In this document: in pieces, positions 1-64,000 of the stretch
Position numbering within the stretch: position 1 is the first letter of the stretch
How the letters are laid out: each line of letters opens with the position of its first letter
Source of the DNA: Dehalococcoidia bacterium
Lineage (GTDB): Bacteria > Chloroflexota > Dehalococcoidia > UBA2979
Reading direction: 5' to 3'
DNA length: 64,000 nt
NCBI GenBank assembly: GCA_965208885.1
Contig: CBDBPS010000002.1
Span: 1,879,538 to 1,943,537, forward strand
Notes under the pieces: generated by a model
Database searches by the model: none
What the model was told of the DNA's origin: nothing
What the model saw: the letters and a program-made list of their open reading frames with translations, nothing else
Program-made: the position numbers and the translations under genes

Positions 1-5
1 TCACG

Positions 6-3000
6 ATGGACGAGGACACGTACGTCTACATCGAAGCCCTGACCTTCGGAAGCGCCCTGGCGCTCACCCCGGCGATCCTCGACAGCATGGGGACCGAGGT
101 CTCCATGCATATCGTCTCCCAATCCACTTACAGCGGGCACGGCCGTTCGTATATCAGCTTCTCTGTCTGGGGGAAGCTCGAGGCGGGCACGTACCACCTG
201 CGCGTCAGCTCTTCCGGGGGCCCCACCGGGATGTACCTGCTGGATCCCGTCGCGTCGCCCTACAACCAGGTTGTCGAGGACTGCACCGCCATCACCACGA
301 CCCAGAGCGACCCCCTGTACGGGTGCCAGTGGCACCTCAACAACACTGGCCAGTTCGGCGCCGGCGCCGGGCAGGACATCAATGTCGAGAGCGTCTGGGC
401 GGGCGGGAACAAGGGCGAGGGCATCAACATCGCCCTCCTCGAAGACAGCCTGCAGACCGACCACGAAGACCTCGTCGACAACGTGCTCACCGCCCGCAAC
501 CGTGACCTGATCGGGCAGGGGAACGTCTATCACCCCCTCGAGTTCCACGGCACGGCGATAGCGGGCCTCATTGCCGCCCGCGACAACGACATCGGCGTCC
601 GCGGAGTGGCGCCGCGCGCGAAGATCTTCATCTACGACATCACCCGCGGGAACTTGACCAACTCCACCAGGGCGATTGCCGGCACCTACCACGCGGAGGA
701 CGCGCCGCACACCGCCATCTCGAACAACAGCTGGGGACCCTCTTCCCTCGGCATACCGCGCGACGTGGAACCGGAGTGGGAGGAGGCCACCAGGAACGGC
801 GTGACACTCGGCTACGGGGGCAAGGGCATCCTCTACGTCTGGTCGGGGGGCAACGGCCACCTGAGGGGCGACCACTCCAACCTCGCCGAACGCGTCAACT
901 ACTACACCGGCACCACCGTCTGCGCCGTCGGGTACGACGACCTGCGGGCCGAATACTCCGAGATGGGCGCGAACCTCTGGCTCTGCGCCCCCGCGCAGAG
1001 CGGCAGGGGCGACCACCCGTGGATCACGACGACCCACATCCCCGACCGCTACCGGACCGACTTCGGCAGCACCTCCGGCGCGGCGGCCATCGTCTCGGGT
1101 GTCGCCGCCCTCGTGCGCGCCGCCAACACAGACCTGACGTGGCGCGACGTCAAGCTGATCCTGGCGGCGTCGGCCCGCAAGAACGACGCCACCAACACCG
1201 GCTGGGAGCAGGGCGCACTCGAGTACGGTTCGACGACCACCCGCTACGACTTCAACCACGAGTACGGCTTCGGCATGGTCGATGCCGCTGCCGCAGTCGC
1301 CCTCGCCGACGGCTGGAGCAACGTCCCCGCCATGCGCACGAGCCAGGCGAGCTCTGGCCAGCTCGGGGATGTCAACTTCCGCGGCATCTTCCTTCCCGAT
1401 GTTGATGGCGGTACCACGACGACGATCAGCAACACGCTCAGCCTGGACAGCTACGTGTCGTTCATCGAGTTCGTCGAGATCGAGATCGAGTTCCGCCACG
1501 ACCGGTTCCGCGACCTGCAGATCGAGCTCGTGTCCCCGAGCGGGAAGGTCTCCGAGCTGTCGGTTCCATCGTCGTCCTTCAGCGGGCAGGCTCACTTTTA
1601 TGACTCCCATCGCTTCGGTTCGGCGAAGCACCTCGGCGAAAGCGCGGAGGGAACATGGACCCTGAGGCTCACAGACGAACGGTTCACCAGGAGCGGGCGG
1701 CTCATGTCATGGGGGCTGAAGGTCTACGGCCATGGCTACAAGCCGGGCCGAGTCAGCATCACGAGCGCGACGGCCGGAGCCGGCCTCGCCGCCCTGGCCT
1801 GGGACGCGCCCGCCGATATAGGGGGCTCGGCCATCACCTCTTACGACCTTCGCTACCGGAAGCGTGGGTCCGACTGGACCACGGTCACGAACGTCGGAAC
1901 CCTCGACGACCGCACGCACACGCTTACCGGGCTGGACGGCTCGGTGGGAGGGGTGTCGGTGTGGTACGAACTCCAGGTCCGGGCCGTCAACGATGCCGGT
2001 TCCGGTCGCTGGTCGAGCTCCTCCAACGTCGCGCCGTGGAGAGTCGCGCCCGATGCTCCCCGGTCCGTCTCGACCGCCGCCCGCAACCAGGCGCTCGCGG
2101 TGTCCTGGCAGACGCCGAACTACTGGGGGGCGCAGCCCCTCGTGGCCTACCACATCCGCTACATCGAAGCGGACGCCATGGACAAGTCCGACAGTGAGTG
2201 GACGCCCGTCAGCCGCGCCTGGCAGACCGGGGGCGGCGAGCTCCGCCACGTCATCCGAGGGCTCACCAACGGCACCGCTTACGAGGTGCAGGTCCAGGCC
2301 GAGAACATCCGCACGACGGGTGGCTGGTCCAGCGTCGCAACAGGCACGCCAGCGAACATCAACGGCCCGGCCGAGTTCGCCGGCACCCGGACGACTCGCA
2401 GCATCCCCGAGAACACCGCCGCCGGCGCGGACATCGGCGACCCCGTCGCCGCCCGCGACGACGAGGGCGACACCCTGACGTACTCGCTCAGGAGAGGCAC
2501 CAACATCCTCGAGATCAACAGCGCCACCGGCCAGCTCCAGACGAAGTTCGCGTTCAATCACGAGCTGGCATCCAGGTACTTCGCCACCGTTGCCGTGCAC
2601 GACGGCAAGGCCAGCGACGCCACCGGGAGCACCGCCATCGACGACACGATCGACGTGACGATCGAGATCGAGGATGTGGACGAGCCACCCGTGGTCACGG
2701 GCAGTGAGACGCGCAGGGTCCGGGAGAACACGACGGCCGTCGCTACCTACAGCGCCAGCGACCCCGAGGAGGCGACGACCACCTTCACCTGGTCACTCGC
2801 TGGAGACGACTCCGACGACTTCGCGATCAGCAGCAGCGGCGTGCTGACCTTCGATCCCGCCCCGAACTTCGAGGTGCCGACCGACACCGGCGGCGACAAC
2901 ACCTACAGCGTCACGGTCCGGGCGACTGACGACAGCGCGACCGACCCCGACGCCATGACCGGCGAGTTCGAGGTCGAGGTCACCGTCCTGCCCGTCGACG

Positions 3001-6000
3001 AGCCGCCGGAGATCCGCGGCGACACCAGCTACACGATCGCGGAGAACAGCGCGAGACGCGTCGGCAGCTACACGGCCACGGACCCCGAGGGGGCGAGCAC
3101 CACCTGGCTGAGCCTGACGGGGACGGATGCGCGGCACTTCGTCCTCGACGAGTTCGGGACGTTGAGCTTCGCCGAGACGCCGGACTTCGACCGCTCGACC
3201 AACGACGACCACGGCCCCGAGTACCGAGTCACCCTGCGGGCCTCGGACGGGCGCACGGGGACGGCCGGGATCGGCACCTTGCCCGTCACGATCACCCTCA
3301 CGTCCGTCGCCGAGGGTCCGCTGATCGAGGGCGACACGGTCATCGACGTCAACGAGGGCCACACGGGCACGCTCGACATGTACACGAAGACCGACCCGGA
3401 GGGCTCCGCTACGAACTGGGGCGCGGTCGGCAGCACGACCGCGCTGAGCGGCGCCAACGCGGACGCCTTCGACTTCAACCAGTCGACCGGGGGGCTGACA
3501 TTCAAGAGCCCGCCCGACTTCGAGGACGGCGGGGGCTCCTACCAGGTCACGATCAACGCCAACGACGGCGTGCTGAACGGCCGCCTCGACGTCACTGTCA
3601 ACGTCGCCAACCACGATGAACGCGCCGACCAGCCGGTACAGCTCGGCGCGCAGCGCGGCGTCATCAACGTCCCGCTCACGGCGACGCTGACGGACCCCGA
3701 CAACGTGGTCAGCGCGACGTGGCAGTGGCAGCGGTCGACGAGCCGCACGGGCGGCTGGAGCGACATCGCGGGCGCTACCTCGAGCAGCACCTCGTCGAGC
3801 AGCCATACCCCGACCGCCGCCGACCGCGACCAGTACCTGCGCGCGACCGTGTCCTACGAGGACGGCCACGGCCCGGGCAAGAGCGCGGACGCCGTCACGG
3901 AGTTCACGACCGTGAACGAGCGCCTCTCGAACACCGCCCCCGTGCTGCCCGACAGCGTCGACGACATCGTGATCCCCGAGGACACCCCGGAGCGCCGCAA
4001 CGTCGGCAGCCCGATCCTGGCGACCGACGATGAGGGGGACGACCCCGTGTACACGCTGAGTGGCGCGAGCGAGTTCGAGATTGGCCGCACGACGGGCCAG
4101 ATCCAGGTCGCCGGCGGCGCCACGTTCGACTACGACCAGGGCCAGCGCAGCTACGCGCTCACCGTTACCGCCGACGACGGCTTCGGCGGCACCGACACCG
4201 TCGCCGTCACTGTCAACATCGAGGACGTGAACGAGGCGCCGGTCGCCGCCAACGACGCCCGTAGCGTCGCCGAGGACGAGTCGATCACCATCGACGTGCT
4301 CGCCAACGACAGCGACCCCGAGAACGACACCCTGTCACTGGTGAGCGCGCTGCCGCGCAGTCCGCGCTGGGGGACGGCGACCGTCGACACCTCGACCAAC
4401 CACATCAGCTACACGCCGAGGGCGAACTATCACGGCGCAGACAGCTTCATCTACCGTGCCCAGGATGACGGCAGCCCTCGCCTCTCGAGCACTGCCATCG
4501 TCTCGATCACCGTCAATGCCGTAAACGACGCCCCCGAGTTCGCCTCGGCGATGGTGGAGCGCAGCATCGCCGAGAGCGCCGAGGAAGGTGACAGCGTCGG
4601 CGCGCCCGTGACCGCGACGGACATCGACACCGGCGACACCCTCACCTACCGGCTCGCGGGCGTCGACGCCTCCTCGTTCGACATCGACGGCGCCGGCCAG
4701 ATCACCGTCGGCGCCGGGGTCAGCTTCGAGATCGCGACCAAGGACACGTACGAGGTGACGGTCACCGTCGACGACGGTAGCGGGGAGTCGAACGCCACGG
4801 CGAGCGTCGCCGTGACCATCACCGTCAGGGCCGGGCCGGTTGGGCCACTCATCATCGGGGGCGGTGGAGGCGGGCCGTCGGGGCCGACTCCGAGCGAGGT
4901 CGACTTCGAGTGGACCGTCGAGCAAGACATTGAGGAACTGGACAGCAGCCACGAGAAGCCCGGCGGCTCCTGGTCCGACGGCGTCACGCTGTGGCTGCTC
5001 GACAACCCCGACGGCGCGGGCGACGCCGTCTACGCATACGACCTCGCGACCGGCGAACGCGTCGAGGACCGTGAGTTCGACCTCGACGATACGAACCGCG
5101 CCCCGCGCGGCGTCTGGTCCGACGGCAAGACCTTCTTCTGGGTCTCGGACAGCGGCCAGGACAGGCTCTTCGCCCACGACATCACGACGGGGGACGGCAC
5201 GCCCGAGCGCGACATCGAGCTGGACCGCCGCAACGCCGACGCGCGCGGCATCTGGTCGGATGGCGCGACGATGTGGGTGCTCGACGGCGGCAAGGACGCG
5301 CTCTTCCTCTACGACCTCGAGAGCGGCGCGCTGCTGGGGGAGTGCGCGCTCGACCAGGCCAACGACGACCCGCGCGGCGTCTGGTCGGACGGCGTCACGG
5401 TCTGGGTCTCCAACCACGACCCCAAGCGCCTCTTCGCCTACCGCCTGCCAACCCGCGAGGACCTCGCCGCGGCGGCCGAGGACAAGGCGCTCGAGCGTGT
5501 CCGTGACGAGGAGTTCGGGGAGCTGAGCGCGGCAGGTAACAACAGCCCGCGCGGCCTCTGGTCCGACGGCGACGTCATGTACGTCGCCGATGAGAACGAC
5601 CGCAAGGTCTACAGCTACAACATGCCGGATGCGATCGACGCGCGGCTGGCTTCGCTGGAGCTCAGCGGAGTCGACTTCGGAGTGTTCTCACCGCTGCGCT
5701 ACGACTACGCCAGCGAGACGATCCCCCACGGCAACATCGCAACCCTGACTGCCGTGCCGGCGCAGGCGGGCGCGACGGTGCAAGTCGAGCCCCCGGACCA
5801 CGACGGAGACCCTGAGAACGGGCACCACCTGCGGCTGCTCCCCGGACTCGAGATCACCATCACGGTGACCTCAGAGGACCGCAGCCGCGAGCGCGTCTAC
5901 CGCCTGCTCCTCGGCGACGAGGAGCCCACCGGGGATGAGGATGCGGCCGAACCCGTCCCGAGCTGCCTGCGCGGCGCCGTCGCCGTTGGCTTCAGCCTCC

Positions 6001-6488
6001 TCGTCTTCGAGGGCGGAAGCCTCGAGGACCTCGTGAGCTGCGCGCAGCTCCGCCACGTCACCGCGCTCTACGCGCTGAGCGACGCCGAGTACGTCGCCTA
6101 CATCCTCGGGGCGCCCGAGTTCGTGAACGAACGTTTCGGCGAGCTCTACGCGGGTGGCGTTCCGGCACTCACTCCGTTGACGGTCAAGAGCGACGGTCCC
6201 GCGACGGCCGACCCGGGTGCTCCCGTGGTCACGGGGCCGTGGCCCGAGTGCCTCAGAGGCGAGATCGTCGAGGGCTTCAGCCTCGTGCTCTACGAGGGTG
6301 GCAGCATCGACGATCTTGCCGCGTGCGCCGAGGGCCTCGGGGTCGGAGCACTCTATATCCTCGATGACGGTATCTGGGTCTCGTACATCCTCGGAGCGCC
6401 GGAGTTCGTCAACCAGTCCTTCCGCGAGCTGTTCCCGGGCGGCGTCCCGACGGCCGCGCCGCTGACCGTGCAAGTCGACGGGCCGTAG
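6..6488 (+). CDS. Giant secreted/surface multidomain protein; the 5' end probably lies upstream of the window. It has a subtilisin/kexin-like S8 domain, a P-domain, FN3, cadherin-like repeats and the conserved C-terminal module.
   Basis: 2160-aa ORF. His motif HGTAIAGLIAARDN and Ser motif GTSGAAAIVSGVAAL of S8 are present, as is the oxyanion SNNSWG. The furin-like DDG catalytic-Asp motif reads LLEDS here. The P-domain reads FRDLQIELVSPSGKVSEL. FN3 repeats read SAITSYDLRY. Cadherin repeats read DVDEPP. The C-terminus matches the other three giant genes. Confidence 0.85.
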   Translation: MDEDTYVYIEALTFGSALALTPAILDSMGTEVSMHIVSQSTYSGHGRSYISFSVWGKLEAGTYHLRVSSSGGPTGMYLLDPVASPYNQVVEDCTAITTTQSDPLYGCQWHLNNTGQFGAGAGQDINVESVWAGGNKGEGINIALLEDSLQTDHEDLVDNVLTARNRDLIGQGNVYHPLEFHGTAIAGLIAARDNDIGVRGVAPRAKIFIYDITRGNLTNSTRAIAGTYHAEDAPHTAISNNSWGPSSLGIPRDVEPEWEEATRNGVTLGYGGKGILYVWSGGNGHLRGDHSNLAERVNYYTGTTVCAVGYDDLRAEYSEMGANLWLCAPAQSGRGDHPWITTTHIPDRYRTDFGSTSGAAAIVSGVAALVRAANTDLTWRDVKLILAASARKNDATNTGWEQGALEYGSTTTRYDFNHEYGFGMVDAAAAVALADGWSNVPAMRTSQASSGQLGDVNFRGIFLPDVDGGTTTTISNTLSLDSYVSFIEFVEIEIEFRHDRFRDLQIELVSPSGKVSELSVPSSSFSGQAHFYDSHRFGSAKHLGESAEGTWTLRLTDERFTRSGRLMSWGLKVYGHGYKPGRVSITSATAGAGLAALAWDAPADIGGSAITSYDLRYRKRGSDWTTVTNVGTLDDRTHTLTGLDGSVGGVSVWYELQVRAVNDAGSGRWSSSSNVAPWRVAPDAPRSVSTAARNQALAVSWQTPNYWGAQPLVAYHIRYIEADAMDKSDSEWTPVSRAWQTGGGELRHVIRGLTNGTAYEVQVQAENIRTTGGWSSVATGTPANINGPAEFAGTRTTRSIPENTAAGADIGDPVAARDDEGDTLTYSLRRGTNILEINSATGQLQTKFAFNHELASRYFATVAVHDGKASDATGSTAIDDTIDVTIEIEDVDEPPVVTGSETRRVRENTTAVATYSASDPEEATTTFTWSLAGDDSDDFAISSSGVLTFDPAPNFEVPTDTGGDNTYSVTVRATDDSATDPDAMTGEFEVEVTVLPVDEPPEIRGDTSYTIAENSARRVGSYTATDPEGASTTWLSLTGTDARHFVLDEFGTLSFAETPDFDRSTNDDHGPEYRVTLRASDGRTGTAGIGTLPVTITLTSVAEGPLIEGDTVIDVNEGHTGTLDMYTKTDPEGSATNWGAVGSTTALSGANADAFDFNQSTGGLTFKSPPDFEDGGGSYQVTINANDGVLNGRLDVTVNVANHDERADQPVQLGAQRGVINVPLTATLTDPDNVVSATWQWQRSTSRTGGWSDIAGATSSSTSSSSHTPTAADRDQYLRATVSYEDGHGPGKSADAVTEFTTVNERLSNTAPVLPDSVDDIVIPEDTPERRNVGSPILATDDEGDDPVYTLSGASEFEIGRTTGQIQVAGGATFDYDQGQRSYALTVTADDGFGGTDTVAVTVNIEDVNEAPVAANDARSVAEDESITIDVLANDSDPENDTLSLVSALPRSPRWGTATVDTSTNHISYTPRANYHGADSFIYRAQDDGSPRLSSTAIVSITVNAVNDAPEFASAMVERSIAESAEEGDSVGAPVTATDIDTGDTLTYRLAGVDASSFDIDGAGQITVGAGVSFEIATKDTYEVTVTVDDGSGESNATASVAVTITVRAGPVGPLIIGGGGGGPSGPTPSEVDFEWTVEQDIEELDSSHEKPGGSWSDGVTLWLLDNPDGAGDAVYAYDLATGERVEDREFDLDDTNRAPRGVWSDGKTFFWVSDSGQDRLFAHDITTGDGTPERDIELDRRNADARGIWSDGATMWVLDGGKDALFLYDLESGALLGECALDQANDDPRGVWSDGVTVWVSNHDPKRLFAYRLPTREDLAAAAEDKALERVRDEEFGELSAAGNNSPRGLWSDGDVMYVADENDRKVYSYNMPDAIDARLASLELSGVDFGVFSPLRYDYASETIPHGNIATLTAVPAQAGATVQVEPPDHDGDPENGHHLRLLPGLEITITVTSEDRSRERVYRLLLGDEEPTGDEDAAEPVPSCLRGAVAVGFSLLVFEGGSLEDLVSCAQLRHVTALYALSDAEYVAYILGAPEFVNERFGELYAGGVPALTPLTVKSDGPATADPGAPVVTGPWPECLRGEIVEGFSLVLYEGGSIDDLAACAEGLGVGALYILDDGIWVSYILGAPEFVNQSFRELFPGGVPTAAPLTVQVDGP
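4850..6488 (+). repeat. Copy 1 of 4 of the conserved ~1.65-kb 3' cassette, encoding the shared C-terminal module (Gly-rich linker, WSDG blades, cadherin-like sandwich, 2x CLRG domain).
   Basis: The cassette starts at GGGGGGPSGPTPSEVDFEW. Blades have the form RGVWSDG.T.WV.D...LFAYDL. It ends in two CLRG...GFSL.LYEGGS.DDL..CA...ALY....G..VSYILGAPEFVN units. It is near-identical at the DNA level to copies at 7083-8712 (rc), 25930-27602 and 33375-35021. Confidence 0.8.
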
Positions 6489-6787
6489 GCGCCAGGCGCG
6501 GACCGGGGGCGCTGCATATGCTGGCCGCCGGACGACCGAAGAGGCTGCCGACGTGGCCTCGTCGACAATCACTTGAGCATCATGAGGTGACGGGCGACCC
6601 CCTTCCACATCACGCCAGTGGCGTGATCACCGCGAGTGGTACCCACGCGATCACCGTTGGTGCGCCCCGGCTGCTGCGCATTACGTGCGATTCCAACGTC
6701 ATTCGGCAGGAACACTACCTTCCATAAAGTGTGCGCCGGCTCTTCAGTGAAGCACGATAAGCCGCCACGGGTCCCTAACCTGAACAG

Positions 6788-7096
6788 GTGAGGGAAGCGC
6801 CCGGCGTGGCGCCCATTCGGCCGGCTCGAAGTGACAACGGCGCGCTCGTTGGGGGATGGGAAGGGACCGTGCGGACACTCGTCGCTACCACCGACATCGC
6901 CGGCGCCACCGCTCCTACCGTGCGCCCCGAACACATGGAGCGCATCGAGGCGGCCGCGGCAGAGGTCCTCAGCGCCAACACGCGCCGGGCCTACGCGAGC
7001 GCGTGGCGCGCGTGGGTGGCGTGGTGCGCGGCCGACGGCGGCAGGCGCGAGGACGGGCAGGAGGCCTGCCGGGCGCGGGCGCTCAGTCGCCCTTGA
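6788..7096 (+). pseudogene. Tyrosine recombinase/integrase N-terminal (core-binding SAM-like) fragment. It is truncated where the 3' end of the convergent giant gene begins.
   Basis: LSANTRRAYASAWRAWVAWCAADG resembles the CB-domain motif of XerC/phage integrases. No catalytic domain follows. The ORF runs into the stop region of the 7083-14696 gene. Confidence 0.5.
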
Positions 7097-8712
7097 TGAC
7101 GAGCGGCGTCGCAGCGGCGAGGCCGTCCGGGAACAGTGCGCTGAAGCCGCGGTTGACGAACTCCGGTGCGCCGAGGATGTAGGACACGTACTCGCCGCCG
7201 ACAAGCGCGTAGAGTGCCGTGACGCCGGTCTCCCCCGCACACGCCGCGAGGTCCTGGACGCTGCCGCCGGCGTAGAGCACGAGGCTGAAGCCCGCTGCGA
7301 TCTCGCCGCGCAGGCACGCCGGCCACGCTTCGACGTCAACGGCGCCGCCGGCGGCCGGGGTGGGCGGCCCCTCGCTGCGGGCGGTCAGCGCGGTGAGCAC
7401 GGGCACACCCGCGGTGAACAGCCTGCTGAAGGTGCGGTTCACGAACTCCGGTGCGCCGAGGATGTAAGAGACGAACTCCCCCTCGTGCAGGGCATACAGC
7501 GCCGTGACGTGGCGGCCCTCGGCGCAGGCCACGAGGTCCTCGATGCTGCCGCCTTCGTAGACGACGAGGTTGAAGCCGACGCTGACGGCGCCGCGCAGGC
7601 AGCTCGCCGACGGTCCGGTCACCTGCTCCTCGGCGACGTCCGCCAGCGCCACCCGGTAGACGCGCTCGCGGCTGCCGTCCGGCGAGGTCACGGTGATGGT
7701 GACCTCGAGGCTCGGGAGAAGCCGCACGTGGTGCCCGTTCTCAGGGTCTCCGTCGTGGTCCGGGGGCTCGATCTTCACCGTCGCGCCCTCCTGCGCCGGC
7801 ACGGCAGTCAGGGTCGCGATGTTGCCATGGGGGATCGTCTCGCTGGCGTAGTCGTAGCGCAGTTGTGAGAACTCCCCGAACTCCACGCCGCTGAGGCTCA
7901 GCGAGGCGAGCCGCGTGTCGATCGCGTCGGGCATGTTGTAGGTGTAGACGCGGCCATCGCTCTCGTCGGCGACGTACATCACCGCGCCGTCGGACCAGAG
8001 CCCGCGCGGGCTGTTGTTGCCGGCGCTGCTCAGCTCGGCGAACTCCTCGTCCCGCACCCGCTCGAGTGCGGGCGGCTCCTCGGGAGGCTCGCCTTCGGGC
8101 GGCACGGGCAGCCGGTAGGCGAAGAGGCGCTTGGCGGTGTGGTCGGAGACCCAGACTGTGACGCCGTCCGACCAGAGGCCGTGCGGGCCGCTGTTCGCGT
8201 CCGCGAGCTCATACTCGCCCAGCAGCGCGCCGCTGGTGATGTCATAGACGAAGAGGGAGGGATTCGCGTTGAGCACCCAGACCGTTTCGCCGTCGGACCA
8301 GATAGCGCGCGCGTCGCGGTTCCCGTTGGCGAGCACGATCTCGCGCTCCTCGTCGCGCTCGCCCGTCTCGAGGTCGTAGGCGAAGAGGCGGTCTTGCCCG
8401 CTGTCGGCGACCCAGGCGGTCTCGCCGTTCGACCAGACGCCGCGCGGGGCGCGGTTCGTATCGTCGAGCTCGAACTCGCGGTCCTCGACACGTTCGCCGG
8501 TCGCGAGGTCATAAGCGTAGACGGCGTCGTCAGCGCCGCTGCCGTTCTGGGTGAGCCAGAGCAATGCGCCGTCCGACCACATCCCGGTGGGCGTGTCGTT
8601 GGCCGCGGCGAGCGCGTCGATGTCGCGAGTCACGTTCCACTCGAAGTCGACCGTGCTCGGAGTCGGCCCGGAAGGTCCGCCGCCACCACCGCCGAAGCTG
8701 ACGATGGTTGAG
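7083..8712 (-). repeat. Copy 2 of 4 of the conserved 3' cassette (C-terminal module).
   Basis: SFGGGGGGPSGPTPSTVDFEWNV followed by WSDG blades, a cadherin-like domain and tandem CLRG domains. Confidence 0.8.
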
Positions 8713-11700
8713 GGCTGGACGACGCGCGCGCTCACGGTAATCGTGACGGTGACGGTGGCCTGCGCGCCGGCCCGATCGATGGCGGTGATGGTCACTATGT
8801 GGTCGCTCCCAACCTCGAGCCCTGCGCTCGCGGCGACGGTGATCTGGGCCGTGTGGGGCTCGACCTCAAAGAAGCTGGAGCCGGAGAGCCGGTACGTCAG
8901 GACATCGCCCAGGAGGACGTCGCCCACGTCGACATCGGTGGCGGTCACCGGGGTGCCGACTGGCGTGCCTTCGGGGGCATGTTCGCTAACGCTCAGGGCA
9001 ATGTCGGACGCGGCGAACTCCGGCGGGTCGTTGACGGGGTTCACGGTCACGAAGACATCGGCGCTATCCGAGTGCGGCCCGGCGAAGACACGGTAGGTGA
9101 AACGGTCGACACCGTGGGTGTCGGCTGTCGGCTCATACGAGACCCGGTTGTCGGCAGTCACGGTCACGGAGCCGCTCTCCGGGTGGTTCGTGATTGAGAT
9201 CGTGAGCGGCGCGCCCTCCGGGTCGCGGTCGTTACCCAGGACATCGATGAGAGTGGGCCTGTCCTCTTGCGTTCTGGCAGTGTCGTCCTCCGCCATGGGC
9301 GGTTCGTCCACGTCGTCGATGGTAATGGTGACGAACGCGCTGTCGCTGGCGTTGGAGGAATCTGAGGCGGTGACAGTGACGAAGTAGGTGTCGCGGCCCT
9401 CGCGGTTGAGCATGGTTCCCACACCCACGCGGATCTGGCCGCTGTCGCCGTCGACGGCAAAGCTGCCGGCGTCGGCGCCCGAGAGCGTGTAGCTGGGCAC
9501 ATCGCCCGGGTCGGGGTCGGTCGCCTCCACGACCGCACCGACGGGGGTGCCGGCCGCCGAGTTCTCTGCCACCGAGCGGTCCTCGGTGGCGTTGGGGAAC
9601 GCAGGCGGGTTGTTGATGACGGGCGCAGCCTGGGTCCGGTTCATCGAGGCCACCTGCTTGTCCTTGCCGGAGCCGTGACCATCGGTGTAGTCGACCGTCA
9701 CGCGCAGGTAGTGGTTGAGGTCGGCGTCGAGAGGCGTATAGCGGCTGCCCGTGGCGCCCCCGATGGTGCTCCAGTTGCTGCGGTTCTGCGACCGCTCCCA
9801 CGTCCAGGACTGGCCGGAAATGTTCCCGTCAAGGTCGGCCAGCGTCGCCGTCAGTTCGGCGTCTACCTGCGGCTGCTGCGAGGAGAGGCTGAGCGTACCG
9901 GGCTCGTCGACGTTGGTGACATTGACGGTCACGTCGTGCTCCACGGTGTTGACGACGTCTCGGGCTTCGACGATGACTTCGTACGTGTTGTTCAGACTGG
10001 CGTCGGCGGGATCCTCGTAGTTGGGCGTGGAGTTGAAGCGGAGCACACCGTTGCTGAAGTTGAAGTCGCCGCTGTCGGGCCCGATCAGCCGCAGTGCGAC
10101 CGTGCCGCCCTCGGGATCGGTCGCGCTATAGGTGGCGATCGAGCCCGTAGCGTTCTCGTCGAAGTCCATGCTGTCAGGGCCCGTGACCTCCGGCGGCTCG
10201 TCCACGTCGGTGACCGCGACGGTCACGTCGAGCTTGCTGGGCAGGCCCCCGCTCTCCCTGTCCGAGGTGTTCACCGTGACCTGGTAGCGGTTGTCCCTGT
10301 TGCTGTCCGCCGGGATGTCTGCGTCCGGTGGGCTCTTGAAGCGCAGTTCCCTCGTGCATGGGTCCGTCCCATCGGTGAGTTCGAATTTGCTCGCGTCCGG
10401 CCCCGACAGGGCCCTCCAGGTGACCGCCTCTCCCTCCGGGTCGGTGGCTGTGTAGCAACCGAGGGAGACGTCGCTGTTCTCCGCGATGGTGACGTGGGCG
10501 AGGCCCGTGAGTAGCGGGGCCTCATCCACGTTCGTGACCTGGATCGTCACGGGGAGCTCGCTCTTGTTGACCCCATCACTGGCGGCGACCTCGAGGTGGT
10601 AGAGGCTGTCTTCGTTCGCATCGAGTGGCCGGTCGTGATCGGGAGGCAGGCGGAAGCTGAGTTCGCCGGAGGCATTGATCCGCAGCGCGTCCTTGTCTTC
10701 GTCGGCGCCCTCGACGGACCACGTAAGGGCGAGGCCTTCCGGATCGGTGGCCGTGTACGTCTCCAGCACGCCGGTGCTGTTCTCCGGCCGGGTGATGTGG
10801 GTGACGCCGTCGACGGTGAAGCCTTCGTTGACGTCGACAACGGTCACGGTGACCACGATGTCGTCGTCGATGGCGTCGTCGTTGTCGCCGTGCACATCAC
10901 GGCCGTCGCTGACGTTCACCGTGAGGGTGTGACTGGTCTGTTCCTCGTAGTCGAGGAGCCTGGTCAACTGCAGCCCGCCGGTCCGGCTGTCCAGGCTGAA
11001 GTAGTCGCTGGGAGCGCTCAGGGAGTAGGTCAAGAGGTTGCCATCGGGGTCCGTGGCCTCTACCGCGTCACCGGCCGCGCTATCCAGGGTCGTATCCTCG
11101 GACAGGCTGCGAGCGCCTGTCTCGCTCTCCGGGAATTTCGGGTCGGTATTCTGCAGATTGGGGGTTCCCGATACGGTCGCCGACCACGGGCTGTCGCCGG
11201 CGCTGTTGGTTGCGAGCACCTGCACGTCGTAGCCGATGCCGTTCTCCAGGCTGAGGATGTTGTACCGGTGCAGCCCGTCGCCGAGCGCCACGCCGGGGGT
11301 GGATGTGGCGCTCCAGTTGGCGTCGACGGCCTTCTCATCGACGGTGGCGTCGCTGCGAATGTGGCGCACCTGGTAGCCGCTGATGTCTGCGCCGCCGGTG
11401 AAGCCCGGTTCGCGCCACACAACCCCGAGCTCCTGGTGGCGGGGCGCGACCAGGGTGATGGCGGGCGCCGCCGACACTACCACCGCCGTGCCCTTGCTCT
11501 CGCTCGGCGACCAGGGCCCCGCGCCGGCGTCGTTGACCGCGCGGATACGCAGGTCGTACCAGGTACCGGCTGACAGGCCGGAGAGCTCGTAGCTCAGAGC
11601 GCCGCCGTCCGTCTCCCAGATGCCGGTCACTTCGGTCCAGTTGGTATCTGACTTGTCCGAGGCGGTGCTGGCGATGTAGCTCAGGTCGTAGCTCGTGATT

Positions 11701-14696
11701 TCCGACTCGCCGGTGTCACCCGCATTGGGCGCCTTCCACTCGGCCGTGAGGGATCCGTCTCCGGCCTCCACGTGGTCGATAAAGGGATAGCCGGGCGCGT
11801 AGCCATGCCCGTAGACGGTCAGGCTCCAGCCGCGCATTCGCCCGCGATTGCCGCTCTGCCTGTCAGTGACGCGTAGCGTCCACTCGCCTGCGGGATCCTC
11901 GCCCAGGAATCGCGCCGACCCCATCCTGAACTCCCCGTTGAGCGGCGCTTCTTGCGGTAGCACCAGGCCCAGGAATCTTGAATAGCCCTGCCCGTCGTTC
12001 ACCAACCTGGACACCGACCCGGAGGGCGACACCAGGTCGATATCGAGGTCCCTGAAGTCATCGTGGTTCATGTTGACCGTGATCGCGACGTACTCGACGA
12101 AGTCCACGAATCCGTCAACGGTCAATGACCGCGTGACCCTGGTGGAAGTGCCGTTGGAGGGGGCGTCAGGGATCGAGAAGGAAGAGCCCTGGTAGGTCGA
12201 GGTGGTCTTTCTCATCGAGGGAGCATTCGTCCAGCCATCGGCAAGGTCCACGGCCGCGGCCGCATCGACCATGCCGAAGCCGTACTCGTGGTTGAATGAG
12301 TACTTGTCGTCGTCCTCGGTGGCGCCGAACCTCAGCGCTCCCTCCCGCCAGCCGCTGTCACGTGGGTCGTTCTTCCTTGCGGACGCGGCCAGGATCAGCT
12401 TCACGTCCCGCCAGGTCAGGTCCGCGTTGACGGATCGCATCAAGGCGACAACGCCCGACACGACAGGGGCGGCAGCCGACGTCCCCCCGAAGTCCGCCGT
12501 CCAGCCGCCGTTGGTGGTGGTCGTTATTCCAGGGGTTGTTCCCCGGCCGTTGGATGGGCCGCACACCCACAGATTGGCGCCGTGCTCGGAATAGACGCTC
12601 CTCGTGTCCCTGTGGTCGACGGCGCAGACCGCGATGACACCGTAGTAATTGGCGCGCCCGTCGAGGTTGGATTCGTCCGTCCGTTCGGCCCCGTTGCCGG
12701 CCGCCCAGACGTAGGAGATGCCCTTCCCGCCGTACCCCTCATTGAGGCCGGTTTCGATCGAACTGATCCAGGTGCTGCGCGGACTCGTGGGGCTACCATT
12801 GTCGATGAACCCCCAACTGTTGTTGGAGACGGCTGTCTCCAACAGGTTGCGGGTCATCGCGTCCGCTATGGCGTCGTCGACCACGTCGAGCAGGAGGTCA
12901 TACGCGTACAGGGTCGCCCGTGGCGCGACGCCACGCACTCCGAGGTTGTTGTCACGGGCGGCTACCAGGCCGGCGACGGCGGTGCCGTGGGTTTCGTGCA
13001 GGTGAAGGACGTCCGAACCCTGGTAAGAGTGATTCCGCGTCTCATCAACGTTCTCACGCAGGTCCGGGTGTTCGTAGTACATCCCGTCGTCGACGATTGC
13101 GACATTGACACCCGCGCCCAGCGTGGTCTCCCAGGCTTCCTCGGCGTTGATGTCGAAGCCCGCGCCACCATCAAACTGGTCCGTGTTGTTCAGGTGCCAC
13201 TGGCATCCGTAGAACGTATCTTCCTGGGAGTGCTCGATGGGGAGGCACTCGTCGAGGAACGCTCGGCCTCGGTAGTTCTCGAGGAAATGGAGCGCGTACG
13301 TCTCGCTGGAGGATACCGTGGCGGTCACCCGGAAGTAGTGCGTTCCCGGAGCCAAATATCCCGTCACATCGAAAGCGCGGCCGGGATCGCGGAAGATTGA
13401 GACATAGGGAAGCAGGCCCCCAGTCTCGTTGCCGTCGTTGTCGACGAGTGTAATTTCGACATCCGGTTCGTCCCCCGCAACACCCTGAGCGTAGACCCTC
13501 GTCCAGCTCGGAGAAGTGACGACCATACGGTAATACTGGTGGTCGCTGGCGGAGGTGCTTTCTCCGGCGGTGAGGAAATGCACGCCCACCGGGGAGGCAG
13601 TCTCCGTCGTGGCGCCGGTACTCTCTACCGGATGCACGTGCAACGTGTACGACCCGGACCTGGCACGATAGCCTTTGATAATGATGTAGTATGTCCCGGG
13701 TTCAAGCACCCTGGTCATCATCGGACCCAGTATATTAGTCTCAATGTGTCCGTCATCGTTCTTGGCAATGTGCTCCAAGGATTCGGAAGTCGTGTCCCAG
13801 GAATAGAGATCCATCACCGTATCCACTTCTCCAGTGACGTACATCCATACTGTGGTTTTCTCGCTGAGCTCAAACTTAAAGTAGTTATGTTCAAGATCGT
13901 CTTTTGTACGGCCCGGTGTTGCGGTCCCCAGTTCCACCTCCGTTGCGTTTGCCGTGGAGTCACCCGGACTCGCTGCGCGGAGGTGGAGCGTATAGGGACC
14001 CGTCGCTGTGCCCTCGAAGCCACCTACCTCGACGTAATACGTCACCGGAACCGTCACATTCGCGGCTATCCGCAGCTCGAAGTTGAGCGGGTTGCCCGGG
14101 GCCACGGCGTCGTCTGCGGTGGTGTATGGAAGGCCAGGGTTGATTCGGAACGTGCCAACCGTGTCAGTCGGGCCGGTCGTGTAAATCAACATGTCGGCGG
14201 ACTCGGTGAGCGAGATCCTGAAGTAGTCCCTGTCATCCCCGGCGCCGATACGGCCGGGGATAGATCCGCCCAGGTCGATCACCGAGGCCGTGTCCCCCGA
14301 TCCGCCGTGGTCGTTCGTAGCCTCTGCGACCGCGTCCGACCACGCCCCCGGTCCGGTGGCGTTCAGCGCCCGTAGCTGCAGGTCGTAGCTGGTGTCTTTG
14401 GTCAACCCGCTGAGGACGTAGAAGAGTGCGTCCGCACTCCACACGCCTTCCTTCACCGTCCAGTCGTCGTCCCCCTTGCTTGTTGCGTCGCTCAGCACGT
14501 AGCGCAAGTCGTAACTGGTGATTGCCGAGCCGCCATCGCTGGACGGGGCGCTCCAGAGGACGGTCAGTGAGTCATCGCCGCTGCTCACCGTGGTGATGGT
14601 GGGCGCCCCGGGCGCCACCGCCTGCGCGCGGACGCCGGTCACCGACAACAGCCCCCAGAGTGCGAGGCACCCTGACAGCAGCGCCAGGCGCTTCAC
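7083..14696 (-). CDS. Giant secreted furin/kexin-like subtilase (S8 + P-domain) with FN3, three PPC-type domains, cadherin-like repeats and the conserved C-terminal module.
   Basis: The likely GTG start at 14696 overlaps the upstream stop as GTGA. The signal peptide reads (M)KRLALLSGCLALWGLLSVTGVRAQA. PPC motifs read DDRDYFRISL and DLEHNYFKFEL. The catalytic motifs VAIVDDGMYYEHPDL, HGTAVAGLVAARDN, SNNSWG and GTSAAAPVVSGVVAL align with furin. The P-domain reads FRDLDIDLVSPSGSVSRL. The C-terminal 540 aa match the other giant genes. Confidence 0.85.
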   Translation of the reverse strand: MKRLALLSGCLALWGLLSVTGVRAQAVAPGAPTITTVSSGDDSLTVLWSAPSSDGGSAITSYDLRYVLSDATSKGDDDWTVKEGVWSADALFYVLSGLTKDTSYDLQLRALNATGPGAWSDAVAEATNDHGGSGDTASVIDLGGSIPGRIGAGDDRDYFRISLTESADMLIYTTGPTDTVGTFRINPGLPYTTADDAVAPGNPLNFELRIAANVTVPVTYYVEVGGFEGTATGPYTLHLRAASPGDSTANATEVELGTATPGRTKDDLEHNYFKFELSEKTTVWMYVTGEVDTVMDLYSWDTTSESLEHIAKNDDGHIETNILGPMMTRVLEPGTYYIIIKGYRARSGSYTLHVHPVESTGATTETASPVGVHFLTAGESTSASDHQYYRMVVTSPSWTRVYAQGVAGDEPDVEITLVDNDGNETGGLLPYVSIFRDPGRAFDVTGYLAPGTHYFRVTATVSSSETYALHFLENYRGRAFLDECLPIEHSQEDTFYGCQWHLNNTDQFDGGAGFDINAEEAWETTLGAGVNVAIVDDGMYYEHPDLRENVDETRNHSYQGSDVLHLHETHGTAVAGLVAARDNNLGVRGVAPRATLYAYDLLLDVVDDAIADAMTRNLLETAVSNNSWGFIDNGSPTSPRSTWISSIETGLNEGYGGKGISYVWAAGNGAERTDESNLDGRANYYGVIAVCAVDHRDTRSVYSEHGANLWVCGPSNGRGTTPGITTTTNGGWTADFGGTSAAAPVVSGVVALMRSVNADLTWRDVKLILAASARKNDPRDSGWREGALRFGATEDDDKYSFNHEYGFGMVDAAAAVDLADGWTNAPSMRKTTSTYQGSSFSIPDAPSNGTSTRVTRSLTVDGFVDFVEYVAITVNMNHDDFRDLDIDLVSPSGSVSRLVNDGQGYSRFLGLVLPQEAPLNGEFRMGSARFLGEDPAGEWTLRVTDRQSGNRGRMRGWSLTVYGHGYAPGYPFIDHVEAGDGSLTAEWKAPNAGDTGESEITSYDLSYIASTASDKSDTNWTEVTGIWETDGGALSYELSGLSAGTWYDLRIRAVNDAGAGPWSPSESKGTAVVVSAAPAITLVAPRHQELGVVWREPGFTGGADISGYQVRHIRSDATVDEKAVDANWSATSTPGVALGDGLHRYNILSLENGIGYDVQVLATNSAGDSPWSATVSGTPNLQNTDPKFPESETGARSLSEDTTLDSAAGDAVEATDPDGNLLTYSLSAPSDYFSLDSRTGGLQLTRLLDYEEQTSHTLTVNVSDGRDVHGDNDDAIDDDIVVTVTVVDVNEGFTVDGVTHITRPENSTGVLETYTATDPEGLALTWSVEGADEDKDALRINASGELSFRLPPDHDRPLDANEDSLYHLEVAASDGVNKSELPVTIQVTNVDEAPLLTGLAHVTIAENSDVSLGCYTATDPEGEAVTWRALSGPDASKFELTDGTDPCTRELRFKSPPDADIPADSNRDNRYQVTVNTSDRESGGLPSKLDVTVAVTDVDEPPEVTGPDSMDFDENATGSIATYSATDPEGGTVALRLIGPDSGDFNFSNGVLRFNSTPNYEDPADASLNNTYEVIVEARDVVNTVEHDVTVNVTNVDEPGTLSLSSQQPQVDAELTATLADLDGNISGQSWTWERSQNRSNWSTIGGATGSRYTPLDADLNHYLRVTVDYTDGHGSGKDKQVASMNRTQAAPVINNPPAFPNATEDRSVAENSAAGTPVGAVVEATDPDPGDVPSYTLSGADAGSFAVDGDSGQIRVGVGTMLNREGRDTYFVTVTASDSSNASDSAFVTITIDDVDEPPMAEDDTARTQEDRPTLIDVLGNDRDPEGAPLTISITNHPESGSVTVTADNRVSYEPTADTHGVDRFTYRVFAGPHSDSADVFVTVNPVNDPPEFAASDIALSVSEHAPEGTPVGTPVTATDVDVGDVLLGDVLTYRLSGSSFFEVEPHTAQITVAASAGLEVGSDHIVTITAIDRAGAQATVTVTITVSARVVQPSTIVSFGGGGGGPSGPTPSTVDFEWNVTRDIDALAAANDTPTGMWSDGALLWLTQNGSGADDAVYAYDLATGERVEDREFELDDTNRAPRGVWSNGETAWVADSGQDRLFAYDLETGERDEEREIVLANGNRDARAIWSDGETVWVLNANPSLFVYDITSGALLGEYELADANSGPHGLWSDGVTVWVSDHTAKRLFAYRLPVPPEGEPPEEPPALERVRDEEFAELSSAGNNSPRGLWSDGAVMYVADESDGRVYTYNMPDAIDTRLASLSLSGVEFGEFSQLRYDYASETIPHGNIATLTAVPAQEGATVKIEPPDHDGDPENGHHVRLLPSLEVTITVTSPDGSRERVYRVALADVAEEQVTGPSASCLRGAVSVGFNLVVYEGGSIEDLVACAEGRHVTALYALHEGEFVSYILGAPEFVNRTFSRLFTAGVPVLTALTARSEGPPTPAAGGAVDVEAWPACLRGEIAAGFSLVLYAGGSVQDLAACAGETGVTALYALVGGEYVSYILGAPEFVNRGFSALFPDGLAAATPLVIKGD

Positions 14697-15772
14697 CGGG
14701 TCGTGGACTCGCGGCGCCAGTTGGGGCTGGAAATTGCGACGCCCTCCTGGCCTGCCAGGGCATTGGCAAGCTCCAGCGACGGCAGCCCCGGCGCGGTCTC
14801 CACGAAGAAGGCGTTGGCCGTGAACGACCGCTCCGAGATGCGGGTCTGCGCGATGCCGTTCGCCGAGAAGAAGCGGTCGACCTCGGACTCGCTCCACTCC
14901 GGGTCGAGGGCGAGCAGCACCCCACCCGGGAGCGTCATCAGCTCGCCCTCGGCGGAGAGGAACACAGGCTCGGTGTTGCTGGAGTGCTGCGCCTGCCTCA
15001 CGACGATGCCGGTGGAGTCGGCTGCGGGCTCTGCGACGACACCGGGGACCAGCCGCACCTGGCGCGTGTGTTCACCATCCTGCCAGGTGAACGCCGGGCC
15101 CTCATCCGCTAGCAGGGCCCTCACGACCGCCTGTTGCTCGGGGGCGGGCGTGGGGCTCCCCTTCGCCCGCGCATCGGAGTTGTCAGGGCCGCCCGATCCT
15201 CTGGCCTGGGCATTCTCGCCTTCGCTCGGAGGGGCCGGGCGCCCCTTGGGAGACACGGGCGGATCGGGTTTCGCCGCCGCGGGGCTCGGGACAGGGTCCG
15301 CTACAGTCGCGCCACTCTCGGGCGAGGGCGCCGCCGCGGGACTCGGAGCAGCATCCGGGGAAGACGTTGCCACCGGCGTTGCCGGCTCTTCGCGCGGGGC
15401 GGGTGTCGTCTCAGTCGCCGACGCTGGTGACAGCGGCCTCGCAGCTCCCTCGCCACGGACGGGCGTCACCTCTTCCCGGGGCTGTGCGGCGGGCGGGCTG
15501 GCATTGTTCTGAGCAGCCTCGTCGGGGGTGCTGCACCCCACTGCCGCCGCCATCCAGATCACTACGAAGCTGGCCGCAATCACGGCGGCGAGGTGGGCGA
15601 TGGGCCCACTTCTGTTGGCCTCCCGGGTGTCGTCGTGGCGAGCGCTCGGCCGGGGCGAAGCTGAGGACGCCCTTCGCGCGCGGTACGGCACCGTGAAGCG
15701 TCGCCCCACAGACACGGGCTCGCATCTCCCACCTGCAGAGTCGCTTCCCGGTGCTGTCCTTCCTGAGTCCAT
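14693..15772 (-). CDS. Putative lipoprotein with a Pro/Ala/Ser-rich linker and a C-terminal domain weakly reminiscent of a subtilase propeptide (I9-like). It is translationally coupled to the downstream subtilase.
   Basis: The hydrophobic stretch IAHLAAVIAASFVVIWMAAAVGC ends in a lipobox-like AVGC. A long PAPE/PSPA linker follows. The C-terminal ~150 aa end in ...NAFFVETAPGLPSLELANALAGQEGVAISSPNW. The stop TGA overlaps the GTG start of the 7083-14696 gene. The true start is uncertain and may be nearer 15700 or as far as 15862. Confidence 0.55.
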   Translation of the reverse strand: MDSGRTAPGSDSAGGRCEPVSVGRRFTVPYRARRASSASPRPSARHDDTREANRSGPIAHLAAVIAASFVVIWMAAAVGCSTPDEAAQNNASPPAAQPREEVTPVRGEGAARPLSPASATETTPAPREEPATPVATSSPDAAPSPAAAPSPESGATVADPVPSPAAAKPDPPVSPKGRPAPPSEGENAQARGSGGPDNSDARAKGSPTPAPEQQAVVRALLADEGPAFTWQDGEHTRQVRLVPGVVAEPAADSTGIVVRQAQHSSNTEPVFLSAEGELMTLPGGVLLALDPEWSESEVDRFFSANGIAQTRISERSFTANAFFVETAPGLPSLELANALAGQEGVAISSPNWRRESTTR

Positions 15773-16418
15773 AGTGGTGCTGTCCGGCTGATCAATCGCT
15801 GAGCGTGAGGGTCGCGCCCTTACCTTGCGCAAGGGGCGGTTCGCGCCGCCGGGCGCCCCCACGGATGAGGCGGATTTACGTGGCGTCGTGCGAGTCGGAA
15901 ACGGGGGTCGCCTGGCGGCTCTTCCAGGTCCTTACAAGCCGTTCGAGTGGAGGAGTGGTGCTGCAGGGTATGTCCGCGCACTTGGGTGGCGCCTCCAGCT
16001 GCGCTGTTGTGCCGGGGACTGCAGGGCGACCGCGAGGGCCATCCCACCAACAACTATTATCGCGGAGCGCGTGTGATGTATCTGTAAGGAATTGCGTGAT
16101 TAATATGTCCTGTAGTGTCAGTTTTGCATGATCTCCCCTGGAGTTGAGCCATGCCCGTCCGACGCCTGGGCATGGGCAACTCCCTCCTCGGTGGGAGTGC
16201 CCAAAAACTCGCATCCCTGCTGGACCAGGATTCGGGGTCAAGACCACCATGCCGCGACAGCGTGCTGGCCGACCGGTCGGAGATAACACGACTCAAAGAC
16301 AGCCCTGGCGGCCCAGGTCGCCATTGTCGAAGACAGCGACTACGACGCAGGCGCGACCCGGATCGCGGAACGCGTCGACGCCGACGTGTCGCCCACCCGG
16401 GCCCGCTCGGAGGAAGAG

Positions 16419-16775
16419 CTACTTCGCTTCTGGCACCTCGCGGCAATACAGCGGGACACCGGGGTGGGCCACACCGTGCTGTCTATCGCGAGCCTGCTGC
16501 AGAACCCCACTCGCGCGGCCCGGACGCGGGAGTCGTTCGAGACCGCTGCGCAGCGCATAGCTGCGAGCCTGGACTACCGGCTTGAGCAGCGAGGGGAAGT
16601 AGCTGCCATCGCGCAGCTTCGGGATGCCCAGTTCGATCGTGTCCACGCGCGTGTCCCAGCGCCTGGGCCGGTAGCCGTTGCGCCGCGTGAGCCGCGTCCC
16701 GCTGCGCTCGTCCAGGTCCGCTCCGTCCGCCTGCCTGAGCAGCAGTTCCAACAAGTCCACGTTCTCCTTGACCAC
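16419..16775 (-). pseudogene. IS256/mutator-family transposase N-terminal fragment (relic).
   Basis: RNGYRPRRWDTRVDTIELGIPKLRDGSYFPSLLKP matches the conserved RNGYRPREWDTR...IPKLRSGSYFP block of IS256-family transposases. The rest of the gene is absent or frameshifted. Confidence 0.6.
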
Positions 16776-16930
16776 CGTAGTCCTCCTCCACGTGACTCTT
16801 CTTCTTGTGAAGGATGGCGCGGTGGTCTCCTACGTCTACCTCCTGTGACACCACTTCCTGAGGCGCTACTGTGACCCGCGTTTCAGCGCGGGGCCAAGAC
16901 GGCGAAGATGCAGGAGCACTCCATCACAGG

Positions 16931-17045
16931 AGTTATACTACATCTCTCTCAAACAGGTCTCTTGCGACCACGTGCGACGAATCAATAGCGTTGCAAGATC
17001 GGTACTTTATAACCTTACCAGGCCTGCACTGGGTCACTAATCTTC
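16931..17045 (+). promoter_or_regulatory. Conserved AT-richer upstream element (copy 1), about 200 nt 5' of the 17250-27602 giant gene. Candidate promoter/regulator site.
   Basis: It aligns over ~100 nt with 28688-28790 upstream of the 29109 gene. Shared blocks are AGTTA.A.T.CATCTCTC, (T)AACGTTGCA.A..CGGTAC, TTA.AACCTT and CCTG.A.TG.GTCA.TA.TCTT. There is a partial third copy at 16085-16135. Confidence 0.45.
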
Positions 17046-17249
17046 CGCCCAGACATTCTGACTGGAAAACCGCCGTCGGTTCCGGCTCTCTTGCTTCGCC
17101 GACTGGAATGGTCTGGGGACGATCAGAATGGCGCACGCGTGGCCCTCCCGTGTGTTCCGACCGACTGCAACGCCTGCCCCGGCAACGATGCGAGGCCAGA
17201 CCGTCCGTCGCCCCGGCGGGCCTGGCTGCTCCAGGCCGGGGGGCTCACG

Positions 17250-20200
17250 GTGATCGGTGGTTGCCGCGTGGCGGCCGGGCGGGCCCTCGTCGTGATCGCT
17301 CTGGGTATCGCCCTCTATGGCCTTGTGGCCCCGCGCTTCGGCGACCCGCCTGCCGCGGCACAGGAGGGTTCCGTCCCGGCCCGACCCACGGGCCTCACGG
17401 TCACCAGCGTCAGCCACAACTTCGTCGAACTGAGCTGGGACGACCCCGTCGACCCGTCCATCACCCATTACGAGGTGCTGCGGCGCGACCCGGCCGTCCA
17501 CGCCGTCGGCGAGTTCGAGACGGTCGACCCGGGCACCGGCTCGAACGCCACCAGCTACCGCGACGGCAGCGTGTCGCCTGGGCGGAGCTATCTCTACCGG
17601 GTCAAGGCAGTGAATCCCCACGGAAGCAGCGAGCAGTCGGGGTACGCCCGGGCCCACACCCCGGCGGCTCCTGCCATCGAAGAGTCCCATGCCGGGAACG
17701 GCGTGAGGCAGGCTCCCCCCGGCGCCGAATCGACCGATGCGGACCTGAGCGCGCTCAGCCTCAGCGCCGGGACGCTCGCCCCTGCCTTCGACCCGGCCCG
17801 GACCTCCTATACGGCGTCGGTGGAGCACTCGCAGTCCCGGGTCACGGTGACCGCCACGGCCTCCGATGCAGCCAACGCCACGGTCGAGTTCCTCGACGGC
17901 GACGACATGACGCTGGTGGACGCCGACGGCAACACCGAGGGCCACCAGGTGGACCTCGCCGTGGGCGACAACACGGTCAAGGTGAAGGTGACCGCCGAGG
18001 ACAACGCCACGATCCGGACCTACACGCTGGTCGTCACCCGCGCCGAATCGGACAACACCGACCTGAGCGACCTCAAGGTCAACGGCGTCAGCGTTCCCGG
18101 GTTCAGCGCCCACGTGTCGTACGGTGCGGTGGGCGTGCAATACGGCGTCGCCCCCTCGGTGACGCGGGTAACGGTTGAGGGCGTCACCGCCGACTCCAAC
18201 GCCGGGGTGGAGTACTCGGGCGCCGACGCCGACGGCGGGACCGGCGGGCAACAGATCGACCTGCTCGAGGGCGGCAATGAGCTGACGATCACCGTCACGG
18301 CGGCCGACGGCGTCACCACCAGAGACTACCTCGTCAGCGTCAACCGGGGGACGAACGCTCCCTTCGGCTGGCGGGCGCATGACGACTTCGACACGCTCCG
18401 GGCGGGTGGGACTGTCCTTCCCCAGGGCATGTGGTCCAACGGCACGACCTTGTGGGTGACGGACGACTTCGATGCGAACGACAAGCTCTTCGCCTATGTG
18501 GTAGCCACCGGGTTGCGGGATCCCGACAAGGACTTTGACACCCTGCAAGCGGCCGGGAACGAGTCCATGAGAGGCATCTGGTCGGACGGCACGACCATGT
18601 GGGTGGTGGACTGGCTCGACGAGAAAATCTACGCCTACGACCTGGAGACGCGACAGCGGAACTCCGGCAAGGACTTCAACTCCCTGCAAGCGGCCGGGAA
18701 CACCAGCCCCGCGAGCATCTGGTCGGACGGCATGACCATGTGGGTGGCGGACTGGGAGGACGACAAGCTCTACGCCTACGACCTGAACACGCGGCAGCGG
18801 GACTCCCGAAGAGACGTCGACACCCTGCGAGCGGCCGGGCAAACCTACCCTCTGGGCATCTGGTCGGACGGCACGACGATATGGGTGGGAGACTCTTTCG
18901 ACGAAAAGCTCTACGCCTACGACCTGGCGAGCGGGAAGCGGGACCGCGGCAGGGACTTCGACACTCTGGTGGCGGCCGGGAACCGCAGCCTCAGGGGCCT
19001 CTGGTCCGACGGCGCCACCATGTGGGTATCGGACAGATCCGAGGACAAGCTCTTCGCCTACAACATGCCCGGCAACGCCGACCTGACCACGCTCAGCATC
19101 AGCCCCGGGACGCTGGCCCCCGCCTTTCACCGGGTCGAGACCTCCTACACGGCGTCGGTGGTGCATTCGCAGTCCCGGGTCACGCTGACCGCCACGGCGT
19201 CCGATGCGGACGACGCCACCATCGAGTTCCTGGACGCCTCGGACGCGGCGCTGGATGACGCCGACGGCAACACCACAGGCCACCAGGTAGACCTCGCCAC
19301 GGGCGAGAACACGATCAAGGTGAAGGTGACCGCCGCAGACAACGCCACGACCCGCACCTACACGCTGGTCGTCACCCGCGCCGAATCGGACAACACCGAC
19401 CTGAGCGATCCGCAGGTCAACGGCGTCAGCGTTCCCGGGTTCAGCGCCAACGCGTCGTACAGTGCGGTGGGCGTGCAATACGGCGTCGCCCCGTCGGTGA
19501 CGCGGGCGACGATTCGGGGCGTCACCGCCGACTCCAACGCCACGGTGACCTACTCGGGCACAGACGCCGACGGCGGGACCGGCGGACACCAGATCGACCT
19601 GCTCGAGGGCGCGAATGAGCTGACGATCACTGTCACCGCCGCGGACGGCGTCACAACCAGAACCTACCCCGTCAGCATCAACCGGGGGACGGACGCCCCC
19701 TTCGGCTGGCGGGCGCAGGACGACTTCGACGCCCCGTTTGCACCTGGGAACGGAGCTCCCGATGGCCTCTGGTCGGACGGCACGACCATGTGGGTGGCGA
19801 GCGAGGCAGAAAGCAAGATCTTCGCCTATGTGCTGGACACCGGCTTGCGGGATCCCGGCAATGACTTCAACGGCCTCATGGCGGCCGGGAACATCACCCC
19901 CAGAGGATTGTGGTCCAACCGCACCACCATGTGGGTGGTGGACAGGATTCACGAGAAGATCTACGCGTATCAGCTCGCCACCCGCCAGCGAGACCCCGAC
20001 AAGGACTTCACCGCCCTGGCGGCGGCCGGGAACGACGATCCCGGGGACATCTGGTCCGACGGCACGACCATGTGGGTGGCGGACCAGGATGACAAGAAAC
20101 TCTATGCCTATCAGCTCGCCACCGGGCAGCGGGACGCCAGCAAGGACTTCAACACGTTGGCGTCCGGCAACAGTTACCCCGAGGGCATCTGGTCCGACGG

Positions 20201-23200
20201 CACGACTCTGTGGGTAGGAGACGAGGATGACGACAAGCTCTACGCCTACGACCTGGCTACCGGGAAGCGCGACTCCCGCATGGACTTCACGACCCTGCGA
20301 GGGGCCGATAACATCCGGTTCAGGGGCATCTGGTCCAACGGCACGATCATGTGGGTGACGGACCGAGTTGCGGACAAGCTCTTCGCCTACAACATGCCGG
20401 GCAACGCCGACCTGAGTGCGCTCAGCCTCAGCGGCGGGACGCTGGACCCCACCTTTCACCGGGTCGAGACATCCTACACGGCGTCGGTGGTGCATTTGCA
20501 GCCGACGATCACGGTGACCGCCACGGCGTCCGATGCGGACAACGCCACCGTCGAGTTCCTGGACGCCTCGGACGCGGCGCTGGATGACGCCGACGGCAAC
20601 ACCGATGGCCACCAGGTAGACCTCGCCGTGGGCGACAACACGATCAAGGTGAAGGTGACCGCTGCAGACGACGCCACGACCCGCACCTACACGCTCGTCG
20701 TGAAGCGTGCGCGGTCAACCTCCACTAAACTGAACGATCTGCGGATCGACGGTGTCAGCGTTCCCGGGTTCGACGCCGACGCTGACTACAGCACACTAGG
20801 CGTGCAGTACGGCGTGGGTCCCTCGGTGACGCGCGTGACGGTTGAGGCCACCGCCGCCGAAGCCAACGCCACGGTTACCTACTCGGGCACGGACGCCGAC
20901 GACGTGGCCGACGGTCATCAGTTGGACCTGAGCGTGGGCGCCAATGAGATGTCCATCACCGTCAGGGCGGACGGCGCCACGACCAGAAGGTACAAGGTCA
21001 GCGTCAACCGGGGGTCGGACGCCCCCTTTGGCTGGAAGGCGCAGGACGACATCGACACCCTGCGTGCGGCCGGCAACAGATCACCCGAGGGCCTCTGGTC
21101 GGACGGCACGACCATGTGGGTGGTCGAAGACCTCTACCCGCACGACAAGTTGCTGGCCTACACGCTCGACACCGGGCTACGGGATCCGAGCAAGGACTTC
21201 AACGGCCTCCCGCCGGCCGGGAACATAAACGCCAGGGGGTTGTGGTCGGACGGCACGACCATGTGGGTGGCGGACTGGTTGGACGAGAAGATCTACGCCT
21301 ATGTATTGAGCACCTGGCAGCGGGCCCCCGGTAAGGACTTCAACGGCCTCACATCGGCCGGGAACACGCAGCCCAGAGGGTTATGGTCCGACGACACGAC
21401 CATGTGGGTGGTAGACGAGCAGGACAGAAAGCTCTACGCCTACGACCTGGACACGCGGCAGAGGGACTCCGACAAGGACTTCACTCTGGCCTTAGTCAAT
21501 ACCAGCCCGCAGGGAGTCTGGTCGGACGGCACCACGCTCTGGGTGGGAAACCATTCAAGTCACAAACTCTATGCCTACGACCTGGCGAGTGGGAAGCGGG
21601 ACCGCAGCAGGGACTTTGACACCCTGTTTGCGGCCGGAACCCGCGGCCTCAGTGGCATCTGGTCCAACGGCACGATCATGTGGGTGGTGGACCGAGTTGC
21701 GGACAAGCTCTTCGCGTACAACATGCCGGGCAACGCCGACTTGAGCGCGCTCAGCCTGAGCGCCGGGACGCTGGATCCTGCCTTCCACCGGGTCGAGACC
21801 TCCTACAGGGTCTCGGCGCCGGCGTTCGCGTCCCGGATGACGGTGACCGCCACGGCGTCCGATGCGGCCGACGCGACGGTCGAGTTCCTGGACGGCTCGG
21901 ACGCGGCGCTGGATGACGCCGACGGCAACACGGCGGGCCAGCAGGTGGACCTGGCGGTGGGCGAGAACACCTTCAAGGTGAAGGTCACCGCCGGGGACGG
22001 CGCCACGACGCGCACCTACACGGTCGTCGTGACGCGCGCCGAACCGGCGCCGCTGAGCTTCGAGTCCTCCTCGCTGAGCGTCCCGGAGGGGGGCTCGGCC
22101 ACGGTCGTGCTCAACCTCGAGCGGGCGCCCGGCCGTCAGACCGTGGTCCCGCTGGAGGCGGTCACCGCCGGCGGCGACGCCTACCCGGGCGTGCCGCAGA
22201 GCGTGACGTTCGCCGCCACGGCGACGTCGGCGTCGTTCAGCTTCTCCGCCGGAACCGACGATCTCGTCGTCGAGGATGACGAGACCGTCACCGTCTCGTT
22301 TGGCGCGCTGCCCGAGGGTGTGACCGCGGGCAGCCGCTCAACGACCACGGTTACCATTGAGGACAACGATGAACCGAGCTGGGCGCTCTCGGTCGCCCCG
22401 GCCTCGATTGCCGAGGCGAGCACGTCGTCGTCAACGGTGTCGGTGAGCAGCGGCGGCGTGACGTTCACGGGCGCGAAGACGGTCAACCTCACCTTCGCGG
22501 GCACGGCGACCAGGGACGCCGACTACTCGGTGGCGGCCGAGACGCTGACCCTCGCGGAGGGCCAGACGACGGTCTCCGCCACCGTCGTCAGCGCGCTGGA
22601 CGACACTGTCGCGGACGCGGGCGAGCGCATCCTCATCACGGCCACGCTGGACGGCTCGAGGATCGGGACCCAGCAGGTGGTCGCCGTCGTCGACGACGAC
22701 GAGCCGGCCACCGGCATCGCGCTCAGCGTGGCGCCCTCGCGGGTGGACGAGGACGGGGGCGCCACGACGCTGACGGTGACGGGGACGCTCGACGGCTCGC
22801 CGCTCACGACGGCCACGGCGGTGTCGCTCACGCTGGCGGCGGGCACGGCCACCGTGACCGACGACTACACCGTCAACGCGTCCACGGCCACGCTCACGAT
22901 CCCGGCGGCGGCCCCCTCGGGGACGGCCCGCTTCACGCTGACGCCCGCCGACGACCAGCTCGACGACGACGACGAGACGGTGACGATCGGGGCGACGACG
23001 ACCTCCGCCCTGACGCTGTCGCCGTCTACGCTGACGGTCACGATCGCCGACAACGACGAGCCGAATGCCGCGCCGGTGTTCAACCCCCAGGCGGTGACGC
23101 GCACCCTGGTGGAGAACAGCGCGGGAGGCGTCGCGCTGGGCGCGCCGGTTGCCGCGACCGACGCGGACAACGACCAGCTGTCCTACTCGCTGTCAGGCGC

Positions 23201-26200
23201 CGGCGCCTCGTCGTTCACGATCCACGCCACGACCGCGCAGATCCGCACGGCGCCGGGCGCCGCCTACGACCACGAGACCAGGAACCGCTACGTGCTCACG
23301 GTCACCGCCGACGACTCCCGCGGCGGCGTCGCGACCGCGACGGTCACCGTCAGCGTCAGCGACGTGGACGAGCCGCCCCCCGTGCCCGCTGCCCCGCTGG
23401 TGTCGCCCACGCGCGGCTCCACCGAGAGCCTCGATGTCTCGTGGACCGCGCCCGCCGCCGCCGGCCGGCCCCCCGTCAGCGGCTACGAGCTGCGCTACCG
23501 CGCAGGCGGCGACGCGTGGGCCGAGTGGCCACACGCCGGCACGGGCATCGTGGCCACGATCAGCGGACTGCTCGCCGGTAGCAGCTACGAGGTGCAGGTG
23601 CGCGCCGCCAACGACGAGGGGGTGAGCGGCTGGTCCGCCTCGGGCATGGGGACCACCCTCACCGAAGACGCGCTGTGCCTGGGAGGGGGCCCGGCGCCGA
23701 CCGAGATCACGGTCACGTCCGTGCCGGTCGTGGTCGCCTCCACGCCCAACGTCTACTTCGTGCTCTACGTGACCCACGACCTGGACGGCGAAGAGGTGTG
23801 GACTCCCGTCTCCGTGACCATGGGAGAAGCGGTCAGGACCACGCTCGCCGAGAACGTCGACGCTCTGCCCGCCTCGCGTTACCGCGTCGAGCGCTACCTC
23901 GTCTCCGACCCGGCCGACGTCGACGGCGACTGCATCGACGACCTCACCGAACTCGCCGCCATGGGGAGTCAGAACCCCCTCAACCCGGCCCCCGCCATCG
24001 CCGTCAGGGACGGCGGCGTGGCCATCCCCGGTCGCGAGATGTTCGACGCGCTCTCCTTCACCGATCCCAACGCCGAGTACCAGTATGTGAAGTTCGCGCT
24101 GCTCGGCATGGACGGCGAGCGCCCGCTGCTCTTCTTCATCAACTCCACGACCCACCTGCGCCACCCGATCGCCTTCTTCCTGGAGGAGATCGGCCACACG
24201 GGGCCGAATCGGCCCTGGGCGATCCCCGGCGAGATCGTCTACGACCCCGACCTGATCGCGTCCGACGGCACACGCGGCGTCTACTACTTCTGGTTTATCC
24301 GCTACGACGGCCGCTACACCCCCGAGCTGCTGGAACGCGCCTACGCGATGCTCGGCGCCGCGATGCCGCTGCTGGGTGACGACCTGCCGATGTACATCCC
24401 CAACCGCCGCCTTCCCGGTTACCGGGCCGACCTGGAGACGCTCAGGGCATCGCGTATCCCGCTGCTGTTCAACGAAGACATCTTCGCGAATACCGAGTTC
24501 CTCGCCCTCAATCCCGAGACGGGCTACGGCCGGCTGCGGGTCATGGAGCAGGGCGAGCGCCCCAACCCTCGCAACGTCGTGGTCTACGAGGCGCTGCCCA
24601 ACGAGCTGCCCCGCGTCGCCGGCATCATCAGCACCGTGCCGCAGACGCCGCTCTCCCACGTCAACCTGCGCGCCGTGCAGGACGGCGTGCCCAACGCCTT
24701 CATCAAGGACGCGCTCGACAAGGACGAGGTCGACGACCTGCTCGACCAGTTCGTGCGCTACGAGGTGACCGCGGACGGCTACGAGTTGCGCGGCGCGACG
24801 CCGCGGGAGGTGGATGCCCACTTCGCCCGCTCCCGGCCCGCCCACGTGCAGACGCCCCAGCGCGACCTCTCCGTCACGACCATCACGCCCCTCAGCGACA
24901 TCACCTTCGACGACTGGAAGGCCTTCGGCGTCAAGGCCGCCAACGTAGCCGTGCTCGGGACGCTGGGCTTCCCCACGGGCACCGTGCCCGAGGGCTTCGC
25001 CATCCCCTTCTCCTTCTACGACGAGTTCATGAAGAACACCCCCCTGGGCGAGGAGACCGTCTTCGGCAAGGGCAAGGGCCCCGACGAGGACCAGTTCACG
25101 CTGGCCGCCGACGTGAAGCTCATCGACGCCGTCAAGGCGATCCTGGCCCACCCCAGGTTCCAGACGGACTTCGAGATCCAGGACGAGATGCTGGGTGACC
25201 TGCGCGACGCCATCGAGGACGCCCAGAGCCCGCAGTGGATCATCGACGCCCTGACCGCCATGCACGCGACGTACCCGGTGGGGCAGTCGCTGCGCTACCG
25301 CTCGAGCACCAACAACGAGGACCTGCCGGGCTTCAGCGGAGCGGGCCTGTACGACTCCAACACGCAGCACCCCGACGAGACCACAGAAGACGGCATCGAC
25401 AAGTCCATGAAACAGGTGTTCGCGAGCCTCTGGAACTTCCGCGCGTTCGCCGAACGGGAGTTCCATCGCATCGACCACCTCGCCACCGCGATGGGCGTGC
25501 TGGTACACCCGAACTACTCCGATGAGCGGGCCAACGGCGTGGCGGTGAGCTTCGACCCGATCCGCGGCTACTCCGACTACTACTACCTCAACACCCAGCT
25601 CGGCGAGGACCTGGTCACCAATCCCGAGGCGCACTCGGAGCCGGAGGAGATCCTCCTGCACCGCAGCGGCGACTTTTACGAAGTGCTGGCGACCTCCAAC
25701 CAGGTGGACGACCCGGGCACCCTGCTGATGAGCGACGAGCAGATGGACCAGCTGGCGGACCACCTCACCGTGATCCACGAGCGCTTCGCGCAGCTGTACG
25801 CCGGGCTGCCGTTCGCGATCGAGATCGAGTTCAAGATCACTGTCGACAACATCCTGGCGATCAAACAGGCCCGGCCGTGGGTCTTCGGCGGGGCGGCCAC
25901 CACCACTACCGGCTTCGGGGGCATCGGCCTGATCGGCGGTGGCGGTGGTCCCTCGGGGCCGGAGCCGAGCGATGTCGAGTTCGAGTGGAACGTGACTCGC
26001 GACATCGAGCAGCTCGACAGCACTCACGAGAAGCCCAGCGGCTCCTGGTCCGATGGCACGACGCTCTGGCTGCTGCAGAACGGCTCAGGCGCCGACGACG
26101 CCGTCTACGCCTACGACCTCGCGACGGGCGAGCGCCTCGAGGAGCGTGAGTTCGACCTCGACGATACGAACCGCGCCCCGCGCGGCGTCTGGTCCGACGG

Positions 26201-27602
26201 CGAGACCGCCTTCTGGGTCTCCGACAGCGGCCAGGACAAACTCTTCGCCCACGACCTCGCGACCGGTGAGCGCACCCCGGCGCGCGACATCGAGCTCGCG
26301 GACCGCAACGCCGACCCGCGCGGCATCTGGTCCGACGGCGAGACGGTCTGGGTGCTCGACGGCGGCAAGAACGGCCTCTTCGGCTACGACCTGGCGAGCG
26401 GCGCGTTGCTCGGCGAGTGCGCCCTCGACCCCGCCAACGGCGACCCGCGGGGCCTGGGGTCGGACGGCGTCACGGTCTGGGTCTCCGACCACGCCGCCAA
26501 GCGCCTCTTCGCCTACCGCCTGCCCCAGCGCGGTGCGCTGGGCGCGGAAGACAAGGCGCTCGAGCGCATCCGCGCCGAGGAGTTCGCCGAGCTGAGCGGC
26601 GCCGGCAACAACAGCCCGCGCGGCCTCTGGTCCGACGGCGCGGTGATGTACGTCGCCGACGAGAGCGACGGCCGCGTCTACACCTACAACATGCCCACCG
26701 CGATCGACGCCCGTCTCTCCTCGCTCGCGCTCAGCGGCGTGGAGTTTGGGGAGTTCGACCCCGCCGTGAGCGAGTACACCGGCGTCCCCGACGACGGGGT
26801 CACGCAGACGACGGTGGTGGCGGAGCCGGTCCAGTCCGGGGCCACCGTCACCACCGAGCCTGCGGACGCCGACGAGGCGGCCGACGGCCACCAGGTCGCC
26901 CTCGAGGGCGTCGCTGAGGTCGCCGTGACGGTGACCTCGCCGGACCGCAGCCGCGAGCGCGTCTACCGGGTGGCGCTGGCGGACGTCGCCGAGGAGCAGG
27001 TGACCGGACCGTCGGCGAGCTGCCTGCGCGGCGCGGTCAGCGTCGGCTTCAACCTCGTCGTCTACGAAGGCGGCAGCATCGAGGACCTCGTGGCCTGCGC
27101 CGAGGGCCGCCACGTCACGGCGCTCTACTCCCTGCACGAGGGGGAGTACGTCTCGTACATCCTCGGCGCACCGGAGTTTGTGAACCGCACCTTCAGCAGG
27201 CTGTTCACCGCGGGTGTGCCCGTGCTCACCGCGCTGACCGCCCGCAGCGACGGGCCGCCCACCGCAGCCCCGGCCGCCGCTGCCCCGCCCACCGGGGGCG
27301 CCGTTGACGTCGAAGCGTGGCCGGCGTGCCTGCGCGGCGAGATCGCAGCGGGCTTCAGCCTCGTGCTCTACGCCGGCGGCAGCGTCGACGACCTCGCGGC
27401 CTGCGCGGGGGAGACCGGCGTCTCGGCACTCTACGCCGTGCACGAGGGCATGTGGGTCTCGTACATCCTCGGCGCACCCGACTTCGTCAACCGCGGCTTC
27501 AGCGCACTGTTCCCCGACGGCCTCACCGCGGCGACGCCGCTCGTCGTTCGGAGCGAAACGCCTCCTGCGGGTGGCCGGATGGCAACGGCAAGCAGTGAGT
27601 AG
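17250..27602 (+). CDS. Giant secreted/surface protein with FN3, 3x [cadherin-like sandwich + 6 WSDG blades], Calx-beta, cadherin, FN3, a PEP-utilizer-like phosphotransferase unit (swivel-His + ATP-grasp PPDK_N-like), and the conserved C-terminal module.
   Basis: The ORF is open from 17091. The likely start is the GTG at ~17250-17268, before the signal/TM stretch GRALVVIALGIALYGLVAP. A Calx-beta unit reads LSFESSSLSVPEGGSATVVL...VTIEDND. The swivel-His domain reads RVAGIISTVPQTPLSHVNLRAVQDGVPNAF. The PPDK_N signature reads LRYRSSTNNEDLPGFSGAGLYDSNTQ. It ends with GGGGGPSGPEPSDVEFEW, blades and 2x CLRG. Confidence 0.85.
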   Translation: MIGGCRVAAGRALVVIALGIALYGLVAPRFGDPPAAAQEGSVPARPTGLTVTSVSHNFVELSWDDPVDPSITHYEVLRRDPAVHAVGEFETVDPGTGSNATSYRDGSVSPGRSYLYRVKAVNPHGSSEQSGYARAHTPAAPAIEESHAGNGVRQAPPGAESTDADLSALSLSAGTLAPAFDPARTSYTASVEHSQSRVTVTATASDAANATVEFLDGDDMTLVDADGNTEGHQVDLAVGDNTVKVKVTAEDNATIRTYTLVVTRAESDNTDLSDLKVNGVSVPGFSAHVSYGAVGVQYGVAPSVTRVTVEGVTADSNAGVEYSGADADGGTGGQQIDLLEGGNELTITVTAADGVTTRDYLVSVNRGTNAPFGWRAHDDFDTLRAGGTVLPQGMWSNGTTLWVTDDFDANDKLFAYVVATGLRDPDKDFDTLQAAGNESMRGIWSDGTTMWVVDWLDEKIYAYDLETRQRNSGKDFNSLQAAGNTSPASIWSDGMTMWVADWEDDKLYAYDLNTRQRDSRRDVDTLRAAGQTYPLGIWSDGTTIWVGDSFDEKLYAYDLASGKRDRGRDFDTLVAAGNRSLRGLWSDGATMWVSDRSEDKLFAYNMPGNADLTTLSISPGTLAPAFHRVETSYTASVVHSQSRVTLTATASDADDATIEFLDASDAALDDADGNTTGHQVDLATGENTIKVKVTAADNATTRTYTLVVTRAESDNTDLSDPQVNGVSVPGFSANASYSAVGVQYGVAPSVTRATIRGVTADSNATVTYSGTDADGGTGGHQIDLLEGANELTITVTAADGVTTRTYPVSINRGTDAPFGWRAQDDFDAPFAPGNGAPDGLWSDGTTMWVASEAESKIFAYVLDTGLRDPGNDFNGLMAAGNITPRGLWSNRTTMWVVDRIHEKIYAYQLATRQRDPDKDFTALAAAGNDDPGDIWSDGTTMWVADQDDKKLYAYQLATGQRDASKDFNTLASGNSYPEGIWSDGTTLWVGDEDDDKLYAYDLATGKRDSRMDFTTLRGADNIRFRGIWSNGTIMWVTDRVADKLFAYNMPGNADLSALSLSGGTLDPTFHRVETSYTASVVHLQPTITVTATASDADNATVEFLDASDAALDDADGNTDGHQVDLAVGDNTIKVKVTAADDATTRTYTLVVKRARSTSTKLNDLRIDGVSVPGFDADADYSTLGVQYGVGPSVTRVTVEATAAEANATVTYSGTDADDVADGHQLDLSVGANEMSITVRADGATTRRYKVSVNRGSDAPFGWKAQDDIDTLRAAGNRSPEGLWSDGTTMWVVEDLYPHDKLLAYTLDTGLRDPSKDFNGLPPAGNINARGLWSDGTTMWVADWLDEKIYAYVLSTWQRAPGKDFNGLTSAGNTQPRGLWSDDTTMWVVDEQDRKLYAYDLDTRQRDSDKDFTLALVNTSPQGVWSDGTTLWVGNHSSHKLYAYDLASGKRDRSRDFDTLFAAGTRGLSGIWSNGTIMWVVDRVADKLFAYNMPGNADLSALSLSAGTLDPAFHRVETSYRVSAPAFASRMTVTATASDAADATVEFLDGSDAALDDADGNTAGQQVDLAVGENTFKVKVTAGDGATTRTYTVVVTRAEPAPLSFESSSLSVPEGGSATVVLNLERAPGRQTVVPLEAVTAGGDAYPGVPQSVTFAATATSASFSFSAGTDDLVVEDDETVTVSFGALPEGVTAGSRSTTTVTIEDNDEPSWALSVAPASIAEASTSSSTVSVSSGGVTFTGAKTVNLTFAGTATRDADYSVAAETLTLAEGQTTVSATVVSALDDTVADAGERILITATLDGSRIGTQQVVAVVDDDEPATGIALSVAPSRVDEDGGATTLTVTGTLDGSPLTTATAVSLTLAAGTATVTDDYTVNASTATLTIPAAAPSGTARFTLTPADDQLDDDDETVTIGATTTSALTLSPSTLTVTIADNDEPNAAPVFNPQAVTRTLVENSAGGVALGAPVAATDADNDQLSYSLSGAGASSFTIHATTAQIRTAPGAAYDHETRNRYVLTVTADDSRGGVATATVTVSVSDVDEPPPVPAAPLVSPTRGSTESLDVSWTAPAAAGRPPVSGYELRYRAGGDAWAEWPHAGTGIVATISGLLAGSSYEVQVRAANDEGVSGWSASGMGTTLTEDALCLGGGPAPTEITVTSVPVVVASTPNVYFVLYVTHDLDGEEVWTPVSVTMGEAVRTTLAENVDALPASRYRVERYLVSDPADVDGDCIDDLTELAAMGSQNPLNPAPAIAVRDGGVAIPGREMFDALSFTDPNAEYQYVKFALLGMDGERPLLFFINSTTHLRHPIAFFLEEIGHTGPNRPWAIPGEIVYDPDLIASDGTRGVYYFWFIRYDGRYTPELLERAYAMLGAAMPLLGDDLPMYIPNRRLPGYRADLETLRASRIPLLFNEDIFANTEFLALNPETGYGRLRVMEQGERPNPRNVVVYEALPNELPRVAGIISTVPQTPLSHVNLRAVQDGVPNAFIKDALDKDEVDDLLDQFVRYEVTADGYELRGATPREVDAHFARSRPAHVQTPQRDLSVTTITPLSDITFDDWKAFGVKAANVAVLGTLGFPTGTVPEGFAIPFSFYDEFMKNTPLGEETVFGKGKGPDEDQFTLAADVKLIDAVKAILAHPRFQTDFEIQDEMLGDLRDAIEDAQSPQWIIDALTAMHATYPVGQSLRYRSSTNNEDLPGFSGAGLYDSNTQHPDETTEDGIDKSMKQVFASLWNFRAFAEREFHRIDHLATAMGVLVHPNYSDERANGVAVSFDPIRGYSDYYYLNTQLGEDLVTNPEAHSEPEEILLHRSGDFYEVLATSNQVDDPGTLLMSDEQMDQLADHLTVIHERFAQLYAGLPFAIEIEFKITVDNILAIKQARPWVFGGAATTTTGFGGIGLIGGGGGPSGPEPSDVEFEWNVTRDIEQLDSTHEKPSGSWSDGTTLWLLQNGSGADDAVYAYDLATGERLEEREFDLDDTNRAPRGVWSDGETAFWVSDSGQDKLFAHDLATGERTPARDIELADRNADPRGIWSDGETVWVLDGGKNGLFGYDLASGALLGECALDPANGDPRGLGSDGVTVWVSDHAAKRLFAYRLPQRGALGAEDKALERIRAEEFAELSGAGNNSPRGLWSDGAVMYVADESDGRVYTYNMPTAIDARLSSLALSGVEFGEFDPAVSEYTGVPDDGVTQTTVVAEPVQSGATVTTEPADADEAADGHQVALEGVAEVAVTVTSPDRSRERVYRVALADVAEEQVTGPSASCLRGAVSVGFNLVVYEGGSIEDLVACAEGRHVTALYSLHEGEYVSYILGAPEFVNRTFSRLFTAGVPVLTALTARSDGPPTAAPAAAAPPTGGAVDVEAWPACLRGEIAAGFSLVLYAGGSVDDLAACAGETGVSALYAVHEGMWVSYILGAPDFVNRGFSALFPDGLTAATPLVVRSETPPAGGRMATASSE
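17741..22030 (+). repeat. Intragenic tandem repeat, ~1.32-1.34 kb unit, x3 plus a partial fourth. Each unit encodes a cadherin-like sandwich pair plus a WSDG propeller.
   Basis: The near-identical segment gacctgagcgcgctcagcctcagcgccgggacgct...acggtgaccgccacggc recurs at 17741, 19081, 20401 and 21721. acctacacgctggtcgtcacccgcgccgaatcggacaacaccgacctgagcga recurs at 18021 and 19353. Confidence 0.85.
24390..25880 (+). other. PEP synthase/PPDK_N-like ATP-grasp nucleotide-binding domain embedded in the giant protein, preceded at ~24560-24700 by a PEP-utilizer swivel-His-like segment.
   Basis: SLRYRSSTNNEDLPGFSGAGLYDSNTQ (~25291-25370) matches the RSSA..ED...SFAGQ..T signature of PEP synthase, PPDK and rifampicin phosphotransferase. 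The upstream TPLSHVNLRAVQDGVPNAF resembles the GGRTSHAAIIARELGIP mobile-His motif. Confidence 0.55.
25930..27602 (+). repeat. Copy 3 of 4 of the conserved 3' cassette (C-terminal module).
   Basis: GLIGGGGGPSGPEPSDVEFEWNVTRDIEQLD followed by WSDG blades, a cadherin-like domain and 2x CLRG. Confidence 0.8.
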
Positions 27603-28031
27603 TCACAGTGCCCTGCACTCGAGAACGCCGCCAGTGTCTCCGGCGTGCCAACGCCGCATGTGAACAGACGACGAGTCGGCCCTGAGACGGCCGTTCCACT
27701 GACCCTGCCGACTACCCCGGGTGAGCGTGAACTTGAAGTAGTCGACCTGGTCGTCGCCGCCGCCGATGGAGTGACCGGGGAATCTGGTCTCGCTCAGGCT
27801 GGTCAAGTCGCCCAGGTCGATGGCGCCGTCCCTGGTGGCGTCGGCGTCCACTGGCTCCGGTTCCTGACCGGCCGGTGCCTGGGCTACCTGCGCTTCGAAG
27901 TCGTTACTCTGTTTGCTCAGCCCAGCGCTGTTACGGGCCTTGATGCGGTACACGTAGGACGCGCCTGCCGCGACGCTCGTATCGGCCAGCGCGTTGCGCA
28001 GCGCTCCCGTGTCCTCCCCGGCCTTCTGCAC
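27603..28031 (-). pseudogene. Truncated fragment (FN3 C-terminal part plus the start of a PPC domain) of a fifth subtilase-type giant gene. It is convergent with, and abuts, the stop of the 17250-27602 gene.
   Basis: ASYVYRIKARNSAGLSKQS is an FN3 end and DDQVDYFKFTLTRG is a PPC motif. Both parallel the N-terminal region of the 7083-14696 protein. There is no signal peptide or catalytic domain, and the frame degenerates after the PPC motif. Confidence 0.55.
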
Positions 28032-28687
28032 TCGCTGATCGCTACGCCAGCGTCGCGAGGGCCGCCGGAAAACCGCCGCCCGCGCATCCCCGCACGTTGA
28101 CCCCGAGTTGGATCAGCGCCTGCTGGTCTCGCACGGGATCAAGGCGGAGATGGTGCTCGGCGAGGTAGCGGCGATTCTCCAGCGGGCGGCCCCCATCGAT
28201 AGGTCGCAAAGCACCATCGGCAGGGGATTCTCTTGCCTACGAGCCGGCGGCGAGGAGAGAGACCGCTCCACCACGCCGGGTCGCGGCGCCGCGAACGCCA
28301 TCGCCGGCCGCGCCGCGACCTCGGGCGACGCGGTCTCCGCAAACGGTCCGCGCGCCTCGGGGACGATGTTCCGACGAGGTGGCGGGCGGGACCGCCGCGC
28401 GCTCGCCGTCGATGCTGACGCCCAGCCTCGCCCAGTCCTCGGGCCCCAGGGCGTCGACGAACTCGGCTACGAAGCGCGGGAGGTGGTCCCGGTATCAGCT
28501 CGTCAAGACCGGGCGGCAGCATCCGGGTCTGGTCACGGCTCAGCGGGCGCAGCGGCATCGGAGACTCCGCGGTTCTCCCCCGCCCCCTCAAAACTTCTAC
28601 CTCAAGCCGTTTTTCTGAGACAGGCTCATCTGGCGACTCACACACGCGATCACGACAGCGAACGTACAGAATCACCCCGCTCTATAG

Positions 28688-28790
28688 TTACAATCACATC
28701 TCTCCCGAGGTTCGTTTCGAAGCATTGATAACGTTGCAGACGCGGTACATTACAACCTTTCAAGTCCTGTAGTGAGTCAATAGTCTTTTC
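28688..28790 (+). promoter_or_regulatory. Conserved upstream element (copy 2), about 320 nt 5' of the 29109-35021 giant gene.
   Basis: Aligns with 16931-17045 (see that feature). Confidence 0.45.
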
Positions 28791-29108
28791 GTGGTCAGTC
28801 CGGTCGGCAACCCCCCCGGCTGTAAAGGTGGCGCGCGCGTGGCCGTTCAGGACCTCGCCGTCGTACGCGGACGCGATTCACTCGTGCACTCGCGGACGCA
28901 TCTCATTAACCACGTGCGCGACGACGTCAGGCGCGGGCCGCCGCGCTGCCGTTGTCGACTTCGCCGCATGCGGGGAACGAGAGCGCTCCGAGTCTGTCTG
29001 AGATAGATGCGCGTTCGACTCCTGCCATGAACCCCGGTCCGTGCCGACGGGAATAGGACAGGTTAGGTGAGCCCATCAACACGCGTTTCTGGAGGCGTCC
29101 GTCGGCGG

Positions 29109-32100
29109 ATGGCTCCCCTCGGCGCGGCGCTGCTCCTCATCGCGGCGGGTCTCACACCGGCTCCCGGCGCCTTCGCGCAGACCACCGCCGCCCCAGTGAT
29201 CACGAGTGAGGGCCCCTTCACCGTCGACGAAGGCGAGACCGCCATCGCCACCCTCACGGCGACCGATGCGGACACGGCTCCCGGCGATCTGACCTGGTCG
29301 AGGACCGGCGGCGCCGACAGCGACAAGTTCTCGCTGACTGCCGCCGGCGTCCTCACCTTCGCCGCCGCCGGGGACTACGAGGACCCCGACGACGCCGACG
29401 GCGACCGCTCCTACGAAGTCACCGTGCAGGTCTCGGACCGCGACAACACAGACACCGCGAACCTCGTCGTCATCCTTGCGAACGTAACGGAGCTCATCAC
29501 CACAATTGCGGGACCCACGACCGTCTCCTTCGCCGAGAACGGTGCTGGACGCGTGGCCACATTCACCGCCTCGACGGATGAGGACCGCGACGGCATCGAG
29601 TGGATCCTCGCCGGGACGGATCGCGAACACTTCACGATCGACAGTCCGGCGGGTGCGCTCCGCTTCCACATCGACCCGGTCTCGCCGAACATCTTCCCGA
29701 AGCTCCCGGACTTCGAGGACCCCAACGACGGCGGAACAGACAACGTCTACTCCATTACGCTGCTGGCCCGCGTTGGCTCCGCCATCAGTTCGTCGCACGC
29801 GGTCACGGTCACGGTGACCGATGAGGACGAGGGCGGCTCGCTGTCTTTCTCCTCGAAGCGTCCGCGCCAGGGCGTCGAGCTGACGGCGACGCTGAGCGAC
29901 CCGGACGGCGTCAGCGCCGGCACGGTCACGTGGCAGTGGGAGCGCTCGACGGGCCGCGACTCCTGGGCGGTTGTCGCCGGGGCAGCTTCCGGCAGCTACA
30001 CGCCGGTGGCCGCCGACACGAACGCCTTCCTGCGCGTCACCGCGACGTACGACGACGAGCACGGGGAGGACCATGGGGTTGCGGGGACGCCGCCCAACGT
30101 GGTGCTGGGACCGCTGCTGACGTCGGTGACGGTCACGACGAACAACGCGGCTAGCAACACCGCGCACGCCCTCCGGCCCACGTTTGACGCCGAGGTTCTG
30201 CACTACGGCATTGGCTGCGATGAAAGCGACACGATGGCGCTGACCCTGAGCGCACCTTCAGGGAGCCGTCTGGCCGTGGACGGGGAGCAGGTCGCACCGG
30301 GGACAGATGTTGAGTTGGGAGTGACCGAGACCACGAGCGTGCAGGTCACCCTCTCGGGCGGGGACGGCGCCGAGACCACCTATGTCATCCACTGCATGCC
30401 GCAGCAATTCTTCGAGTGGCAGATTATCAAACACGCGGGGACCTCCGGCGTCCTGGAGGATCTCATCGCGTTCGGGCACCCGGGGTACATCTCCTTCACG
30501 GACAACAATGGCGTTCCCAGGTACCTCACCCCGACTCTGGATGACCTCCGCCCGCCACGATTCTTCAAGATCGGCGTGTTCAGGGTCGGTGGGGACGGGG
30601 CGTTCCGGTACGCCTATCGCCGGCCAACGGAGACGCGCTCCAGCGCCTTCACCGTCCTGGACGCACAATTCAAGACCCATGCCGAGGGGATCCAGACCAG
30701 GCCGCCGCTCACACACACCGACAGCCACGACTTCCGCGTACTGGAGAACGGCGACTACCTGCTGCTCGCCTATAACAGCGCCATAAGGTATCTCGGCCAC
30801 CTCACGTTCCTCGACCCGATGAGAGACCCATCCGTCAAGGTGTATGACTCGGCGATTCAGATCGTGACGCCCCGGGGGCAGGCGAAATTCACCTGGAACT
30901 CATGGGATCACATGGCGATCGAGGACTGCGTGCAGCACCGCTTCCCGATACAGCATCCCGACACATCCTCGCGCAACCTGGAGCACCCCGGATATGCCCA
31001 CGTGAACTCGGCACAGGCTGTCGACGATCTCATCGTGGCCTCGTTCCGCGGCTGCTCGAAGGTTCTCGGCATTGATGTCACAACGGGGGAGGTGGCCTGG
31101 CGGATTGGCCTCAGCAATCTGAGCGAGGACGACTGGGCGGGACGCGACATCGGGCCGGCTCCGATGGGTATCGTCAATGACCCCGAGGGGCAATTCTGCG
31201 GCCAGCATGCAGCCCAAATTCTCCCGAACGGTCACCTCCTGCTCTACGACAACGGCACCCGTTGCGTCATGAATCCGTGGACGAACGAGCCGCTTGGAAG
31301 GGACTTCGACACCTTCAGCCGTGCCGTCGAGTACGCCCTGGATCACGAAAACAACGAGGTGGTGTTCGTGCGCGACCACTCGCTGCGGGGGGAGAGGAGC
31401 GCCTTCGCGTGGTCCAGCGGCGATGTGGAGGTCCTCGATAACGGCGACTGGCTGGTCAGTTGGGGGCGTACCCGCAGCACCGATCCGTTGCTTACCGACA
31501 ACGAAACGGTTACGCAAGTCGACCCGGCCACGGGTGTGGAGAAGTTCGCCATCAGGTTTGTCACCGCCGACAGCGCGAATGCCCCCCGCATCATTGCCTC
31601 CGCGGTCCCCCCCGAGGCGCTGGCCCCGCAGCCTGGTTCCCTCACGGCGCACCTTCCCGCAAGCTCCCACTCCTCGGTCTTCCACGGCGGCGCCACCGAC
31701 TCGCCGCAGGTGGTCGTCGCCTTCAGCCGCCCGGTCGTGGACTTCGACGAGACCTCGCCATCGTTCAACGTAACGGGGGCCACGGTTGCGAGCGTCAGCG
31801 CCCATGTCGTCGCGGGCGAGCCCTCCAACGCCTACCTCGTGACACTCACCCCGGACGGCGATGGCGCGATCAGCTTCAGCCTCGTCGCCGGCCATGCCTG
31901 CGCCGCCGGAGGGATCTGCACCGCCGACGGCGCAACGCTGTCCGCAGCGCCGGCGACATTCACCATCGGGCCGGCTCCCAGCGTCGCCTTCGAGGAGGCC
32001 GCGTACAGCGTCGGCGAGGGTTCCGCACGGAGCGTCGCGCTGCGCCTGAGCGCCGCGCACCGAGGCGCGCGCGGCGTGACCGTCCCCGTGCTGCTGCACA

Positions 32101-35021
32101 CGACCGGCACCGCTTCGGACAGCGACCTGATGGGCGGCGGGAGCGTCACGTTCGAGGCAGGCGAGACGCGCAAGACTATCACGGTAGAGGCGCTGCACGA
32201 CGACCTCATCGAAGGCAACGAGACCGCCATGCTTGCGTTCGGGGATTTGCCGGACGGCCTCACCGCGAGTGCGACCGCCACGGCCACCGTGACGGTGACC
32301 GACACGGACCGGGCGCAGATCGACTTCCGCGTCGGGGTGTCGCAGGTCTCCGAGGGGGGCGAGACCCGGCTCACCTTCACGATCACCAACGGCGTCACCT
32401 TCGAGCGGGACCAGCCCATCGACCTGACCATCGGCGGGACGGCCACGCCGGGAGACGACTTCACGCTCGTCGATGCCGCGAGCAACAACCTGTCCGCGCC
32501 CTATGCTCTCACCTTCCCGGCCGGGGCGAGCGCCATCGGCATGACGTTCCGCGCGGTCGATGACACGGACATCGAACCTGCAGCCGAAACGGTCATCATG
32601 AGCGCCCGGCTGGCACTTACCAACACCCTTCTGGGTACGCGCACGGTCGCGATTCCACCGAGCGACGTGCCCGACATCCCGGGCGTCGCGATGTTCGTCG
32701 GTGGCGGGAGCATGGTCACCGAGGGAGAGGACGCACCCTTCATCCTACTGCGCACCACGGCGACGAACCTGCCGGTCTCGGAGCCGCTGACAGTGTCCGT
32801 GGAGGTCACTGCGACGGGCTCGACGCTCAGCGGTGCGACGCCCACCAGTGCGACATTCGACGCGAACAGCTATCTCGCAACCGTGTGGCTCACCACCCTC
32901 GACGACCAGATCGTGGAACCGCCGGGGAGCGTAACCGTCCTCGTGCTCGGCAGCACCAGCAACCCGCCCGTGTACCTCACCGGCGCCAACAACGCATTCA
33001 CCCTGGCCGTTAGCGACAACGACGTGGCGGCGTTCACGGTGTCGGCGAGCGCCGAGGAGGTGGCCGAGGGCGCCACGGTCACGGTCACCATTGCGGCCGA
33101 TGGCGTCACCTTCGCCGAGCCCCAGGCGATCACGCTGATGCTCGGCGGGACGGCGACGCCTGGGGAGGACTTCAGCATCTGGAGTGGCGCCGCGGAGCTG
33201 TCGGACCCGTACACGGTCAAGCTGCCCGCGGGGGCGAGGTCGGCGCTCGTCAGCATCCGCACGAAGCCCGACGGCGAAGACGACCAGGGTGAGACGGTCG
33301 AACTCACAGCCAGCCACGATGGGAACGCCATCGGCGCTGTCACGGTCACGATCACCGCCCCCGCGCCGCCGCCCGTCGTCCTGGGCAGCTTCGGAGGTGG
33401 CGGCGGCCCCTCCGGCCCGACGCCCAGCGATGTTGAGTTCGAGTGGAACGTCGAGCGCGACATCGAGGAGCTGGACAGCGGTCACAACGCCCCGACTGGC
33501 GCCTGGTCCGACGGCGTGCGGGTCTGGCTGTTGCAGAACGGCAGCGGCGCCGACGACGCCGTCTACGCCTACGACCTCACGACTGGCGAACGTGTCGAGG
33601 ACCGCGAGTTCGAGCTCGACGATACGAACCGCGCCCCGCGCGGCGTCTGGTCGAACGGCGAGACGGTGTGGGTCTCCGACAGCGGCCAGAACCGCCTCTT
33701 CGCCTACGACCTCGAGAGCGGTGAACGCGTTCCCGAACTCGACCTGGTACTCGCTGCACGCAACCGCGACGCGCGCGGCATCTGGTCCGATGGCAAGACG
33801 ATGTGGGTGCTCGACGGCGGGAAGGACAGCCTCTTCGCCTACGACCTCGCCGGCGGCGACCTCATCGCCGAGTACGCCCTGGACGGCGCCAACAGCGACC
33901 CTCATGGCCTCTGGTCCGACGGTGTCAGCGTTTGGATCTCCGACCACACCGCCAAGCGCCTCTTCGCCTACAGTGTGCCGTCGCTGCCTGAGTCAGAGCC
34001 TCCCAAGGAGCCGCCCGCCCTCGAGCGCGTCGTCGCCGAGGAGTTCGAGGAGCCGGGCCGCGTCGGCAACAACAGCCCTCGAGGCATCTGGTCGGACGGC
34101 GAGGTCATGTATGTCGTCGACGCGCTCGACGGCCGCGTCTACACGTACAACATGCCCGATGCCATCGAAGTGCGCCTCGCCTCGCTCGCGCTCTCAGGCG
34201 TCGACATCGGCGAGTTCGACCCCGGCGTGAGGGAGTACGACGGCTCGGCGGACACAGGCGTGAGCGAGACGACGATCGAGGCGGAGGCGATGCAGCGCCT
34301 CGCCGACATCGACATCGACCCGCCCGATGCCGACGAGGGGGCGGATGGCCACCAGGTCACGCTCGAGGGCGTCGCCGAGATCACCGTGACCGTGACCTCG
34401 GCGGACGGCGCGCGGAAGCGAGAGTACCGCGTGCGGCTCGGCCAGGAGGAAGCGACCGGGACCGCCGCGGAGTGCCTGCGGGGCGCCGTGGCGGTGGGCT
34501 TCAGCATCCTCGTCTACCAGGGGGGGAGCGTCGGCGACCTGCTCGGCTGCGCGGAGAGCCGCCACGTCAGGGCCCTGTACGCCCTGCACGAGGGCGAGTA
34601 CCTCTCCCACATCCTCGGGGCGCCAGACTTCGTGAACGCCGCCTTCGGGGAGCTGTACCGCGACGGTGTTCCCGCGCTCACCGCGCTGGTCGCCCGCAGC
34701 GTCGGGCCGGCCACGCCGGACCCGGCCGCCGGCGGCGGCGCTGACGGCACAGCGTGGCCGGTCTGCCTGCGCGGCGAGATCGTCGAGGGCTTCAGCCTCG
34801 CGCTGTACGAGGGCGGCAGCGTCGACGCACTCGCAGCCTGTGCGCAGAGCCTGGGCGTCACGGCCGTCTACACCCTGGCCGATGGCGAGTACGTCTCCTA
34901 CATCCTCGGAGCCCCGGAGTTCGTGAACGCGGGCTTCGCCGAGCTGTTCGCCGGTGGTGTTCCGCCCATCACTCCATTGGTCGCCAGAAGCGAAACGCCT
35001 CCCGCGGGTGGACTACGATGA
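29109..35021 (+). CDS. Giant secreted protein with cadherin-like repeats, a possible arylsulfotransferase (ASST)-like beta-propeller, several Calx-beta domains and the conserved C-terminal module.
   Basis: The ATG at 29109 is preceded by GGAGG. The signal peptide reads MAPLGAALLLIAAGLTPAPGAFAQT. A cadherin repeat reads DVTELITT...DEDEG. The propeller region at ~30390-31560 carries ILPNGHLLLYDNGT, VLENGDYLLLAYNS and VLDNGDWLVSWG motifs. Calx-beta units read VAFEEAAYSVGEGSARSVAL...VTVTDTD. The C-terminal module begins SFGGGGGPSGPTPSDVEFEW. Confidence 0.85.
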   Translation: MAPLGAALLLIAAGLTPAPGAFAQTTAAPVITSEGPFTVDEGETAIATLTATDADTAPGDLTWSRTGGADSDKFSLTAAGVLTFAAAGDYEDPDDADGDRSYEVTVQVSDRDNTDTANLVVILANVTELITTIAGPTTVSFAENGAGRVATFTASTDEDRDGIEWILAGTDREHFTIDSPAGALRFHIDPVSPNIFPKLPDFEDPNDGGTDNVYSITLLARVGSAISSSHAVTVTVTDEDEGGSLSFSSKRPRQGVELTATLSDPDGVSAGTVTWQWERSTGRDSWAVVAGAASGSYTPVAADTNAFLRVTATYDDEHGEDHGVAGTPPNVVLGPLLTSVTVTTNNAASNTAHALRPTFDAEVLHYGIGCDESDTMALTLSAPSGSRLAVDGEQVAPGTDVELGVTETTSVQVTLSGGDGAETTYVIHCMPQQFFEWQIIKHAGTSGVLEDLIAFGHPGYISFTDNNGVPRYLTPTLDDLRPPRFFKIGVFRVGGDGAFRYAYRRPTETRSSAFTVLDAQFKTHAEGIQTRPPLTHTDSHDFRVLENGDYLLLAYNSAIRYLGHLTFLDPMRDPSVKVYDSAIQIVTPRGQAKFTWNSWDHMAIEDCVQHRFPIQHPDTSSRNLEHPGYAHVNSAQAVDDLIVASFRGCSKVLGIDVTTGEVAWRIGLSNLSEDDWAGRDIGPAPMGIVNDPEGQFCGQHAAQILPNGHLLLYDNGTRCVMNPWTNEPLGRDFDTFSRAVEYALDHENNEVVFVRDHSLRGERSAFAWSSGDVEVLDNGDWLVSWGRTRSTDPLLTDNETVTQVDPATGVEKFAIRFVTADSANAPRIIASAVPPEALAPQPGSLTAHLPASSHSSVFHGGATDSPQVVVAFSRPVVDFDETSPSFNVTGATVASVSAHVVAGEPSNAYLVTLTPDGDGAISFSLVAGHACAAGGICTADGATLSAAPATFTIGPAPSVAFEEAAYSVGEGSARSVALRLSAAHRGARGVTVPVLLHTTGTASDSDLMGGGSVTFEAGETRKTITVEALHDDLIEGNETAMLAFGDLPDGLTASATATATVTVTDTDRAQIDFRVGVSQVSEGGETRLTFTITNGVTFERDQPIDLTIGGTATPGDDFTLVDAASNNLSAPYALTFPAGASAIGMTFRAVDDTDIEPAAETVIMSARLALTNTLLGTRTVAIPPSDVPDIPGVAMFVGGGSMVTEGEDAPFILLRTTATNLPVSEPLTVSVEVTATGSTLSGATPTSATFDANSYLATVWLTTLDDQIVEPPGSVTVLVLGSTSNPPVYLTGANNAFTLAVSDNDVAAFTVSASAEEVAEGATVTVTIAADGVTFAEPQAITLMLGGTATPGEDFSIWSGAAELSDPYTVKLPAGARSALVSIRTKPDGEDDQGETVELTASHDGNAIGAVTVTITAPAPPPVVLGSFGGGGGPSGPTPSDVEFEWNVERDIEELDSGHNAPTGAWSDGVRVWLLQNGSGADDAVYAYDLTTGERVEDREFELDDTNRAPRGVWSNGETVWVSDSGQNRLFAYDLESGERVPELDLVLAARNRDARGIWSDGKTMWVLDGGKDSLFAYDLAGGDLIAEYALDGANSDPHGLWSDGVSVWISDHTAKRLFAYSVPSLPESEPPKEPPALERVVAEEFEEPGRVGNNSPRGIWSDGEVMYVVDALDGRVYTYNMPDAIEVRLASLALSGVDIGEFDPGVREYDGSADTGVSETTIEAEAMQRLADIDIDPPDADEGADGHQVTLEGVAEITVTVTSADGARKREYRVRLGQEEATGTAAECLRGAVAVGFSILVYQGGSVGDLLGCAESRHVRALYALHEGEYLSHILGAPDFVNAAFGELYRDGVPALTALVARSVGPATPDPAAGGGADGTAWPVCLRGEIVEGFSLALYEGGSVDALAACAQSLGVTAVYTLADGEYVSYILGAPEFVNAGFAELFAGGVPPITPLVARSETPPAGGLR
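30390..31560 (+). other. Possible ASST-like (arylsulfate sulfotransferase family) beta-propeller domain.
   Basis: Repeated L.NG.LL/LL.YDNG-type strands and overall spacing recall ASST-family propellers. This is an eyeball assignment only. Confidence 0.3.
33375..35021 (+). repeat. Copy 4 of 4 of the conserved 3' cassette (C-terminal module).
   Basis: GSFGGGGGPSGPTPSDVEFEWNVERDIEELD followed by blades, a cadherin-like domain and 2x CLRG. Confidence 0.8.
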
Positions 35022-35343
35022 GGGCCTCGCGACCCCCTGTTTCCCGGGCTCCGGGGTGCGGCATCGCCTATGGGCAGCGACCGGTGCAGGAGGCCGAATT
35101 CGCTGAACGGGTAGGCGGACCGAGTCGCTGAACGTCGACACTGACTTCACCCGCGCTACATGTCCCTGCCCGCGCCGGGCAGCGCCTCAAGCCCCTTCCC
35201 GGTCGGGGCGGCGTGGCCGCCCCCGGCTCCCTGCAGGGGGCCCGTGCGTCCGTCGCCGGCGCGAATCCAACGGCGGCGAGCAACGGCCACCGTGACGAGC
35301 GTGTCTCCGTCGCGGCCCGGCCGACCGGGGCGAAGTGGGATGA

Positions 35344-36500
35344 GTGAAGCAGGCTCCGGGGGTAGAACATGCGGTCGAGCGCGAGAAGATCGCGGAACGG
35401 TCGACGCGCGGCAAGGCGGAGCGCGCCCGCAACTGCAAACTCGCGCAGGGCACAGGCGCCGGTCGCTACGGGTACATCTACGAACCCGAAACGGGGCAGC
35501 GCGTGCTCAACCCCCGACAGGCGGCAGTCGTCCGCCGCATCTTCGAGGAGTGGGTCTCAGGTAAGGCTGTGAATCGCATCACCACCGACCTGAACATCGA
35601 CGGCATCCCGACGTTGACTGGCAAGCAGTGGTACCCGGTGACGGTCCGCCGGATCCTGCGCAACGAGACCTACACCGGCCGCACGGTCTACCGGCGCACC
35701 AGGGTGGAGATGGTTCGGCAGTCCGGCGCTCGCCGCAGGAAGCGGTGCGTGGTCGAGCAGGATCCGAGCGAGCACATCGTGATCGAGGGGGCGTCGCCGC
35801 AGATCATTTCCCCCGAGTCGTACGCGCTCGCTCAGTCGCGGTTCGAGGACCCCGAGCGCCGTAGCGCACGGGCGCCGTCGCGGACGTATCCGCTGCGTGG
35901 GCGGCTGCGCTGCCGAGATTGCGGTGCGGGCATGGTCGGTCAGCCGGTGCAGCACGGGCGCTACTTCTACTACCGCTGCAATCGCCTCTACCTGTCCAAC
36001 GCGGAGAAGCGCTGCTCAGGTCGGCAGGTCCGTAAGGAAACCCTTGAGGATGCCGTCCGCAGCACCCTCGAAGACGTCCGGAACTCGCCATCGGCATGGC
36101 CGAGCAGCTGCGCGAGGGGACGGATCACGCCGCCCGGCTGGACTAAGCTCGCGCGCGAGCTCAGCCACATCGACGACAGCCAGGACCGCCTCGTCGACCT
36201 CTGCACGGACGGCGAGGTCACCAAGGACGCCTCCCAGCAGAAGCGGGAACGGCTCACAAGGCGCAGGGCCTCGCTTGAGCGCGAGCAGGCTCAGCTCCGC
36301 TCAGAGTGCGAGCCCGGCCCCGATCCCGAGATGCTGCGGGAGGTGCTGGCGTTCGTCCGCGAGTGGGTGACGAAGGCCGAAGGCGACGACCTCGAGTTGC
36401 TGCTTTCAGGCGCTGAACGTGCGCGTGGACGTCTCTCCAGAGGAGGCCGATGTGCTCGTCGAGGTCCCGATGATGGAGGCGCTCGAGGGGGCAGATTTTG
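35344..36500 (+). pseudogene. Large serine recombinase lacking its N-terminal resolvase catalytic domain. Only the recombinase domain, zinc ribbon and coiled coil remain.
   Basis: YGYIYEPETGQRVLNPRQAAVVRRIFEEWVSGKAVNRITTDLNIDGIPTLTGKQWYPVTVRRILRNETYTGR is the recombinase domain. CRDCGAGM...YYRCNRL is the zinc ribbon. The in-frame TGA sits immediately upstream of the GTG at 35344, so no catalytic Ser domain is present. The 3' end reads through into the small conserved ORF. Confidence 0.7.
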
Positions 36501-36522
36501 TCACCACTGCACGAACATCGGT

Positions 36523-36582
36523 ATGAAGCTCCGGTCGTGCGAAAAAGGGTGCGCCAGGCTGTATCTGGCGCTCTCGTTCTGA
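36523..36582 (+). CDS. Conserved 19-codon small ORF, copy 1 (MKLRSCEKGCARLYLALSF). It is part of an ~88-nt repeated element that starts near 36495.
   Basis: Three copies, at 36523, 44177 and 57827, share a TTTcTCACCAC-N15-ATG leader and 19 codons. Differences between copies are mostly synonymous or conservative. Confidence 0.5.
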   Translation: MKLRSCEKGCARLYLALSF

Positions 36583-36601
36583 TGCCCGGCTGGCCTCTCC
36601 T

Positions 36602-37180
36602 CTATCGCGGTGCAACTCGCTTGCGCTTCCGCGCCGCGTTCTGTCTCGCCACCCCGGTGACGTTCAAACGGTACCGCGCCATGGTCTCACTGACTCCGTG
36701 ACGCTTTGCGATATCGCTTGCGGTCGCCCCTCGACGGATCTCCGCAAGGAGTAGCGGTCGAGGAAGGAGAAGGCACCCAGACAACCAGGCTGCCTCCTCC
36801 TCCTGAACAGGATCACAAGAGAGGAAGGTGACATCGCCGAGCGTCTCGATTCGGCTCAGGTCGTGGTCGAGCAGGATGTGCCCGAGTTCGTGCGCAAGGT
36901 CACTCGCCCGGCGGGGGGGCACAGACAGGGGATTGAACACGATCACTACGCGATCGTCTGAAGGACGGAACGTGCAGGCTGAGAACGCATCGGGCTGTAG
37001 CTCATCGAGGGCAACGAATCGGCTGCGCGGGATCAAGTCCTCTCCCGATCGGACCTCGACACCGAGGAGTTCCGCTAGGGCCTCGGGCGTGACCGGGTCA
37101 GCAGCCGCCAACCCGAGGTCCACCCTCACGCTCTTCGCGATCCTCTCCGCTTCTGACTTGAACCCCCTACGAAGCGCCAT
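36602..37180 (-). CDS. ImmA/IrrE-family Zn metallopeptidase (CapP-like).
   Basis: It carries the HEXXH motif AHELGHILLDH. It lies downstream of, and overlaps, an XRE HTH gene, as ImmR/ImmA and CapH/CapP pairs do. Confidence 0.75.
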   Translation of the reverse strand: MALRRGFKSEAERIAKSVRVDLGLAAADPVTPEALAELLGVEVRSGEDLIPRSRFVALDELQPDAFSACTFRPSDDRVVIVFNPLSVPPRRASDLAHELGHILLDHDLSRIETLGDVTFLSCDPVQEEEAAWLSGCLLLPRPLLLAEIRRGATASDIAKRHGVSETMARYRLNVTGVARQNAARKRKRVAPR

Positions 37181-37673
37181 CCTGTGATTCCCTCAAGAGC
37201 GCCTCGTGCAGGTCGTTCACCAGTTCCCCGAGGGTGTGAGCAGCGTCGGGCCTGAACGTCTTCGCTGCCCTCAGATGCACCGCCGCGACTCTTTCAGGAC
37301 GGGCCAACGCCGCGTAGAGGTCCTTTACGATCCCTGCGATTCGATCAGCCGCATCCGGGGGAAGATTGCGATCCGAGCGAAGGTGCTCCGCGATCACGTC
37401 AGTGGTCACCGCAGCTTTCTCGAGGGGCTCGAAGAACTCGGCGATGTCCGCCCCACACCACTCGACGAGACGCTTGAACTTCGGTAGGTCCGGTACGTGG
37501 CCTTTCTCGACTCGGGCCAGGGTGTTGAACGGAATCCCGACGGTGTCGGCGGCCTCGCGGAGACTCATTCCGCGCCGGTTCCGCTCGGCCGCGACGAGCC
37601 GTCCTAGGTCACCGAGGTCGCGGTTGCCAGCCGCCACACGTCCCCCTGTGCGTAAAGTGGTACGCCGCACCAA
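37167..37673 (-). CDS. XRE-family helix-turn-helix transcriptional regulator (CapH/ImmR-like).
   Basis: The HTH reads RGMSLREAADTVGIPFNTLARVEKG. It is divergent from the Ubl operon. Confidence 0.75.
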   Translation of the reverse strand: MVRRTTLRTGGRVAAGNRDLGDLGRLVAAERNRRGMSLREAADTVGIPFNTLARVEKGHVPDLPKFKRLVEWCGADIAEFFEPLEKAAVTTDVIAEHLRSDRNLPPDAADRIAGIVKDLYAALARPERVAAVHLRAAKTFRPDAAHTLGELVNDLHEALLRESQDGAS

Positions 37674-37713
37674 GCGCAGTTTGACACAACTGGCCGCCGC
37701 GCGCTAGGTTGGT

Positions 37714-37737
37714 TGCTGTACCGATTACGGTACAGCA
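37714..37737. promoter_or_regulatory. Perfect inverted repeat TGCTGTACCG-ATTA-CGGTACAGCA in the divergent intergenic region. Candidate operator for the XRE regulator.
   Basis: It has 10-bp arms and a 4-nt spacer. It sits 30 nt upstream of the Ubl ATG and 40 nt upstream of the XRE start on the other strand. Confidence 0.6.
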
Positions 37738-37767
37738 GTGCGCAAGTGGTTCAGAGGAGGATCCGCG

Positions 37768-38019
37768 ATGCCTGACGACAAGGACAAGATCACGATCATT
37801 GTGAACGGCCGCGAGCGGATCGTCACGTCGGACGAGCTCTCGTTCAGCGAAGTGCTCGCACTCGCCTTCGACCCGGTGCCTTCGGGTCCGAACTGGGAGT
37901 TCACCGTCACCTACCGTAACGGCGCTGGCCGCCCGCCCGATGGTCGGCTCCGCCCCGGCGGTCAGGTCAAGGTCGAGGACGGAACCGTCTTCAATGCCAC
38001 CGCAACTGATAAGTCGTAG
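37768..38019 (+). CDS. Ubiquitin-like beta-grasp protein (multiubiquitin/Bub-type Ubl).
   Basis: The 83-aa protein reads MPDDKDKITIIVNGRERIVTSDELSFSEVLALAF... It has a strong SD (GAGGAGGA), and its stop overlaps the start of the E2/E1 fusion. It does not end in Gly-Gly. Confidence 0.6.
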   Translation: MPDDKDKITIIVNGRERIVTSDELSFSEVLALAFDPVPSGPNWEFTVTYRNGAGRPPDGRLRPGGQVKVEDGTVFNATATDKS

Positions 38020-39166
38020 CCCCGATCTCCAGCGGCTCGCAGACGAGGGCTACGAAATCGAGGTGCGCGGCGGCCACCTCCTGCTGAAGCAAGTTCCGTA
38101 CGTAACCGAGGAGCGTGTCGTCGAGCGCGCCACTCTCATCTCCCCACTCGACCTCGCAGGGGATGTCGCTGCCCGCCCGAGCAGTCATGTCGTGATGTTT
38201 ACTGGGCGGGCACCGTGCAACAGCGACGGGAAGCCTCTAAGCAACATCATTCATTCTGCTGGTCAGTGGGACCTGGGCGGCGGCCTGGTCGCTCGGCACA
38301 AGTTCTCAAGCAAGCCGGCAGCCGGCTACGCGGACTACTACGCGAAGATGTCGACGTACGCGGAAATCCTGTCCGGCTACGCGCAGGCCATCGACCCTGC
38401 AGCGACGGCTCGGACGTTCATTGTGGTCCCCGAGGAGGACACAAACTCGGTGTTCCAGTACGTCGATACAGCGTCGAGCCGGTCCGAAATCGCTGCGATC
38501 ACCGAGAAGCTCACGCTCGCTGCGGTAGCGATCGTTGGGCTCGGGGGCACGGGATCGTACATTCTCGATCTCGTCGCGAAGACGCCGGTCGGCGAGATCC
38601 ACCTCTTCGACGGCGACGTCTTTGGCCAGCACAACGCCTTCCGGGCTCCCGGCGCGCCATCGGTCAACGTACTCAGGGCACGACCCAGGAAGTCCGACTA
38701 CCTCCGCAGCATCTATTCCAACATGCACCGCAACATCATCAGTCACGGCTACCTCGATCAGGGCACAACCGACATTCTGTCATCCATGGACTTCGCGTTC
38801 GTGGCCGTGGATGACGCCGATGCCAGGAGGCTGGCGGTCGAGACGCTGCTGGGCGCCGGCGTACGGTTCGTCGATGTGGGGATGGGTGTTAGCGAGGTTG
38901 ACGGGGCGTTGCTCGGGCAGTTGCGAGTCACGTCTGCGACGCCGGACGACCGCGATCACGTTCTCTCGACGATCCCACTCATGCCCCCACCCGGGGATGA
39001 CGACTATTCGCAGAACATCCAGATCGCGGACCTCAACGCGCTGAACGCCGCCCTCGCCGTCCTTAAGTGGAAGAAGCTCATGGGGTTCTACCTGGATCTG
39101 GGACAGGAGCACTCCAGCTGGTACCAGATTGACGGCAACCACCTGGTCAATGAAGCGCGAGCATGA
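37994..39166 (+). CDS. E2-like (Prok-E2) domain fused to an E1/ThiF adenylyltransferase domain.
   Basis: The N-terminal ~130 aa contain HVVMFTGRAPCNSDGKPL, a candidate catalytic Cys. The ThiF Rossmann region reads VAIVGLGGTGSYILDLVAKTPVGEIHLFDGDVFGQHNAFR. A later conserved Asp-rich region reads FVAVDDADARRL. Confidence 0.7.
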   Translation: MPPQLISRSPDLQRLADEGYEIEVRGGHLLLKQVPYVTEERVVERATLISPLDLAGDVAARPSSHVVMFTGRAPCNSDGKPLSNIIHSAGQWDLGGGLVARHKFSSKPAAGYADYYAKMSTYAEILSGYAQAIDPAATARTFIVVPEEDTNSVFQYVDTASSRSEIAAITEKLTLAAVAIVGLGGTGSYILDLVAKTPVGEIHLFDGDVFGQHNAFRAPGAPSVNVLRARPRKSDYLRSIYSNMHRNIISHGYLDQGTTDILSSMDFAFVAVDDADARRLAVETLLGAGVRFVDVGMGVSEVDGALLGQLRVTSATPDDRDHVLSTIPLMPPPGDDDYSQNIQIADLNALNAALAVLKWKKLMGFYLDLGQEHSSWYQIDGNHLVNEARA

Positions 39167-39528
39167 GCCGTAGAGCGGCCCTCGATCACGAGTTCGTCCA
39201 TCACATCCCAGAGCATCTTGCCGATGGGGTGCTGTACGTCTCTGTCGCCTTCGCGACGGCCCTGCACAGGTGTTGCTGCGGATGCGGCAACGAGGTCGTG
39301 ACCCCGCTCAGCTCACACGATTGGAGCCTGACCTTTGACGGCGAGTCGATCTCTCTCTGCCCGTCGATAGGCAACTCGAGCTTCGAGTGCCAGTCGCACT
39401 ACTACATCCGGCGCAACAAAGTCATCTGGCTGCGCTCCTTCGCGGAGACGGAGTCTGAGCGACGCCTGCCTCTCTGGCGGCGGATCGTGCCGAGGTGGCT
39501 GAAGGTGCCGAGAGCGGGTCGAAGGTGA
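39163..39528 (+). CDS. Small Cys-rich (probable Zn-binding) protein, translationally coupled to the E2/E1 gene.
   Basis: An ATGA overlap joins it to the upstream gene. The Cys cluster reads HRCCCGCGNE...LCPS...ECQSHYY. There is no JAMM HxH motif. Confidence 0.5.
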   Translation: MSRRAALDHEFVHHIPEHLADGVLYVSVAFATALHRCCCGCGNEVVTPLSSHDWSLTFDGESISLCPSIGNSSFECQSHYYIRRNKVIWLRSFAETESERRLPLWRRIVPRWLKVPRAGRR

Positions 39529-39612
39529 CCCGCGCGAAACTCGGAGACACACGTTGAGGGTCGACCAGTGAGGCAACACTAGCCCGGCGGCCCGCAGCTC
39601 AGGGTATGAACC

Positions 39613-40479
39613 ATGGCTGAAAACGCTGAACCGCGACCACCGTTTCCTGCAGACTACGAGTCCTCGCGCCGGCGAGTCATATTGGCGCTCGTCGCGTACC
39701 GCTACAACGACTTCGCAAGGCTGCACCAGATGCTCACTTGGTGTGATCCGCGAGTCCCGCGCAACTGGTCAAGCTGGGCTCCCCTCTTCCTCCCGGCTGT
39801 GCTTCTCGTGATCATCGGGTCAGTACTCGATCACGCAGGTGTGAATGATGCGACGGAACTTGCAGCTGCACTCTTCCTGCTTGTCGGGATCCCCTTCTCG
39901 TACGCGTTCCTCGTTGGGTTTCCACTGGCTTGGCTACTGACGAGTGCGCTCAGCCCCCAAGTTAGAGCGTCCCTCGAGCGCCGAGTGCGTGAGTGCTTGG
40001 TGACGTTCTTCGATCTGTACGGCAAATCGATCCCCACCGGAGACGGAAATCGAGGCTCGCTCACCGCATTGGGGGACGACCTAGGGCCCGTGAATCGGCC
40101 ACGCCCGAGCCTATCGGCCTGGAGTAAAGCCTGGGTGCTCCTCATCGGCACCTCTGCGGTGTTCGTGCGCAGCTGGGTTGGAGACGGGAGCGATGCGGAA
40201 TCGCTTACCGCGTTCGTTGAGGCATCGTCCTCGTCCTGGAGCATTCCTGCGCTCCTGATTGGGCTCTCGCTCATCGTCACCTCGCGCTTGGCCGAACAGG
40301 CAAACCGCGATCTCTATGAGGCTGAACTGCAACCCCCACTGAAGGAGCTGTCCGCAGAGTTCGGGAATGTGGCCGACTTGGCTCGATACCCCGGTTCTCT
40401 TGTGACCGACGTTGTGGGTGTGGCGGGGGTGGCCTTGGTCACAGCGGCGGTCGTGGCACTCGCCGCGAACCTAACGTAG
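39613..40479 (+). CDS. Predicted integral membrane protein (4-5 TM helices), last gene of the Ubl cluster.
   Basis: Hydrophobic segments include WAPLFLPAVLLVIIGSVL, AAALFLLVGIPFSYAFLVGFPLAWLLTSAL, WVLLIGTSAVFV and VGVAGVALVTAAVVALAANL. An SD sits before the ATG. Confidence 0.55.
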   Translation: MAENAEPRPPFPADYESSRRRVILALVAYRYNDFARLHQMLTWCDPRVPRNWSSWAPLFLPAVLLVIIGSVLDHAGVNDATELAAALFLLVGIPFSYAFLVGFPLAWLLTSALSPQVRASLERRVRECLVTFFDLYGKSIPTGDGNRGSLTALGDDLGPVNRPRPSLSAWSKAWVLLIGTSAVFVRSWVGDGSDAESLTAFVEASSSSWSIPALLIGLSLIVTSRLAEQANRDLYEAELQPPLKELSAEFGNVADLARYPGSLVTDVVGVAGVALVTAAVVALAANLT

Positions 40480-40662
40480 CGACGGTACACGCAGCCGTCG
40501 TGGCGAGAGCTCCACGACGGGACGCGCATCACCCCTGGCGCGTAAGGTCCAACATCCTGAGCTGAACCCCGCCCTACGAGCTCGCGCGGGGGCAAGGCAG
40601 TGCGTTCCAGCTGGAGTAGGGTTTGCTAGCATCGACGCTAGAGGAAGCGACGGGGAGGGTGC

Positions 40663-40893
40663 GTGCCTGAGCCACAGAACGTGACAGATGCCGAACCTGC
40701 CGAGGTTGGCCGCACGATGGCGAACCAGCTGCTAGCGTGGCGCCCAACAATGAACTCGGAAGATGTATCGAGAGCCATGATGCGTGCTCTTGAGCACTAT
40801 TCCGCACGAACTGAAGGATCGTCTGAGTCAGGACTCCGAAGGATCATCTACCACTTGCAAGATGCCCTGGAACAGCGGCTGAGGTCCATCTAA
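40663..40893 (+). CDS. Hypothetical small protein (76 aa).
   Basis: ORF only. No recognisable motif. Confidence 0.25.
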   Translation: MPEPQNVTDAEPAEVGRTMANQLLAWRPTMNSEDVSRAMMRALEHYSARTEGSSESGLRRIIYHLQDALEQRLRSI

Positions 40894-40902
40894 GGGGCAG
40901 GC

Positions 40903-42111
40903 CTACGGCGCCCCTGACGCTTGCGTGTCGGCGGCCGACGGGAGCGCTGGGATCGCTCGGGACTCTGGGAATTCGATAGCGTAGTTCGGAGTGAACGGCT
41001 GGGTTGTGACTCGGGCCGACTCGATGCGATCAAGCCGGTACGCTCGGTGCTCACGACTCTCCGCCCGTAGCGCGTGGAGAAGGATGTCCCCCGCCCGTGA
41101 CTGCCTCAACGAGTACGGCTCAATCAGCCGATTCCCACCCTGGTACCCAAGATCAACGAGCAAGCGGTTCACAGCTGCAAACCGGACGGGCTCAATGCGG
41201 TTCCCCAACCCCGTCGTCCAGAAGGTCGGTGGCGGTGTCCAGAGATCGTCCTCCGCCGCCAGCGGTAAGGGCTCAGGGGACTCTTCACCGTTGAGCCAGG
41301 CGAAGAGCCGCGGCAGCTCGGACCAGAAGTGGTTGAAGTCCGGGAGGGCTCTCAACTGGTGGTCGAGCATGTTCGCCCACTCGGTTTCGAGCTCGTCGAA
41401 CATCGGGGAAGTCCGGATGCTCTCGACTGAAGGGATGGCGATCCCTTTCGACGAGCACTTCTCGGCCAGGATCTCGCGGACGAGTGCGGCGTATGGCAAG
41501 AAGTCCGGCCGACGGAAGAGGTTGATGATGTCGTAGAGGTCCCGCGGCCTCGACCGCTCGCCCATTGCGCGCAGCTTCTCGGCGAAGACTTCTTCGAAGC
41601 GGTAGCAGCGAACTTGCGCCGGCTCGGGCAGTGCATCGGGATAGTCGTGGCTGATGGACCTCAGGACCGACGGCCGCACCACGACTTCGTCTGTGGTCAG
41701 GTCGAGCTTGATGCTCGCTGGACCGGGCGCGTTGCGCGGCCCGCGATAGTAGAGTCGCCCCTCTGCTGATGCTCCGGACGAACGGCTCCTGCAGATGGGT
41801 GGTCGCACCGCGAAGTCGATGCCGGACTCCTGACTGACACGGTCGAGTACACGCTCGACCGCCGCGAGCACCTCTTCCGGCTCTATCGGCCCCTCTTCAA
41901 GAACCGTGAAGTCGAGGTCCTCGGAGAACCGGTACGTCTCGATGTAGCACTTCTTCAGGCACGTCCCGCCCTTGAAAACCCATGTCCGGCCGAGTAGCGG
42001 GTCGGCCCCGATACCCCAGAGCACCCACCCGAGGGCGTAGTCCTTCTCGACTACGTCCTCGCGGAGACCCCAGGCGCGCACGCGGTCGTCGATATCGGCT
42101 CGCCCGATCAC
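40903..42111 (-). CDS. abiEii: AbiEii/AbiGii-family nucleotidyltransferase toxin (type IV TA / abortive infection) with a ~100-aa C-terminal extension.
   Basis: VFKGGTCLKKCYIETYRFSEDLDF matches the GGTAL...RFSEDLD nucleotidyltransferase signature. The GTG start overlaps the stop of the upstream AbiEi gene (GTGA). Confidence 0.75.
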   Translation of the reverse strand: MIGRADIDDRVRAWGLREDVVEKDYALGWVLWGIGADPLLGRTWVFKGGTCLKKCYIETYRFSEDLDFTVLEEGPIEPEEVLAAVERVLDRVSQESGIDFAVRPPICRSRSSGASAEGRLYYRGPRNAPGPASIKLDLTTDEVVVRPSVLRSISHDYPDALPEPAQVRCYRFEEVFAEKLRAMGERSRPRDLYDIINLFRRPDFLPYAALVREILAEKCSSKGIAIPSVESIRTSPMFDELETEWANMLDHQLRALPDFNHFWSELPRLFAWLNGEESPEPLPLAAEDDLWTPPPTFWTTGLGNRIEPVRFAAVNRLLVDLGYQGGNRLIEPYSLRQSRAGDILLHALRAESREHRAYRLDRIESARVTTQPFTPNYAIEFPESRAIPALPSAADTQASGAP

Positions 42112-42977
42112 GACTGAACCTCGTTACTGGGAGCAAGCCGTGCGCTGTTCACACGGAGATTCCAACGCGAGACGATCCGGCCTTCCCTCGGGCCAGCAGG
42201 ATCGAGCCAACTCAGCCCGCGAGTGATCCGACTGTGACATGCGCCGATGAAGCTAGCGTCCGCAAGCTGCTCTCGCTCCGCCAGGTACCCGAGGCGCTTG
42301 AAGACGGTCCCGCGGCCCAGCCGGTCGCCGTACTGCAGGAGACGTGCTGGATCGGCACCGGCACTCTCGAAGTACGTGGTGAGGACTTCGGAGGCATGCA
42401 GCGCACCTCCCGCCGCACCCGGCACGTCGAGAACATCGATGATGGTGCGGTGTGGGTCGGACACATCGACAGCCACCTGTCGGCGCCAGACACGCCGCGT
42501 GCCGAACAGCGCCTCCCTGGGCACGCTCCGAATGGTGAAGTCCGTACCCTGAACCAACTGTCGAGTAGGCGTGACCTTCTTTCCAGCGACGACGTAGATG
42601 ACGCTGAAGATCTGGTCCGTCAGCCCCCAGTGCTCTGCGGCGCTCCAACCTCCGATGTAACCTGGACTGAACAGGGTTGCGGCCACGATCCATGGATCTT
42701 CTCGCCACTCGCTCGGCTCGGAGGCCTCAAGCGGGACTGCGATGTACCAGCCTGGGCGCACACGCGAGAGCCAGCCGCCAGCAGCGAGCGCCGCGAGCAG
42801 ACGGCGCGTGGGTCCGATCGCCGTACCGAGCACCGACGCTGCCTGAGTGGCGTTGAACGGACCAGGGAACCTCCGATGAAGCACGGCCAGCTGCGCTCGC
42901 CGCCGACGCCCGAGGCCGGCTGCCAAGCTGTCCTCGCGGTACATCGTGACTCGATTGTCTTCTGTGAGACTGGACAC
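42108..42977 (-). CDS. abiEi: AbiEi-family antitoxin / transcriptional regulator.
   Basis: The 289-aa protein lies immediately upstream of, and overlaps, the AbiEii gene. Its length and position are typical of AbiEi. The N-terminal winged-helix-like region reads LHRRFPGPFNATQAASVLGTAIGPTRRLLAALAAGGWL. Confidence 0.65.
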   Translation of the reverse strand: MSSLTEDNRVTMYREDSLAAGLGRRRRAQLAVLHRRFPGPFNATQAASVLGTAIGPTRRLLAALAAGGWLSRVRPGWYIAVPLEASEPSEWREDPWIVAATLFSPGYIGGWSAAEHWGLTDQIFSVIYVVAGKKVTPTRQLVQGTDFTIRSVPREALFGTRRVWRRQVAVDVSDPHRTIIDVLDVPGAAGGALHASEVLTTYFESAGADPARLLQYGDRLGRGTVFKRLGYLAEREQLADASFIGACHSRITRGLSWLDPAGPREGRIVSRWNLRVNSARLAPSNEVQS

Positions 42978-43246
42978 TTTGCCCTCGCAATGTAGGTCAG
43001 TATATCAGAGGACGTGACTTTTCTTCCATAGAGTGAACTGTGGACTTTCAGTATACCGAGGCCCTCCTCCAGAACAGCGACCCGAGATCCCGACGCTCAC
43101 CGCGAACGAGCTCGAATCCGGTAAGGATGCCGCCCACGGCGCTCTTCCGGCTCACCCCAGGAACTCCGGGCCAAGACATCGGCGAGGCTGTGCTGGAATG
43201 TCGGTACTTATTGACATCGTCCGACGTATCAAAGCACTATCGGGCC

Positions 43247-43849
43247 ATGAGCAAAGCGGGCACGGAAGAGATCCTCGACCTCGTGCGAGAGGCCGGGCTG
43301 GTACGTCCGCGCGACCTCGAGTCGGCCGGCGTTCCGGGAGGCTCCCTCGCGCAACTGGCGCAGAGAGGTCTGCTGGAGAGGCTCGGCCGTGGCCTGTATG
43401 CGGTGCCCGGTGCCGCACCAAGTGAGCACCGCTCGCTCGCGGAGGTCTCGAAGCGGACGCCACGAGGGGTAGTCTGCCTGCTCTCGGCAGTGCGCTTTCA
43501 CGGACTCACTACCCAGGCGCCGGCCGAGGTCTGGCTGGCGATCGGGCCAAAGGATCGGGCCCCGAGGGAGCACAGCGTGCACCTGCGGATCGTGCGCGCC
43601 TCGGGCGAGGCGCGCGATGCAGGCGTCGAGACACATGTCGTCGAGGGCGTGCCTGTCCGCGTCTACGGTGCGGCGAAGACCGTGGCGGACTGCTTCAAGT
43701 TCAGGAACCAGATTGGCACCGACATCGCTGTCGAGGCGCTGCGCGACTGCCTCGAACAGCGCCGCTGCACCGCCGACGAACTCTTCGAATACGCTCGCGT
43801 CTGCCGCGTCTCGCGCGTGATGCGCCCCTACTTGGAGGCACTCGCATGA
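43247..43849 (+). CDS. Orphan AbiEi-like antitoxin domain protein with no downstream toxin gene. The ORF is open from 43040.
   Basis: EEILDLVREAGLVRPRDLESAGVPGGSLAQLAQRGLLERLGRGLYA is typical of the AbiEi_4 N-terminal domain. Downstream there is only a short ORF and then small conserved ORF copy 2. Confidence 0.6.
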   Translation: MSKAGTEEILDLVREAGLVRPRDLESAGVPGGSLAQLAQRGLLERLGRGLYAVPGAAPSEHRSLAEVSKRTPRGVVCLLSAVRFHGLTTQAPAEVWLAIGPKDRAPREHSVHLRIVRASGEARDAGVETHVVEGVPVRVYGAAKTVADCFKFRNQIGTDIAVEALRDCLEQRRCTADELFEYARVCRVSRVMRPYLEALA

Positions 43850-44176
43850 GTCCCGAGCTTCTGTTGGTCCCTATCGACGCCCGGGCGGGACGCGCCTGAC
43901 CGGGTTCCGAGACGAAGGCGTCTCCTTCGGGGCTCGCGAACTGCCGCTTCAGCGCCGTGAGAGCCTCGATGAGTTCCGGGGCCTCGCACCGCGCGGCGTC
44001 TTCGACAGCGAGCCGGCATGCGCTCGCGAAGAACACGATCCAAAGGCTGACACCGGCGAGGGCCCGCTCGGAATCGGGCGCGCCTTCGTAGGGCGTCTCT
44101 GAGATGCCCTTACCGAGGGCGCTGACACCCTCCGAGACCGCCAACCGCGATTTCTCACCACGGGAGGAAACAAGGT

Positions 44177-44236
44177 ATGAAGCTGCGGTCGTGCGAAAGG
44201 GGATGCGCCCGGATCTACGTCGTGCTGTCCTTCTGA
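44177..44236 (+). CDS. Conserved 19-codon small ORF, copy 2 (MKLRSCERGCARIYVVLSF), with a GGGAGGA SD.
   Basis: See copy 1. The element spans ~44149-44236. Confidence 0.5.
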   Translation: MKLRSCERGCARIYVVLSF

Positions 44237-44463
44237 GGCCCATCACTCGTGGCGCCGATGGTCATCCTCAAGTGGCTCCTGCAGCCACGCCGGAACGTCC
44301 CGCGCCCATGCACCACCCCTCAGGGCATCGACGTCCGCCTCTCGCTCGACGTAGTCGACTGAGTCGCTCAGTCGGTGAAACGGTGCGCGAAGGGCGGCGG
44401 ACGCGGGCGCGGACGGAGCAATTCAGTCAGACCAGCCAACACGCGTCGACCCACACCCAGCAA

Positions 44464-45885
44464 CTACATGATCAGGTGGTCGAATTTCTCCTTGAGGAAC
44501 CCGAACGTCTCATCCCTTTTCCGCGCTTCAACCAACTGCCGGAGGTCATCATCGTCCAAGAAAATGATGAATCCTCGGTCATCGCTCGCCGTGTCTCGGA
44601 GACGACTCTGGAGTAGCTCGCGGTTTTCCACGGTCCGGACCGCCAGAATCCCAAATTGTCCTCGGTTCGGTGAGAATCGGCCCGCAAGTTGGTCGACTTC
44701 CGGATTGGCAGGATCGGCGGAGTAGTTCTTGCATTCGATAAACACATGCTGACTCGGGTAGTTGTTCCCCAGCCATCGGAAGAAGCCTTGCTCGGCGATG
44801 TTCGCATAGGAAATGTCGATTCGCTTGCGGCCACTATGCAGTCGTTCCTCGATTCGAGGGAACGAGAGGGCTGGATAAAAAACCGCCGTGAGAAGGGCCT
44901 CCACTGAACGATGATATCGGTCCGAGCATTCCGGGCCGGGCGGGAGCGAAGTCACCGCCTGCAGTAGGGTGTCCCAGTCGGGCGTATCGACGCCGACATA
45001 AGCAGCCACCCCCTCGTGATTCAACGGAGGTGTGATTCGCCCTGCCTTGGACGCCCGATACGTCTCGAGAAGCTCTGGGGTTTCGAGGGTGAAATCTATC
45101 GCTACCTGCTTCCCCTGGCCATACTTCTTGATTAGGTCTGACTTCGTGACGTGCGGCACTTTGCCTACGAGTCGGACTAGTTCTGTGGTTGCCTCAAGCT
45201 CCCGTGCTTGCAACGCCGGGAGAATGAAGTGCCGATAGTACTCACCGACATCGAAGTCCATTCGTCGGCGAACAATCGACTTCGGTACCAATAGGAGTCG
45301 TCTGTTATCGACGATTGGCAGGTCCACGTAGTCCTCGAACCATTCCTCGGCCTGCGGATCCCACATGGGACCTGAGGCGACACCGCTAGTGACCGGGATC
45401 CCATACCATTCGGATGCTTCTTGTGTGTACCGGATGAGGGGTTGGCGGATGACGTTCGTTGCGATATCAGAAACGATGTCGCTCGCGACACCCGGTACCA
45501 TCAGGACAGTGTCCTCTAGATCTTGGAGAAGGCCGCTCTTGGCTGCCTCACTGTCCTTTAGGGCATTCCCCACATCCCGCGCGGACTGGCTCCCGAGTCC
45601 GCGTCCCCTCGCTTGACCCGTCGAGAACCCGAGATGGGTTTCGTTCGGCTCTCGCAACATTCGTAGCAGCCCGACCGCAGTCTCATCATCCCCCTCGTGT
45701 ATCGAGCGAAGAACTCGGCGAAAGAAGTCCTGTATCAGGGCGACGCACTCCTGGCCCCACGGTGTGTTGAAGCGGCGAAGTGCACGGGGATCCACGAAGA
45801 TCCGCACATCGGTGGCTAGATCAACGTCAACAAAATCAACCTCTGGCTGCGTCTTCGCTAGACCAAAGTGAGCAGTGACGCGCAA
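44464..45885 (-). CDS. Hypothetical 473-aa protein with a putative C-terminal PD-(D/E)xK nuclease motif.
   Basis: A TTG start is preceded by GAGGGG. The C-terminal RKRIDISYANIA ... HVFIECKNY fits a D...ExK restriction-endonuclease-like core. No other family is recognised. Confidence 0.45.
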   Translation of the reverse strand: MRVTAHFGLAKTQPEVDFVDVDLATDVRIFVDPRALRRFNTPWGQECVALIQDFFRRVLRSIHEGDDETAVGLLRMLREPNETHLGFSTGQARGRGLGSQSARDVGNALKDSEAAKSGLLQDLEDTVLMVPGVASDIVSDIATNVIRQPLIRYTQEASEWYGIPVTSGVASGPMWDPQAEEWFEDYVDLPIVDNRRLLLVPKSIVRRRMDFDVGEYYRHFILPALQARELEATTELVRLVGKVPHVTKSDLIKKYGQGKQVAIDFTLETPELLETYRASKAGRITPPLNHEGVAAYVGVDTPDWDTLLQAVTSLPPGPECSDRYHRSVEALLTAVFYPALSFPRIEERLHSGRKRIDISYANIAEQGFFRWLGNNYPSQHVFIECKNYSADPANPEVDQLAGRFSPNRGQFGILAVRTVENRELLQSRLRDTASDDRGFIIFLDDDDLRQLVEARKRDETFGFLKEKFDHLIM

Positions 45886-46104
45886 GGTCCCCTCGTTTCC
45901 TCCGATTCGTCAGATTGCAGGCAACGGTCTGCTGCCGCGGTCATCCCGGCGAGTGCGGTGAGAGGATTGTACGTGATGTGCCCACACTGTAGCTGAGGCG
46001 GAGAGCGCGTCAGGCTCTTCGTTCACGTTGGGGACTGTGACCGTCACAGACGCGCCGATCACGCCACCCAAGGCTTCCTAGAGGCGTTCACGGTGAGCAT
46101 GGGG

Positions 46105-46963
46105 CTAGCTGTCCTTCCCACGAACGTTGTTTACAGGCGTGAGGCGGGGACAGCCCCGCCGATGCCGCCGTGTGGCCGGCGAGCATTGTAGCGGTAGAGC
46201 CAGCGCGGGAGCTGGTGCAGCCGCTCGGCGTTGGAGCGGTAGGGGCGGGTCTAGCCCACTCGTTCTGCAGGATCTGGATGAAGCGCTCGGCCTTCCCGTT
46301 TGTTTGCGGGCGGTAGGGCCGGGTGTGACGCAGTTCCACCCCTGCGGCGGCGGCCACGCCGCGGAAGCCGCGCGCCACGGTGTAGGCCTTCGCGTTGTCC
46401 GTGAGCACGCGCCTGACGCGCACGCCGCGCCTGACGCGCACGCCGCGGCGTGCGAACGCCGCGAGCGCCTGCTTGAGGAAAGCGGCGCAGCTGGCGCCGC
46501 GCTCGTCGGGCAGCACGTCGACGTAGGCGTAGCGGCTGTGGTCGTCGACGGCGACATGCAGGTAGTCGAGGCTGCGCGTGCGCGGGGTTGCCGCGGAGCG
46601 CCCGCGCACGCAGTGTCCGCCGCCGTCGGGGATGCGGCCCAGCTTCTCCAGTTCCGGCGAGGTGCGGCGCGGATTCGAGCGCGGAGCGGAGGCGCGGTCC
46701 TCGAGTCCGGCGGCGCCTTCCTCGCGGTAGAGCCGCCACCACCTGGCGACCGTGGGGGGAGACCCGGAAGCGCCGGGTAACCTCGGCCTGGGGGTAGCCG
46801 GCTTCGACCTCCCTGACCATCTCCCGCCGGGTCACCGGCGTCAAACGCGCGTTAGGATGTGCCACGAGAGGCTCCTCTCCTGCTACTGGTGCGTTCGTTT
46901 CACACACACAGCAGCAGGCGGAGCCCCTCACCTGTCAACAACCTACGTGGGAACTACACCTAG
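46105..46963 (-). mobile_element. IS481-family insertion sequence relic (~0.85 kb) with imperfect terminal inverted repeats and a frameshifted, internally deleted DDE transposase.
   Basis: TIRs are CTAGGTGTAGTTCCCACGTAGGTTGTTGACAG (46932-46963, rc) and CTAGCTGTCCTTCCCACGAACGTTGTTTACAG (46105-46136). The N-terminal HTH begins VAHPNARLTPVTRREMVREVEAGYPQAEV. The rve core reads DYLHVAVDDHSRYAYVDVL...VLTDNAKAY...RPYRPQTNGKAERFIQILQNEW. The C-terminal LYRYNARRPHGGIGG lies in a third frame. An 18-nt tandem duplication cgcctgacgcgcacgccg occurs at ~46411-46446. Confidence 0.7.
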
Positions 46964-47156
46964 GCGATGAGATCGCTGGCTCTAGGTGCCAACCGGAGGT
47001 CATTGGCTCGATGTTGAGCGAGGCGCGTGTTGGAGACGTTCTGGATCTGACCTCCATGTGGGTGGGGCACCCGCTACTGCTGGGCGCTTCAGCAGGTGAC
47101 TGTCCAACCGATGCGACAGGGCCACCAAGGCCTGCACTGGAACCAGGGCGGCCCAC

Positions 47157-48386
47157 ATGACTACCTACACGCCGGCGTCGTCTCTTGGCTGGCTCGATCT
47201 CGATCCAGCGGCAAGTGAGCGAGTGACCACGCTGCTCCGCTCGCTCGACGAGCCCGGAACTCTCGACGTGCTGGGCTTGGGCACGATACGCGATGCGTTC
47301 TCGGCGATGCTCAGCCCCGGCACCTCGACCGTCCAGACCAGGCTCCGGTATTTCATCTTCTTGCCCTGGATACTGGGTCGCGTCGAAGCCCAGGGAGTCC
47401 CTCCAACCGATTTCACCCGCAGACTCCGTGAGGACGAGGCGCGACTGATCGACTGCCTGCGCCACCTGGGGCCAGGACAGGGGGTCATCGGCTACAACGC
47501 CGGCAGAGAACTCAGGCGCATGCCCAGCGAGATCTACTGGGTCGGTTTAGGCTCCTGGGGTCTGAGGCGGCATGACTTGAGCATCGCCGAGTACGGGCAA
47601 CGGGCTGCTGCTATCGGGAGGCTCCGGCCCGAGCGCGACGACGACGGCGAAGCGACTAGGCGGGTCGTATCAACGTGGGCTCCACTCCCTCAACCTCCAG
47701 CTGACTTCCTGCAGAGCGACATCACCTTCGAGCTTCGTGCCGAGGAGGCGCAGGTCCTTATCGACCACATCCGGCGGCACCACACGGGTACGCTACTGGC
47801 CGTCTTGTGCGGTATGCCAGCTGCTGTGAAGGATGCCGACTATCCGTGGGAAGTCCCGACGGGCGGGCTGCCGGATCACCTCGTTGAACTCCTTCACCAC
47901 GCCCGATGCTTCTCCGAGCTGACTCTTGGGCCGCAACTTGTCTACAACGTCCTCCTCGCGCGTAAGGCGAGCGAGGAGCTTGATTGGGAAACCCACGAGC
48001 TCGAAGAGGGACAACTCAGCCAGCTCGAAACCTGGGGCCAGCTGGTTGGAGACCGGCACGAGGAGTTGCAGTCGTGGGTCGAAGACCTCCCTGAGTTCTG
48101 GCACGTCGTAGCAGACCAGGGCGTCAGCGCACAAACCCAGGACTTCGTCGCAACTGTGGTTAGACGCGCCGTCGCCAATCCCCTCGGCTTCGCCGACGAT
48201 TCCGTCGTTCACAAGCGCATCCGCGACCGGGAGCTCAAGCTGAAGTCGAAGCGAGCTCGACTGGCCCACCGGACTGCGCTTGAGAACTGGAGCCAGGCAC
48301 CAGTCGGTGGTCAGTTCGACTATCGGTGGTCAATCACCAAGAGCTACCTCGCAGACATTGCCAAGGCGTTGGAGGAGGGAGCCTGA
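47157..48386 (+). CDS. Hypothetical 409-aa protein, first gene of a three-gene coupled operon.
   Basis: The ATG at 47157 begins MTTYTPASSLGWLDL. The stop overlaps the next ATG (TGATG). No known motif recognised. Confidence 0.5.
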   Translation: MTTYTPASSLGWLDLDPAASERVTTLLRSLDEPGTLDVLGLGTIRDAFSAMLSPGTSTVQTRLRYFIFLPWILGRVEAQGVPPTDFTRRLREDEARLIDCLRHLGPGQGVIGYNAGRELRRMPSEIYWVGLGSWGLRRHDLSIAEYGQRAAAIGRLRPERDDDGEATRRVVSTWAPLPQPPADFLQSDITFELRAEEAQVLIDHIRRHHTGTLLAVLCGMPAAVKDADYPWEVPTGGLPDHLVELLHHARCFSELTLGPQLVYNVLLARKASEELDWETHELEEGQLSQLETWGQLVGDRHEELQSWVEDLPEFWHVVADQGVSAQTQDFVATVVRRAVANPLGFADDSVVHKRIRDRELKLKSKRARLAHRTALENWSQAPVGGQFDYRWSITKSYLADIAKALEEGA

Positions 48387-50203
48387 TGCTCCAGCCCACA
48401 AATCGCCTCACACTGATTGACGCGCTGAGGCCCCCGGCCGCATTCCGTTTGGAGTCGGCCATGGCGGTGACATTCACGCTTGATCTACAGGCGCTCTTGG
48501 CGGCGCCCTTTGCGTTGGCGCACTCAGGGGCCGAAGGAATCGTTTCCGATGGAAGCCAATACGAACCCATCGAGTTGCTTCACGCACTTCGGTCCAACGC
48601 AAACAGAATCAGCGTGTTCAACCAGGTCGGCGAGATCGCCTTGCCGCCCTCACGGCGAGTGTTCGCCTTCCTCGAGCAGGCGGTCGTGCCCGTTCGCGCT
48701 CCGCTCGGCGGTATCGTCCACCCCAAGATCTGGGTGCTTCGATACGAGACCGCTGCTGAGCCACCGGTGGGTCAGCAACGGGAGCGGCGTCTAAGGGTGC
48801 TCATCTCCAGCCGGAATCTCACGTTCGATCCGAGCTGGGACACTGTGGTCCGTCTAGACGAAGCAACCGATGAGAAGGCTGCATCGCTGGAACCTGTCGG
48901 GGAACTGTTTGAGGGGCTGCTCGGCACCGCGGTTGGCACCGTCACCACGGTCCACCAGGACCGCGTGAAGTTGCTCTCCGCCGCGCTAGAGTCTACGAGT
49001 TTCGCCTTACCCGCCGGTGTAGAGGAGCTGCGAGCGCATGTAATGGGCCTGACCTCCACAACTTCACCACTTCCGGCCACCGCCGAAAGGTCATTGATCG
49101 TCTCGCCATTCGTCAGCGATGACTTCTTTACCAGAGTCCATCCGTCGCCGGTAAATGAGCTCGTGAGCAGGCCGGAACAGCTCGACCACCTTGAGCAGGC
49201 GACGCTCGATAAGATGCAGACCCAACCTTACGCTTTTGACGACGTTAGCTTGGCCGCCCTCGAAGGAGGGGAGGAACAAACATCGCTCTATGGTCCTGGC
49301 CGGCCTCTGGTAGGGCTACACGCCAAGATATTCGCCTTCGAGAGTGATGGTCGAGCCCGCCTGTTCCTTGGGTCGGCCAACGCCACCGGTGCGGCGTTCA
49401 GCAGAAATATCGAAGTTTTGCTAGAACTCGTCGGCTCCAAAGAGATGCTCGGCATCGCCCGGCTCTTCGATGGCAACGGCGACGAGCCGGGACTCCGCGA
49501 CTTGTTCGTACCATATCACCGGCGAGAAGATCGCGATCAAGAGAACGGAACGGCAACGGTTGACAGCGCTAGACGCGCCATCGCTCAACTTCACTTCGAG
49601 GGCGTTGTCGAGGAGAGCGGGACCGGATGGGCGGTGACTTACCGGTCGCGGGAACCGGTGAGCGCTCCGGATGGCACGGTGATCCGCTGCTGGCCACTGG
49701 CATCTGCTGGGAACCGGCGACGGGTTGCTCTGGATGAACGGCTGGATGTTCGATTCGAGACCACCCTGGAAGCCATCAGTGGGTTCCTCGCGTTCGAGAT
49801 CACGCACAGAGATGGCGAGGACGCACGGACCGGATTCGTCGTCCCGGTCCCACTCGCCGGAATCCCAGAGAATCGTGACCGGATCCTGTTGCGCTCTCTT
49901 GTGGGTAACGCCGAGCGCTTTTTTCGGTACTTGCTGGCGATACTGGACGACGATCCGGATCAGATGAGTCTGATCGATGCTCTGGAAACCGACGGTATGG
50001 ACTCTGTAGCCTCTGGAAGCGGATTTACGAACTTGCCGGTGTTGGAGAAGTTGCTCAGAACCATGCGACGAGAACCGACGAAGCTTGCCGGACTCCATCC
50101 ACTCGTCTCTGACCTGGCTGCCGATGACGCGCTTCCGTCAGGTTTCGCTGAACTCTGGATGGCTATCTACGACGAGGCACACCGACGCGGTCCAGCACAG
50201 TGA
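48386..50203 (+). CDS. Phospholipase D-superfamily (two HKD motifs) putative nuclease.
   Basis: A GGAGGAGGGA SD precedes the start. HKD motif 1 reads VHPKIWVLRYE...ISSRNLT. HKD motif 2 reads LHAKIFAFESDGRARLFLGSANATGAAF. The stop overlaps the GTG of the helicase gene (GTGA). Confidence 0.7.
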   Translation: MLQPTNRLTLIDALRPPAAFRLESAMAVTFTLDLQALLAAPFALAHSGAEGIVSDGSQYEPIELLHALRSNANRISVFNQVGEIALPPSRRVFAFLEQAVVPVRAPLGGIVHPKIWVLRYETAAEPPVGQQRERRLRVLISSRNLTFDPSWDTVVRLDEATDEKAASLEPVGELFEGLLGTAVGTVTTVHQDRVKLLSAALESTSFALPAGVEELRAHVMGLTSTTSPLPATAERSLIVSPFVSDDFFTRVHPSPVNELVSRPEQLDHLEQATLDKMQTQPYAFDDVSLAALEGGEEQTSLYGPGRPLVGLHAKIFAFESDGRARLFLGSANATGAAFSRNIEVLLELVGSKEMLGIARLFDGNGDEPGLRDLFVPYHRREDRDQENGTATVDSARRAIAQLHFEGVVEESGTGWAVTYRSREPVSAPDGTVIRCWPLASAGNRRRVALDERLDVRFETTLEAISGFLAFEITHRDGEDARTGFVVPVPLAGIPENRDRILLRSLVGNAERFFRYLLAILDDDPDQMSLIDALETDGMDSVASGSGFTNLPVLEKLLRTMRREPTKLAGLHPLVSDLAADDALPSGFAELWMAIYDEAHRRGPAQ

Positions 50204-53200
50204 CGGGACTGCGCATCGATGTAGGGGCGGTCCTAGCTGACCTGAAGGACTTCCAGAGGCGAACCGCCCGTTGGGCGTTCCAGCGGATGTTCGATGAGCA
50301 GGATCCTGCAATCCGATTCCTGGTCGCTGACGAGGTCGGGCTGGGGAAAACGCATGTCGCCCGAGGAATAGTTGCTCTGGCTATCGACCACCTTCGGCGG
50401 ACGGGCGACACACGATATGACATTGTCTACGTCTGCTCCAACGCGGCGATCGCGCGCCAGAACCTTCGCAAACTTGTGCCAGAAGGAATCGAGCCGCTCG
50501 AGGACATCGAACGACTCACCATGCTGCCTCTCGCAAAACTGAATAGCGGTGACGACCAGCATATGGGTGTAAACCTTCTCGCGATCACACCAGGGACGTC
50601 GCTGCAGTTCGGTCGTAGCACGGGCCGGTTCCGCGAGCGCTGCATAGCGTACGCGTTCTTGCGGGCCTGTTGGAGTGCGGAAGTGATGAACGCACCGGCT
50701 CGTCGGATCTTCTGGCACGGCGTCACGGCCAACGACCCCGACGAGCGGCTGCGCTCGGAGGAGCGACGGTACCGGTCGGAAATAAGGGAGTCACTCGGAG
50801 AGTTCGAAGCAATGCTGGAAGAGGTCGAACAGTCGCGCCGCGCCGACGGACGACCGGCGCTACGTGAACTCTTTGAGGGTCTGGCCCACGGATTGGCGTG
50901 GAAGCGCACGTTCCCAGACGACTTGTACGAAGACCGCAGAGAATTGATTGGTGAGGTTCGCCGCATCATGGCGAGAGTTGGCATCGCCAAGCTCCAACCG
51001 GATCTCGTGATATTGGACGAGTTCCAACGGTACAAGGACGTGCTCCGAATGGCTCCCAAGAACTTCGCTGTGGAGTTGGGGCAACGCTTGCTGAACCACA
51101 CGGACCCGCAGACTGGGCGCGCGACGCGAACGCTGCTTCTGTCCGCTACCCCATACCGCCTGTACACGACTGGCGATCGGGCAGGTGACGACCACTACGA
51201 AGACTTCTTTGATACTTGCTCGTTCCTTCTCAGGGATCCCGCGAGGGTTAACTGGCTGCGGGATCAGTTTCGTGCCCTCCGCCTGGCACTCACGTCCAAG
51301 GAGTCACTCTCAAACGCCGAGGGGGTCTGCCGCGCCATCGGCACCGAGCTGAGCAGCGTAATGGCACGAACGGAGCGGCTGGCGGCTACGCCAGACCGTG
51401 ACGGGATGCTTCACGAACCGGACACTCCAGTGGAGGTGAAACCGCTTGACCTGCGCGCCTATCGTCGCCTCGGGAATCTTGCGGAGGCGGTCGACCACCA
51501 CGAACCGACCGAATACTGGAAGTCCGCGCCGTATCTCGTCAACTTCATGGAGCGGTACAAGCTCAAGGAGGCCGTGGTGCAGTCCGCAGGCGACGGCCGA
51601 TTCAAGGACGGAGAAGGGCTTAGTCCAGGTCCTGGACTGCTGAACTGGGACGATGTCGAGGCCTACGAGGACGTTGATCCCCAGAACGGGCGACTTCGCT
51701 GGCTGCTCAGCGACTTGGATCGCCACCGTGCATTCGAATTGCTCTGGATACCTCCCTCGATGCGGTACTACGACACTGGATCGGTGTACGAAACCCCGGA
51801 AGCAGCCAGCTTTACGAAGCGGCTGATCTTCTCCGGGTGGAGAGTCGTCCCGAAGGTGGTATCCTCGCTCGTCAGCTTCGAGGCCGAACGCCGCGCCTTC
51901 GCCGGACGCAATCACGACTACACGGCAGACTATCGGCGGCGTGGTGGCCAACGTCTCACCTTCCGTACGAGCGAGCGCACTGCCGGCCAACTCCGACACG
52001 GAGAATCGGCCAGAGTCCGCCGAGCAGCCGGAATGACCACGTTTCTCTTGATCTGGCCGAGTCCGAGTCTTGCGGAGCTGGGAGACCCCCGACCGCTAGT
52101 GTCCGGCGCATACCGCCCTGTGTCTGAGATGCTCGCCGACGTGGCGGGTCGAATCTCGGACGCCATCGAACCGCTGGTTCAGAGCGCACCAACTGATGGC
52201 GCCGTCGACCAGAGGTGGTACTGGGCCGCGCCCCTGCACCTCGACCGAGAGGCTTACCTGTCGGTAACGGATCGCTTGCTTTCCCAGGGTGGCCTCATAC
52301 AGTCGGGAGGGGACGAATCCGATCGTGGACTCCGCGCCCACGTTGCCGAGGCAAATTCCATGCTATCGCGCGGTGCCCGGGCTCTCGGTCGCCCACCCGA
52401 TGACCTCAGCGAGGTTCTCGCTGAGTTGGCAATCGGAGGGCCGGCGCAATGCGCGCTGCGGGCGATCAGTTCAGTCACTCAGTTGCCGATCGCTGACGAA
52501 TCCACCGTGTTGAACGCCGCGCGGGTCGGTGCCGCGTTCAGGAGATTCTTCAACGCCCCGGAAGTCACGGGGCTCATAGTAGGTGGGCGTCCAGGGGAAC
52601 CGGACGTCGACGAAGGCGCAGGCCGCTACTGGCGCGATGTCATTCGACACTCGATCGGCGGCAATCTGCAGGCCGTTCTCGATGAACACACCCATGTGGT
52701 CCGTGACTGGCTCGGATATCTTCGTTTGGGCGACGATGACCGGCGCGCGCAGGCGGCCAACGACATCGCTCTGACCGTCGCGGACGCCTTGGACCTCCGC
52801 ACTTCATCGTTTCGCGTGGACATCCCCCGTAGTGGGCAAGGCGAACGCAACATGGATCTGGAAGAACGTCGGATGCGGACCCGTTTCGCCGTTTCATTTG
52901 GCAATCAAACACTCGACGAGGGCGGCGAGGCCCGAATCGAATCTGTGTACAGAGCGTTCAACTCGCCGTTCTGGCCCTTCGTCCTCGCCTCCACTTCTAT
53001 CGGACAGGAGGGGTTGGACTTCCACCTCTGGTGTCACGCCGTCGTCCACTGGAACCTTCCTACCAACCCAGTCGACCTGGAGCAGCGCGAGGGGCGCGTT
53101 CACAGGTACAAGGGTCACGCCGTCCGCCGCAACATCGCCGCGACCTTGGCGCCGGACCTGCTTGAAGGTGCGCTGGCTGGTGTCGCCGATCCTTGGAGTC

Positions 53201-53487
53201 AGCTATTCGCCATGGCAGTGCCCACTAGGCCAGAGGCCGCCGGCGAAATGGTGCCTTACTGGGTGTTCCCCAGGGGTCCGGCGCGGATCGAACGCCACGT
53301 GCCGGTCATGCCCTTCAGCCGAGATGCAGCGACTCTGCCACGGTTGCGCAAGTCACTCGCTGCATATCGCCTTGCGTTCGGCCAACCCCGGCAGGCCGAG
53401 TTGATTGAGTTTCTCGGGGCCGAGCGCTCCGACAGTGACCTGCTGCAACTGGCCTCACGGCTCCGCATTGAACTCTCACCCCCCTGA
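50200..53487 (+). CDS. SNF2-like superfamily-2 helicase/ATPase (1095 aa).
   Basis: Motif I reads FLVADEVGLGKTHVA, compared with SNF2 ILADEMGLGKT. Motif II reads LVILDEFQRYK. Motifs V-VI read SIGQEGLDFHLWCHAVVHWNLPTNPVDLEQREGRVHRYKGH. Confidence 0.75.
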   Translation: MTGLRIDVGAVLADLKDFQRRTARWAFQRMFDEQDPAIRFLVADEVGLGKTHVARGIVALAIDHLRRTGDTRYDIVYVCSNAAIARQNLRKLVPEGIEPLEDIERLTMLPLAKLNSGDDQHMGVNLLAITPGTSLQFGRSTGRFRERCIAYAFLRACWSAEVMNAPARRIFWHGVTANDPDERLRSEERRYRSEIRESLGEFEAMLEEVEQSRRADGRPALRELFEGLAHGLAWKRTFPDDLYEDRRELIGEVRRIMARVGIAKLQPDLVILDEFQRYKDVLRMAPKNFAVELGQRLLNHTDPQTGRATRTLLLSATPYRLYTTGDRAGDDHYEDFFDTCSFLLRDPARVNWLRDQFRALRLALTSKESLSNAEGVCRAIGTELSSVMARTERLAATPDRDGMLHEPDTPVEVKPLDLRAYRRLGNLAEAVDHHEPTEYWKSAPYLVNFMERYKLKEAVVQSAGDGRFKDGEGLSPGPGLLNWDDVEAYEDVDPQNGRLRWLLSDLDRHRAFELLWIPPSMRYYDTGSVYETPEAASFTKRLIFSGWRVVPKVVSSLVSFEAERRAFAGRNHDYTADYRRRGGQRLTFRTSERTAGQLRHGESARVRRAAGMTTFLLIWPSPSLAELGDPRPLVSGAYRPVSEMLADVAGRISDAIEPLVQSAPTDGAVDQRWYWAAPLHLDREAYLSVTDRLLSQGGLIQSGGDESDRGLRAHVAEANSMLSRGARALGRPPDDLSEVLAELAIGGPAQCALRAISSVTQLPIADESTVLNAARVGAAFRRFFNAPEVTGLIVGGRPGEPDVDEGAGRYWRDVIRHSIGGNLQAVLDEHTHVVRDWLGYLRLGDDDRRAQAANDIALTVADALDLRTSSFRVDIPRSGQGERNMDLEERRMRTRFAVSFGNQTLDEGGEARIESVYRAFNSPFWPFVLASTSIGQEGLDFHLWCHAVVHWNLPTNPVDLEQREGRVHRYKGHAVRRNIAATLAPDLLEGALAGVADPWSQLFAMAVPTRPEAAGEMVPYWVFPRGPARIERHVPVMPFSRDAATLPRLRKSLAAYRLAFGQPRQAELIEFLGAERSDSDLLQLASRLRIELSPP

Positions 53488-54048
53488 TGCACGCGACGCT
53501 GCGCGCCGGGGTGATGGAGTAGGTGGGCTCACGGAATGAAGTGACCGGGGCGCCGCACGGCGGGGTGTGCCCCCGCTTGGCCAACGTCCACCTGCACCGC
53601 TGGACCGGGCGTGGGAGGCGGAAGGAAGATTGCGAAAGGAGAAGGCCGCCAATGTCCGAGAACCACATGCAGCAGACGGAGGGCGGTAGCAGAGGAGTCG
53701 CGCTCCTCTCGCCGCTCGCGGAGCTGGCACGACGGCCCGTTCGCTCCTCCAGGGGATACTCGTCCCCAATAACAGCGCCGCCGATTGGCCAGGTAGCAGT
53801 TCGGAAGAGCCTTGACCGAGGTAAGAGGCCGACGATGCAGCAGGATAACGCAACGACGCGGAGCATTGAGAGCAGGGAACGGGTCTCTGGGCGACCCCTC
53901 CAGGTGAGTTCCGCCGGTTGGCACGCATCCGGCGGGTGTTGAGTTACTCGAGTCTGGCTATGTAGCCGAAAGGTCATCAATGCGGCGGACTTGGGCAACA
54001 CCGGCTTCTGATGCGCTGCAACGGGAAGTTGGCGGCAACCCCTCGCCC

Positions 54049-54360
54049 CTACCCCAGCGGCCGTGTCAGGGCGCTCGCTGCAACGGCGAGCTTGACCGCG
54101 CGCGCAGTGCCGACCAGTTCACGAGGCCGCGCTCCGAGGCGATCATTGCGCGAGAAGCCGAACTCGTCGAGGCAGAGCAGGCCGAGCCGGCCGTTGCAGG
54201 CGACCACGCGCGAGAGCATGCGCTCCTCGGCGGCCTCGGCGAGCTCGTTCACGAGCTGTGCCGCCGTCGTGTAGCGCACGCGCAGCCCGCGCTGGCAGGC
54301 GGCCATGCCGAGGCCGATCAGCAGATGCGACTTACCGGTGCCGCTGTCGCCGAGCAGCAC
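54049..54360 (-). pseudogene. IS21-family IstB helper ATPase fragment.
   Basis: Walker A reads LLGDSGTGKSHLLIGL and Walker B reads LLCLDEFGF. Both termini are missing. No istA was found. Confidence 0.6.
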
Positions 54361-54571
54361 GACGGGCTCGCCCTGTTCGACCCACTCGGCGGCGCCGCGT
54401 CGCGGTCGTCGAGCTCGGCCTGGAGCAGCTCGGCGAGGTAGGCGAGATGGCTGAGGCGGTCGCGCAGCGCGGCGGGGCGAGGGAGCCGGCCTGTTCGCGC
54501 ACGGTCGGGAGGCGCAGCGCCCGGCTGGTCGCCTCGACCGTCAGTGCCGCCGCCTGCTCGGTGACGGGCTG

Positions 54572-54716
54572 TCCTCGCGGTACATCGTGACTCGATTGTC
54601 TTCAGTCAGACTAGACACTATTCCCTCGCGATGTAGCTCAGTACATCAGAGGACGTGGTTCTTCTCACGCAGGTTGAACTATGGACTCTCAGTATGCCGG
54701 CGGCCCTCCTTCAGAA
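54572..54716. repeat. ~145-bp duplicate (~85% identity) of the AbiEi/AbiEi-like bidirectional promoter and 5'-ends region at 42935-43080.
   Basis: gtcctcgcggtacatcgtgactcgattgtcttc.gt.agact.gacact.t.ccctcgc.atgtag.tcagta.atcagaggacgtg...atggact.tcagtat.ccg is shared. No coding partners follow in the second copy. Confidence 0.75.
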
Positions 54717-54959
54717 CGGCCCACCGCCAGATCGCATCGTTGCATCGCAGTGCCGACAGGTCGGCACCGCGAGATGGCTTCGCCGTCCGTCCGGAGCGTG
54801 GGTAAGATATGCGCGCGATGAACGCTCGACCATATCCTGAGCTGAGACTGTGACGCGCCACGCCCAGTCTTCGCTCAGCATCCTCATCGCCATCGCCGAC
54901 TGCTCCCGGGGTCGCCAGCTTCGTCCACGGCGCAGCCCCACCGGCTAAGCGATGGTCCA

Positions 54960-56120
54960 GTGAGTCTGCCGAAACGCCCCGCAACGCTCGCCGAACTCCG
55001 GGAGAGTCTCACCGCCGGGGTTCTGCAGGAAGGTCGGCATCTCGAGTTCAAGCGCGAACTCCCGTCGAACAAGGACATCGCGCGGCAGTGCGCGGCACTG
55101 GCGGTCCAGGGCGGCGTTCTCGTGTTCGGTGTAGATGAGTCAGAAGCCGGACTTGTCGTCGCCCCGATCGAGTATGCGGGCGTCCGTGAGAAAGTCGGGC
55201 AAATAGCCCGGGACAGGTCGGTGCCACCCATCGAGTTGGACTCGTCGGTGCTGCATTCCGACGAGGCGGGCAGGGGCGTCGTTTGGATCGAGATTCCGCC
55301 ATCCCCGCACATGCTCCACCAGGTCGACGGGACGTACTACACGCGCGACGACGCGCGGACAAGGCCAATGTCAGACGCCGAGGTCGCTGATCGAATGGAG
55401 CTGCGCAAGGGGCGTCCGCGCTTGCTCGAGCAGGCACTCGAGCAAGCGCTGCGGAGACCGGAACCGGCAGCTGCGTCGCTGCATGCAAGGACCTGTATTG
55501 TCGCGCGGCCGGTCGGTGCCGCCTCCGACTTGCTCTTCGCAAAGACCAGGACGGCGGATGAGTGGGATGACTTCGCCTTCGAGCTCATGGTCCCGACAGG
55601 CCCGATCGTGATGCCCGCGCCGGTACGGGCCTGGGGCTTCATCAGCCATCAAGCCACGCCAGAGGGACCGAGTTGGGGCTCGCAGGCGATCATGTCGTAT
55701 CGCGACATCGCGTTCGAGAAGAACGGCGCACTCGCGCACCTCTCGTACAGCCGGGGGTTCGATCGCCGGAATGCGGATACGGTTCAGCCGTGGCTCGCGC
55801 TACAGGCTTGCATCGAAGTCATCGGGATCATCGGCGCCATCCAAGAGCGCACCAAGGAGGCCATGCCTTGGGACATCGCGATGTCGATCCGCGACGTGCG
55901 GGGTCACCTGGGGACATCGAGGCCGTGGTCTGGTCGCGGCCCGGTTCAGCAGCGGTTCCGGCCGACATTCCCGCGCGACGACTACACTGAGTATGCGCTT
56001 GGCGTGACTGGGCGACGGATAGAAGCGGACGGCGTTGCGCTTGTCGAGGAGCTGGCCGGTCAGTTCGTCTTGGAGTGTGGGCTGGACTTCGACACCGAAT
56101 ACCCTGGGCGAAGGACATAA
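54960..56120 (+). CDS. AlbA_2/Schlafen-like domain protein (putative DNA-binding/regulatory ATP-binding protein).
   Basis: GRHLEFKRELPSNKD...GGVLVFGV resembles the AlbA_2 (divergent AAA / Schlafen) signature E..E..LEFK...GG.l..GV. Confidence 0.4.
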   Translation: MSLPKRPATLAELRESLTAGVLQEGRHLEFKRELPSNKDIARQCAALAVQGGVLVFGVDESEAGLVVAPIEYAGVREKVGQIARDRSVPPIELDSSVLHSDEAGRGVVWIEIPPSPHMLHQVDGTYYTRDDARTRPMSDAEVADRMELRKGRPRLLEQALEQALRRPEPAAASLHARTCIVARPVGAASDLLFAKTRTADEWDDFAFELMVPTGPIVMPAPVRAWGFISHQATPEGPSWGSQAIMSYRDIAFEKNGALAHLSYSRGFDRRNADTVQPWLALQACIEVIGIIGAIQERTKEAMPWDIAMSIRDVRGHLGTSRPWSGRGPVQQRFRPTFPRDDYTEYALGVTGRRIEADGVALVEELAGQFVLECGLDFDTEYPGRRT

Positions 56121-56492
56121 GCAGGCTCAGACCAGAGGCCCACCCCGGACACACAAGATTCCTGCGGGACGGCTCGGAGGCAGGAGTGGCTCTCCTACGC
56201 ACCTCCGTAGTACCACGCGACCGGACCCCGGCCCGCGAGTTCGCCGCGCACATACAACGCCGGTATGCGCTCGGAGCGCCAGGCCCGGCCAGCATTAGAG
56301 AGGCCTCGGCACGAGGGGTTGAGGCTACGGGTAGCATTGGTCGTTCTGGATGCGGTAGTCCTCGGGTCGCCTCGTCTCCTGCGCCCCGAGCTCTCGAGGC
56401 GCGATCCCCGCGCGACCCGCGGGCGACCTAAGCTCCGATAGTACGGCTCCATATAGGAGGTTAGGTGGTAACATTCAGCAAGAGAGGTTGAT

Positions 56493-57764
56493 ATGGCTGG
56501 CTACGAGCGCCGACAGTGGCAGGGGAGCCCGACGGGGCAAACCTACCGCGACCGGCGGCCCTGCAACTACGACACATACCTGCCGGATCCCCTCGCCGGC
56601 CGCGACTTCGCGCTCTCGGGCGAGGTCACTGCGGATGTCGCCGCGGCCGAGGCCGCGCTCGTGCGCCTCGACGAATCGGCCACCGCGCTCGCCGGCGCCC
56701 GCTCCCTCGCCCGACTGATCCTGCGAGCCGAATCGGTCGCGTCGTCTCGCATCGAAGGATTGGTGGTCGGGGGTCGGCGGCTGCTCCGTGCCGATGCGGC
56801 GCGCCGTCTCGGCAATGACCCGCGGGATCGTACGGCCGAGGAGGTGCTGGCCAACATCGACGCAATGTCGATGGGCGTCGAGACCGTGGGGCCGGGCGAC
56901 CCGATTGAGCCGGCTGTCATGCTGGAGATGCACCGCCTGCTGCTCGCCGGCACGCCGCTTGAGGAGCACGGCGGGCGACTGCGAGACCAGCAGAACTGGA
57001 TCGGAGGCTCCGGGTACAACCCGTGCGCCGCGGCGTTCGTACCGCCACCCCCCGAGATCGTGGAGGACCTGTTCGATGACCTCTGCGCCTTCGCGAGCGC
57101 CGATGCGTGGCCACCGCTGGTCCAGGCAGCGATCACACACGCGCAGTTCGAGACCATTCACCCGTTTGTGGACGGCAACGGGCGTGTGGGCCGTGCCCTG
57201 ATCCATCTGGTGCTGCGGCGCCGCGGCCTCGGGCTCCGCGTCCAGCCGCCCATCTCGCTGGTGCTGGCGACATGGTCTTCGGCCTACGTGGCCGGCCTGA
57301 CCGCGACGCGCTACGTCGGGCCGTCCGATAGCGCCGAGGCGCGCGACGGCTTCGACCGCTGGGTGGAGCTCGCCGCCGAAGCCTGCCTGCGTGCCGCGGG
57401 AGACGCTGCGCGCTTCGAGGAGCGGGTGCGGGCGCTCCAGGCGAAATGGATCGAGCGAGCCGGACCCGCGCGGCGTGACTCGGCGCTCCGCCTGCTCATC
57501 GACACGCTCCCGGAGGCACCCGTCCTGACCACGTCCGTCGCCGCGGATCTCATCGGCCGCTCGCTGCGGGCGACGACCCAGGCGATGGACCAGCTGGTGC
57601 GCGCGGGGATCCTGGTCCAGATCACGGTTGGCCGCCGCAACCGCGCGTTCGAGGCGCCGGAGCTCATCGAGGCGTTCACGGCATTCGAGCGAGGCCTCGC
57701 GAGCCCGGAGGGCAACACGGCCATCGCGGATCCCTCACGCCCGGTGCCCCAGCGGCCGAACTGA
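56493..57764 (+). CDS. Fic/Doc-family protein (AMPylase-type, with a C-terminal winged helix).
   Basis: The canonical Fic motif HPFVDGNGRVGRAL is present. The ATG is preceded by AGAGAGG. Confidence 0.85.
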   Translation: MAGYERRQWQGSPTGQTYRDRRPCNYDTYLPDPLAGRDFALSGEVTADVAAAEAALVRLDESATALAGARSLARLILRAESVASSRIEGLVVGGRRLLRADAARRLGNDPRDRTAEEVLANIDAMSMGVETVGPGDPIEPAVMLEMHRLLLAGTPLEEHGGRLRDQQNWIGGSGYNPCAAAFVPPPPEIVEDLFDDLCAFASADAWPPLVQAAITHAQFETIHPFVDGNGRVGRALIHLVLRRRGLGLRVQPPISLVLATWSSAYVAGLTATRYVGPSDSAEARDGFDRWVELAAEACLRAAGDAARFEERVRALQAKWIERAGPARRDSALRLLIDTLPEAPVLTTSVAADLIGRSLRATTQAMDQLVRAGILVQITVGRRNRAFEAPELIEAFTAFERGLASPEGNTAIADPSRPVPQRPN

Positions 57765-57826
57765 GCACGATTGCCTCGCCCCCAGAGCACCGAGGGCCAG
57801 TTTCTCACCACTCGAACAAGAGGGCT

Positions 57827-57886
57827 ATGAAGCTGCGGTCGTGCGAAAAGGGGTGCGCCAGATTGTATCTGGTGCTCTCGTTCTGA
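57827..57886 (+). CDS. Conserved 19-codon small ORF, copy 3 (MKLRSCEKGCARLYLVLSF).
   Basis: See copy 1. The element spans ~57799-57886 and lies 60 nt after the Fic stop. Confidence 0.5.
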   Translation: MKLRSCEKGCARLYLVLSF

Positions 57887-57933
57887 GTACCCGAGTTGGC
57901 TTCCGCTGAACACCCCGACAGCCAGCGCGTCGT

Positions 57934-57956
57934 GTTCGAGTCCCGGCGGGGACACC
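57934..57956 (+). other. tRNA 3'-end-like fragment (T-loop, T-stem 3' half, acceptor 3' strand, discriminator and CC). Possible att remnant.
   Basis: GTTCGAGTCCCGGCGGGGACACC has the form TTCGAGT (T-loop) + CCCGG + CGGGGAC + A + CC. No complementary 5' half or full tRNA is present. Confidence 0.3.
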
Positions 57957-58144
57957 TAACGAGACTGTACTACGAACTTTCGAACTCGTTGTGAAGCTGT
58001 AGCGTCATTCTGAGGGGTGTGCGGGTACTTTCGGCACCAGGACGCCTCGCGTGTCCCGCTCACGGGAGCATGCCTTCCGTCTCTGGAATCGCGGTCTAGG
58101 TGACCCGGCGGAACGGCGGGCGGTTAGCGCGGCCCATGGGCATA

Positions 58145-61100
58145 TCAACACTCAGATTCGTTATGGGTTTGCGCCGAGGCGCGCTCGTTTCCTTGGGCAT
58201 CGCTTGAGATCCCTGCCTGGGTCCTGATCTCGTCCAACGAAGCGATCCGGCGCCACACGTTTGAGTAGCCCTCATACGCGGTGCTGAGCCACTCGGGGCG
58301 ATCCACCGAGTAGTCAGCGAACCACACGTCCCGCTCGCCCCAGACGATCCAGACGACCTCATAGTCGTGCGCAGCGCAGTAGTCTCGGATCAGGTCCTCC
58401 CGCAAGTAGAGGAGGTGACCCGCCTCCTTGAAGTCCGACGGTGGCGCGAGCGTCACTGAGGCTCTGCGGCCTTCGGGGTCGCACCAATCTAGGCTCGCCG
58501 GCATCACACGGAGGTCCAAAGTCTCGGCGAAAGTAACCGCTGGTACCGGGTAACCTCCAGCCTCGTTCGTCACCGAGTGATAGGACTCCCATCCATAGTA
58601 ATGAGCTGGCCGCTCGATGACGACCTCATTCTCCTCTGTGGCACCAAGGGCTTCGGTGTAGATTTCCTGAAGCCTGTCACCGGGCAGGCCGAGTCGTGCA
58701 CAGTGACTCCACGTCATTTCTCCAGCGAAGACATAGTGGGCCTCGGGCAGACGGAGGGCCCAGAAACTTCCAGGGTGCTGTTGGGAAGAGAGAACCTCCC
58801 TGAGTTGATGCTCGCGACCGCGTTCGACGAGAACCGCCCTCAAGAAGCCATGGATCCTCCGTTGCGATTCGATGTCCTCCTGCCGGAGGTATCCGGACAG
58901 AGCCACCCAAGGACCGTCAGATCCATCGAGCGAGTGGGGTCGCAGTAACTCATCTGAGATATCCACCCTGCCATTGATTACCCAACTCTCCAAGTCCTCG
59001 GACTCTTCTGACAGGAACTCGGGGATCTCCAGCGTGAGCGCTGGAGGCTTCGCTGGGAAGGATGGGTCAATATCGACGTCTGTAAGGTGTACCTCACCAT
59101 CCCTTATTGGCGAGCGGCCTTCGGCAATGAGCCTGCCTGCCGCCTCAAAGAACCCGACCCAGCCGTATTTCTTCTGGTACAGCTCGATGTGGCCGTCGCG
59201 ACCACGCCGATACTCACGGTCATCCCTCATACGCCGATCAACTTCAGCAAACCGCTCGGTGCTCCAACCCAGGTCCCAGACTCGGGCCCGAATCCAGGAT
59301 GACACCTCCTCATACTCGGGGTGGTCGAATTGGTAATTGCCTCGGTGCGGCACTAGCCTTCCCACCGTGTAGTTCCGAAAATCGAGCCCGTAGACGAGAT
59401 CACGGGGCGAGTTCCTGGGATCGTCACGAGTAATGGACTCTAGCTTGTCGGCACGACTGAAGCGCCACTCGCCTGAATGGGACCCGAGCGCGTCAGGATA
59501 GTAGCGGCGAGTTATGCCGGCGATTCCTTCGACGTAGTGTCGTATCAGCCAGTGATCCGTCGGATGGGTAGCATCCTCGGCACAGAATGCCTTCCAGAGA
59601 CCCTCGATGAAATCGTCCAGCTCTTGGCCGAACTCCCGTTGCTCTCCGGGAGCCGCCATCATGACGCCGAACGAGGCGGCGAGCATGCGTTCGGGGACGT
59701 ACGGGTCGTTCGTATTCAGGCTGGACAGCGTAAGTGCGAAGAGCGCTCCAGGCTCTCCCCGCCCGTACCAGTACATAGCCAGGGTAGCGACATCTCGGAG
59801 ATCGCGTACTGTGCTCGTCAAAAGCCACTTGAGCCAGAGGGCGCACAACCGATCTCCGTCGGTGCGCTCTGCACTGGACTCCCAACTCTCGATGAGTTCT
59901 TGAAGATCCTTGAAGTGCTCCGCGTCGGAGTTCCGGATCCACTCAGTCCAACGCAGATCGCGGTCGGCGACGGACAAGCCCGAGAGTAGGTCATCGACGA
60001 ACTCGGCGTTGAGAGGATGATTGCCTGCGTCTCGGACCTCGCGGAGGCGGTATAGCAGGTCTCGCCTTCGAATCCGGGCTCGACCGTCAGATTGATGCCG
60101 GAGGGAGAGTCGGGCGATTTCAGCAACCGTTCGCTCGTCCAAGAACTGACCTTCAAGGTCCGCGGAGTCGACGATTGCTTCTTCGCGAAGATCCCCACCT
60201 ACGAGTTCCCAGAACTGCATCCCGGGGTACCTTCGAGGAACCAGTCCGGCGAATGCCTCCCGAATGTCCGGCGCTAGAGGGTGGGCTTCCTGCCTGTGCC
60301 GTCGCTGCAAGCGCTCACGCAGTGGATGCGGGATGAGTCGTGTGCCGAACCTCCGGATAAGTGAAGTGAATGAGCCCCCTCCGCCCTGTTTGGCCCCCAA
60401 GCGTGCCGCAGTCTTCTTTTCACGAACCCACGGGGCGAAATCACCACGGCCCCGTGACCTGACCAGCGCGTCCGCGATTAGGAAGCCGGCGAACCCGTCG
60501 AACAGGATCACCGTTCGAGCATCGCTGCCAGAGTCGAGGTCCACACCGAGGACGCCCTCGTCACGTAGCGCCCGCGCGAGGCTATAGGGCCAGTCCTCAG
60601 CGTTTTCGCCTATCAAGTTGCGAATCTCGTCGAATGGCATTGCTCGACGGTTCGTGTTCCAAAGCGCCAAAGCGATCGTGTCTAGCGTCTTGAGGATGTC
60701 TGGTTCGTAGCGACGTACCCCGCTTCGTGTGTTCGCGATCCGCCTTACAGTATTCCTTCGGAATTCAATGAATGCGGCCGTGAGCGAGGCTGGCACTCGG
60801 TCAGGAGCTACTCGGGAATCGCGCGTTGGGTTCGTTGCTTCGCAGAAGATTCTGAGGAATAGTGGGTCACTAAACTGCTCCATGGGGAGGCGTACGTTAC
60901 CGCGATCGATCTTGTATTCGTCAAAGTAGGCTTCGACCGCATCCTCCCTCAGAGTGCGACTGAAGCCCTGGACTTCCAACTTCGCAAAACCATCTGGCAG
61001 CGCGATCTGAGCCACCGCCGGCCTGAGTGTCACAATCAGGACGACGTGATGAAGACCTCGTAGTATCGGTTCGATTCGAGACAACTCCTCCTTCCAGCTG

Positions 61101-62359
61101 GCCGGATCCTCCGATTCGTTTAGGCCGTCAACGACGATCGGCAACCGGATTCCGGCTCGAGCTCCCGCAGCCTCGACTGCCTCTAGAAGTTGCACAAACG
61201 ACTCGGCTCGAATGCCATCGAGCCGAGCCAGGAGTTCGTTCAGAGTCCCTCGACGCGAGAGTGGCCAGGCCTCGAGGTAGATCCCGCACGAAGAACTGTC
61301 GCCAGCCGCGGTCACGGCCGCCCCTAGGTGAGTCTTCCCGGCATGAGCGGGCCCGACCACCGCCATGCTGGTGATGGACAGGTACTGCTGCAGTCGATGA
61401 AAGAGAACTCCCGAATCGTGCTGGCGAGCCAGTCCGGCTTGCACGGCAAAAGCACAATGTTCGCGCCCCCGCCGGAGTTGCCGTGCCAGCCGTCGTCCCT
61501 CCGCCCGAGTCAGCCGAGGAGTCCACTCAGAGGAAGTGATCTGGATCGCCCCCGCGATGCTGCGCTGGGTAAGCGCGCTGGCGATGTCGATGAAGTTCTC
61601 GCGTAGATCACGGAGGTCATCGGCGAGCAGCGAGACCGCTTCGCGGTTATCCCCTTCCAACTCGGTGGTAGCCCCACCCAGCTGATCGAGCGACACTTCT
61701 AGTCCCCTGATCTGCTCCTCAACCTCGGGCCAGTACTCTGGTTCACCGAGGACCTTGCGAATCTCACCCTCGGCTTCCACCCGAATATGGACGCCAGGCA
61801 TCCATCGGTTGCGAATCGGCTCGATGGACTGCTCGCGCAGCGTTTGCAGACGGTCTGGGGTAAGGATGAGATCGCCGAAGTACGTGCTCCGTAGGATTTC
61901 CGCTTCGCCCACAAGATGTGCGTCAAGGTCGTCTGCAGTCCAAAGATGCAATTGCATAGACGTTTCGATCTCGCGGAACCACTTCTGATCTGTGGGTGTG
62001 AGCGGGCGCCTAGTCCACAGGACCCAGTCGGTGATTCCGGGAACGTACTCTGCTGTCTTGCGTATTGCCTCGAGTATTTCCGTTCTTCGTCGAGTGCCGA
62101 TCTGGTCTCCACTAGGCAGGTCGTACCACCGACATTGCCAACCCCACCAGCGCCCCGGCTCGCCGAGCGTCGTCGAAGACCGAGCCACCTTCATGTGGAA
62201 CTCGACGCCCGGCTGTTGAGCGACATATCGAAGGCTCCCGAGTGATCCGAAGCTCCGTCGGACCACGGCTCCGCAGAGCCGCTCCCAATTCGCGGTGACG
62301 GCCCCCGGGAGATTCGTGAACGCCTCCCAGTCCAGTTCAGGCATGGGCCACTTCTCCAA
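58145..62359 (-). CDS. Large NACHT-like STAND NTPase (1404 aa) with an unknown N-terminal ~300-aa domain and a long C-terminal region.
   Basis: Walker A reads MAVVGPAHAGKTHLGAAV. The NACHT-type Walker B reads LPIVVDGLNESED. The N-terminal region WERLCGAVVRRSFG...GVEFHMKV...WGWQCRWYD may be Mrr-like PD-(D/E)xK (uncertain). Confidence 0.65.
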   Translation of the reverse strand: MEKWPMPELDWEAFTNLPGAVTANWERLCGAVVRRSFGSLGSLRYVAQQPGVEFHMKVARSSTTLGEPGRWWGWQCRWYDLPSGDQIGTRRRTEILEAIRKTAEYVPGITDWVLWTRRPLTPTDQKWFREIETSMQLHLWTADDLDAHLVGEAEILRSTYFGDLILTPDRLQTLREQSIEPIRNRWMPGVHIRVEAEGEIRKVLGEPEYWPEVEEQIRGLEVSLDQLGGATTELEGDNREAVSLLADDLRDLRENFIDIASALTQRSIAGAIQITSSEWTPRLTRAEGRRLARQLRRGREHCAFAVQAGLARQHDSGVLFHRLQQYLSITSMAVVGPAHAGKTHLGAAVTAAGDSSSCGIYLEAWPLSRRGTLNELLARLDGIRAESFVQLLEAVEAAGARAGIRLPIVVDGLNESEDPASWKEELSRIEPILRGLHHVVLIVTLRPAVAQIALPDGFAKLEVQGFSRTLREDAVEAYFDEYKIDRGNVRLPMEQFSDPLFLRIFCEATNPTRDSRVAPDRVPASLTAAFIEFRRNTVRRIANTRSGVRRYEPDILKTLDTIALALWNTNRRAMPFDEIRNLIGENAEDWPYSLARALRDEGVLGVDLDSGSDARTVILFDGFAGFLIADALVRSRGRGDFAPWVREKKTAARLGAKQGGGGSFTSLIRRFGTRLIPHPLRERLQRRHRQEAHPLAPDIREAFAGLVPRRYPGMQFWELVGGDLREEAIVDSADLEGQFLDERTVAEIARLSLRHQSDGRARIRRRDLLYRLREVRDAGNHPLNAEFVDDLLSGLSVADRDLRWTEWIRNSDAEHFKDLQELIESWESSAERTDGDRLCALWLKWLLTSTVRDLRDVATLAMYWYGRGEPGALFALTLSSLNTNDPYVPERMLAASFGVMMAAPGEQREFGQELDDFIEGLWKAFCAEDATHPTDHWLIRHYVEGIAGITRRYYPDALGSHSGEWRFSRADKLESITRDDPRNSPRDLVYGLDFRNYTVGRLVPHRGNYQFDHPEYEEVSSWIRARVWDLGWSTERFAEVDRRMRDDREYRRGRDGHIELYQKKYGWVGFFEAAGRLIAEGRSPIRDGEVHLTDVDIDPSFPAKPPALTLEIPEFLSEESEDLESWVINGRVDISDELLRPHSLDGSDGPWVALSGYLRQEDIESQRRIHGFLRAVLVERGREHQLREVLSSQQHPGSFWALRLPEAHYVFAGEMTWSHCARLGLPGDRLQEIYTEALGATEENEVVIERPAHYYGWESYHSVTNEAGGYPVPAVTFAETLDLRVMPASLDWCDPEGRRASVTLAPPSDFKEAGHLLYLREDLIRDYCAAHDYEVVWIVWGERDVWFADYSVDRPEWLSTAYEGYSNVWRRIASLDEIRTQAGISSDAQGNERASAQTHNESEC

Positions 62360-62365
62360 GTGTCA

Positions 62366-62773
62366 CTACGGTCGGGGTGGGCCCTCGTCCGGGTAATGAT
62401 GCGCTGAGTACACCTCCACGCGGGCGGGACTGTCGATCATGAATCTCAGGAAGCCGCTCACGGTCGACTCATCAGTTGATATCCGCAGTTCATCGTCCAC
62501 GCGTCGCACTGTATGTTCCGAGCTGAGGCTCTCGATGTCCTCAGGGGAGAAGTTGTACAAGCCAAGTTTCCTGAGGTTCTCGACCAACGGATCATTGAGG
62601 TACCACGCCATCGGGTTCTCGTGGAACCTGTCGTAGTCATAATTCTCGACGACGAGCTCACAGAGCTCTTCCAGCTGCCTCCTCACGGACTCAGCCTTCT
62701 CAGCAGTTTCGAAGTGGCCAATCATCCTCAAGTTGGCCGAGTGCTCCGAGCCGAACCCTGTCCAGACCTTCAT
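62366..62773 (-). CDS. Hypothetical ~135-aa protein between the radical SAM and NTPase genes. The likely start is the ATG overlapping the upstream stop (ATGA).
   Basis: MKVWTGFGSEHSANLRMIGHFETAEK... The ORF is open from 62872, but the ATG at ~62773 overlaps the radical SAM stop. It ends 6 nt before the NTPase start. Confidence 0.45.
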   Translation of the reverse strand: MKVWTGFGSEHSANLRMIGHFETAEKAESVRRQLEELCELVVENYDYDRFHENPMAWYLNDPLVENLRKLGLYNFSPEDIESLSSEHTVRRVDDELRISTDESTVSGFLRFMIDSPARVEVYSAHHYPDEGPPRP

Positions 62774-63672
62774 GCTGGTTCTCCTGTTTGGCTGCGAAGC
62801 TCGTCCAGCGCAGCCCGGACCGACGCTCGCACGTGGACACCACTCGCTGAGAACGAGGACGATCGAAGCCAACTCGATGCGTCGATGTGGGCGTAGGCAC
62901 TGGCACGGTTCCCCCCACGAAACGGATCTGCGATGGGAATGCCGTCCACCGGCGCTGCCTCAGATATCGCTAGGCGGTACTGACCGTTGTTCTCGATCCA
63001 GCGAGTAAGAGCCTCCGAACTGGCAGAGTCCATGCCCCCGATGCCTGCGACTGCACGCTCGGGCAGCAGCAGCATCTCGAACGCCCCGTGTCCAAATGCT
63101 ATCTCAGCGGCGGCGTCAAGGTCCTGGATCGTCTCGGCGTTGATGACGTAGTTCACCCCGAATGGCGCGGTCGCGCGCAAGAGCCGTAGCTTATCGAGGA
63201 ATGCAGCGAAGCTGCGCCCACGGATGCGCTCGTACGTCGCGCCTACGCCATCCATGGATACGCGCACGAAGTGGACAGCCCCCTCGATCTTCTCGGCCAA
63301 TTCCTCGGTGACGCGGTGGGCGTGAGTAGTGAAGGAGACAGCCAACTGCGTCTCCGCCGCGACGCGGCCAGTCAGCAGCGCGAAGTGCGGGTGCAGAGTT
63401 GGTTCGCCGCCGCCGAAACCGACTCCGAGGCACCCGCCCGCGTCCAGTTCCGTCGCCCAAGCGACGACGGAATCGACATCCAGACGAGCGGGGTGCTTGG
63501 GGGCATAGCAGAATCGGCACTGTAGATCACAAGCGTTCGTCAGCGCGATCGATACGAATCTCGGTGCCCAGTCATAGTCGTCCCGATGTACTTCGACTTC
63601 GTCCAGCAGGACATTGAGCCCGGTCGCACGGTCGAAGAAGTGGACACCGCTTTGGTCTCGTCTGACCTTCAT
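62770..63672 (-). CDS. Radical SAM enzyme (~300 aa) with viperin-like motifs.
   Basis: The CxxxCxxC motif reads ALTNACDLQCRFCYAPK. The SAM motif reads GFGGGEPTL. VRVSMDGVGATYERIRGR and FGVNYVINAE parallel viperin LAISCDSFDEEVNVLIGR and FKINSVINRFN. Confidence 0.7.
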   Translation of the reverse strand: MKVRRDQSGVHFFDRATGLNVLLDEVEVHRDDYDWAPRFVSIALTNACDLQCRFCYAPKHPARLDVDSVVAWATELDAGGCLGVGFGGGEPTLHPHFALLTGRVAAETQLAVSFTTHAHRVTEELAEKIEGAVHFVRVSMDGVGATYERIRGRSFAAFLDKLRLLRATAPFGVNYVINAETIQDLDAAAEIAFGHGAFEMLLLPERAVAGIGGMDSASSEALTRWIENNGQYRLAISEAAPVDGIPIADPFRGGNRASAYAHIDASSWLRSSSFSASGVHVRASVRAALDELRSQTGEPA

Positions 63673-64000
63673 TCGCTCGGTTCTCCGCGTGTGTCCCGTA
63701 ATCGCTCCTCGACGCTAGCGACGCGCGTCGCCAGAGCGACGGATGGGGCCGGATACGTGCGGGGGAGTACGCGACTCTCATTCTATCAGCGATCAGCCTA
63801 TGCCGATCTGAGGTGCGCGCTCGCAGTCGCCATCTCACCAAGGGCTTCCCCTCCGCTCGGAAGCCGCGAGTGAGCCACTGCGGCCCAGTGATTGCTCCCG
63901 GTGTAGGCCCCCACCGACCTCTCCTACAGGTCGAGTTCCCGCAGAAACGCAGGGTGGGGTCTCCGCGCCCCAGGGGGTCCGGACGTCACCCGCTTCACAG

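Follow-up and report, generated by a model that had tools for sequence, protein, structure and literature searches.

In the S-layer monoderm Clostridioides difficile the Sec-secreted paralogues of the Cwp family carry CWB2 (PF04122), a tandem array of alpha/beta domains, each about 80-90 aa, by which the proteins are held non-covalently at the envelope. In SLH (PF00395) exoenzymes and S-layer proteins, a constant terminal block of repeated helical domains fixes diverse large exoenzymes to the wall of S-layer monoderms. Cellulosomal enzymes comprise dozens of paralogues whose catalytic heads differ but which share a small duplicated module at the C-terminus, the dockerin, and are prone to recombination through it. 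The CTD of T9SS cargo is a beta-sandwich of 80-100 aa at the extreme C-terminus of many unrelated secreted proteins of diderm Bacteroidota, which cleave it off and put a lipid anchor in its place. Lastly, sponge symbionts encode 'eukaryote-like' adhesins built from cadherin, fn3 and Calx-beta domains (PMC8163846).

The window studied here, the whole stretch of 64,000 nucleotides that was analyzed, comes from a Dehalococcoidia (Chloroflexota) bacterium that is probably sponge-associated, and it encodes four giant secreted proteins. Each ends in a tail of ~540 residues in which a Gly-run linker leads into a WSDG beta-propeller of five blades; a cadherin-like sandwich (PF12733) follows, and last come two units of ~80 aa with two Cys each, the CLRG pair. 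Like the Cwp proteins, these form a multi-paralogue family with a variable region and a constant tandem alpha/beta block, here with a putative hold on the envelope; however, there are two units where CWB2 has three, each with a disulfide-type Cys pair, and the block is always C-terminal and preceded by the propeller and an Ig domain. The constant terminal block on diverse large exoenzymes is also reminiscent of SLH, with anchoring as a presumptive common role, but the CLRG unit is modeled as beta-alpha-beta-beta-alpha-beta. Pfam hmmscan gave no profile match in the modules to CWB2 (PF04122), SLH, LysM, SPOR, PG_binding or dockerin. The similarity to dockerin enzymes lies in the paralogue number, the differing heads, the small duplicated C-terminal module and recombination through it, yet there is no EF-hand motif and no cohesin-like scaffold nearby. 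A T9SS CTD, though similar in size, position and variety of cargo, can be rejected, as there is no match to TIGR04183 or Por_Secre_tail, the duplicated CLRG unit is modeled as alpha/beta, and the lineage is monoderm (PMC10284905). The domains of the sponge-symbiont adhesins recur in the stalks and several heads, and the lineage is common in sponges. That literature counts repeat domains, however (PMC8163846), and no account of a cassette combining propeller, Ig and CLRG domains turned up in the literature searched.

There are four long ORFs in the window, at 6-6488(+), 7083-14897(-), 17091-27602(+) and 29067-35021(+), with likely true starts at 14696 for B, about 17250 for C and 29109 for D. 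These bear out the four giant genes placed here by a preliminary description of the DNA, and Pfam assignments agree with its view that their heads differ. Gene A (6-6488, +) encodes an S8 and P-domain head, then fn3, cadherin and Big_9 repeats and the C-terminal module. Its ORF runs off the edge of the window, and residue 24 of A aligns with residue 417 of B; A is therefore 5'-truncated by the window. Gene B (7083-14696, -; 2537 aa) has S8 and P-domain followed by fn3 and cadherin repeats and the module. Database protein P0159 (2537 aa) is identical to its product from the GTG at 14696, and the signal peptide is MKRLALLSGCLALWGLLSVTGVRAQA. A small gene upstream of B is linked to S8 heads, not to the C-terminal module. 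Gene C (longest ORF 17091-27602, +) encodes a hydrophobic N-terminal signal that may be an uncleaved membrane anchor, three internal propeller and cadherin-like units, Calx-beta, cadherin and fn3 domains, a PPDK_N ATP-grasp head and the module. Gene D (29109-35021, +) has the signal peptide MAPLGAALLLIAAGLTPAPGAFA, cadherin, an ASST-like propeller, Calx-beta and the module. The signal peptides of B (RAQA↓V) and D (AFA↓Q) are cleavable AXA-type sequences of the classic kind.

In each of the four proteins the module starts with GGGG(G)PSGP, and the border at this Gly run is sharp, with non-homologous heads and homologous tails. The copies lie at 4854-6488(+) in A (544 aa; CLRG pair 5964-6485), 7083-8696(-) in B (537 aa; pair 7086-7603), 25929-27602(+) in C (557 aa; pair 27021-27599) and 33387-35021(+) in D (544 aa). 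In D the Gly-run linker at the head of the module is followed by the five-bladed propeller (about 33477-34154), the cadherin-like sandwich (about 34176-34439) and CLRG units 1 and 2 (about 34473-34706 and 34764-34997), all on the + strand. A propeller of 5-6 blades, a cadherin-like sandwich and a pair of CLRG units with two conserved Cys each had been anticipated; all are present in the four copies, and there are five WS[DN]G blades per module, one blade in C reading GSDG. The sandwich scores above the PF12733 gathering cut-off of 24.2 in D (35.7-39.9 bits) and C (34.5 bits), and just under it in A and B (19.8-23.4), where the same columns align. The propeller fold resembles five- and six-bladed binding or enzyme propellers (QC, YjiK, NHL, YWTD). 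With the bacterial glutaminyl cyclase and YjiK C-domain propellers (PDB 3mbr, 3qqz) it shares only 12-14% identity and has no QC family match in Pfam or NCBIfam; the resemblance is one of fold only. The three extra WSDG propeller and cadherin-like units within C (18351-22004, +) are 30-33% identical to the terminal module and lack CLRG units.

The four modules had been thought nearly identical. A common module is indeed present, but pairwise identity is only 62-77% in protein and 70-82% in DNA. Within this there are true recombination tracts. Positions 26931-27261(+) in C and 7361-7691(-) in B differ by 9 mismatches in 342 aligned nt, giving 97% identity compared with about 72-80% over most of the rest of the B/C alignment, and the likeness continues at about 91% through CLRG unit 2. 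The cadherin-like region exists as two alleles, one common to A (5694-5835, +) and B (7721-7862, -) with 7 mismatches in 143 nt, and a second common to C and D; between A/B and C/D there is only 56-61% nucleotide identity. A sequence quoted in the preliminary description as occurring in all four copies is found there as an exact 35-mer, at 5085-5119(+), 8431-8465(-), 26160-26194 and 33618-33652, against a chance expectation of 0. It is absent from 73 loci of other genomes, and lies in the single best-conserved patch, the one segment homogenized within this genome. Thus the proposal of gene conversion or cassette shuffling holds for tracts between copies and for a constant tail on variable heads, but not as wholesale concerted evolution. 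Concerted evolution of the whole module was rejected because, segment by segment, the window copies differ from each other about as much as from copies of other species, the exceptions being the B/C tract and a single patch of 30 codons. Head type is hardly linked to the tail, with module similarity of 0.657 within a head class and 0.640 between classes.

The CLRG pair had been judged unlike any named sorting or anchoring domain, and sequence searches of the modules against Pfam, NCBIfam and PDB indeed found nothing for the pair. Pfam hmmscan of the four modules at E<=10 returned only NCH3, Cadherin-like, PQQ_2, SGL, Vgb_lyase, Phage_RBD_prop and DUF5128, all outside it. No sorting-signal model of NCBIfam matched the four proteins at E<=1. 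The proteins end in ...PLTVQVDGP, ...PLVIKGD, ...GGRMATASSE and ...PPAGGLR, without a hydrophobic helix. Signals for sortase, exosortase, rhombosortase and archaeosortase (LPXTG, PEP-CTERM, GlyGly-CTERM, PGF-CTERM) were rejected, there being neither a C-terminal transmembrane helix nor a sorting motif. The CLRG models have pTM values of 0.63 and 0.56 with poorly defined inter-domain geometry, and all similarities to solved structures, SPOR and other ferredoxin-like binding domains of the same beta-alpha-beta-beta-alpha-beta order included, were below significance. Mean column identity across units from many genomes is 71%, and both Cys occur together in 479 of 486 units. This is as expected for an extracellular disulfide domain with a conserved partner.

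A profile search yielded 837 cluster representatives. Position and unit number were counted in the 101 large proteins among 148 newly listed matches examined. There are exactly two CLRG units in 98 of these, and the pair lies at the extreme C-terminus in 91, so that the module is preferentially C-terminal in homologues also. The full cassette of propeller, PF12733 and two CLRG units is present in all four window genes and in at least 83 database representatives with full modules. Heads and stalks among 33 scanned proteins include S8 (3), PPDK_N (4), ASST (2), LRR (3), GSDH (2), cadherin (17) and fn3 (11). The single chromosome OZ244720.1 contains at least 18 copies. The best 80 genomic matches are all uncultured MAGs of Dehalococcoidia, Tepidiformaceae or Chloroflexi, several with sponge-type names, and many of the matching MAGs are probably from sponges. 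The module had no match in phage and plasmid collections. In a search for conserved neighbor genes encoding a receptor or machinery, the only groups to emerge from ORF clustering over 73 loci were transposases, a histidine kinase and a single small gene. A polymorphic toxin or orphan-cassette system (Rhs, CDI) was rejected, since the polarity is reversed, with a constant C-terminus, and no immunity-like neighbor is conserved. In the Cys-bearing family the CLRG pair is never repeated internally, while the propeller unit is, occurring four times in C. Distant relatives of the unit lacking the Cys residues (hhalign probability 99.3%) have five units between stretches without a Pfam match, beta-rich by eye, the last unit forming the very C-terminus. 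A search seeded with these found only three more proteins, short and unnamed.

We tentatively favor a surface-retention reading, in which the tail is a cassette that keeps Sec-secreted proteins on a monoderm cell by non-covalent binding. With similar reserve, we regard it as the modular cassette of a large lineage-specific family of giant Sec-secreted surface proteins in Dehalococcoidia and Tepidiformaceae. Cultivated Tepidiformales are monoderm, with peptidoglycan and an S-layer (PMC10284905), and a Sec-exported protein would therefore need some retention. Other anchors are absent from all four copies, the pair is extreme C-terminal on variable heads, and no dedicated conserved machinery adjoins the genes. 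Tandem repetition is typical of avidity-based binding domains, not of export signals. In such a scheme the N-terminal signal peptide would be cleaved on export via Sec, and the tandem CLRG domains, putatively disulfide-stapled and oriented towards the cell, would bind a conserved component of its own envelope, either S-layer or wall polymer. Propeller, cadherin-like domain and a long stalk of Ig repeats would keep the variable head distant from the cell, displaying a protease, sulfotransferase-like enzyme, ATP-grasp, LRR or cadherin adhesin. Because every paralogue bears the same 1.6-kb cassette, homologous recombination between cassettes could leave conversion tracts and allow heads and tails to swap partners. 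Against an anchor, the pair is acidic (pI 4.0-4.6), unlike many wall-polymer binders. The propeller matches the CLRG pair in conservation, and the pair may therefore not be the sole functional end. Moreover, the origin of the best 80 matches in uncultured MAGs, several with sponge-type names, makes a host-directed function equally natural.

Such a function would be exercised if the module were a target-binding tip, with propeller lectin, Ig and CLRG pair fixing secreted or N-terminally tethered proteins to sponge matrix, host cells or other bacteria, and the heads as delivered effectors. The lineage restriction of those 80 matches and the sponge-type names of several would fit, as would the prevalence of Tepidiformaceae in sponges (PMC10284905) and the enrichment of sponge symbionts in cadherin and fn3 proteins thought to mediate attachment (PMC8163846). 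The fourfold propeller and cadherin-like unit of C is as in multivalent binders, the fold is that of binding or enzyme propellers, and the N-terminus of C could supply a membrane anchor. Yet cleavable signals leave B and D no tether, the CLRG pair is not repeated where the propeller unit is, and it is strongly conserved among symbionts whose hosts presumably differ. We consider this reading unlikely, though not far-fetched. Less probable again is that the pair serves in docking or oligomerization, plugging the proteins into a shared scaffold or each other without direct wall binding, as for dockerin-cohesin or the paired ferredoxin-like domains of GspL/GspM. The strict number of two units and the many paralogues per genome, as for cellulosomal enzymes, are set against the lack of a scaffold candidate with repeated receptor domains adjoining the genes, structural similarities that fall below significance and the poorly defined geometry of the two units.

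An adhesin family grown by duplication, with the tail as its slowest-evolving part and neither cassette behavior nor a role of its own, would account for the modest overall identity and for a within-genome similarity about equal to that between genomes in most segments. It would not explain the sharp mosaic tracts and split cadherin-like alleles, the genome-specific 35-mer in all four copies, the sharp Gly-run boundary between non-homologous heads and homologous tails, or the near absence of coupling between them, and we find plain paralogy rather improbable. The extreme C-terminal position, the ~80-aa units and the very diverse cargo could indicate an export or sorting signal that, as with the T9SS CTD, is read by machinery for secretion or processing and lost afterwards. 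However, Sec signal peptides are already present in this monoderm lineage (PMC10284905), NCBIfam and Pfam gave no CTD or sorting model match, the predicted fold is not a CTD beta-sandwich, five internal copies in the distant relatives would be needless for an export tag, and there are no conserved machinery genes nearby, making such a signal very improbable. Among the functions suggested in the preliminary description, the data thus weigh against a secretion signal and mildly in favor of an anchor.

For the surface-retention reading it is possible, but doubtful, that the two-Cys pair represents a class of envelope-anchoring domain not described before, by which proteins of monoderm Chloroflexota would bind S-layer or wall. 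With the propeller and Ig adaptor the pair would form a plug-and-play cassette, and recombination would use it to build and reshuffle the giant surface enzymes and adhesins of sponge symbionts, up to about 20 of them per genome. The cassette bears on protein display on the unusual monoderm envelopes of Chloroflexota, and on the means by which the abundant uncultured Dehalococcoidia of sponges adhere to their host or affect it. An anchoring role would make the CLRG pair a new wall- or S-layer-binding domain with a use in surface display, and binding to host material would make it a new adhesin module of symbiosis. Either way, the CLRG domain merits an entry as a family, since only the cadherin-like part has a name in current annotation.

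The cassette marks a whole set of giant secreted proteins, with at least 18 members per chromosome and comprising proteases, sulfotransferase-like enzymes and adhesins, for which one 82-column profile provides a simple handle. A first list of homologues, of 141-307 aa only, had suggested stand-alone silent cassettes. This was rejected when the exhaustive profile search showed most relatives to be giants, the short-only list reflecting the bias of a word-indexed search. Some of the short matches, in L001 and L002, are genuine orphan 3' fragments, apparently decayed.

Four very long open reading frames fill the first 35 kb of the window: A (6-6488, + strand), which is open to the window edge, B (7083-14897, − strand), C (17091-27602, + strand) and D (29067-35021, + strand). 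The start sites assigned in the preliminary description are sensible. A database protein of 2537 amino acids (P0159) is identical to B translated from the GTG at 14696. From this start B has a classic signal peptide, MKRLALLSGCLALWGLLSVTGVRAQA followed by VAPG. Translated from the ATG at 29109, D has the N-terminus MAPLGAALLLIAAGLTPAPGAFA followed by QT, and the N-terminus of C is basic and then hydrophobic. Residue 24 of A aligns with residue 417 of B, so A is truncated at its 5′ end by the window edge (1-6), and ~400 of its N-terminal residues, including the signal peptide, fall outside the window. The N-terminal parts (heads) differ in the manner previously described, and this is borne out by Pfam. 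In A and B it detects Peptidase_S8 and P_proprotein alongside fn3, cadherin and Big_9 repeats; the matches in C are PPDK_N, Calx-beta, cadherin, fn3 and eight PF12733 domains; those in D are Calx-beta, cadherin and a propeller of arylsulfotransferase-like type. The PPDK_N-type ATP-grasp (PEP-utilising kinase-like) domain lies at ~24890-25880 (residues 2612-2930) in C, which has an N-terminal export signal. An ATP-dependent domain in an exported protein is odd for an extracellular location; it is present in four of 33 family members scanned.

Behind these heads the proteins share one C-terminal module, encoded at 4854-6488 (+) in A, 7083-8696 (−) in B, 25929-27602 (+) in C and 33387-35021 (+) in D. 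Similarity starts sharply at the Gly run, the sequences 5′ of it being unrelated. Each protein has one GGGG(G)PSGP motif; after it come five WS[DN]G blades (in C one reads GSDG), then a PF12733 cadherin-like domain and finally two CLRG units, domains of ~80 amino acids with two conserved cysteines. There are no CLRG copies in the window beyond the four modules. C contains three further propeller plus cadherin-like units at 18351-22004 that lack CLRG units and are 30-33% identical to the terminal module. No C-terminal transmembrane helix or sorting motif was found in the four proteins. Neither the CLRG domain family nor the cassette of propeller, Ig and two alpha/beta domains matches a model in the copies of Pfam-A and NCBIfam searched, and the single source name found for a relative, in an NCBI record, covers the cadherin-like part only. 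The tails of the convergent genes A and B face each other and create a 1.6-kb imperfect inverted repeat (4854-8696) of 76% identity with its arms ~600 bp apart, a possible substrate for inversion or conversion.

A profile of single CLRG units scanned against 1.84 billion cluster representatives matched 837 proteins at E ≤ 0.001 and 168 at E ≤ 1e-30. We examined 148 newly listed matches among the 837, of which 101 have at least 600 amino acids (median 1727, maximum 5146). Exactly two CLRG units are present in 98 of these 101 large representatives, and in 91 the last unit ends within 25 residues of the C-terminus, in agreement with the terminal location originally proposed. In the relatives the Gly-run linker lies ~360 residues before the first CLRG unit. 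The head types of the window recur across genomes beside additional ones; a Pfam census of 33 members gave cadherin (17), fn3 (11), Calx-beta (7), PPDK_N (4), SWM (4), S8 with P-domain (3), LRR (3), ASST (2) and GSDH (2). Head class scarcely predicts the tail (similarity 0.657 within classes vs 0.640 between them), and the nearest tails of the window copies belong to proteins with different heads. Heads and tails thus have largely separate histories, which supports a process of cassette exchange over evolutionary time.

The CLRG pair is encoded by 186 stretches in GTDB species representatives. The best 80 of these all come from MAGs whose labels are Dehalococcoidia, Tepidiformaceae, Dehalococcoidaceae or "Chloroflexi bacterium SB06xx_bin"; several have names that we read as suggesting a probable origin in sponges. 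There are at least 18 copies in chromosome OZ244720.1, and four to seven in several others. The module is full length in 67 of 73 external loci, and no CLRG domain was found in the phage and plasmid collections.

The four copies had been described as near-identical, but the real identities are lower, at 62-77% for protein and 70-82% for DNA. All four contain the quoted 35-mer without a mismatch, where none would be expected by chance; it sits inside the best-conserved patch of the module, and the 73 external loci all lack it. Between B and C there are 9 mismatches in 342 nucleotides over the linker and the first CLRG unit (B 7361-7691, C 26931-27261), and the two copies are ~91% identical through the second, with most other stretches of their alignment at ~72-80%. 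The cadherin-like domain (A 5619-5858, B 7698-7937, C 26694-26930, D 34152-34388) exists as two allelic types that have diverged deeply, A/B (89% nucleotide identity within the type) and C/D (73%), and that are 56-61% identical to each other in nucleotides and 43-48% in amino acids. A database fragment (P0049) opens with the A/B-type motif (MDIGEFSPLRYDYASDTIPNGNIAT), suggesting that this allele is also present elsewhere, which would point to old alleles moved about by recombination. Codon-level identity at identical residues climbs in step with the mosaic tracts, which therefore reflect shared ancestry and not protein-level constraint alone. On comparison with 76 full modules from other genomes in 30-codon segments, nucleotide identity within the window equals the window-to-external mean for most segments, the exceptions being that containing the 35-mer (0.92 vs 0.81) and the B/C tract. 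The proposal of gene conversion or cassette shuffling thus holds for local tracts (B/C and the cadherin-like alleles) but not as wholesale homogenisation, and we conclude that the copies are paralogues of ancient origin that evolve under strong purifying selection, with gene conversion acting locally.

Distant relatives of the CLRG unit without the cysteines occur in database proteins P0245 and P0246 (locus L074, 8001-11672; hhalign probability 99.3%), from a JGI metagenome contig and a Logan-assembled contig respectively; the domain superfamily is thus wider than the two-Cys form. Five units alternate with stretches that lack a Pfam match and are beta-rich by eye, and the last unit lies at the very C-terminus. 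P0246 has an N-terminal Kelch propeller, while P0245 has no Pfam match. Five units would fit an avidity-based binding domain.

That a single constant terminal module can be joined to many heads is well known. The small domain described here, constant, strongly conserved, duplicated and placed at the extreme C-terminus behind variable functional parts, matches the design of SLH-, CWB2- and dockerin-bearing families. The giant proteins are Sec substrates, and at least B and D should shed their signal peptides. The host lineage has no outer membrane, i.e. it is monoderm (PMC10284905). We tentatively favor a tail that acts as a non-covalent surface-retention module, given the entry into Sec, the lack of another C-terminal anchor or of an outer membrane, the design in common with the SLH, CWB2 and dockerin families, and the five-fold repetition. 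The main rival, less probable yet made a serious alternative by the MAGs' probable association with hosts and by the multivalent propeller units that C carries, is an adhesive tip aimed at host matrix. It is unlikely that the tail is a docking or oligomerisation module, and quite unlikely that its similarity between proteins reflects plain slow-evolving paralogy. An export tag would be a very improbable role for the CLRG pair, as repetition of the unit five times in the Cys-less relatives speaks against it. The finding matters moderately in general, and more for research on the Chloroflexota envelope or sponge symbiosis.

All open reading frames of the 73 loci were clustered, and no conserved neighbor that could serve as receptor, as sortase-like enzyme or as secretion system was found among them. 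Besides transposases and a histidine kinase, the only recurrent neighbor is one small gene. In the window it lies directly upstream of B (14693-~15600, − strand), its stop overlapping the GTG of B as GTGA; its counterpart for A probably lies outside the window. The product starts with a lipoprotein-like signal (..AAVGC), continues through a linker rich in Pro, Ala and Ser, and ends in a conserved domain of ~135 amino acids that has no Pfam match. At least 14 other loci encode a homologue ~1.5 kb ahead of the S8 domain of a giant gene, which ties the small gene to the S8 heads rather than to the tail. It may encode a propeptide, inhibitor or chaperone acting in trans on these heads; a resemblance to I9 propeptides is an impression only.

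Homologues were first sought with a word-indexed tool, which gave only proteins of 141-307 amino acids that start at internal methionines of the module. Their reading as silent cassettes was rejected when an exhaustive profile search showed the pattern to be mostly a bias of that tool. Read in all frames, two of the loci that encode such short proteins (L001 and L002) have only the cadherin-like domain and CLRG pair, which follow an unrelated repeat protein. In L001 part of the last blade also survives (~9850-9990); after it come an expanded GAC-GAA-TCx (D-E-S) triplet run and a frameshift, an instance of decay at the ...VADESD... motif. This orphan fragment is <1 kb from genes for relaxase and type IV secretion (conjugation) and ~6.5 kb downstream of an integrase, and, as is the case for D, an M78 gene follows it (10926-11378). 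The L002 fragment adjoins an IS21 element. We read both as probable decayed 3′ remnants of recombination or insertion and not as a functional cassette store.

Directly downstream of D (35344-37673) are a divergent Peptidase_M78/HTH pair and a serine-recombinase-type gene in which Recombinase and Zn_ribbon_recom domains, but not a resolvase domain, were detected. Clusters of the giant genes may border or travel with mobile elements. A defense island extends over 37940-62359, with a DUF6791 plus ThiF/E1-like protein (37940-39166), AbiEii with a WYL domain (40903-42111), PDC-M36A (44464-45885), ZacA/B/C (47157-53487), SoFic (56493-57764) and Avs2 (58145-62359).

Follow-up and report, generated by a model that had tools for sequence, protein, structure and literature searches.

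A propeptide-less kexin-like protease and its upstream membrane-anchored partner: a candidate split zymogen in Dehalococcoidia

Two adjacent genes of a Dehalococcoidia bacterium, located in the 64,000-nucleotide stretch of DNA analysed here (hereafter the window), may together form a split zymogen, in which the protein encoded upstream would supply in trans the prodomain that the downstream protease lacks. We place the probability of this reading at roughly 0.6. That the upstream protein, hereafter the partner, binds the protease, assists its folding and inhibits it, we infer from domain architecture, gene pairing, the predicted fold and C-terminal tail of the partner, the S1 residues of the protease, and natural fusions of the two proteins.

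Architecture and active site of the protease

The protease gene lies on the minus strand, and translation from its GTG codon at 14696 gives a product of 2537 aa whose N-terminus is a signal peptide (MKRLALLSGCLALWGLLSVTGVRAQA). An identical 2537-aa protein is present in the public protein collection (P0404), so the same GTG start was picked by an independent gene call. Its features are the following.

7083-14897, minus strand: open reading frame in the protease frame (ORF list)
7083..14696, minus strand: giant secreted kexin-like protease/adhesin, 2537 aa plus stop, GTG start at 14696
14625..14696, minus strand: signal peptide, residues 1-24, with AQA cleavage motif (read from sequence)
13281..14615, minus strand: FN3 (28-125) and PPC-like beta-sandwich units (127-241, 245-355, 360-472) (HMM and by eye)
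12273..13118, minus strand: Peptidase_S8 catalytic domain, residues 527-808, E 1.8e-40 (Pfam HMM)
13089-13091, 12987-12989 and 12477-12479, minus strand: catalytic Asp536, His570 and Ser740, respectively, with Asn668 as oxyanion residue (Kex2 alignment)
11817..12098, minus strand: P-domain (P_proprotein, PF01483), residues 867-960, E 2.7e-15, containing FRDLDIDLVSPSGSV
8667..11804, minus strand: FN3, cadherin, Cadherin_4 and Big_9 modules, an adhesin-like stalk (Pfam HMM)
7086..8636, minus strand: C-terminal cassette (HMM and sequence)

The combination of an S8 catalytic domain with a P-domain, as in furin and kexin, had been proposed in the initial annotation, and both domains were recovered by HMM search, together with fn3, Cadherin and a weak match to PPC. 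The three PPC-like units were delimited by eye via a common sequence pattern; a self-BLAST search for repeats returned nothing usable. The window has four giant ORFs, and the C-terminal cassette recurs in each of them; in it, 'WSDG' propeller-like repeats span ~240 aa, alongside a cadherin-like domain and a pair of Cys-containing repeats of ~100 aa each.

Over its full length, the S8 and P-domain region could be aligned with Kex2 (E 1.2e-49), furin (E 6.7e-39) and the Aeromonas protease ASP (E 2.6e-38), the Kex2 alignment continuing across the P-domain up to its 'VYGH' end. Both strings quoted in the initial annotation, VAIVDDGMYYEHPDL and FRDLDIDLVSPSGSV, were found. Asp536, His570, Asn668 and Ser740 align with the catalytic residues of Kex2, with the S8 triad in subtilase order, and the P-domain is directly C-terminal to the catalytic domain, as subfamily S8B (kexin/furin-like) requires. 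Furthermore, Asp632, Asp674 and Asp679 align with Asp277, Asp320 and Asp325 of Kex2, which we take to be its acidic S1 pocket residues. At 71 paired loci the triad is retained as Asp in 71/71, His in 71/71 and Ser in 68/71 (68-71 of 71 orthologues for the catalytic residues including the oxyanion Asn), and 49 of these 71 have Asp at each of the three S1 positions. Judged from the alignments, the protease is a kexin-subfamily (S8B) enzyme with a P-domain and without a cis propeptide, and its acidic S1 pocket is kept.

The autocatalytically cleaved N-terminal cis prodomain found in S8B is absent from this protein. Residues 25-490 consist of FN3 and the three PPC-like units, the third of which leads directly into 'EDTFYGCQWHL', a segment aligned to the start of mature Kex2. 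These units occupy the whole N-terminal region, so there is no room for an I9-type propeptide, and the Pfam HMM search gave no match to Inhibitor_I9 in the protease. The earlier description of a signal peptide followed by FN3 and PPC domains, with no obvious I9 propeptide, agrees with both the Pfam results and the N-terminal content. A propeptide that this description might have missed was looked for and none was found, a hidden cis prodomain being ruled out by the Pfam search, by the N-terminal content and by the all-beta AF2 model of the PPC units in the homologue P0277.

The partner protein and its pairing with the protease

The small gene upstream of the protease gene encodes a membrane-anchored protein with the following features.

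14693..15772, minus strand: partner protein gene, 359 aa if the ATG at 15772 is the start (alternative start, GTG at 15715)
15533..15601, minus strand: N-terminal hydrophobic segment, residues 58-80, IAHLAAVIAASFVVIWMAAAVGC, with a lipobox-like AVGC at its end
14696..15139, minus strand: conserved C-terminal domain, residues 212-359 (unannotated family)
14933-15094, minus strand: N-terminal beta subdomain of this domain
14723-14920, minus strand: beta-alpha-beta-beta-alpha-beta half of this domain (predicted fold)
14696..14728, minus strand: SPNW motif and 7-residue tail RRESTTR, with C-terminal Arg (homologue counts)

The hydrophobic segment of 23 residues is followed by a Pro/Ala/Ser-rich linker of 131 aa and by the C-terminal domain of ~148 aa, which ends in GVAISSPNWRRESTTR. 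Designation of the partner as a lipoprotein is plausible given a hydrophobic segment that ends in AVGC; the residue at -3 is atypical, the N-region is long and two start codons are possible. The segment may act as a lipoprotein signal or else as a signal anchor, the partner being held by a lipid or by a transmembrane helix, respectively. Among 120 homologues, an N-terminal hydrophobic stretch was found in 54 and a lipobox-like motif in 21; some have a clear LAGC or LVGC lipobox and others a plain transmembrane anchor.

As initially annotated, the TGA stop of the partner gene (14693-14695) and the GTG start of the protease gene share bases as GTGA. The same overlap occurs at locus L001, which is compatible with the translational coupling suggested for the pair, but at L002 and L003 a gap of ~80 nt separates the two genes.

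The pairing itself is conserved. At all five loci obtained by exact protein look-up (of which L003 to L005 are one locus from three sources), the giant-protein gene is immediately preceded, on the same strand, by the small gene. In a genome scan covering 79 distinct loci, an S8 and P-domain orthologue was found 0.9-2.3 kb downstream of the small gene wherever the flank suffices, the exceptions being two degenerate loci (L031, L069) and three that stop at a contig edge (L075, L080, L083). Adjacency is thus near-universal over 70+ genomes, with several paralogous pairs per genome, and it is only alongside a degenerated S8 part that the small gene survives as a relic. These data support the view, at the level of gene order, that the upstream protein is a conserved and dedicated partner of the protease. 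A sequencing or frameshift artefact as the origin of the split was ruled out, both by the retention of the split form in these 70+ genomes and by the separate export signal on each half.

The partner-domain family is large, with ~1000 clusters at 50% identity, mostly from Dehalococcoidia MAGs, in which several partner/protease pairs per genome are found; its proteins are without Pfam annotation and almost without source names. Some of these MAGs have sponge-related names, and from these few MAG and sample names we infer a sponge-symbiont setting.

Fold, tail and cis-fused relatives of the partner

The predicted fold of the partner ends in a beta-alpha-beta-beta-alpha-beta unit, as in subtilase prodomains, and the open-sandwich fold that characterizes I9 is present in this prediction. 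The likeness to I9 suggested in the initial annotation therefore stands at the level of predicted fold, but it was not seen by HMM. First, the C-terminal ~148 aa of the window partner gave no Pfam match at E<=1, Inhibitor_I9 (PF05922) included, and only sub-threshold, low-complexity matches in NCBIfam. Second, 37 family members searched against Pfam at E<=10 gave neither Inhibitor_I9 nor any family in common, so that assignment of the domain to an unrelated family, which would have counted against the earlier proposal, was not obtained either. Third, a profile of the family, run at E<=10 over the sequences of all PDB chains, returned 0 matches; this set presumably includes 3WQB chain B, the profile showing no homology of the partner to ORF2, the small protein that serves ASP. 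Fourth, Foldseek against the PDB gave nothing significant (best E 0.09), and hhalign of the family against the propeptides of furin and subtilisin BPN' was insignificant. That the sequences connect the partner with neither I9 nor ORF2, nor with any other chain of solved structure, counts against a trans-prodomain.

In two sets of homologues, the partner chain stops exactly 7 residues after its SPNW-type motif in 117/120 and 137/142 cases, and its final residue is Lys or Arg in 109/120 and 117/142, respectively (83-91%). We propose that RRESTTR could represent a product-like P7-P1 segment for the protease active site. Covariation between the last residue of the partner and the S1 pocket is possible: at paired loci, the two partners that end in Tyr go with a protease pocket that contains His.

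The partner domain and its tail also occur within the protease chain, in sixteen retrieved proteins (P0268-P0272, P0275, P0277, P0279, P0296, P0341, P0375, P0376, P0382, P0139, P0149 and P0187), plus P0141 and P0151. The domain is N-terminal to PPC, S8 and P-domain wherever the sequence extends that far, and at the fused locus L085 a separate small gene is absent upstream. In many fusions the tail position is Lys or Arg (e.g. SPNWWREVGTR/QDPGE and SPNWWREVEAK/TADDHGD, the slash marking the end of the tail), and some divergent ones lack the basic residue (P0275, with Gln; P0376; P0382), which speaks against the trans-prodomain model. Fusions of the type signal peptide-FN3-domain-PPC-S8 carry the domain without any membrane anchor. 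The cis-fused forms look like classical zymogens. An AF2 model of one natural fusion, P0277, reached a pTM of 0.49, with pLDDT of 35-60 in the S8 core and below 50 in tail residues 156-160, and left the tail unplaced.

Canonical subtilases have their prodomain right next to the catalytic domain. In split and fused forms alike, 290-750 residues of FN3 and PPC intervene between the protease N-terminus and S8, which, given this canonical arrangement, counts against the trans-prodomain model.

The predicted fold, the fixed-length Lys/Arg tail and the natural cis-fusions all fit the trans-acting prodomain first proposed for this locus. According to this model, the giant protease would be exported via its own signal peptide without an intramolecular propeptide, and the partner would be tethered on the outside of the membrane by its lipid or transmembrane anchor and its long Pro/Ala-rich linker. 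The ~148-aa domain would use its beta-alpha-beta-beta-alpha-beta half to bind the nascent catalytic domain, for which it would serve as folding template. The 7-residue tail would then stay in the substrate cleft, with the terminal Arg or Lys in the acidic S1 pocket, in the position of a cis propeptide just after autocleavage; with the tail so placed, the protease would be kept inhibited, and possibly surface-tethered, until the partner dissociates or is degraded.

Comparison with known systems and alternative explanations

The closest known arrangement is that of Aeromonas ASP, a propeptide-less kexin-like subtilase that depends on the adjacent gene product ORF2 (PMC5638518, PMC9549277). ORF2 is both a folding helper and a temporary inhibitor of ASP, with an IC50 of ~84 nM (PMC5638518), and a review singles the pair out from the rule that the N-terminal propeptide serves as intramolecular chaperone (PMC9549277). 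Structures of this system are available (PDB 3HJR and 3WQB; Kobayashi et al. 2015, cited through PMC5638518 and PMC9549277). ORF2 ends in -Gln-Pro-Lys, and this Lys sits in the catalytic centre of ASP (PMC5638518). With this solved bacterial example, the S8 and P-domain combination is ordinary in bacteria, and not exotic as its earlier description as eukaryote-style implied.

Like the window protease, ASP combines a kexin-like S8 with a P-domain and has no cis propeptide; in both systems the small protein comes from an adjacent co-oriented gene and ends on a basic residue (Lys in ORF2, Arg in the window partner). The differences are several. The ORF2 gene is downstream of ASP, whereas the partner gene is upstream of its protease; the partner is anchored to the membrane via a long linker of low complexity and carries an additional beta subdomain; and the window protease, a multi-domain surface protein of 2537 aa, has FN3 and PPC units in front of its catalytic domain. 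The hosts of ASP/ORF2 are Proteobacteria, with ORF2 homologues reported from five genera only (PMC5638518), whereas those of the window type are mostly Chloroflexota (Dehalococcoidia). Cis-fused relatives exist in the window family and, unlike ORF2, the partner family has no detected sequence similarity to any PDB chain.

In furin and Kex2, with which the catalytic and P-domains of the window protease align and whose acidic S1 residues it keeps, the cleaved prodomain ends on Arg or Lys, as does the partner. Their I9-like prodomain is in cis, whereas here the candidate prodomain is a separate gene product, so that autocleavage would be unneeded; the partner tail, moreover, has no dibasic motif and the domain no Inhibitor_I9 HMM match, and the window protease is a bacterial, giant adhesin-like molecule. 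POIA1 of Pleurotus and yeast PBI2, which are stand-alone I9 inhibitors, are soluble, lack genetic linkage to any one particular protease and have an I9 domain recognisable by sequence, unlike the partner family.

The arrangement is probably a variant of the ASP/ORF2-type external prodomain. A more specific and rather doubtful version of the trans-prodomain model is that the partner represents a second class of trans-encoded subtilase prodomain, either independently evolved or diverged beyond recognition. The point at which its gene split from the protease gene would coincide exactly with the autoprocessing site, and the membrane anchor would have been gained later; one molecule would then catalyse folding, plug the active site and tether giant protease-adhesins to the surface, and the cis-fused relatives would record an ancestral or re-fused state.

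Two other explanations have a small chance each. In one, the partner is a pure membrane tether or adaptor, which anchors the giant protein via a non-catalytic module and has no role in folding or inhibition. Its anchor and flexible Pro/Ala linker suit this function, as do the absence of a recognisable anchor from the giant protein and the tight gene pairing, expected of any obligate binding partner. However, a tether leaves unexplained why the protein ends exactly 7 residues past SPNW on Lys or Arg, and why conservation of the S1 acids goes along with such an end; the domain is present without a membrane anchor in the fusions that begin with signal peptide and FN3; and a kexin-like subtilase would be left without a prodomain, a situation known only for ASP, which uses ORF2 (PMC9549277).

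In the other, comparably improbable, the domain is solely an inhibitor or immunity protein that blocks the active site like POIA1 or PBI2 and protects the surface of the producer, folding being assisted by the PPC or P-domain. The tail and S1 evidence speaks for it as much as for the trans-prodomain model, from which only the chaperone step separates it, and ORF2, too, inhibits its protease. Against it, the cis-fused forms resemble classical zymogens, and subtilases are generally unable to fold without a prodomain-type chaperone. ASP is named as an exception to the intramolecular form of this assistance (PMC9549277).

That the partner is a co-transcribed neighbour or secretion accessory acting elsewhere (e.g. 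in export or glycosylation), its prodomain likeness being coincidental, is very unlikely: its generic fold, the missing sequence similarity to any prodomain and the low-confidence S8 core and tail of the P0277 model would suit such a role, but not its repeated cis fusion with the protease, the near-universal adjacency, the relics confined to loci with a degenerated S8 part or the conserved basic C-terminus.

Subtilases are the textbook case of folding by an intramolecular chaperone. If the split zymogen proposed here is real, the partner proteins would constitute a second separately encoded prodomain family, unrelated in sequence to the first and far larger, and prodomain splitting would be a recurrent solution. 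The split and fused forms would provide a natural series for the study of recognition between prodomain and catalytic domain, and a function would be assigned to a large set of proteins that have no Pfam annotation. The membrane anchor, in turn, suggests a way to hold a basic-residue-specific protease inactive at the surface of its own cell, which is of relevance to how Chloroflexota deploy their giant 'eukaryote-like' FN3/cadherin proteins.

A kexin-like protease with an N-terminus filled by FN3 and PPC-like units

The giant protease of the window begins at a GTG (14696) inside the reading frame 7083-14897 (-), in a GC-rich stretch (GC content 0.59-0.73 in 2-kb windows). A typical signal peptide, MKRLALLSGCLALWGLLSVTGVRAQA, begins at this codon, and a protein from a public collection (P0404) is identical to the resulting 2537-aa product, so that an independent gene call chose the same start. 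The TGA stop of the upstream reading frame overlaps this GTG as GTGA, which the initial annotation had described and which is seen at the junction. The features of the pair are as follows.

14693-15772 (-): small protein, with candidate starts at ATG 15772 or at GTG 15715, the latter with GGGAG upstream
7083-14696 (-): window protease, 2537 aa
Protease residues 28-125: FN3, following the signal peptide
Protease residues 127-241, 245-355 and 360-472: three PPC-like units of ~110 aa each
Protease residues 527-808: Peptidase_S8 (Pfam, E 1.8e-40)
Protease residues 867-960: P_proprotein (Pfam, E 2.7e-15)
Further Pfam matches of the protease: three fn3 stretches, weak PPC, and several cadherin, Cadherin_4 and Big_9 modules

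The alignment with Kex2 covers residues ~490-975 from end to end (E 1.2e-49), as do those with furin (E 6.7e-39) and ASP, the Aeromonas sobria protease (E 2.6e-38). Together with the Pfam matches, these alignments confirm the S8 plus P-domain architecture proposed earlier, and both sequence strings cited for it were found in the protein. The architecture had been presented as eukaryote-style, but by itself it is ordinary in bacteria, ASP being a solved example.

The claim that an intramolecular propeptide is lacking held as well. Pfam gave no match to Inhibitor_I9 (I9), the subtilase propeptide family, in the window protease. The PPC-like units share the pattern ...D.DYF+h.L... hY..G..DT ... 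G.Y.L+h and are all-beta in an AF2 model of a homologue, and the third is followed at once by EDTFYGCQWHL, the segment that aligns with the start of mature Kex2. Since FN3 and PPC-like units fill the N-terminal region, no cis propeptide was overlooked, and there is no space ahead of S8 for an alpha/beta I9-type prodomain.

Other giant proteins and neighbours in the window

A second giant S8 plus P_proprotein paralogue (6-6488 (+)), convergent with the window protease, is cut by the window start, and any partner gene of it would fall outside. Its His, Asn and Ser motifs are retained, while its INIALLEDSL, set against NVAIVDDGMY of the window protease, places Glu at the catalytic Asp; this alignment may point to a pseudo-protease or to the use of a shifted Asp. 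All four giant proteins have one C-terminal cassette in common, with 60-81% identity over the last 125 aa, made up of 'WSDG' propeller-like repeats (~240 aa), a cadherin-like domain and a pair of Cys-containing repeats of ~100 aa each (…GFxLVxYxGGS…YILGAPEFVN…). Its only family matches were sub-threshold, to Pfam Cadherin-like and to NCH3; a common role in anchoring or export is possible. In the other two giants the same chassis bears other enzyme-like modules, PPDK_N being odd within a cadherin/FN3 surface protein, and a mobile-element or defence-like gene run (35344-57764) lies downstream.

4914-6479 (+), 7086-8636 (-), 25989-27557 (+) and 33447-34994 (+): C-terminal cassettes
17091-27602 (+): 3503-aa giant protein, PPDK_N (pyruvate phosphate dikinase ATP-binding) at residues 2612-2930 (E 1.7e-18)
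29067-35021 (+): 1984-aa giant protein, arylsulfotransferase (ASST) domain at 553-833 (E 1.3e-19)
35344-36582: serine recombinase
37940-39166: DUF6791+ThiF
40903-42111 and 43040-43849: AbiEii/AbiEi toxin-antitoxin
47157-53487: DUF6361 beside a large helicase-C protein
56493-57764: Fic

A small-protein family paired with S8 plus P-domain proteases

In the small protein, a hydrophobic segment of 23 residues with AVGC at its end and a Pro/Ala/Ser-rich linker of 131 aa precede a C-terminal domain of ~148 aa, which matched no family in Pfam or NCBIfam. Searching with this domain alone retrieved 570 stand-alone small proteins (130-260 aa), all of them devoid of Pfam annotation. A profile built from 37 of these found 1002 cluster representatives (50% identity), nearly all with the domain at the extreme C-terminus; for 358 the match reached E<=1e-30. 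A genome scan with one genome per species found 258 relatives, hosted nearly always by Dehalococcoidia or Tepidiformaceae MAGs and in a minority by Acidimicrobiia, 'Ca. Spongiisociaceae' and a gammaproteobacterial bin; multiple copies occur in several genomes. The family is uncharacterised and widespread.

Pairing with the protease is nearly constant. By exact protein look-up, the small gene lies directly upstream of a same-strand protein of 1850-2750 aa in 5/5 loci, three of which (L003-L005) are one locus from three sources, whose downstream protein reads fn3-PPC-S8-P_proprotein-fn3-Cadherin in precomputed Pfam annotation. Among 79 distinct scan loci, tblastn located a same-strand S8 plus P-domain orthologue (47-57% identity) 0.9-2.3 kb downstream wherever the flank sufficed, with two exceptions that both keep the small gene: L031, where the S8 portion is lost and an SP-FN3 fragment precedes a cadherin-rich giant protein (L031 10464-18178), and L069, where all that follows is a broken, degenerate ORF piece that matched nothing in Pfam (L069 10255-11106). 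As judged from the variable distance, the catalytic domain is always preceded by 290-750 FN3/PPC residues. The 4-nt overlap recurs in locus L001, and gaps of ~80 nt occur in L002 and L003. Three loci (L023, L029, L040) hold two divergent pairs each within about 4 kb, and several genomes, e.g. OZ253575.1 and OZ244720.1, hold at least three pairs, so the system has multiplied within genomes.

With the family alignment, AF2 gave a confident model of the domain (mean pLDDT 87.7), with an N-terminal beta subdomain and a beta-alpha-beta-beta-alpha-beta C-terminal half (strands 74-78, 101-104, 110-113 and 134-139; helices 84-93 and 119-128). Foldseek against PDB returned no significant match for this model, the family profile matched no PDB chain sequence at E<=10, a Pfam scan of the 37 members gave no family in common, and hhalign against the furin and BPN' propeptides was insignificant. 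The domain had been called faintly I9-like; the fold class agrees, but the likeness goes no further, and the modelled fold is compatible with a prodomain without discriminating.

A basic C-terminus, cis fusions and a putative trans-encoded prodomain

The most telling feature is the C-terminus of the small protein. It ends exactly seven residues past an SPNW-type motif in 117/120 close homologues and 137/142 further cluster representatives, with this tail closing on Lys or Arg in 109/120 of the former and 117/142 of the latter. If the end of the chain is recognised as a product-like ligand, selection on exactly where it falls and on its chemical character would be expected. In the window protease, Asp632, Asp674 and Asp679 align with Kex2 D277, D320 and D325, the acids of its S1 pocket, and Asp occupies all three positions in 49 of 71 paired loci. 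All 71 have the catalytic Asp and His, and 68/71 have the Ser, the other three being alignment gaps. The only two Tyr-ending partners among the 71 pairs face proteases with His at the D277 position, an anecdotal case that may reflect covariation of terminal residue and S1, or a single lineage.

Some long profile hits carry domain and protease in one chain. Type 1 fusions, such as P0141 (3846 aa), P0151 (5724 aa), P0149 and P0268-P0272, have the order signal peptide-FN3-domain-tail-PPC x4-S8-P-..., with junctions SPNWWREVGTR/QDPGE, ...REIEAR/QDPGE and ...REVEAK/QEPGE. They occur in many independent clusters, and their domain order, unlike that of the split pair, rules out a read-through artefact; no separate small gene lies upstream of one fused locus (L085). 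Type 2 (P0277, SPNWWREVEAK/TADDHGD) reads TM anchor-linker-domain-tail-PPC x3-S8-P, equivalent to the small protein fused in front of a protease that lacks its signal peptide; P0277 is to be read with caution, its contig name bearing a '2x' tag, possibly for low coverage. AF2 of P0277[67-950] with a verified alignment gave pTM 0.49, pLDDT 35-60 for the S8 core and <50 for the tail, values too low to place the tail. Some divergent fusions (P0275, P0376, P0382) have no basic residue at the tail position.

The closest known system is ASP/ORF2 of Aeromonas, where ASP needs ORF2, encoded directly downstream, whose C-terminus, -Gln-Pro-Lys, places Lys at the catalytic centre and which also acts as its inhibitor (IC50 ~84 nM); ORF2 homologues are reported in five genera (PMC5638518). 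The window pair would resemble ASP/ORF2 in behaviour, yet is no member by sequence, given the PDB, Pfam and hhalign results. In contrast with ASP/ORF2, the partner gene lies upstream, the partner has a membrane anchor, a linker and an extra beta subdomain, the protease has FN3/PPC units ahead of its catalytic domain and a giant adhesin-like body, the host phylum differs, and cis-fused relatives exist.

We consider a trans-encoded prodomain the best explanation of the gene pair, with a probability of about 0.6. Anchored to the membrane on its outer face, the small protein would bind the exported catalytic domain and template its folding; its tail would then stay in the substrate cleft, terminal Arg/Lys in S1, so that the enzyme would be kept inhibited, and might also be tethered, for as long as the partner is neither released nor degraded. 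The trans-acting chaperone or inhibitor suggested earlier thus gains from what is established here, namely architecture, pairing, fold class, tail and pocket conservation and fusions, but not from I9 likeness beyond fold class. If true, external subtilase prodomains would gain a second class in this small-protein family.

Follow-up and report, generated by a model that had tools for sequence, protein, structure and literature searches.

A dikinase-like cassette of an apparently new family in a giant, putatively exported repeat protein of a Dehalococcoidia bacterium

The window (the whole 64,000-nucleotide stretch of Dehalococcoidia DNA analysed here) contains a giant ORF, the features of which are collected in Table 1 and the true start of which is probably GTG 17250. 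A G-rich stretch lies 5' of this GTG. The original prediction described the product as a giant protein with a signal peptide and FN3, cadherin and Calx-beta repeats, and all of these are found by Pfam (eight Cadherin-like, two fn3, three Calx-beta and a Cadherin domain, together with PPDK_N) and by hydrophobicity.

Table 1. Features of the giant ORF in the window.
Feature	Position	Strand	Basis
Giant ORF, 3,503 aa from first TTG	17091..27602	+	ORF list, translation
Sec-type signal peptide, (M)IGGCRVAAGRALVVIALGIALYGLVAPRFGDPPAAAQ followed by EG	17250..17363	+	sole hydrophobic 19-mer of whole protein
Dikinase-like cassette, aa 2196-2935, ~740 aa	23676..25895	+	full-length similarity to relatives
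N-terminal beta-sandwich, aa 2196-2272, from conserved Cys2196	23676..23906	+	AF2
DxDxDG-type calcium-binding loop PADVDGDCIDDLTEL, with Cys2281	23910..23954	+	residue conservation
Central alpha/beta domain, aa 2296-2465, putative acceptor-binding domain	23976..24485	+	
Swivelling phospho-histidine-type domain, aa 2466-2588	24486..24854	+	
PPDK_N ATP-grasp nucleotide-binding domain, aa 2606-2935	24906..25895	+	
G-rich linker and ~560-aa C-terminal tail	25896..27599	+	four-way alignment, blastn

A phosphotransferase-like region had been placed at 23690-25890, and a cassette is indeed found there, although the conserved unit is slightly wider. Its full-length identity to the listed relatives is 58-78%, and protein alignment sets its 3' limit at the exact start of the G-rich linker and common tail. 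The cassette is made up of five parts: a beta-sandwich, an invariant DxDxDG loop, an alpha/beta domain, a swivelling phospho-histidine domain and a PPDK_N ATP-grasp domain. The AF2 model of the N-terminal part has a pLDDT of about 95, with strands at model residues 14-80; that of the whole module is only moderate (pLDDT 70, pTM 0.60). In the loop, D2276, D2278, D2280, D2283, D2284 and E2287 are conserved in at least 95% of relatives. Each module has exactly two conserved cysteines, Cys2196 (84% of relatives) and Cys2281 (96%), and this disulfide-type pair and the predicted calcium loop would suit an oxidising, calcium-rich extracellular milieu better than the cytosol. The central alpha/beta domain has no structural relative in the PDB and no informative relative.

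Both of the phosphotransferase signatures reported originally are in frame in the giant ORF. The ATP-grasp signature LRYRSSTNNEDLPGFSGAGLYDS begins at aa 2734 (nt 25290) and the His segment RVAGIISTVPQTPLSHVNLRA at aa 2508 (nt 24612), but the spacing, given earlier as about 230 aa, is 214 aa when counted from His2523 to Arg2737. For the first signature, a Pfam search returns a significant PF01326 match (E=1.7e-18, 67.4 bits against a cutoff of 27) covering aa 2612-2930 and 306 of 328 profile positions, and PF01326 is matched by all 50 relatives searched. The key residues of this domain are K2615, R2737, S2756, E2911/E2913, Q2926 and R2928. The first three align with K22, R117 and T136 of the rifampin phosphotransferase RPH-Lm (5HV1, 5FBS), and E2913 is the counterpart of its E297 through a common IEW/IEF motif; these four RPH residues contact the nucleotide or Mg (PMC4844700). 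Moreover, K2615, R2737, S2756, E2913, Q2926, R2928 and H2523 are invariant or nearly invariant across phyla, so that the catalytic His and the nucleotide-binding Lys, Arg and Glu are present in the window protein and conserved in its relatives.

The claim of a swivel phospho-His-like segment stands on its conserved motif and its AF2 fold but not on sequence similarity, which is no better than chance. Pfam gives no match for the His segment of the window even at E<=10, PF00391 matches none of the 50 relatives at E<=0.01, and a PDB profile search yields nothing significant for the His domain. Alignment of the swivel segment with E. coli PpsA using hhalign gives E=0.79, and that with the PtsI domain is not significant either. 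The identity of the domain rests on fold and conservation because these sequence searches gave nothing significant. Across 50-100 relatives the motif TVPQTPLSHVNLRA varies little or not at all, and template-free AF2 places the candidate catalytic residue His2523 (codon CAC, 24657-24659) at the N-terminus of a short helix, as in the swivelling beta/beta/alpha fold, within a strand-loop-His-helix-strand unit. In addition, the secondary-structure pattern around His2523 is the same as in PEP synthase PpsA. The loop motif of swivel domains is T/S-x-x-G-G-x-x-x-H (PMC12167813); the family loop, T-V-P-Q-T-P-L-S-H, keeps the Thr at -8 and the His but has Q-T in place of GG and departs from the canonical motif. 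Taken with the model, the conservation indicates that the segment is real.

The original prediction of a PEP-synthase/RPH-like unit is borne out to the extent that the cassette is a catalytic-looking member of the dikinase superfamily in an exported multi-repeat protein, but it is neither a PEP synthase nor an RPH. Among PEP synthases and PPDK are found its best sequence matches (NF005057, E=4e-15) and the common motifs GxK, RSS..ED, IEW/IEF and QARP, the cassette motifs IEIEF and KQARPW corresponding to DIEW and VQARPE of PEP synthase PpsA; the family profile also finds PEP synthase structures (PDB 9dae, E=1.4e-12). The TIGR01418/NF005057 models, however, score 47-55 bits against cutoffs of 598-740, over the N-terminal ~230 profile positions only, and the PEP/pyruvate TIM barrel (PF02896) has no Pfam match in the window protein or 50 relatives. 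As had been proposed, the order of domains is a permutation of that in PpsA, with the His domain before the ATP-grasp domain in the AF2 model, and GGxT[SC]H is replaced by PQTPLSH, which lacks the regulatory Thr. RPH, a three-domain, single-chain dikinase acting on small molecules, resembles the cassette in its swivel His mechanism. Nevertheless, RPH is cytoplasmic and has the order ATP-grasp, RIF-binding domain, C-terminal His; the cassette has its His before the ATP-grasp domain and lacks the RIF-binding domain, and the RPH equivalogs fall far below their cutoffs (NF041857, 38.9 bits against 999; NF000283, 25.6 against 1700). The dikinases HpeHI, CreHI and phenylphosphate synthase PpsAB phosphorylate hydroxyls of non-central metabolites, and in phenylphosphate synthase PpsA and CreH, as in the cassette, the residue before the catalytic His is a Ser; these enzymes, in contrast, consist of two cytoplasmic polypeptides, and their acceptor domain is homologous to the RIF-binding domain of RPH, a domain not seen in the cassette.

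The plant and algal glucan-water dikinases (GWD), whose dikinase activity is proven, are ordered as acceptor-side domains, phospho-His domain and C-terminal PPDK_N ATP-grasp domain, and the likeness of their His domain to those of PPDK and RPH is distant and confined to the fold (PMC13553574). When our model boundaries are compared with the published description, the cassette has the same linear order as GWD1/PWD; the His lies on a short helix in both, and the GWD acceptor is a polymer hydroxyl and not pyruvate. The cassette differs in having neither CBM45/CBM20 starch-binding modules (Pfam) nor a helical central domain, and whereas GWD is plastidial, with ATP at hand, the cassette would be exported. 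On these comparisons, which include GWD by description only, we assign the cassette to a putative new family in the PEP synthase/PPDK/rifampin phosphotransferase/glucan-water-dikinase superfamily.

The cassette is present at 584 or more genomic loci, complete chromosomes among them, in Chloroflexota, Actinomycetota, Acidobacteriota, Latescibacterota and Thermodesulfobacteriota, and the lineages that carry it include recognised sponge symbionts. Identity across loci is 49-99%; across the five phyla it has a median of 61% and a minimum of 49%, reaches 91% between phyla and, at about 60%, spans all three catalytic parts. The flanking domains are freely swapped between relatives, a pattern which, set against this median, suggests that the cassette is under purifying selection. 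Several copies are often found in one genome, and the phyla are intermixed. The cassette is thus not a one-off fusion but a mobile unit of ~740 aa with its own novel N-terminal domain, and it has spread horizontally among sponge-associated bacteria of five phyla. Because identity across phyla is high, copies are multiple and phyla are mixed, we take it to represent a strongly selected trait common to the sponge habitat. The only name found in any source for these proteins, at hundreds of loci, is "hypothetical protein", and full-text literature searches found no paper describing this family. In a representative search, the 150 matches listed are all family members, and bridging relatives were therefore not reached.

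In relatives the cassette always lies behind a signal peptide or within variable adhesin-type proteins. Its fusion partners in them are FN3, cadherin, Calx-beta and SLH domains. AxAQ-type signal peptides equivalent to that of the window protein are present in relatives, and a hydrophobic segment is present at the N-terminus of 171 of 206 complete relatives; those without one look like truncated gene calls. The signal peptide, with adhesin-type repeats as the carrier, indicates that the cassette is likely to be exported. The C-terminal tail recurs in the other three giant ORFs of the window: a four-way protein alignment is visibly similar throughout, and blastn recovers the tail in L013, L054 and L002. 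On this tail the cassette occupies the position taken by S8 subtilase and arylsulfotransferase (ASST) heads in the neighbouring proteins. When flanking ORFs were clustered at 79 loci, giant repeat proteins were the sole recurring neighbours (50 loci), with an ASST neighbour at two; the small ORFs that lie 3' of the giant ORF are not conserved. As no neighbour apart from the giant repeat proteins is conserved, the context gives no clue to a substrate or partner. A polymorphic toxin was considered and rejected: the cassette is not C-terminal and has no conserved immunity-like gene, and a polymorphic-toxin survey mentions no dikinase.

We lean, if only slightly, toward reading this region as an exported dikinase cassette that is catalytically competent and belongs to a new family, its catalysis and use of ATP being predicted by homology. 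The C-terminal ATP-grasp domain would bind Mg-ATP and the swivelling domain would carry His2523 to the beta-phosphate, giving a pyrophospho- or phospho-His intermediate with release of AMP and Pi. The swivel domain would then swing over to the alpha/beta domain on the N-terminal side and hand the phosphoryl group to a hydroxyl of the acceptor bound there, the candidates being host polymers of the matrix or glycan type, or else phenolic metabolites. The Sec signal peptide would deliver the cassette outside the cytoplasm, and the adhesin-type repeats would display it in the manner of the protease and arylsulfotransferase heads of the neighbouring proteins. To our knowledge, the known dikinases of the superfamily (PEP synthase, PPDK, RPH, GWD and phenol dikinases) are all intracellular, and export of such a cassette is unexpected, since enzymes of this kind normally operate within cells, with ATP to hand. 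ATP is normally not available outside bacterial cells, which counts against an exported dikinase, as do the lack of a significant PF00391 match to the swivel domain, the loss of its GG loop, the moderate quality of the whole-module model, the lack of a conserved neighbour indicating a substrate or partner, the lack of an informative relative for the acceptor domain, and the fact that in diderm hosts (Acidobacteriota, Latescibacterota) a Sec signal alone reaches only the periplasm. Consistent export, an acceptor domain without a known fold relative and a GWD-type permuted order in bacteria would set the family apart, and knowing the acceptor would put to the test the use of ATP-dependent phosphorylation beyond the bacterial cell.

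A tentative extension of this proposal makes the cassette a symbiosis factor exchanged by horizontal transfer and a genuine dikinase that uses ATP outside the cell. Its N-terminal domain, with its novel fold, would pick out a target that comes from the host, for example a glycan or protein of the matrix, a metabolite of phenolic or brominated type, or a component of the cytoskeleton or phagosome. The cassette may also be, as first suggested, an extracellular modifier of xenobiotics. If the extension is true, bacteria of five phyla that live in association with sponges would modify their host environment chemically by phosphorylation, through an extracellular bacterial phosphorylation chemistry of a kind so far undescribed, and knowledge of the acceptor would give a testable molecular handle on the interaction of symbionts with host tissue in sponges.

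Alternatively, the cassette might be a consumer of extracellular ATP that passes phosphate mainly to water (ATP -> AMP + 2 Pi), clearing host-released ATP in the sponge mesohyl and blunting purinergic or danger signalling, by analogy with the secreted nucleoside diphosphate kinases and apyrases of pathogens. The conserved ATP-grasp and His domains and the predicted export fit this function as they fit an exported dikinase, as does the distribution in animal-associated bacteria, and substrate-independent ATP turnover is seen in GWD (PMC13553574) and RPH (PMC4844700). We nevertheless regard it as improbable: strong conservation of the N-terminal ~270 aa, which include invariant K/H/R/Y/N residues, speaks for a specific site for an acceptor other than water, and a simple phosphatase or apyrase would do the job more cheaply. 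It also seems unlikely that the dikinase chemistry takes place inside host cells or phagosomes, where phosphorylation of a host target would prevent digestion of the symbiont and the adhesin repeats and common tail would mediate host contact or uptake. ATP is available there, the fused FN3 and cadherin domains are eukaryote-like, and the cassette is confined to, horizontally common among and often multi-copy in lineages to which recognised sponge symbionts belong. Neither the window nor the flanking regions of relatives, however, show a translocation domain or dedicated secretion system, gelsolin-like matches fall below any accepted threshold, and the disulfide-type Cys pair and calcium loop would be ill-suited to the cytosol.

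The suggestion of a pseudo-enzyme or pure binding module, in which a scaffold would bind nucleotide, a phosphorylated ligand or a host molecule without phosphotransfer, is more doubtful still because of the pattern of conservation. An extracellular location would make ATP use awkward, and the swivel loop without canonical GG and without a PF00391 match could be read in this way, but pseudo-enzymes typically lose catalytic residues, and here every mapped catalytic position is invariant or nearly so across phyla and the 60% cross-phylum identity covers all three catalytic parts. Finally, the reading that misassembly or a frameshift has joined an ordinary cytoplasmic PEP synthase or RPH gene to that of an adhesin, for which nothing speaks beyond Pfam and NCBIfam family names, is refuted by scores more than 500 bits below the PEP synthase and RPH cutoffs, by the absence of the third domains of these enzymes, and by the in-frame occurrence of the cassette at 584 or more independent loci, some of them on complete chromosomes, and in every case within an exported multi-domain protein.

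The ATP-grasp half of the dikinase-like cassette (residues 2196-2935 of the giant ORF) is matched by the Pfam model PPDK_N (PF01326) over residues 2612-2930, with E=1.7e-18 and 67 bits relative to a gathering score of 27, and the RSSTNNEDLP..GAGLYDS stretch (residues 2737-2756) lies within this significant match, placing the cassette in the PPDK_N domain family. The cassette family can be aligned with PEP synthase (PEPS) structures, rifampin phosphotransferase (RPH) structures and E. coli PpsA, such that GVK2615AAN falls opposite GGKNAS, R2737SS..ED opposite RSSATAED, IEIE2913F opposite DIEW, and KQ2926AR2928PW opposite VQARPE; LYDS2756 is aligned with QHDT of RPH. Residues K22, R117, T136 and E297 of RPH contact ATP phosphate or Mg, and the first three are required for function (PMC4844700); the equivalent cassette positions are invariant or nearly so across the family. 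Relative to the family consensus, the ATP-grasp domain of the window copy also has a ~20-residue insertion, TPLGEETVFGKGKGPDEDQFTLAAD, between EFMK and the MLAD helix (residues ~2650-2675; window ~25040-25120, + strand).

The candidate phospho-His segment (...LPRVAGIISTVPQTPLSH2523VNLRAVQDGVPNAF...) lies upstream of the ATP-grasp domain. No significant PF00391 sequence match was obtained for this segment, and its assignment as a putative swivel domain depends on fold and conservation rather than on sequence statistics. In a template-free AlphaFold2 model of residues 2191-2945 (pLDDT 70 overall, 80-96 in the segment), a strand is followed by an 8-residue loop, a helix with His as its first residue, and another strand. 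The canonical swivel loop is T/S-x-x-G-G-x-x-x-H (PMC12167813), of which the family retains Thr at -8 and His but has Q-T in place of GG. The domain resembles PF00391 in fold and departs from it in sequence and motif. Ser precedes His, as it does in phenylphosphate synthase PpsA and CreH. Both phosphotransferase signatures named in the original prediction are therefore present, the ATP-grasp by profile match and the His segment by modeled fold and conservation.

A second AlphaFold2 model (residues 2191-2485, 118 sequences) is confident (pLDDT 90, pTM 0.86), and shows the N-terminal 270 residues as a beta-sandwich, an acidic loop, and an alpha/beta domain. This N-terminal domain has no Pfam match; K2334, Y2348, N2351, H2358, S2454 and R2455 are conserved. 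Because it corresponds in position to the acceptor-side domain of RPH and of plant glucan, water dikinase (GWD), it may bind the acceptor. Modules contain 1.98 cysteines on average, reflecting conserved Cys2196 (84%) and Cys2281 (96%), and a DxDxDG-type loop (D2276-E2287) is invariant, features that would be typical of extracytoplasmic proteins.

The unit is neither a PEP synthase nor an RPH: its scores lie more than 500 bits under the cutoffs, the third domains of these enzymes are absent, and the domain order differs. GWD, known here by description, has the same domain order as the cassette, although it possesses CBMs and a helical central domain that the cassette lacks (PMC13553574). Sequence and models suggest a dikinase-type mode of action, as in the PEPS/PPDK/RPH/GWD superfamily, and we classify the cassette as a new family of an established enzyme type, in a cellular location that was not expected.

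The finding holds and reaches further than the original prediction could show; there, the unit began about 35 residues too far downstream. The cassette starts at conserved Cys2196 (..C.GGG..PTP..V.V..VPIVV.ST...YFVLYV.H) and ends with ARPWVF (residue 2935), immediately before a Gly-rich linker. Searching proteins with residues 2230-2940 identified more than 1,366 relatives, the best 120 of which share 57-78% identity with the query (115 over at least 95% of its length), and when 1.84 billion cluster representatives were searched with a profile, 1,890 matched below 1e-30. Two relatives, P0121 (3,227 aa) and P0122 (2,025 aa), score about 2,600 and 2,000 bits, far above the other listed matches, and in each of them the profile matches two distinct stretches, suggesting that the protein carries the cassette twice. 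The unit is a cassette and not a one-off fusion: it is found directly after the signal peptide or anywhere within proteins of 800 to >4,500 residues, with N-terminal extensions of 0 to 1,800 and C-terminal extensions of 0 to >2,000 residues, and with FN3, cadherin, Calx-beta, Big, SLH and pentapeptide domains as fusion partners. An N-terminal hydrophobic signal segment is present in 171 of 206 complete-looking relatives, and the remaining 35 are apparently truncated gene calls, with starts inside a domain or a signal peptide.

At least 584 stretches in the GTDB set (one genome per species) encode the cassette, and several genomes have two or three copies. The best 79 of these loci come from Chloroflexota (Dehalococcoidia, Tepidiformaceae), Actinomycetota (Ca. 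Poriferisodalis, Aldehydirespiratoraceae, other Acidimicrobiia), Acidobacteriota (Terriglobia, Vicinamibacterales, Ca. Multivorans, Ca. Versatilivorator), Latescibacterota and Thermodesulfobacteriota. Poriferisodalaceae and Aldehydirespiratoraceae are described as sponge-symbiont lineages, and the SB0661 bins derive from the sponge Ircinia ramosa (PMC11706023). Pairwise module identity among the 79 is 49-99% (median 61%), with two Chloroflexota loci (78%) and one Ca. Poriferisodalis locus (75%) closest to the window copy. The nearest relative belongs to another phylum for 23 of the 79 modules, and cross-phylum identities include 91% (Thermodesulfobacteriota/Acidobacteriota), 88% (Actinomycetota/Chloroflexota) and 85% (Latescibacterota/Chloroflexota), these genomes being MAGs in which binning errors are possible. 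This pattern indicates that the module has repeatedly been transferred horizontally and is under strong purifying selection. The only name given to the family at source is "hypothetical protein", and full-text literature searches found no paper describing it.

Pfam assigns eight cadherin-like sandwiches, two FN3, three Calx-beta, one cadherin and one PPDK_N domain to the giant ORF, the only strongly hydrophobic segment of which is residues 52-84. With GTG 17250 as start codon, the protein begins with a classic Sec signal peptide that ends AAAQ/EG. The long antisense ORF is a high-GC shadow; homology and domain evidence all lie on the + strand. Residues ~210-1600 (window 17700-21900, + strand) form three tandem super-repeats of ~450 residues, similar to one another in DNA too, each with two cadherin-like sandwiches and five WSDGTTMWV blade-like repeats; the latter give rise to spurious NCH3 and DUF6242 matches.

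Alignment reveals that the window's four giant ORFs all share a C-terminal tail of ~560 residues, with similarity visible throughout; this tail is also present in three related loci (L013, L054, L002). It comprises a GGGGGPSGP linker, about six blade-like repeats (WSDGxTxWV...LFAYDL), one cadherin-like sandwich and a tandem pair of two-Cys domains (~95 residues each) with no Pfam match, and may serve as a shared module for anchoring or sorting. The heads mounted on this tail differ (S8 protease, dikinase-like, arylsulfotransferase (ASST)-like), so that the cassette holds the place of proteases and a sulfotransferase in paralogous proteins. S8 proteases and arylsulfotransferase are classic extracytoplasmic enzymes. 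Of the contextual arguments for a role of the cassette as an extracellular catalytic head, this common head position is the strongest. Across the 79 loci, no conserved gene other than those for giant repeat proteins is found beside the cassette, and a similar ASST giant adjoins it in only two.

By homology with PPDK, RPH and GWD, the ATP-grasp domain would close on Mg-ATP and His2523 would attack the beta-phosphate, with AMP and Pi leaving; the swivel domain would then swing across to the N-terminal domain and hand the phosphoryl group to an acceptor hydroxyl. Folds, residues, export, conservation and spread are established by the analysis, and catalysis, donor and acceptor are deduced from homology. 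We lean slightly toward an active exported dikinase; the chief problem for this reading is where ATP would come from outside the cell. The cassette might alternatively consume extracellular ATP with water as acceptor, or might act within cells of the host or in phagosomes. Conservation of all mapped catalytic residues in the family speaks against a pseudo-enzyme, and the cassette's many loci, variable protein contexts and failure to reach the PEPS and RPH cutoffs exclude an assembly artefact.

Coordinates of the cassette gene, its neighbors and the shared tail copies in the window
Feature	Coordinates	Strand	Remarks
Giant ORF	17091..27602	+	10.5 kb; 3,503 aa from first TTG
Long ORF	23193..26027	antisense	high-GC shadow of giant ORF
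S8 subtilase + P-domain giant ORF	6..6488	+	flanks cassette gene
S8 subtilase + P-domain giant ORF	7083..14897	-	flanks cassette gene
Giant exported ASST protein	29067..35021	+	flanks cassette gene; PF05935 at aa 553-833; also Calx-beta, cadherin-like
Shared tail copy	4849-6485	+	
Shared tail copy	7083-8703	-	
Shared tail copy	25896-27599	+	
Shared tail copy	33390-35018	+	
Serine-type recombinase	35344-36582		within island
ThiF+DUF6791	37940-39166		within island
AbiEii/AbiEi	40903-42111	-	within island
AbiEii/AbiEi	43040-43849	+	within island
DUF6361 + helicase-C protein	47157-53487		within island
Schlafen AlbA_2	54960-56120		within island
Fic	56493-57764		within island
Radical SAM protein	62770-63672	-	within island

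A 389-residue ORF (14693-15862, - strand) with a lipobox-like signal (..MAAAVGC/S) and a Pro/Ala-rich linker overlaps, in another frame, the 5' end of the - strand subtilase ORF, and may be either a gene in its own right or the true N-terminus of the subtilase, detached by a frameshift. From 35344 to 63672, the right half of the window resembles a mobile or defence island.

What the first reader, a model, noticed from the sequence alone, without database searches (positions are those of the whole stretch)
36495..57886. Three copies of a conserved 19-codon ORF (MKLRSCEKGCARLYLALSF) with a conserved leader, diverging mainly at synonymous sites, at cassette junctions
Copies at 36523-36582, 44177-44236 and 57827-57886 share TTTcTCACCAC, a 15-nt purine-rich spacer containing an SD (GGGAGGA or AGAGGG), and then ATG plus 19 codons. 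The peptides are MKLRSCEKGCARLYLALSF, MKLRSCERGCARIYVVLSF and MKLRSCEKGCARLYLVLSF. Nucleotide differences fall largely on wobble positions (ctc/ctg, aaa/aag/agg, ggg/gga, tat/tac, tcg/tcc). That is the signature of purifying selection on a protein, not of a neutral repeat. Similarity stops exactly at the TGA. Each copy sits just 3' of a plus-strand gene: the serine recombinase remnant, the orphan AbiEi-like gene and the Fic gene. They lie at the boundaries of successive cassettes. There are two readings. It may be a genuine tiny Cys-containing peptide gene, such as a toxin-like or regulatory peptide. Alternatively it may be diverged surrogate ends carried by tandemly integrated elements that target this small gene (att-site accretion).
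Basis: seen in the sequence. Interest (0 to 1): 0.7.

Follow-up and report, generated by a model that had tools for sequence, protein, structure and literature searches.

The report
Island junction scars, not a peptide gene
The three "19-codon genes" are most likely about 90-base junction scars left by mobile islands whose serine recombinases target the end of the essential gene dnaN, so the repeat is real but it is an attachment-site relic bounding defence-gene cassettes, not a new peptide.

Summary
The three copies exist exactly as described and are far beyond chance. I do not think they are peptide genes.

- **Leader.** Read on the minus strand, the "leader" plus the ATG encodes (I/M)PMFVQW-stop. 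This is the invariant C-terminus of the DNA polymerase III beta clamp (DnaN) in this Dehalococcoidia clade.
- **Relatives.** In related genomes a large serine recombinase (LSR) gene converges on an intact dnaN. In 7 of 8 sampled loci the two overlap by 26-29 nt, so the same bases encode the LSR tail (..TIEQTSA*) and the DnaN tail.
- **Crossover.** Every kind of sequence that follows this shared segment diverges right after ..CATCGGyAT(G).
- **The 60-nt "ORF".** It is a conserved element-side arm containing a palindrome plus T-run. No DnaN in a search of 5.8 billion proteins ends like its antisense reading.
- **Synteny.** Breakpoints against a 97-99% identical relative fall at the copies.
- **Copy 1.** It abuts an LSR pseudogene.
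- **Wobble bias.** It is p=0.017 in the window but p=0.12 on unbiased columns. A minus-strand frame shares the same third positions.

The closest precedent is the tandem ssrA islands of Dehalococcoides. The dnaN target and the integrase/target overlap appear unreported in the library I searched. Interest is moderate.

The parts
35344..36526 (+). Large serine recombinase pseudogene. It lacks about the first 126 residues (the catalytic Resolvase domain) and has a frameshift near 36404-36411. Its true C-terminus is ..ADFVTTARTSV*, ending in the ATGA of copy 1.
   Evidence: Pfam finds Recombinase and Zn_ribbon_recom but no Resolvase domain. tblastn with intact homologues splits into two frames.
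36501..36524 (-). Copy 1, dnaN-tail segment. The tail is intact.
   Evidence: Junction table. 120 of 120 clade DnaN proteins end ..MPMF[VI]QW.
36523..36582 (+). I read it as the conserved element-side arm that starts at the inferred crossover (its ATG).
36542..36571 (-). Palindrome GCGCCAG..CTGGCGC followed on the minus strand by CCCTTTTTC. This is terminator-like for the converging minus-strand cargo genes.
   Evidence: The terminator scan gives 1 hit against 0.3 expected. Hairpin energies in 15 copies range from -3.5 to -17.8 kcal/mol. There are no compensatory changes.
36583..44148 (.). Cassette 1. It holds an M78 peptidase/XRE pair, an E1-like ThiF-DUF6791 gene with DUF6527, an AbiEii/AbiEi pair, an orphan AbiEi and a Fic C-terminal remnant. 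No recombinase gene is left.
   Evidence: Pfam, PADLOC, tblastn. The block 36590-44239 is 98-99% identical to relative CAXXDN010000002.1.
44155..44178 (-). Copy 2, decayed dnaN tail (IPCFLPW*).
44177..44236 (+). Copy 2 of the ORF-type arm. It is the most diverged copy: the hairpin is lost and the minus-strand frame contains a stop.
44237..57798 (.). Cassette 2. It begins with a stretch I read as a ParE C-terminal remnant (recognised from memory, not confirmed by any family search), then holds PDC-M36A, ZacABC, a Schlafen/AlbA_2 protein and Fic. The stretch 44240-56316 is replaced by a different 4.3 kb in the close relative.
57805..57828 (-). Copy 3, decayed dnaN tail (IALLFEW*).
57827..57886 (+). 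Copy 3 of the ORF-type arm.
57887..64000 (.). Start of cassette 3, open-ended at the window edge. It holds a 1404-aa minus-strand protein of unknown function and a radical-SAM protein. The content differs from the relative immediately after the copy.

Best explanation
Each copy is a composite junction of about 90 bp, an att-type scar, from a family of integrative islands driven by large serine recombinases (LSRs) that target the 3' end of dnaN in Dehalococcoidia.

Shown:
- The left part, from about -26 to the ATG, carries on the minus strand the last 7-8 codons and the stop of dnaN.
- In intact elements the same bases form the last 8 codons and the stop of the LSR gene on the plus strand.
- Every kind of sequence that follows this segment (dnaN body, the 'ORF-type' arm, and two other arm types) diverges right after ..CATCGGyAT(G).
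- The copies sit at synteny breakpoints between near-identical genomes.
- Copy 1 adjoins an LSR pseudogene.

Inferred:
- The 60-nt 'ORF' is the terminal arm of the next element (P'-like). It would be kept by recombinase binding in its first 25 nt or so, and by a palindrome plus T-run that may terminate minus-strand cargo transcripts before they run antisense into the LSR gene.
- Successive integrations (accretion), followed by loss of the LSR genes, left LSR-less cassettes of defence genes bounded by these junctions.
- The apparent ORF is a by-product: its ATG comes from the LSR stop overlap (ATGA) and the DnaN Met/Ile codon.
For: - **LSR next to dnaN in relatives.** Intact LSR genes end in the ATGA directly upstream of ORF-type copies in L002 and L003. 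Four LSR homologues at 45-87% identity each converge on an intact dnaN with 26-29 nt of overlap. Four contigs found through DnaN itself all carry an LSR at the dnaN 3' end, three overlapping and one 38 nt away.
- **The tail is DnaN's.** All 120 clade DnaN proteins end ..HV[VI]MPMF[VI]QW. The junction table gives HVV|MPMFVQW* at dnaN and RSF|(I/M)PMFVQW* at the copies.
- **The tail follows the dnaN frame.** The two tail DNA variants are synonymous in the dnaN frame but read TIEQ versus TTAR in the LSR frame.
- **Common divergence point.** All arm types diverge after the AT(G).
- **Breakpoints at the copies.** Comparison with the close relative places the synteny breaks at the copies.
- **Decay of neighbours.** The arm has no indels in the 15 full-length copies (14 distinct), while the adjacent LSR gene and what I read as ParE remnants carry frameshifts.
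- **Terminator-like feature.** It is found on the minus strand.
- **Precedent.** Tandem LSR islands with direct repeats and extra conserved flanks are documented in Dehalococcoides (PMC3146451).
Against: - No dnaN lies in the window or in L001-L014.
- In one 3.55-Mb contig an ORF-type copy lies 820 kb from dnaN. The window array is therefore not shown to abut dnaN, and it may sit at a secondary or rearranged site.
- No left end (attL) of a single element was found within 8-10 kb of the dnaN-adjacent LSRs, so the P' assignment of the arm is untested.
- The arm is conserved over 60 nt, which is longer than a typical LSR half-site.
- The hairpin shows no compensatory changes.
- Canonical LSRs do not recombine attP-like junctions with attP, so accretion at internal junctions needs a more permissive, Ccr-like enzyme.
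- No excision product has been observed.
Confidence: 0.78

Rival explanations
1. The 19-codon ORF is a real, translated micro-protein. It could for instance be coupled through the ATGA overlap to the recombinase gene and produced when the recombinase end is joined to this arm.
For: The ORF is intact, with identical length and stop, in all 15 full-length copies (14 distinct sequences), with no indels. The ATGA overlap with the LSR stop is the classic coupling arrangement. Third-position bias within the window is p=0.017. Most replacements are conservative (K/R, L/I, L/V).
Against: - On columns not constrained by my search patterns the position counts are 5/6/10, p=0.12.
- Radical changes occur: R4L, E7G and K8N, and codon 16 takes A/V/P/E/T.
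- A minus-strand frame with the same wobble positions is about as well conserved.
- The SD-like spacer exists in only two decayed leader types.
- ATG and ATGA are explained by the LSR stop, the DnaN codon and the crossover.
- Two of the three window copies have no recombinase gene left to couple to.
Confidence: 0.07
2. The whole 88 nt is a displaced or surrogate 3' end of a dnaN gene (the last 27 or so codons), so the ORF is simply the antisense of real coding sequence.
For: The minus-strand frame is open from QNES.. through ..IPMFVQW* in 14 of 15 copies and is continuous with the genuine DnaN tail. Its wobble positions coincide with the variable positions. Gene callers have called it as 34-66 aa ORFs.
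Against: A search of 5.8 billion proteins with this peptide returned only six short ORFs and no DnaN. All 120 clade DnaNs read ..HVV|MPMFVQW and none contains HPFSHD or SHDRSF. By hand count, the DNA after the ATG matches real dnaN at about chance level, 11 of 36 positions, when the sequences printed are lined up.
Confidence: 0.08
3. The conserved 60 nt is kept only as an RNA element, a bidirectional intrinsic terminator or small RNA, and is unrelated to recombination.
For: There is a GC-rich palindrome with a T-run on the minus strand and a U-rich tail on the plus strand. Minus-strand genes converge on most copies.
Against: There are no compensatory substitutions, and substitutions break pairs (88.8% paired, 0 double changes). 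Fold z-scores range from -3.2 to +1.2. There is no Rfam match even at E<=1. A terminator does not explain conservation of nt 1-24 or the coincidence with synteny breakpoints.
Confidence: 0.07

Closest known systems
Dehalococcoides mccartyi ssrA-specific genomic islands (ssrA-GIs; DsiB serine recombinase; McMurdie et al. 2011, PMC3146451)
   Same: Both occur in the class Dehalococcoidia. Both have a large serine recombinase gene placed next to the island boundary, and both target the 3' end of a single-copy essential gene. Both form tandem islands separated by direct repeats of the target end, with additional conserved sequence beside the repeat that does not match the target. Both include recombinase-less islands interpreted as cis-mobilizable elements formed by accretion.
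   Different: Here the target is dnaN, a protein-coding gene, not the tmRNA gene. The recombinase gene overlaps the regenerated target end antisense by 26-29 nt. No DsiA-like second recombinase or six-gene integration module was seen next to the LSRs. The cargo is anti-phage defence genes rather than reductive dehalogenases.
Staphylococcal cassette chromosome (SCC/SCCmec; CcrAB/CcrC at the 3' end of rlmH/orfX)
   Same: Large serine recombinases integrate cassettes at the 3' end of a conserved housekeeping gene while preserving its coding sequence. Composite tandem cassettes are bounded by direct repeats. The L003 LSR gives weak sub-threshold NCBIfam matches to CcrB, CcrC and CcrA.
   Different: The NCBIfam scores are far below the Ccr cut-offs (91 bits against 900), so this LSR is not a Ccr equivalog. 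There is a single recombinase, a different target, and a different phylum.
Integron cassette arrays (IntI, attI, attC)
   Same: An array of mostly recombinase-less cassettes, each bounded by a conserved imperfectly palindromic site of about 60-90 bp, with a recombinase gene at the head of the array (L003 and window copy 1).
   Different: The recombinase is a serine recombinase, not a tyrosine recombinase. The cassettes are multi-gene, with their own orientation and probably their own promoters. The junctions contain a fragment of a chromosomal target gene. No single-stranded folded attC-type structure is supported.

Membership tests
Site-specific integrative islands driven by a large serine recombinase, with tandem accretion (ssrA-GI / SCC type) | A large serine recombinase (Resolvase + Recombinase + Zn-ribbon domains) encoded next to the island boundary | tested here: met
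   Intact LSRs of 516-533 aa directly abut ORF-type copies in L002 and L003. In the window only a truncated, frameshifted pseudogene remains, at copy 1.
Site-specific integrative islands driven by a large serine recombinase, with tandem accretion (ssrA-GI / SCC type) | Integration into a defined chromosomal target whose end is regenerated by the element | tested here: met
   Eight of 8 sampled dnaN loci have an LSR at the dnaN 3' end, with an intact ..MPMFVQW* tail. This is not shown for the window itself, which holds no dnaN.
Site-specific integrative islands driven by a large serine recombinase, with tandem accretion (ssrA-GI / SCC type) | Direct repeats of the target end at island boundaries | tested here: met
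   All three window copies and all other copies carry the dnaN tail segment, intact or decayed, in the same orientation.
Site-specific integrative islands driven by a large serine recombinase, with tandem accretion (ssrA-GI / SCC type) | Repeats coincide with gain or loss of DNA between closely related strains | tested here: met
   Blocks shared between the window and CAXXDN010000002.1 end at the copies. There is different cargo after copies 2 and 3, and an extra 1.35 kb after copy A.
Site-specific integrative islands driven by a large serine recombinase, with tandem accretion (ssrA-GI / SCC type) | Excision to a circle and re-integration catalysed by the recombinase | not testable with these tools
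   This needs junction PCR, long reads or in vitro recombination. No viral or plasmid copy of the site was found.
Small protein-coding gene (micro-ORF) | Excess of synonymous over non-synonymous change, seen as three-base periodicity of variation | tested here: inconclusive
   The window alone gives 9 of 14 variable sites at position 3, p=0.017. Unbiased columns over 17 copies give 5/6/10, p=0.12. The signal is shared with a minus-strand frame.
Small protein-coding gene (micro-ORF) | A conserved translation initiation signal | tested here: not met
   GGAGG-like sequence occurs only in the two decayed leader types. The other leader types, including those behind intact LSR genes, read ..GAACAAACATCGGT before the ATG.
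Small protein-coding gene (micro-ORF) | Evidence of translation | not testable with these tools
   No expression data are available.
Intrinsic (rho-independent) terminator | A GC-rich hairpin followed by a U-tract | tested here: met
   On the minus strand the stem GCGCCAG/CTGGCGC is followed by CCCTTTTTC. Ten of 15 copies have a run of 5 T.
Intrinsic (rho-independent) terminator | The stem is maintained by compensatory change | tested here: not met
   There are 0 pairs with changes on both sides, and the score is no better than shuffles.
tRNA/tmRNA gene fragment or known RNA family | A match to ARAGORN or Rfam models | tested here: not met
   There are no tRNA or tmRNA genes in the window. There is no Rfam hit at gathering score or at E<=1.

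The most novel reading that the evidence does not exclude
The locus is a serine-recombinase analogue of an integron. A resident large serine recombinase at the head of the array would capture, shuffle and lose recombinase-less defence cassettes at composite sites of about 90 bp (dnaN-tail segment plus a conserved 60-nt arm). This would make the dnaN-linked hotspot a cassette platform rather than a graveyard of decayed islands.

Observations consistent with this:
- An intact LSR sits at the head of the array in the close relative.
- That relative has an extra 1.35-kb cassette directly next to the LSR.
- The cargo after the junctions differs between genomes that are 97-99% identical.
- The arm is much better conserved than the decaying genes around it.
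Probability: 0.15. Interest if true: 0.75.

Novelty: new member of a known kind. Interest (0 to 1): 0.4.

Why it matters
- **A caution for micro-ORF hunting.** An apparently selected micro-ORF can be produced by overlapping constraints on the other strand and by a recombination site.
- **A likely new integration target.** The 3' end of dnaN appears to be an almost constantly occupied integration site for large serine recombinases in uncultured Dehalococcoidia. The integrase C-terminus is dictated antisense by the clamp's C-terminus.
- **Defence islands.** The junctions delimit cassettes carrying defence systems (AbiE, ZacABC, PDC-M36A, an E1-like module, Fic). They therefore give exact boundaries for mapping defence islands in these genomes.
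- **A possible engineering tool.** If the enzymes are active, the site offers a new LSR/att pair with a defined natural target in an essential gene.

Tried and rejected
- **tRNA, tmRNA or known RNA.** None was found.
- **Plasmid or phage origin of the 92-nt element.** No BLAST hit in either collection, and no match in viral contigs with two patterns.
- **Extra diverged copies.** An nhmmer profile found none in the window. It found one truncated copy in L019 and one in L021.
- **A read-through longer gene on the plus strand.** Rejected, because L002 and L003 have in-frame stops just upstream of the ATG. The 412-aa ORF at copy 1 is a frameshifted pseudogene fused by chance.
- **Dyad symmetry around the ATG and the CCKGKCGYRC motif.** Seen by eye, not consistent between leader types, and not pursued.
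- **RNA structure covariation.** Negative.
- **Locating the window genome's own dnaN.** Exact-protein look-ups for window genes were not on record. The DnaN search did not list a protein from the 2,012,002-nt contig. The distance from the array to dnaN therefore remains unknown.
- **The left end (attL) of dnaN-adjacent elements.** Not found within the fetched flanks.
- **ParE assignment.** The remnant next to several arms gave no family hit, so the assignment rests on recognising the C-terminal motif from memory. The adjacent ParD-like gene hits TIGR02606 below its cut-off.
Full report
**Observation.** A 33-nt probe with up to three mismatches hits only these sites, with none expected from shuffles. 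The TTT[C/G]TCACCAC motif sits 15 nt upstream of each ATG. Within the window, 9 of 14 variable sites are third codon positions (p=0.017). ARAGORN and Rfam find nothing. The element has no relative in plasmid, phage or viral-contig collections.

**Context in the window.**
- Copy 1 follows a large serine recombinase (LSR) pseudogene. Pfam finds the Recombinase and Zn-ribbon domains but no Resolvase domain.
- Alignment to intact homologues starts at about residue 127 and switches frame near 36404-36411.
- A public gene call (P0102, 412 aa) is exactly the fusion of this pseudogene with the small ORF.
- Between the copies lie defence-type genes. These are an M78/XRE pair, an E1-like ThiF-DUF6791 gene with DUF6527, AbiEii/AbiEi, an orphan AbiEi, PDC-M36A, ZacABC, a Schlafen/AlbA_2 protein and Fic.

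**Relatives.**
- A codon-degenerate pattern found nine further copies, all in Dehalococcoidia MAGs, with several genomes holding two or three.
- An end-anchored pattern, with the interior left free, found five metagenome loci representing two distinct sequences.
- L003, L009 and L006 are contiguous. They come from a genome 97-99% identical to the window in shared blocks.
- The shared blocks end at the copies. Window 36590-44239 is shared. After copy 2 the window has 12 kb where the relative has 4.3 kb. Fic plus its leader is shared again. After copy 3 the genomes differ again.
- The relative also has an extra 1.35 kb right after its first copy, closed by an indel-ridden degenerate copy. It has an intact 533-aa LSR where the window has the pseudogene.
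- The copies therefore mark recombination boundaries.

**The decisive result.**
- LSR homologues nearly all end ..[FY]xT[IT][EA][QR]T[SW][AV]*.
- I fetched the neighbourhoods of four of them, at 45-87% identity to the L002 LSR. Each converges on an intact dnaN and overlaps it by 26-29 nt (Pfam on DnaN).
- Starting instead from DnaN, all four contigs carrying one DnaN sequence have an LSR at the dnaN 3' end.
- All 120 DnaN proteins retrieved for this clade end ..HV[VI]MPMF[VI]QW.
TCACCA is the reverse complement of TGG TGA.
- The tail is intact at copy 1 and decayed at copy 2 (IPCFLPW*) and copy 3 (IALLFEW*).
- The two common DNA versions of the tail (ccattgaacaaacatcgg and ccactgcacgaacatcgg) are synonymous for DnaN but change the LSR tail from TIEQ to TTAR. 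The segment therefore follows the dnaN frame.

**Where the crossover is.** After ..CATCGGyAT(G) four kinds of sequence follow:
- the dnaN body (seven loci);
- the 'ORF-type' arm (all the copies);
- a second arm type (L016 and L007);
- a third arm type (L019, with a weak 75% match downstream of the L012 copy).

All four diverge from one another immediately after that point. The 60-nt ORF belongs with whatever lies to its right. In line with this, the ORF sequences of window copies 2 and 3 differ from those of the relative at 9-12 positions, while the leaders to their left are nearly identical.

**What the 60-nt arm is.**
- It is not a dnaN fragment. Its antisense reading..QNESARYNLAHPFSHDRSF, is joined in frame to the tail. 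However, a search of 5.8 billion proteins returned only six short ORFs of 34-66 aa and no DnaN. No clade DnaN contains that sequence.
- It has no indels in the 15 full-length copies (14 distinct), with 93% mean column identity in the 13-sequence alignment. By contrast the adjacent LSR gene, what I take to be ParE remnants, and the tails all decay. Something constrains it or keeps renewing it.
- My inference is that its first 25 nt or so are the element-side recombinase half-site. It shares GGWCGT with the dnaN side at the same distance from the ATG, which is weak evidence.
- Nt 25-53 form a palindrome that, on the minus strand, is followed by CCCTTTTTC. This is a terminator-like feature facing the minus-strand cargo genes that converge on most copies.
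- There is no covariation to support the hairpin, so this part remains a lead.

**Why it is not a peptide gene.**
- Using only columns my search patterns did not fix, variable sites fall 5/6/10 on codon positions 1/2/3 (p=0.12).
- The minus-strand frame that continues into the DnaN tail has the same third positions and is about as well conserved.
- Radical replacements occur: R4L and E7G in L012, K8N in L019, and A/V/P/E/T at codon 16.
- The purine-rich 'SD' is simply the decayed tail codons of two leader types and is absent from the other leader types.
- The ATG and the ATGA overlap are accounted for by the LSR stop codon, the DnaN Met/Ile codon and the crossover.
- I keep a 7% chance that the ORF is nonetheless translated, for example when an LSR end is joined to this arm.

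**Limits.**
- No dnaN lies in the window or in L001-L014.
- In one 3.55-Mb contig an ORF-type copy with similar cargo (Fic, ThiF, M78-HTH) is 820 kb from dnaN. I cannot say whether the window array abuts dnaN or sits at a secondary or rearranged site.
- I did not find the far end of any dnaN-adjacent element within 8-10 kb, so the P' assignment is inference.
- Look-ups for the window genome's own genes were not on record.

**Comparison with known systems.**
- The closest precedent is the tandem ssrA-specific islands of Dehalococcoides mccartyi. There a CcrB-like serine recombinase sits next to the boundary. The 20-bp direct repeats of the target's 3' end are accompanied by extra conserved flanking sequence that does not match the target. 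Recombinase-less islands are explained by accretion (PMC3146451).
- SCC elements at rlmH are the other analogue. The L003 LSR hits the Ccr and XisF models only far below their cut-offs.
- New here are the target (dnaN), the antisense overlap of the integrase and target C-termini, and the defence cargo. I found no paper describing dnaN as a natural integration target in the held library.

**Verdict.** The repeat is real, but its interpretation as a peptide gene is not supported. It is a new member of a known kind of mobile-element junction, of moderate interest.

Noticed in passing
window 29067-35021 (+), with related segments at 4779-6497, 7086-8795 (-) and 25965-27575: A 1984-aa protein with cadherin-like, Calx-beta and arylsulfotransferase-like domains has several paralogous C-terminal regions (61-65% identity) elsewhere in the window. 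Similar giant proteins lie just upstream of the LSR in L018, L019 and L005. They may be island cargo or a conserved neighbour of the hotspot.
   Followed up: partly
window 47157-53487 (+): A complete three-gene ZacA/ZacB/ZacC candidate defence system (PADLOC E-values 1e-103, 1e-141 and 0). Upstream, at 44464-45885 (-), is a PDC-M36A candidate defence protein.
   Followed up: partly
window 37940-39528 (+) and 36602-37673 (-): An E1-like ThiF protein with an N-terminal DUF6791, followed by a DUF6527 protein. It is divergent from an M78-peptidase/XRE pair. The same gene types (ThiF, M78-HTH, Fic) recur next to an ORF-type copy in L021, a different genome.
   Followed up: no
window 40903-43985: An AbiEii/AbiEi pair on the minus strand (40903-42977) is followed by an orphan plus-strand AbiEi (43040-43849) and a 35-aa Fic C-terminal remnant on the minus strand (43881-43985). 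Fic remnants also lie near copies in L001, L004 and L005.
   Followed up: partly
L007 5106-5300 and L012 756-1021: Junctions are stacked about 125-130 nt apart. In L007 a leader with the second arm type is followed by a leader remnant with the ORF-type arm. In L012 the ORF-type arm is followed by a weak (75% identical) match to the third arm type. This looks like repeated use of one site with almost all cargo deleted.
   Followed up: partly
L015, L017, L020, L022, L024, L025 (dnaN neighbourhoods): In these Dehalococcoidia contigs dnaN is not next to dnaA. Its upstream neighbours are a solute-binding protein, an aminotransferase, a HAD hydrolase and haem-synthesis genes (ALAD, HEM4, porphobilinogen deaminase). 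Several contigs are dense in IS110, IS21 and DDE transposases.
   Followed up: no
window 35344-36582: The public protein P0102 (412 aa) is a gene-caller artefact. It fuses the frameshifted LSR pseudogene, through an Arg/Gly-rich out-of-frame stretch, to the 19-codon ORF.
   Followed up: yes
L001 6006-6233 (-), L010 3110-3385 (-), and remnants after window copy 2 (44237-44300): A ParD-like antitoxin gene (TIGR02606, E=6e-10, below the curated cut-off) lies immediately beside many ORF-type arms. Next to it are decayed remnants I read as ParE (assignment from memory, no family hit). This suggests one widespread element family whose end was arm-ParE-ParD.
   Followed up: partly
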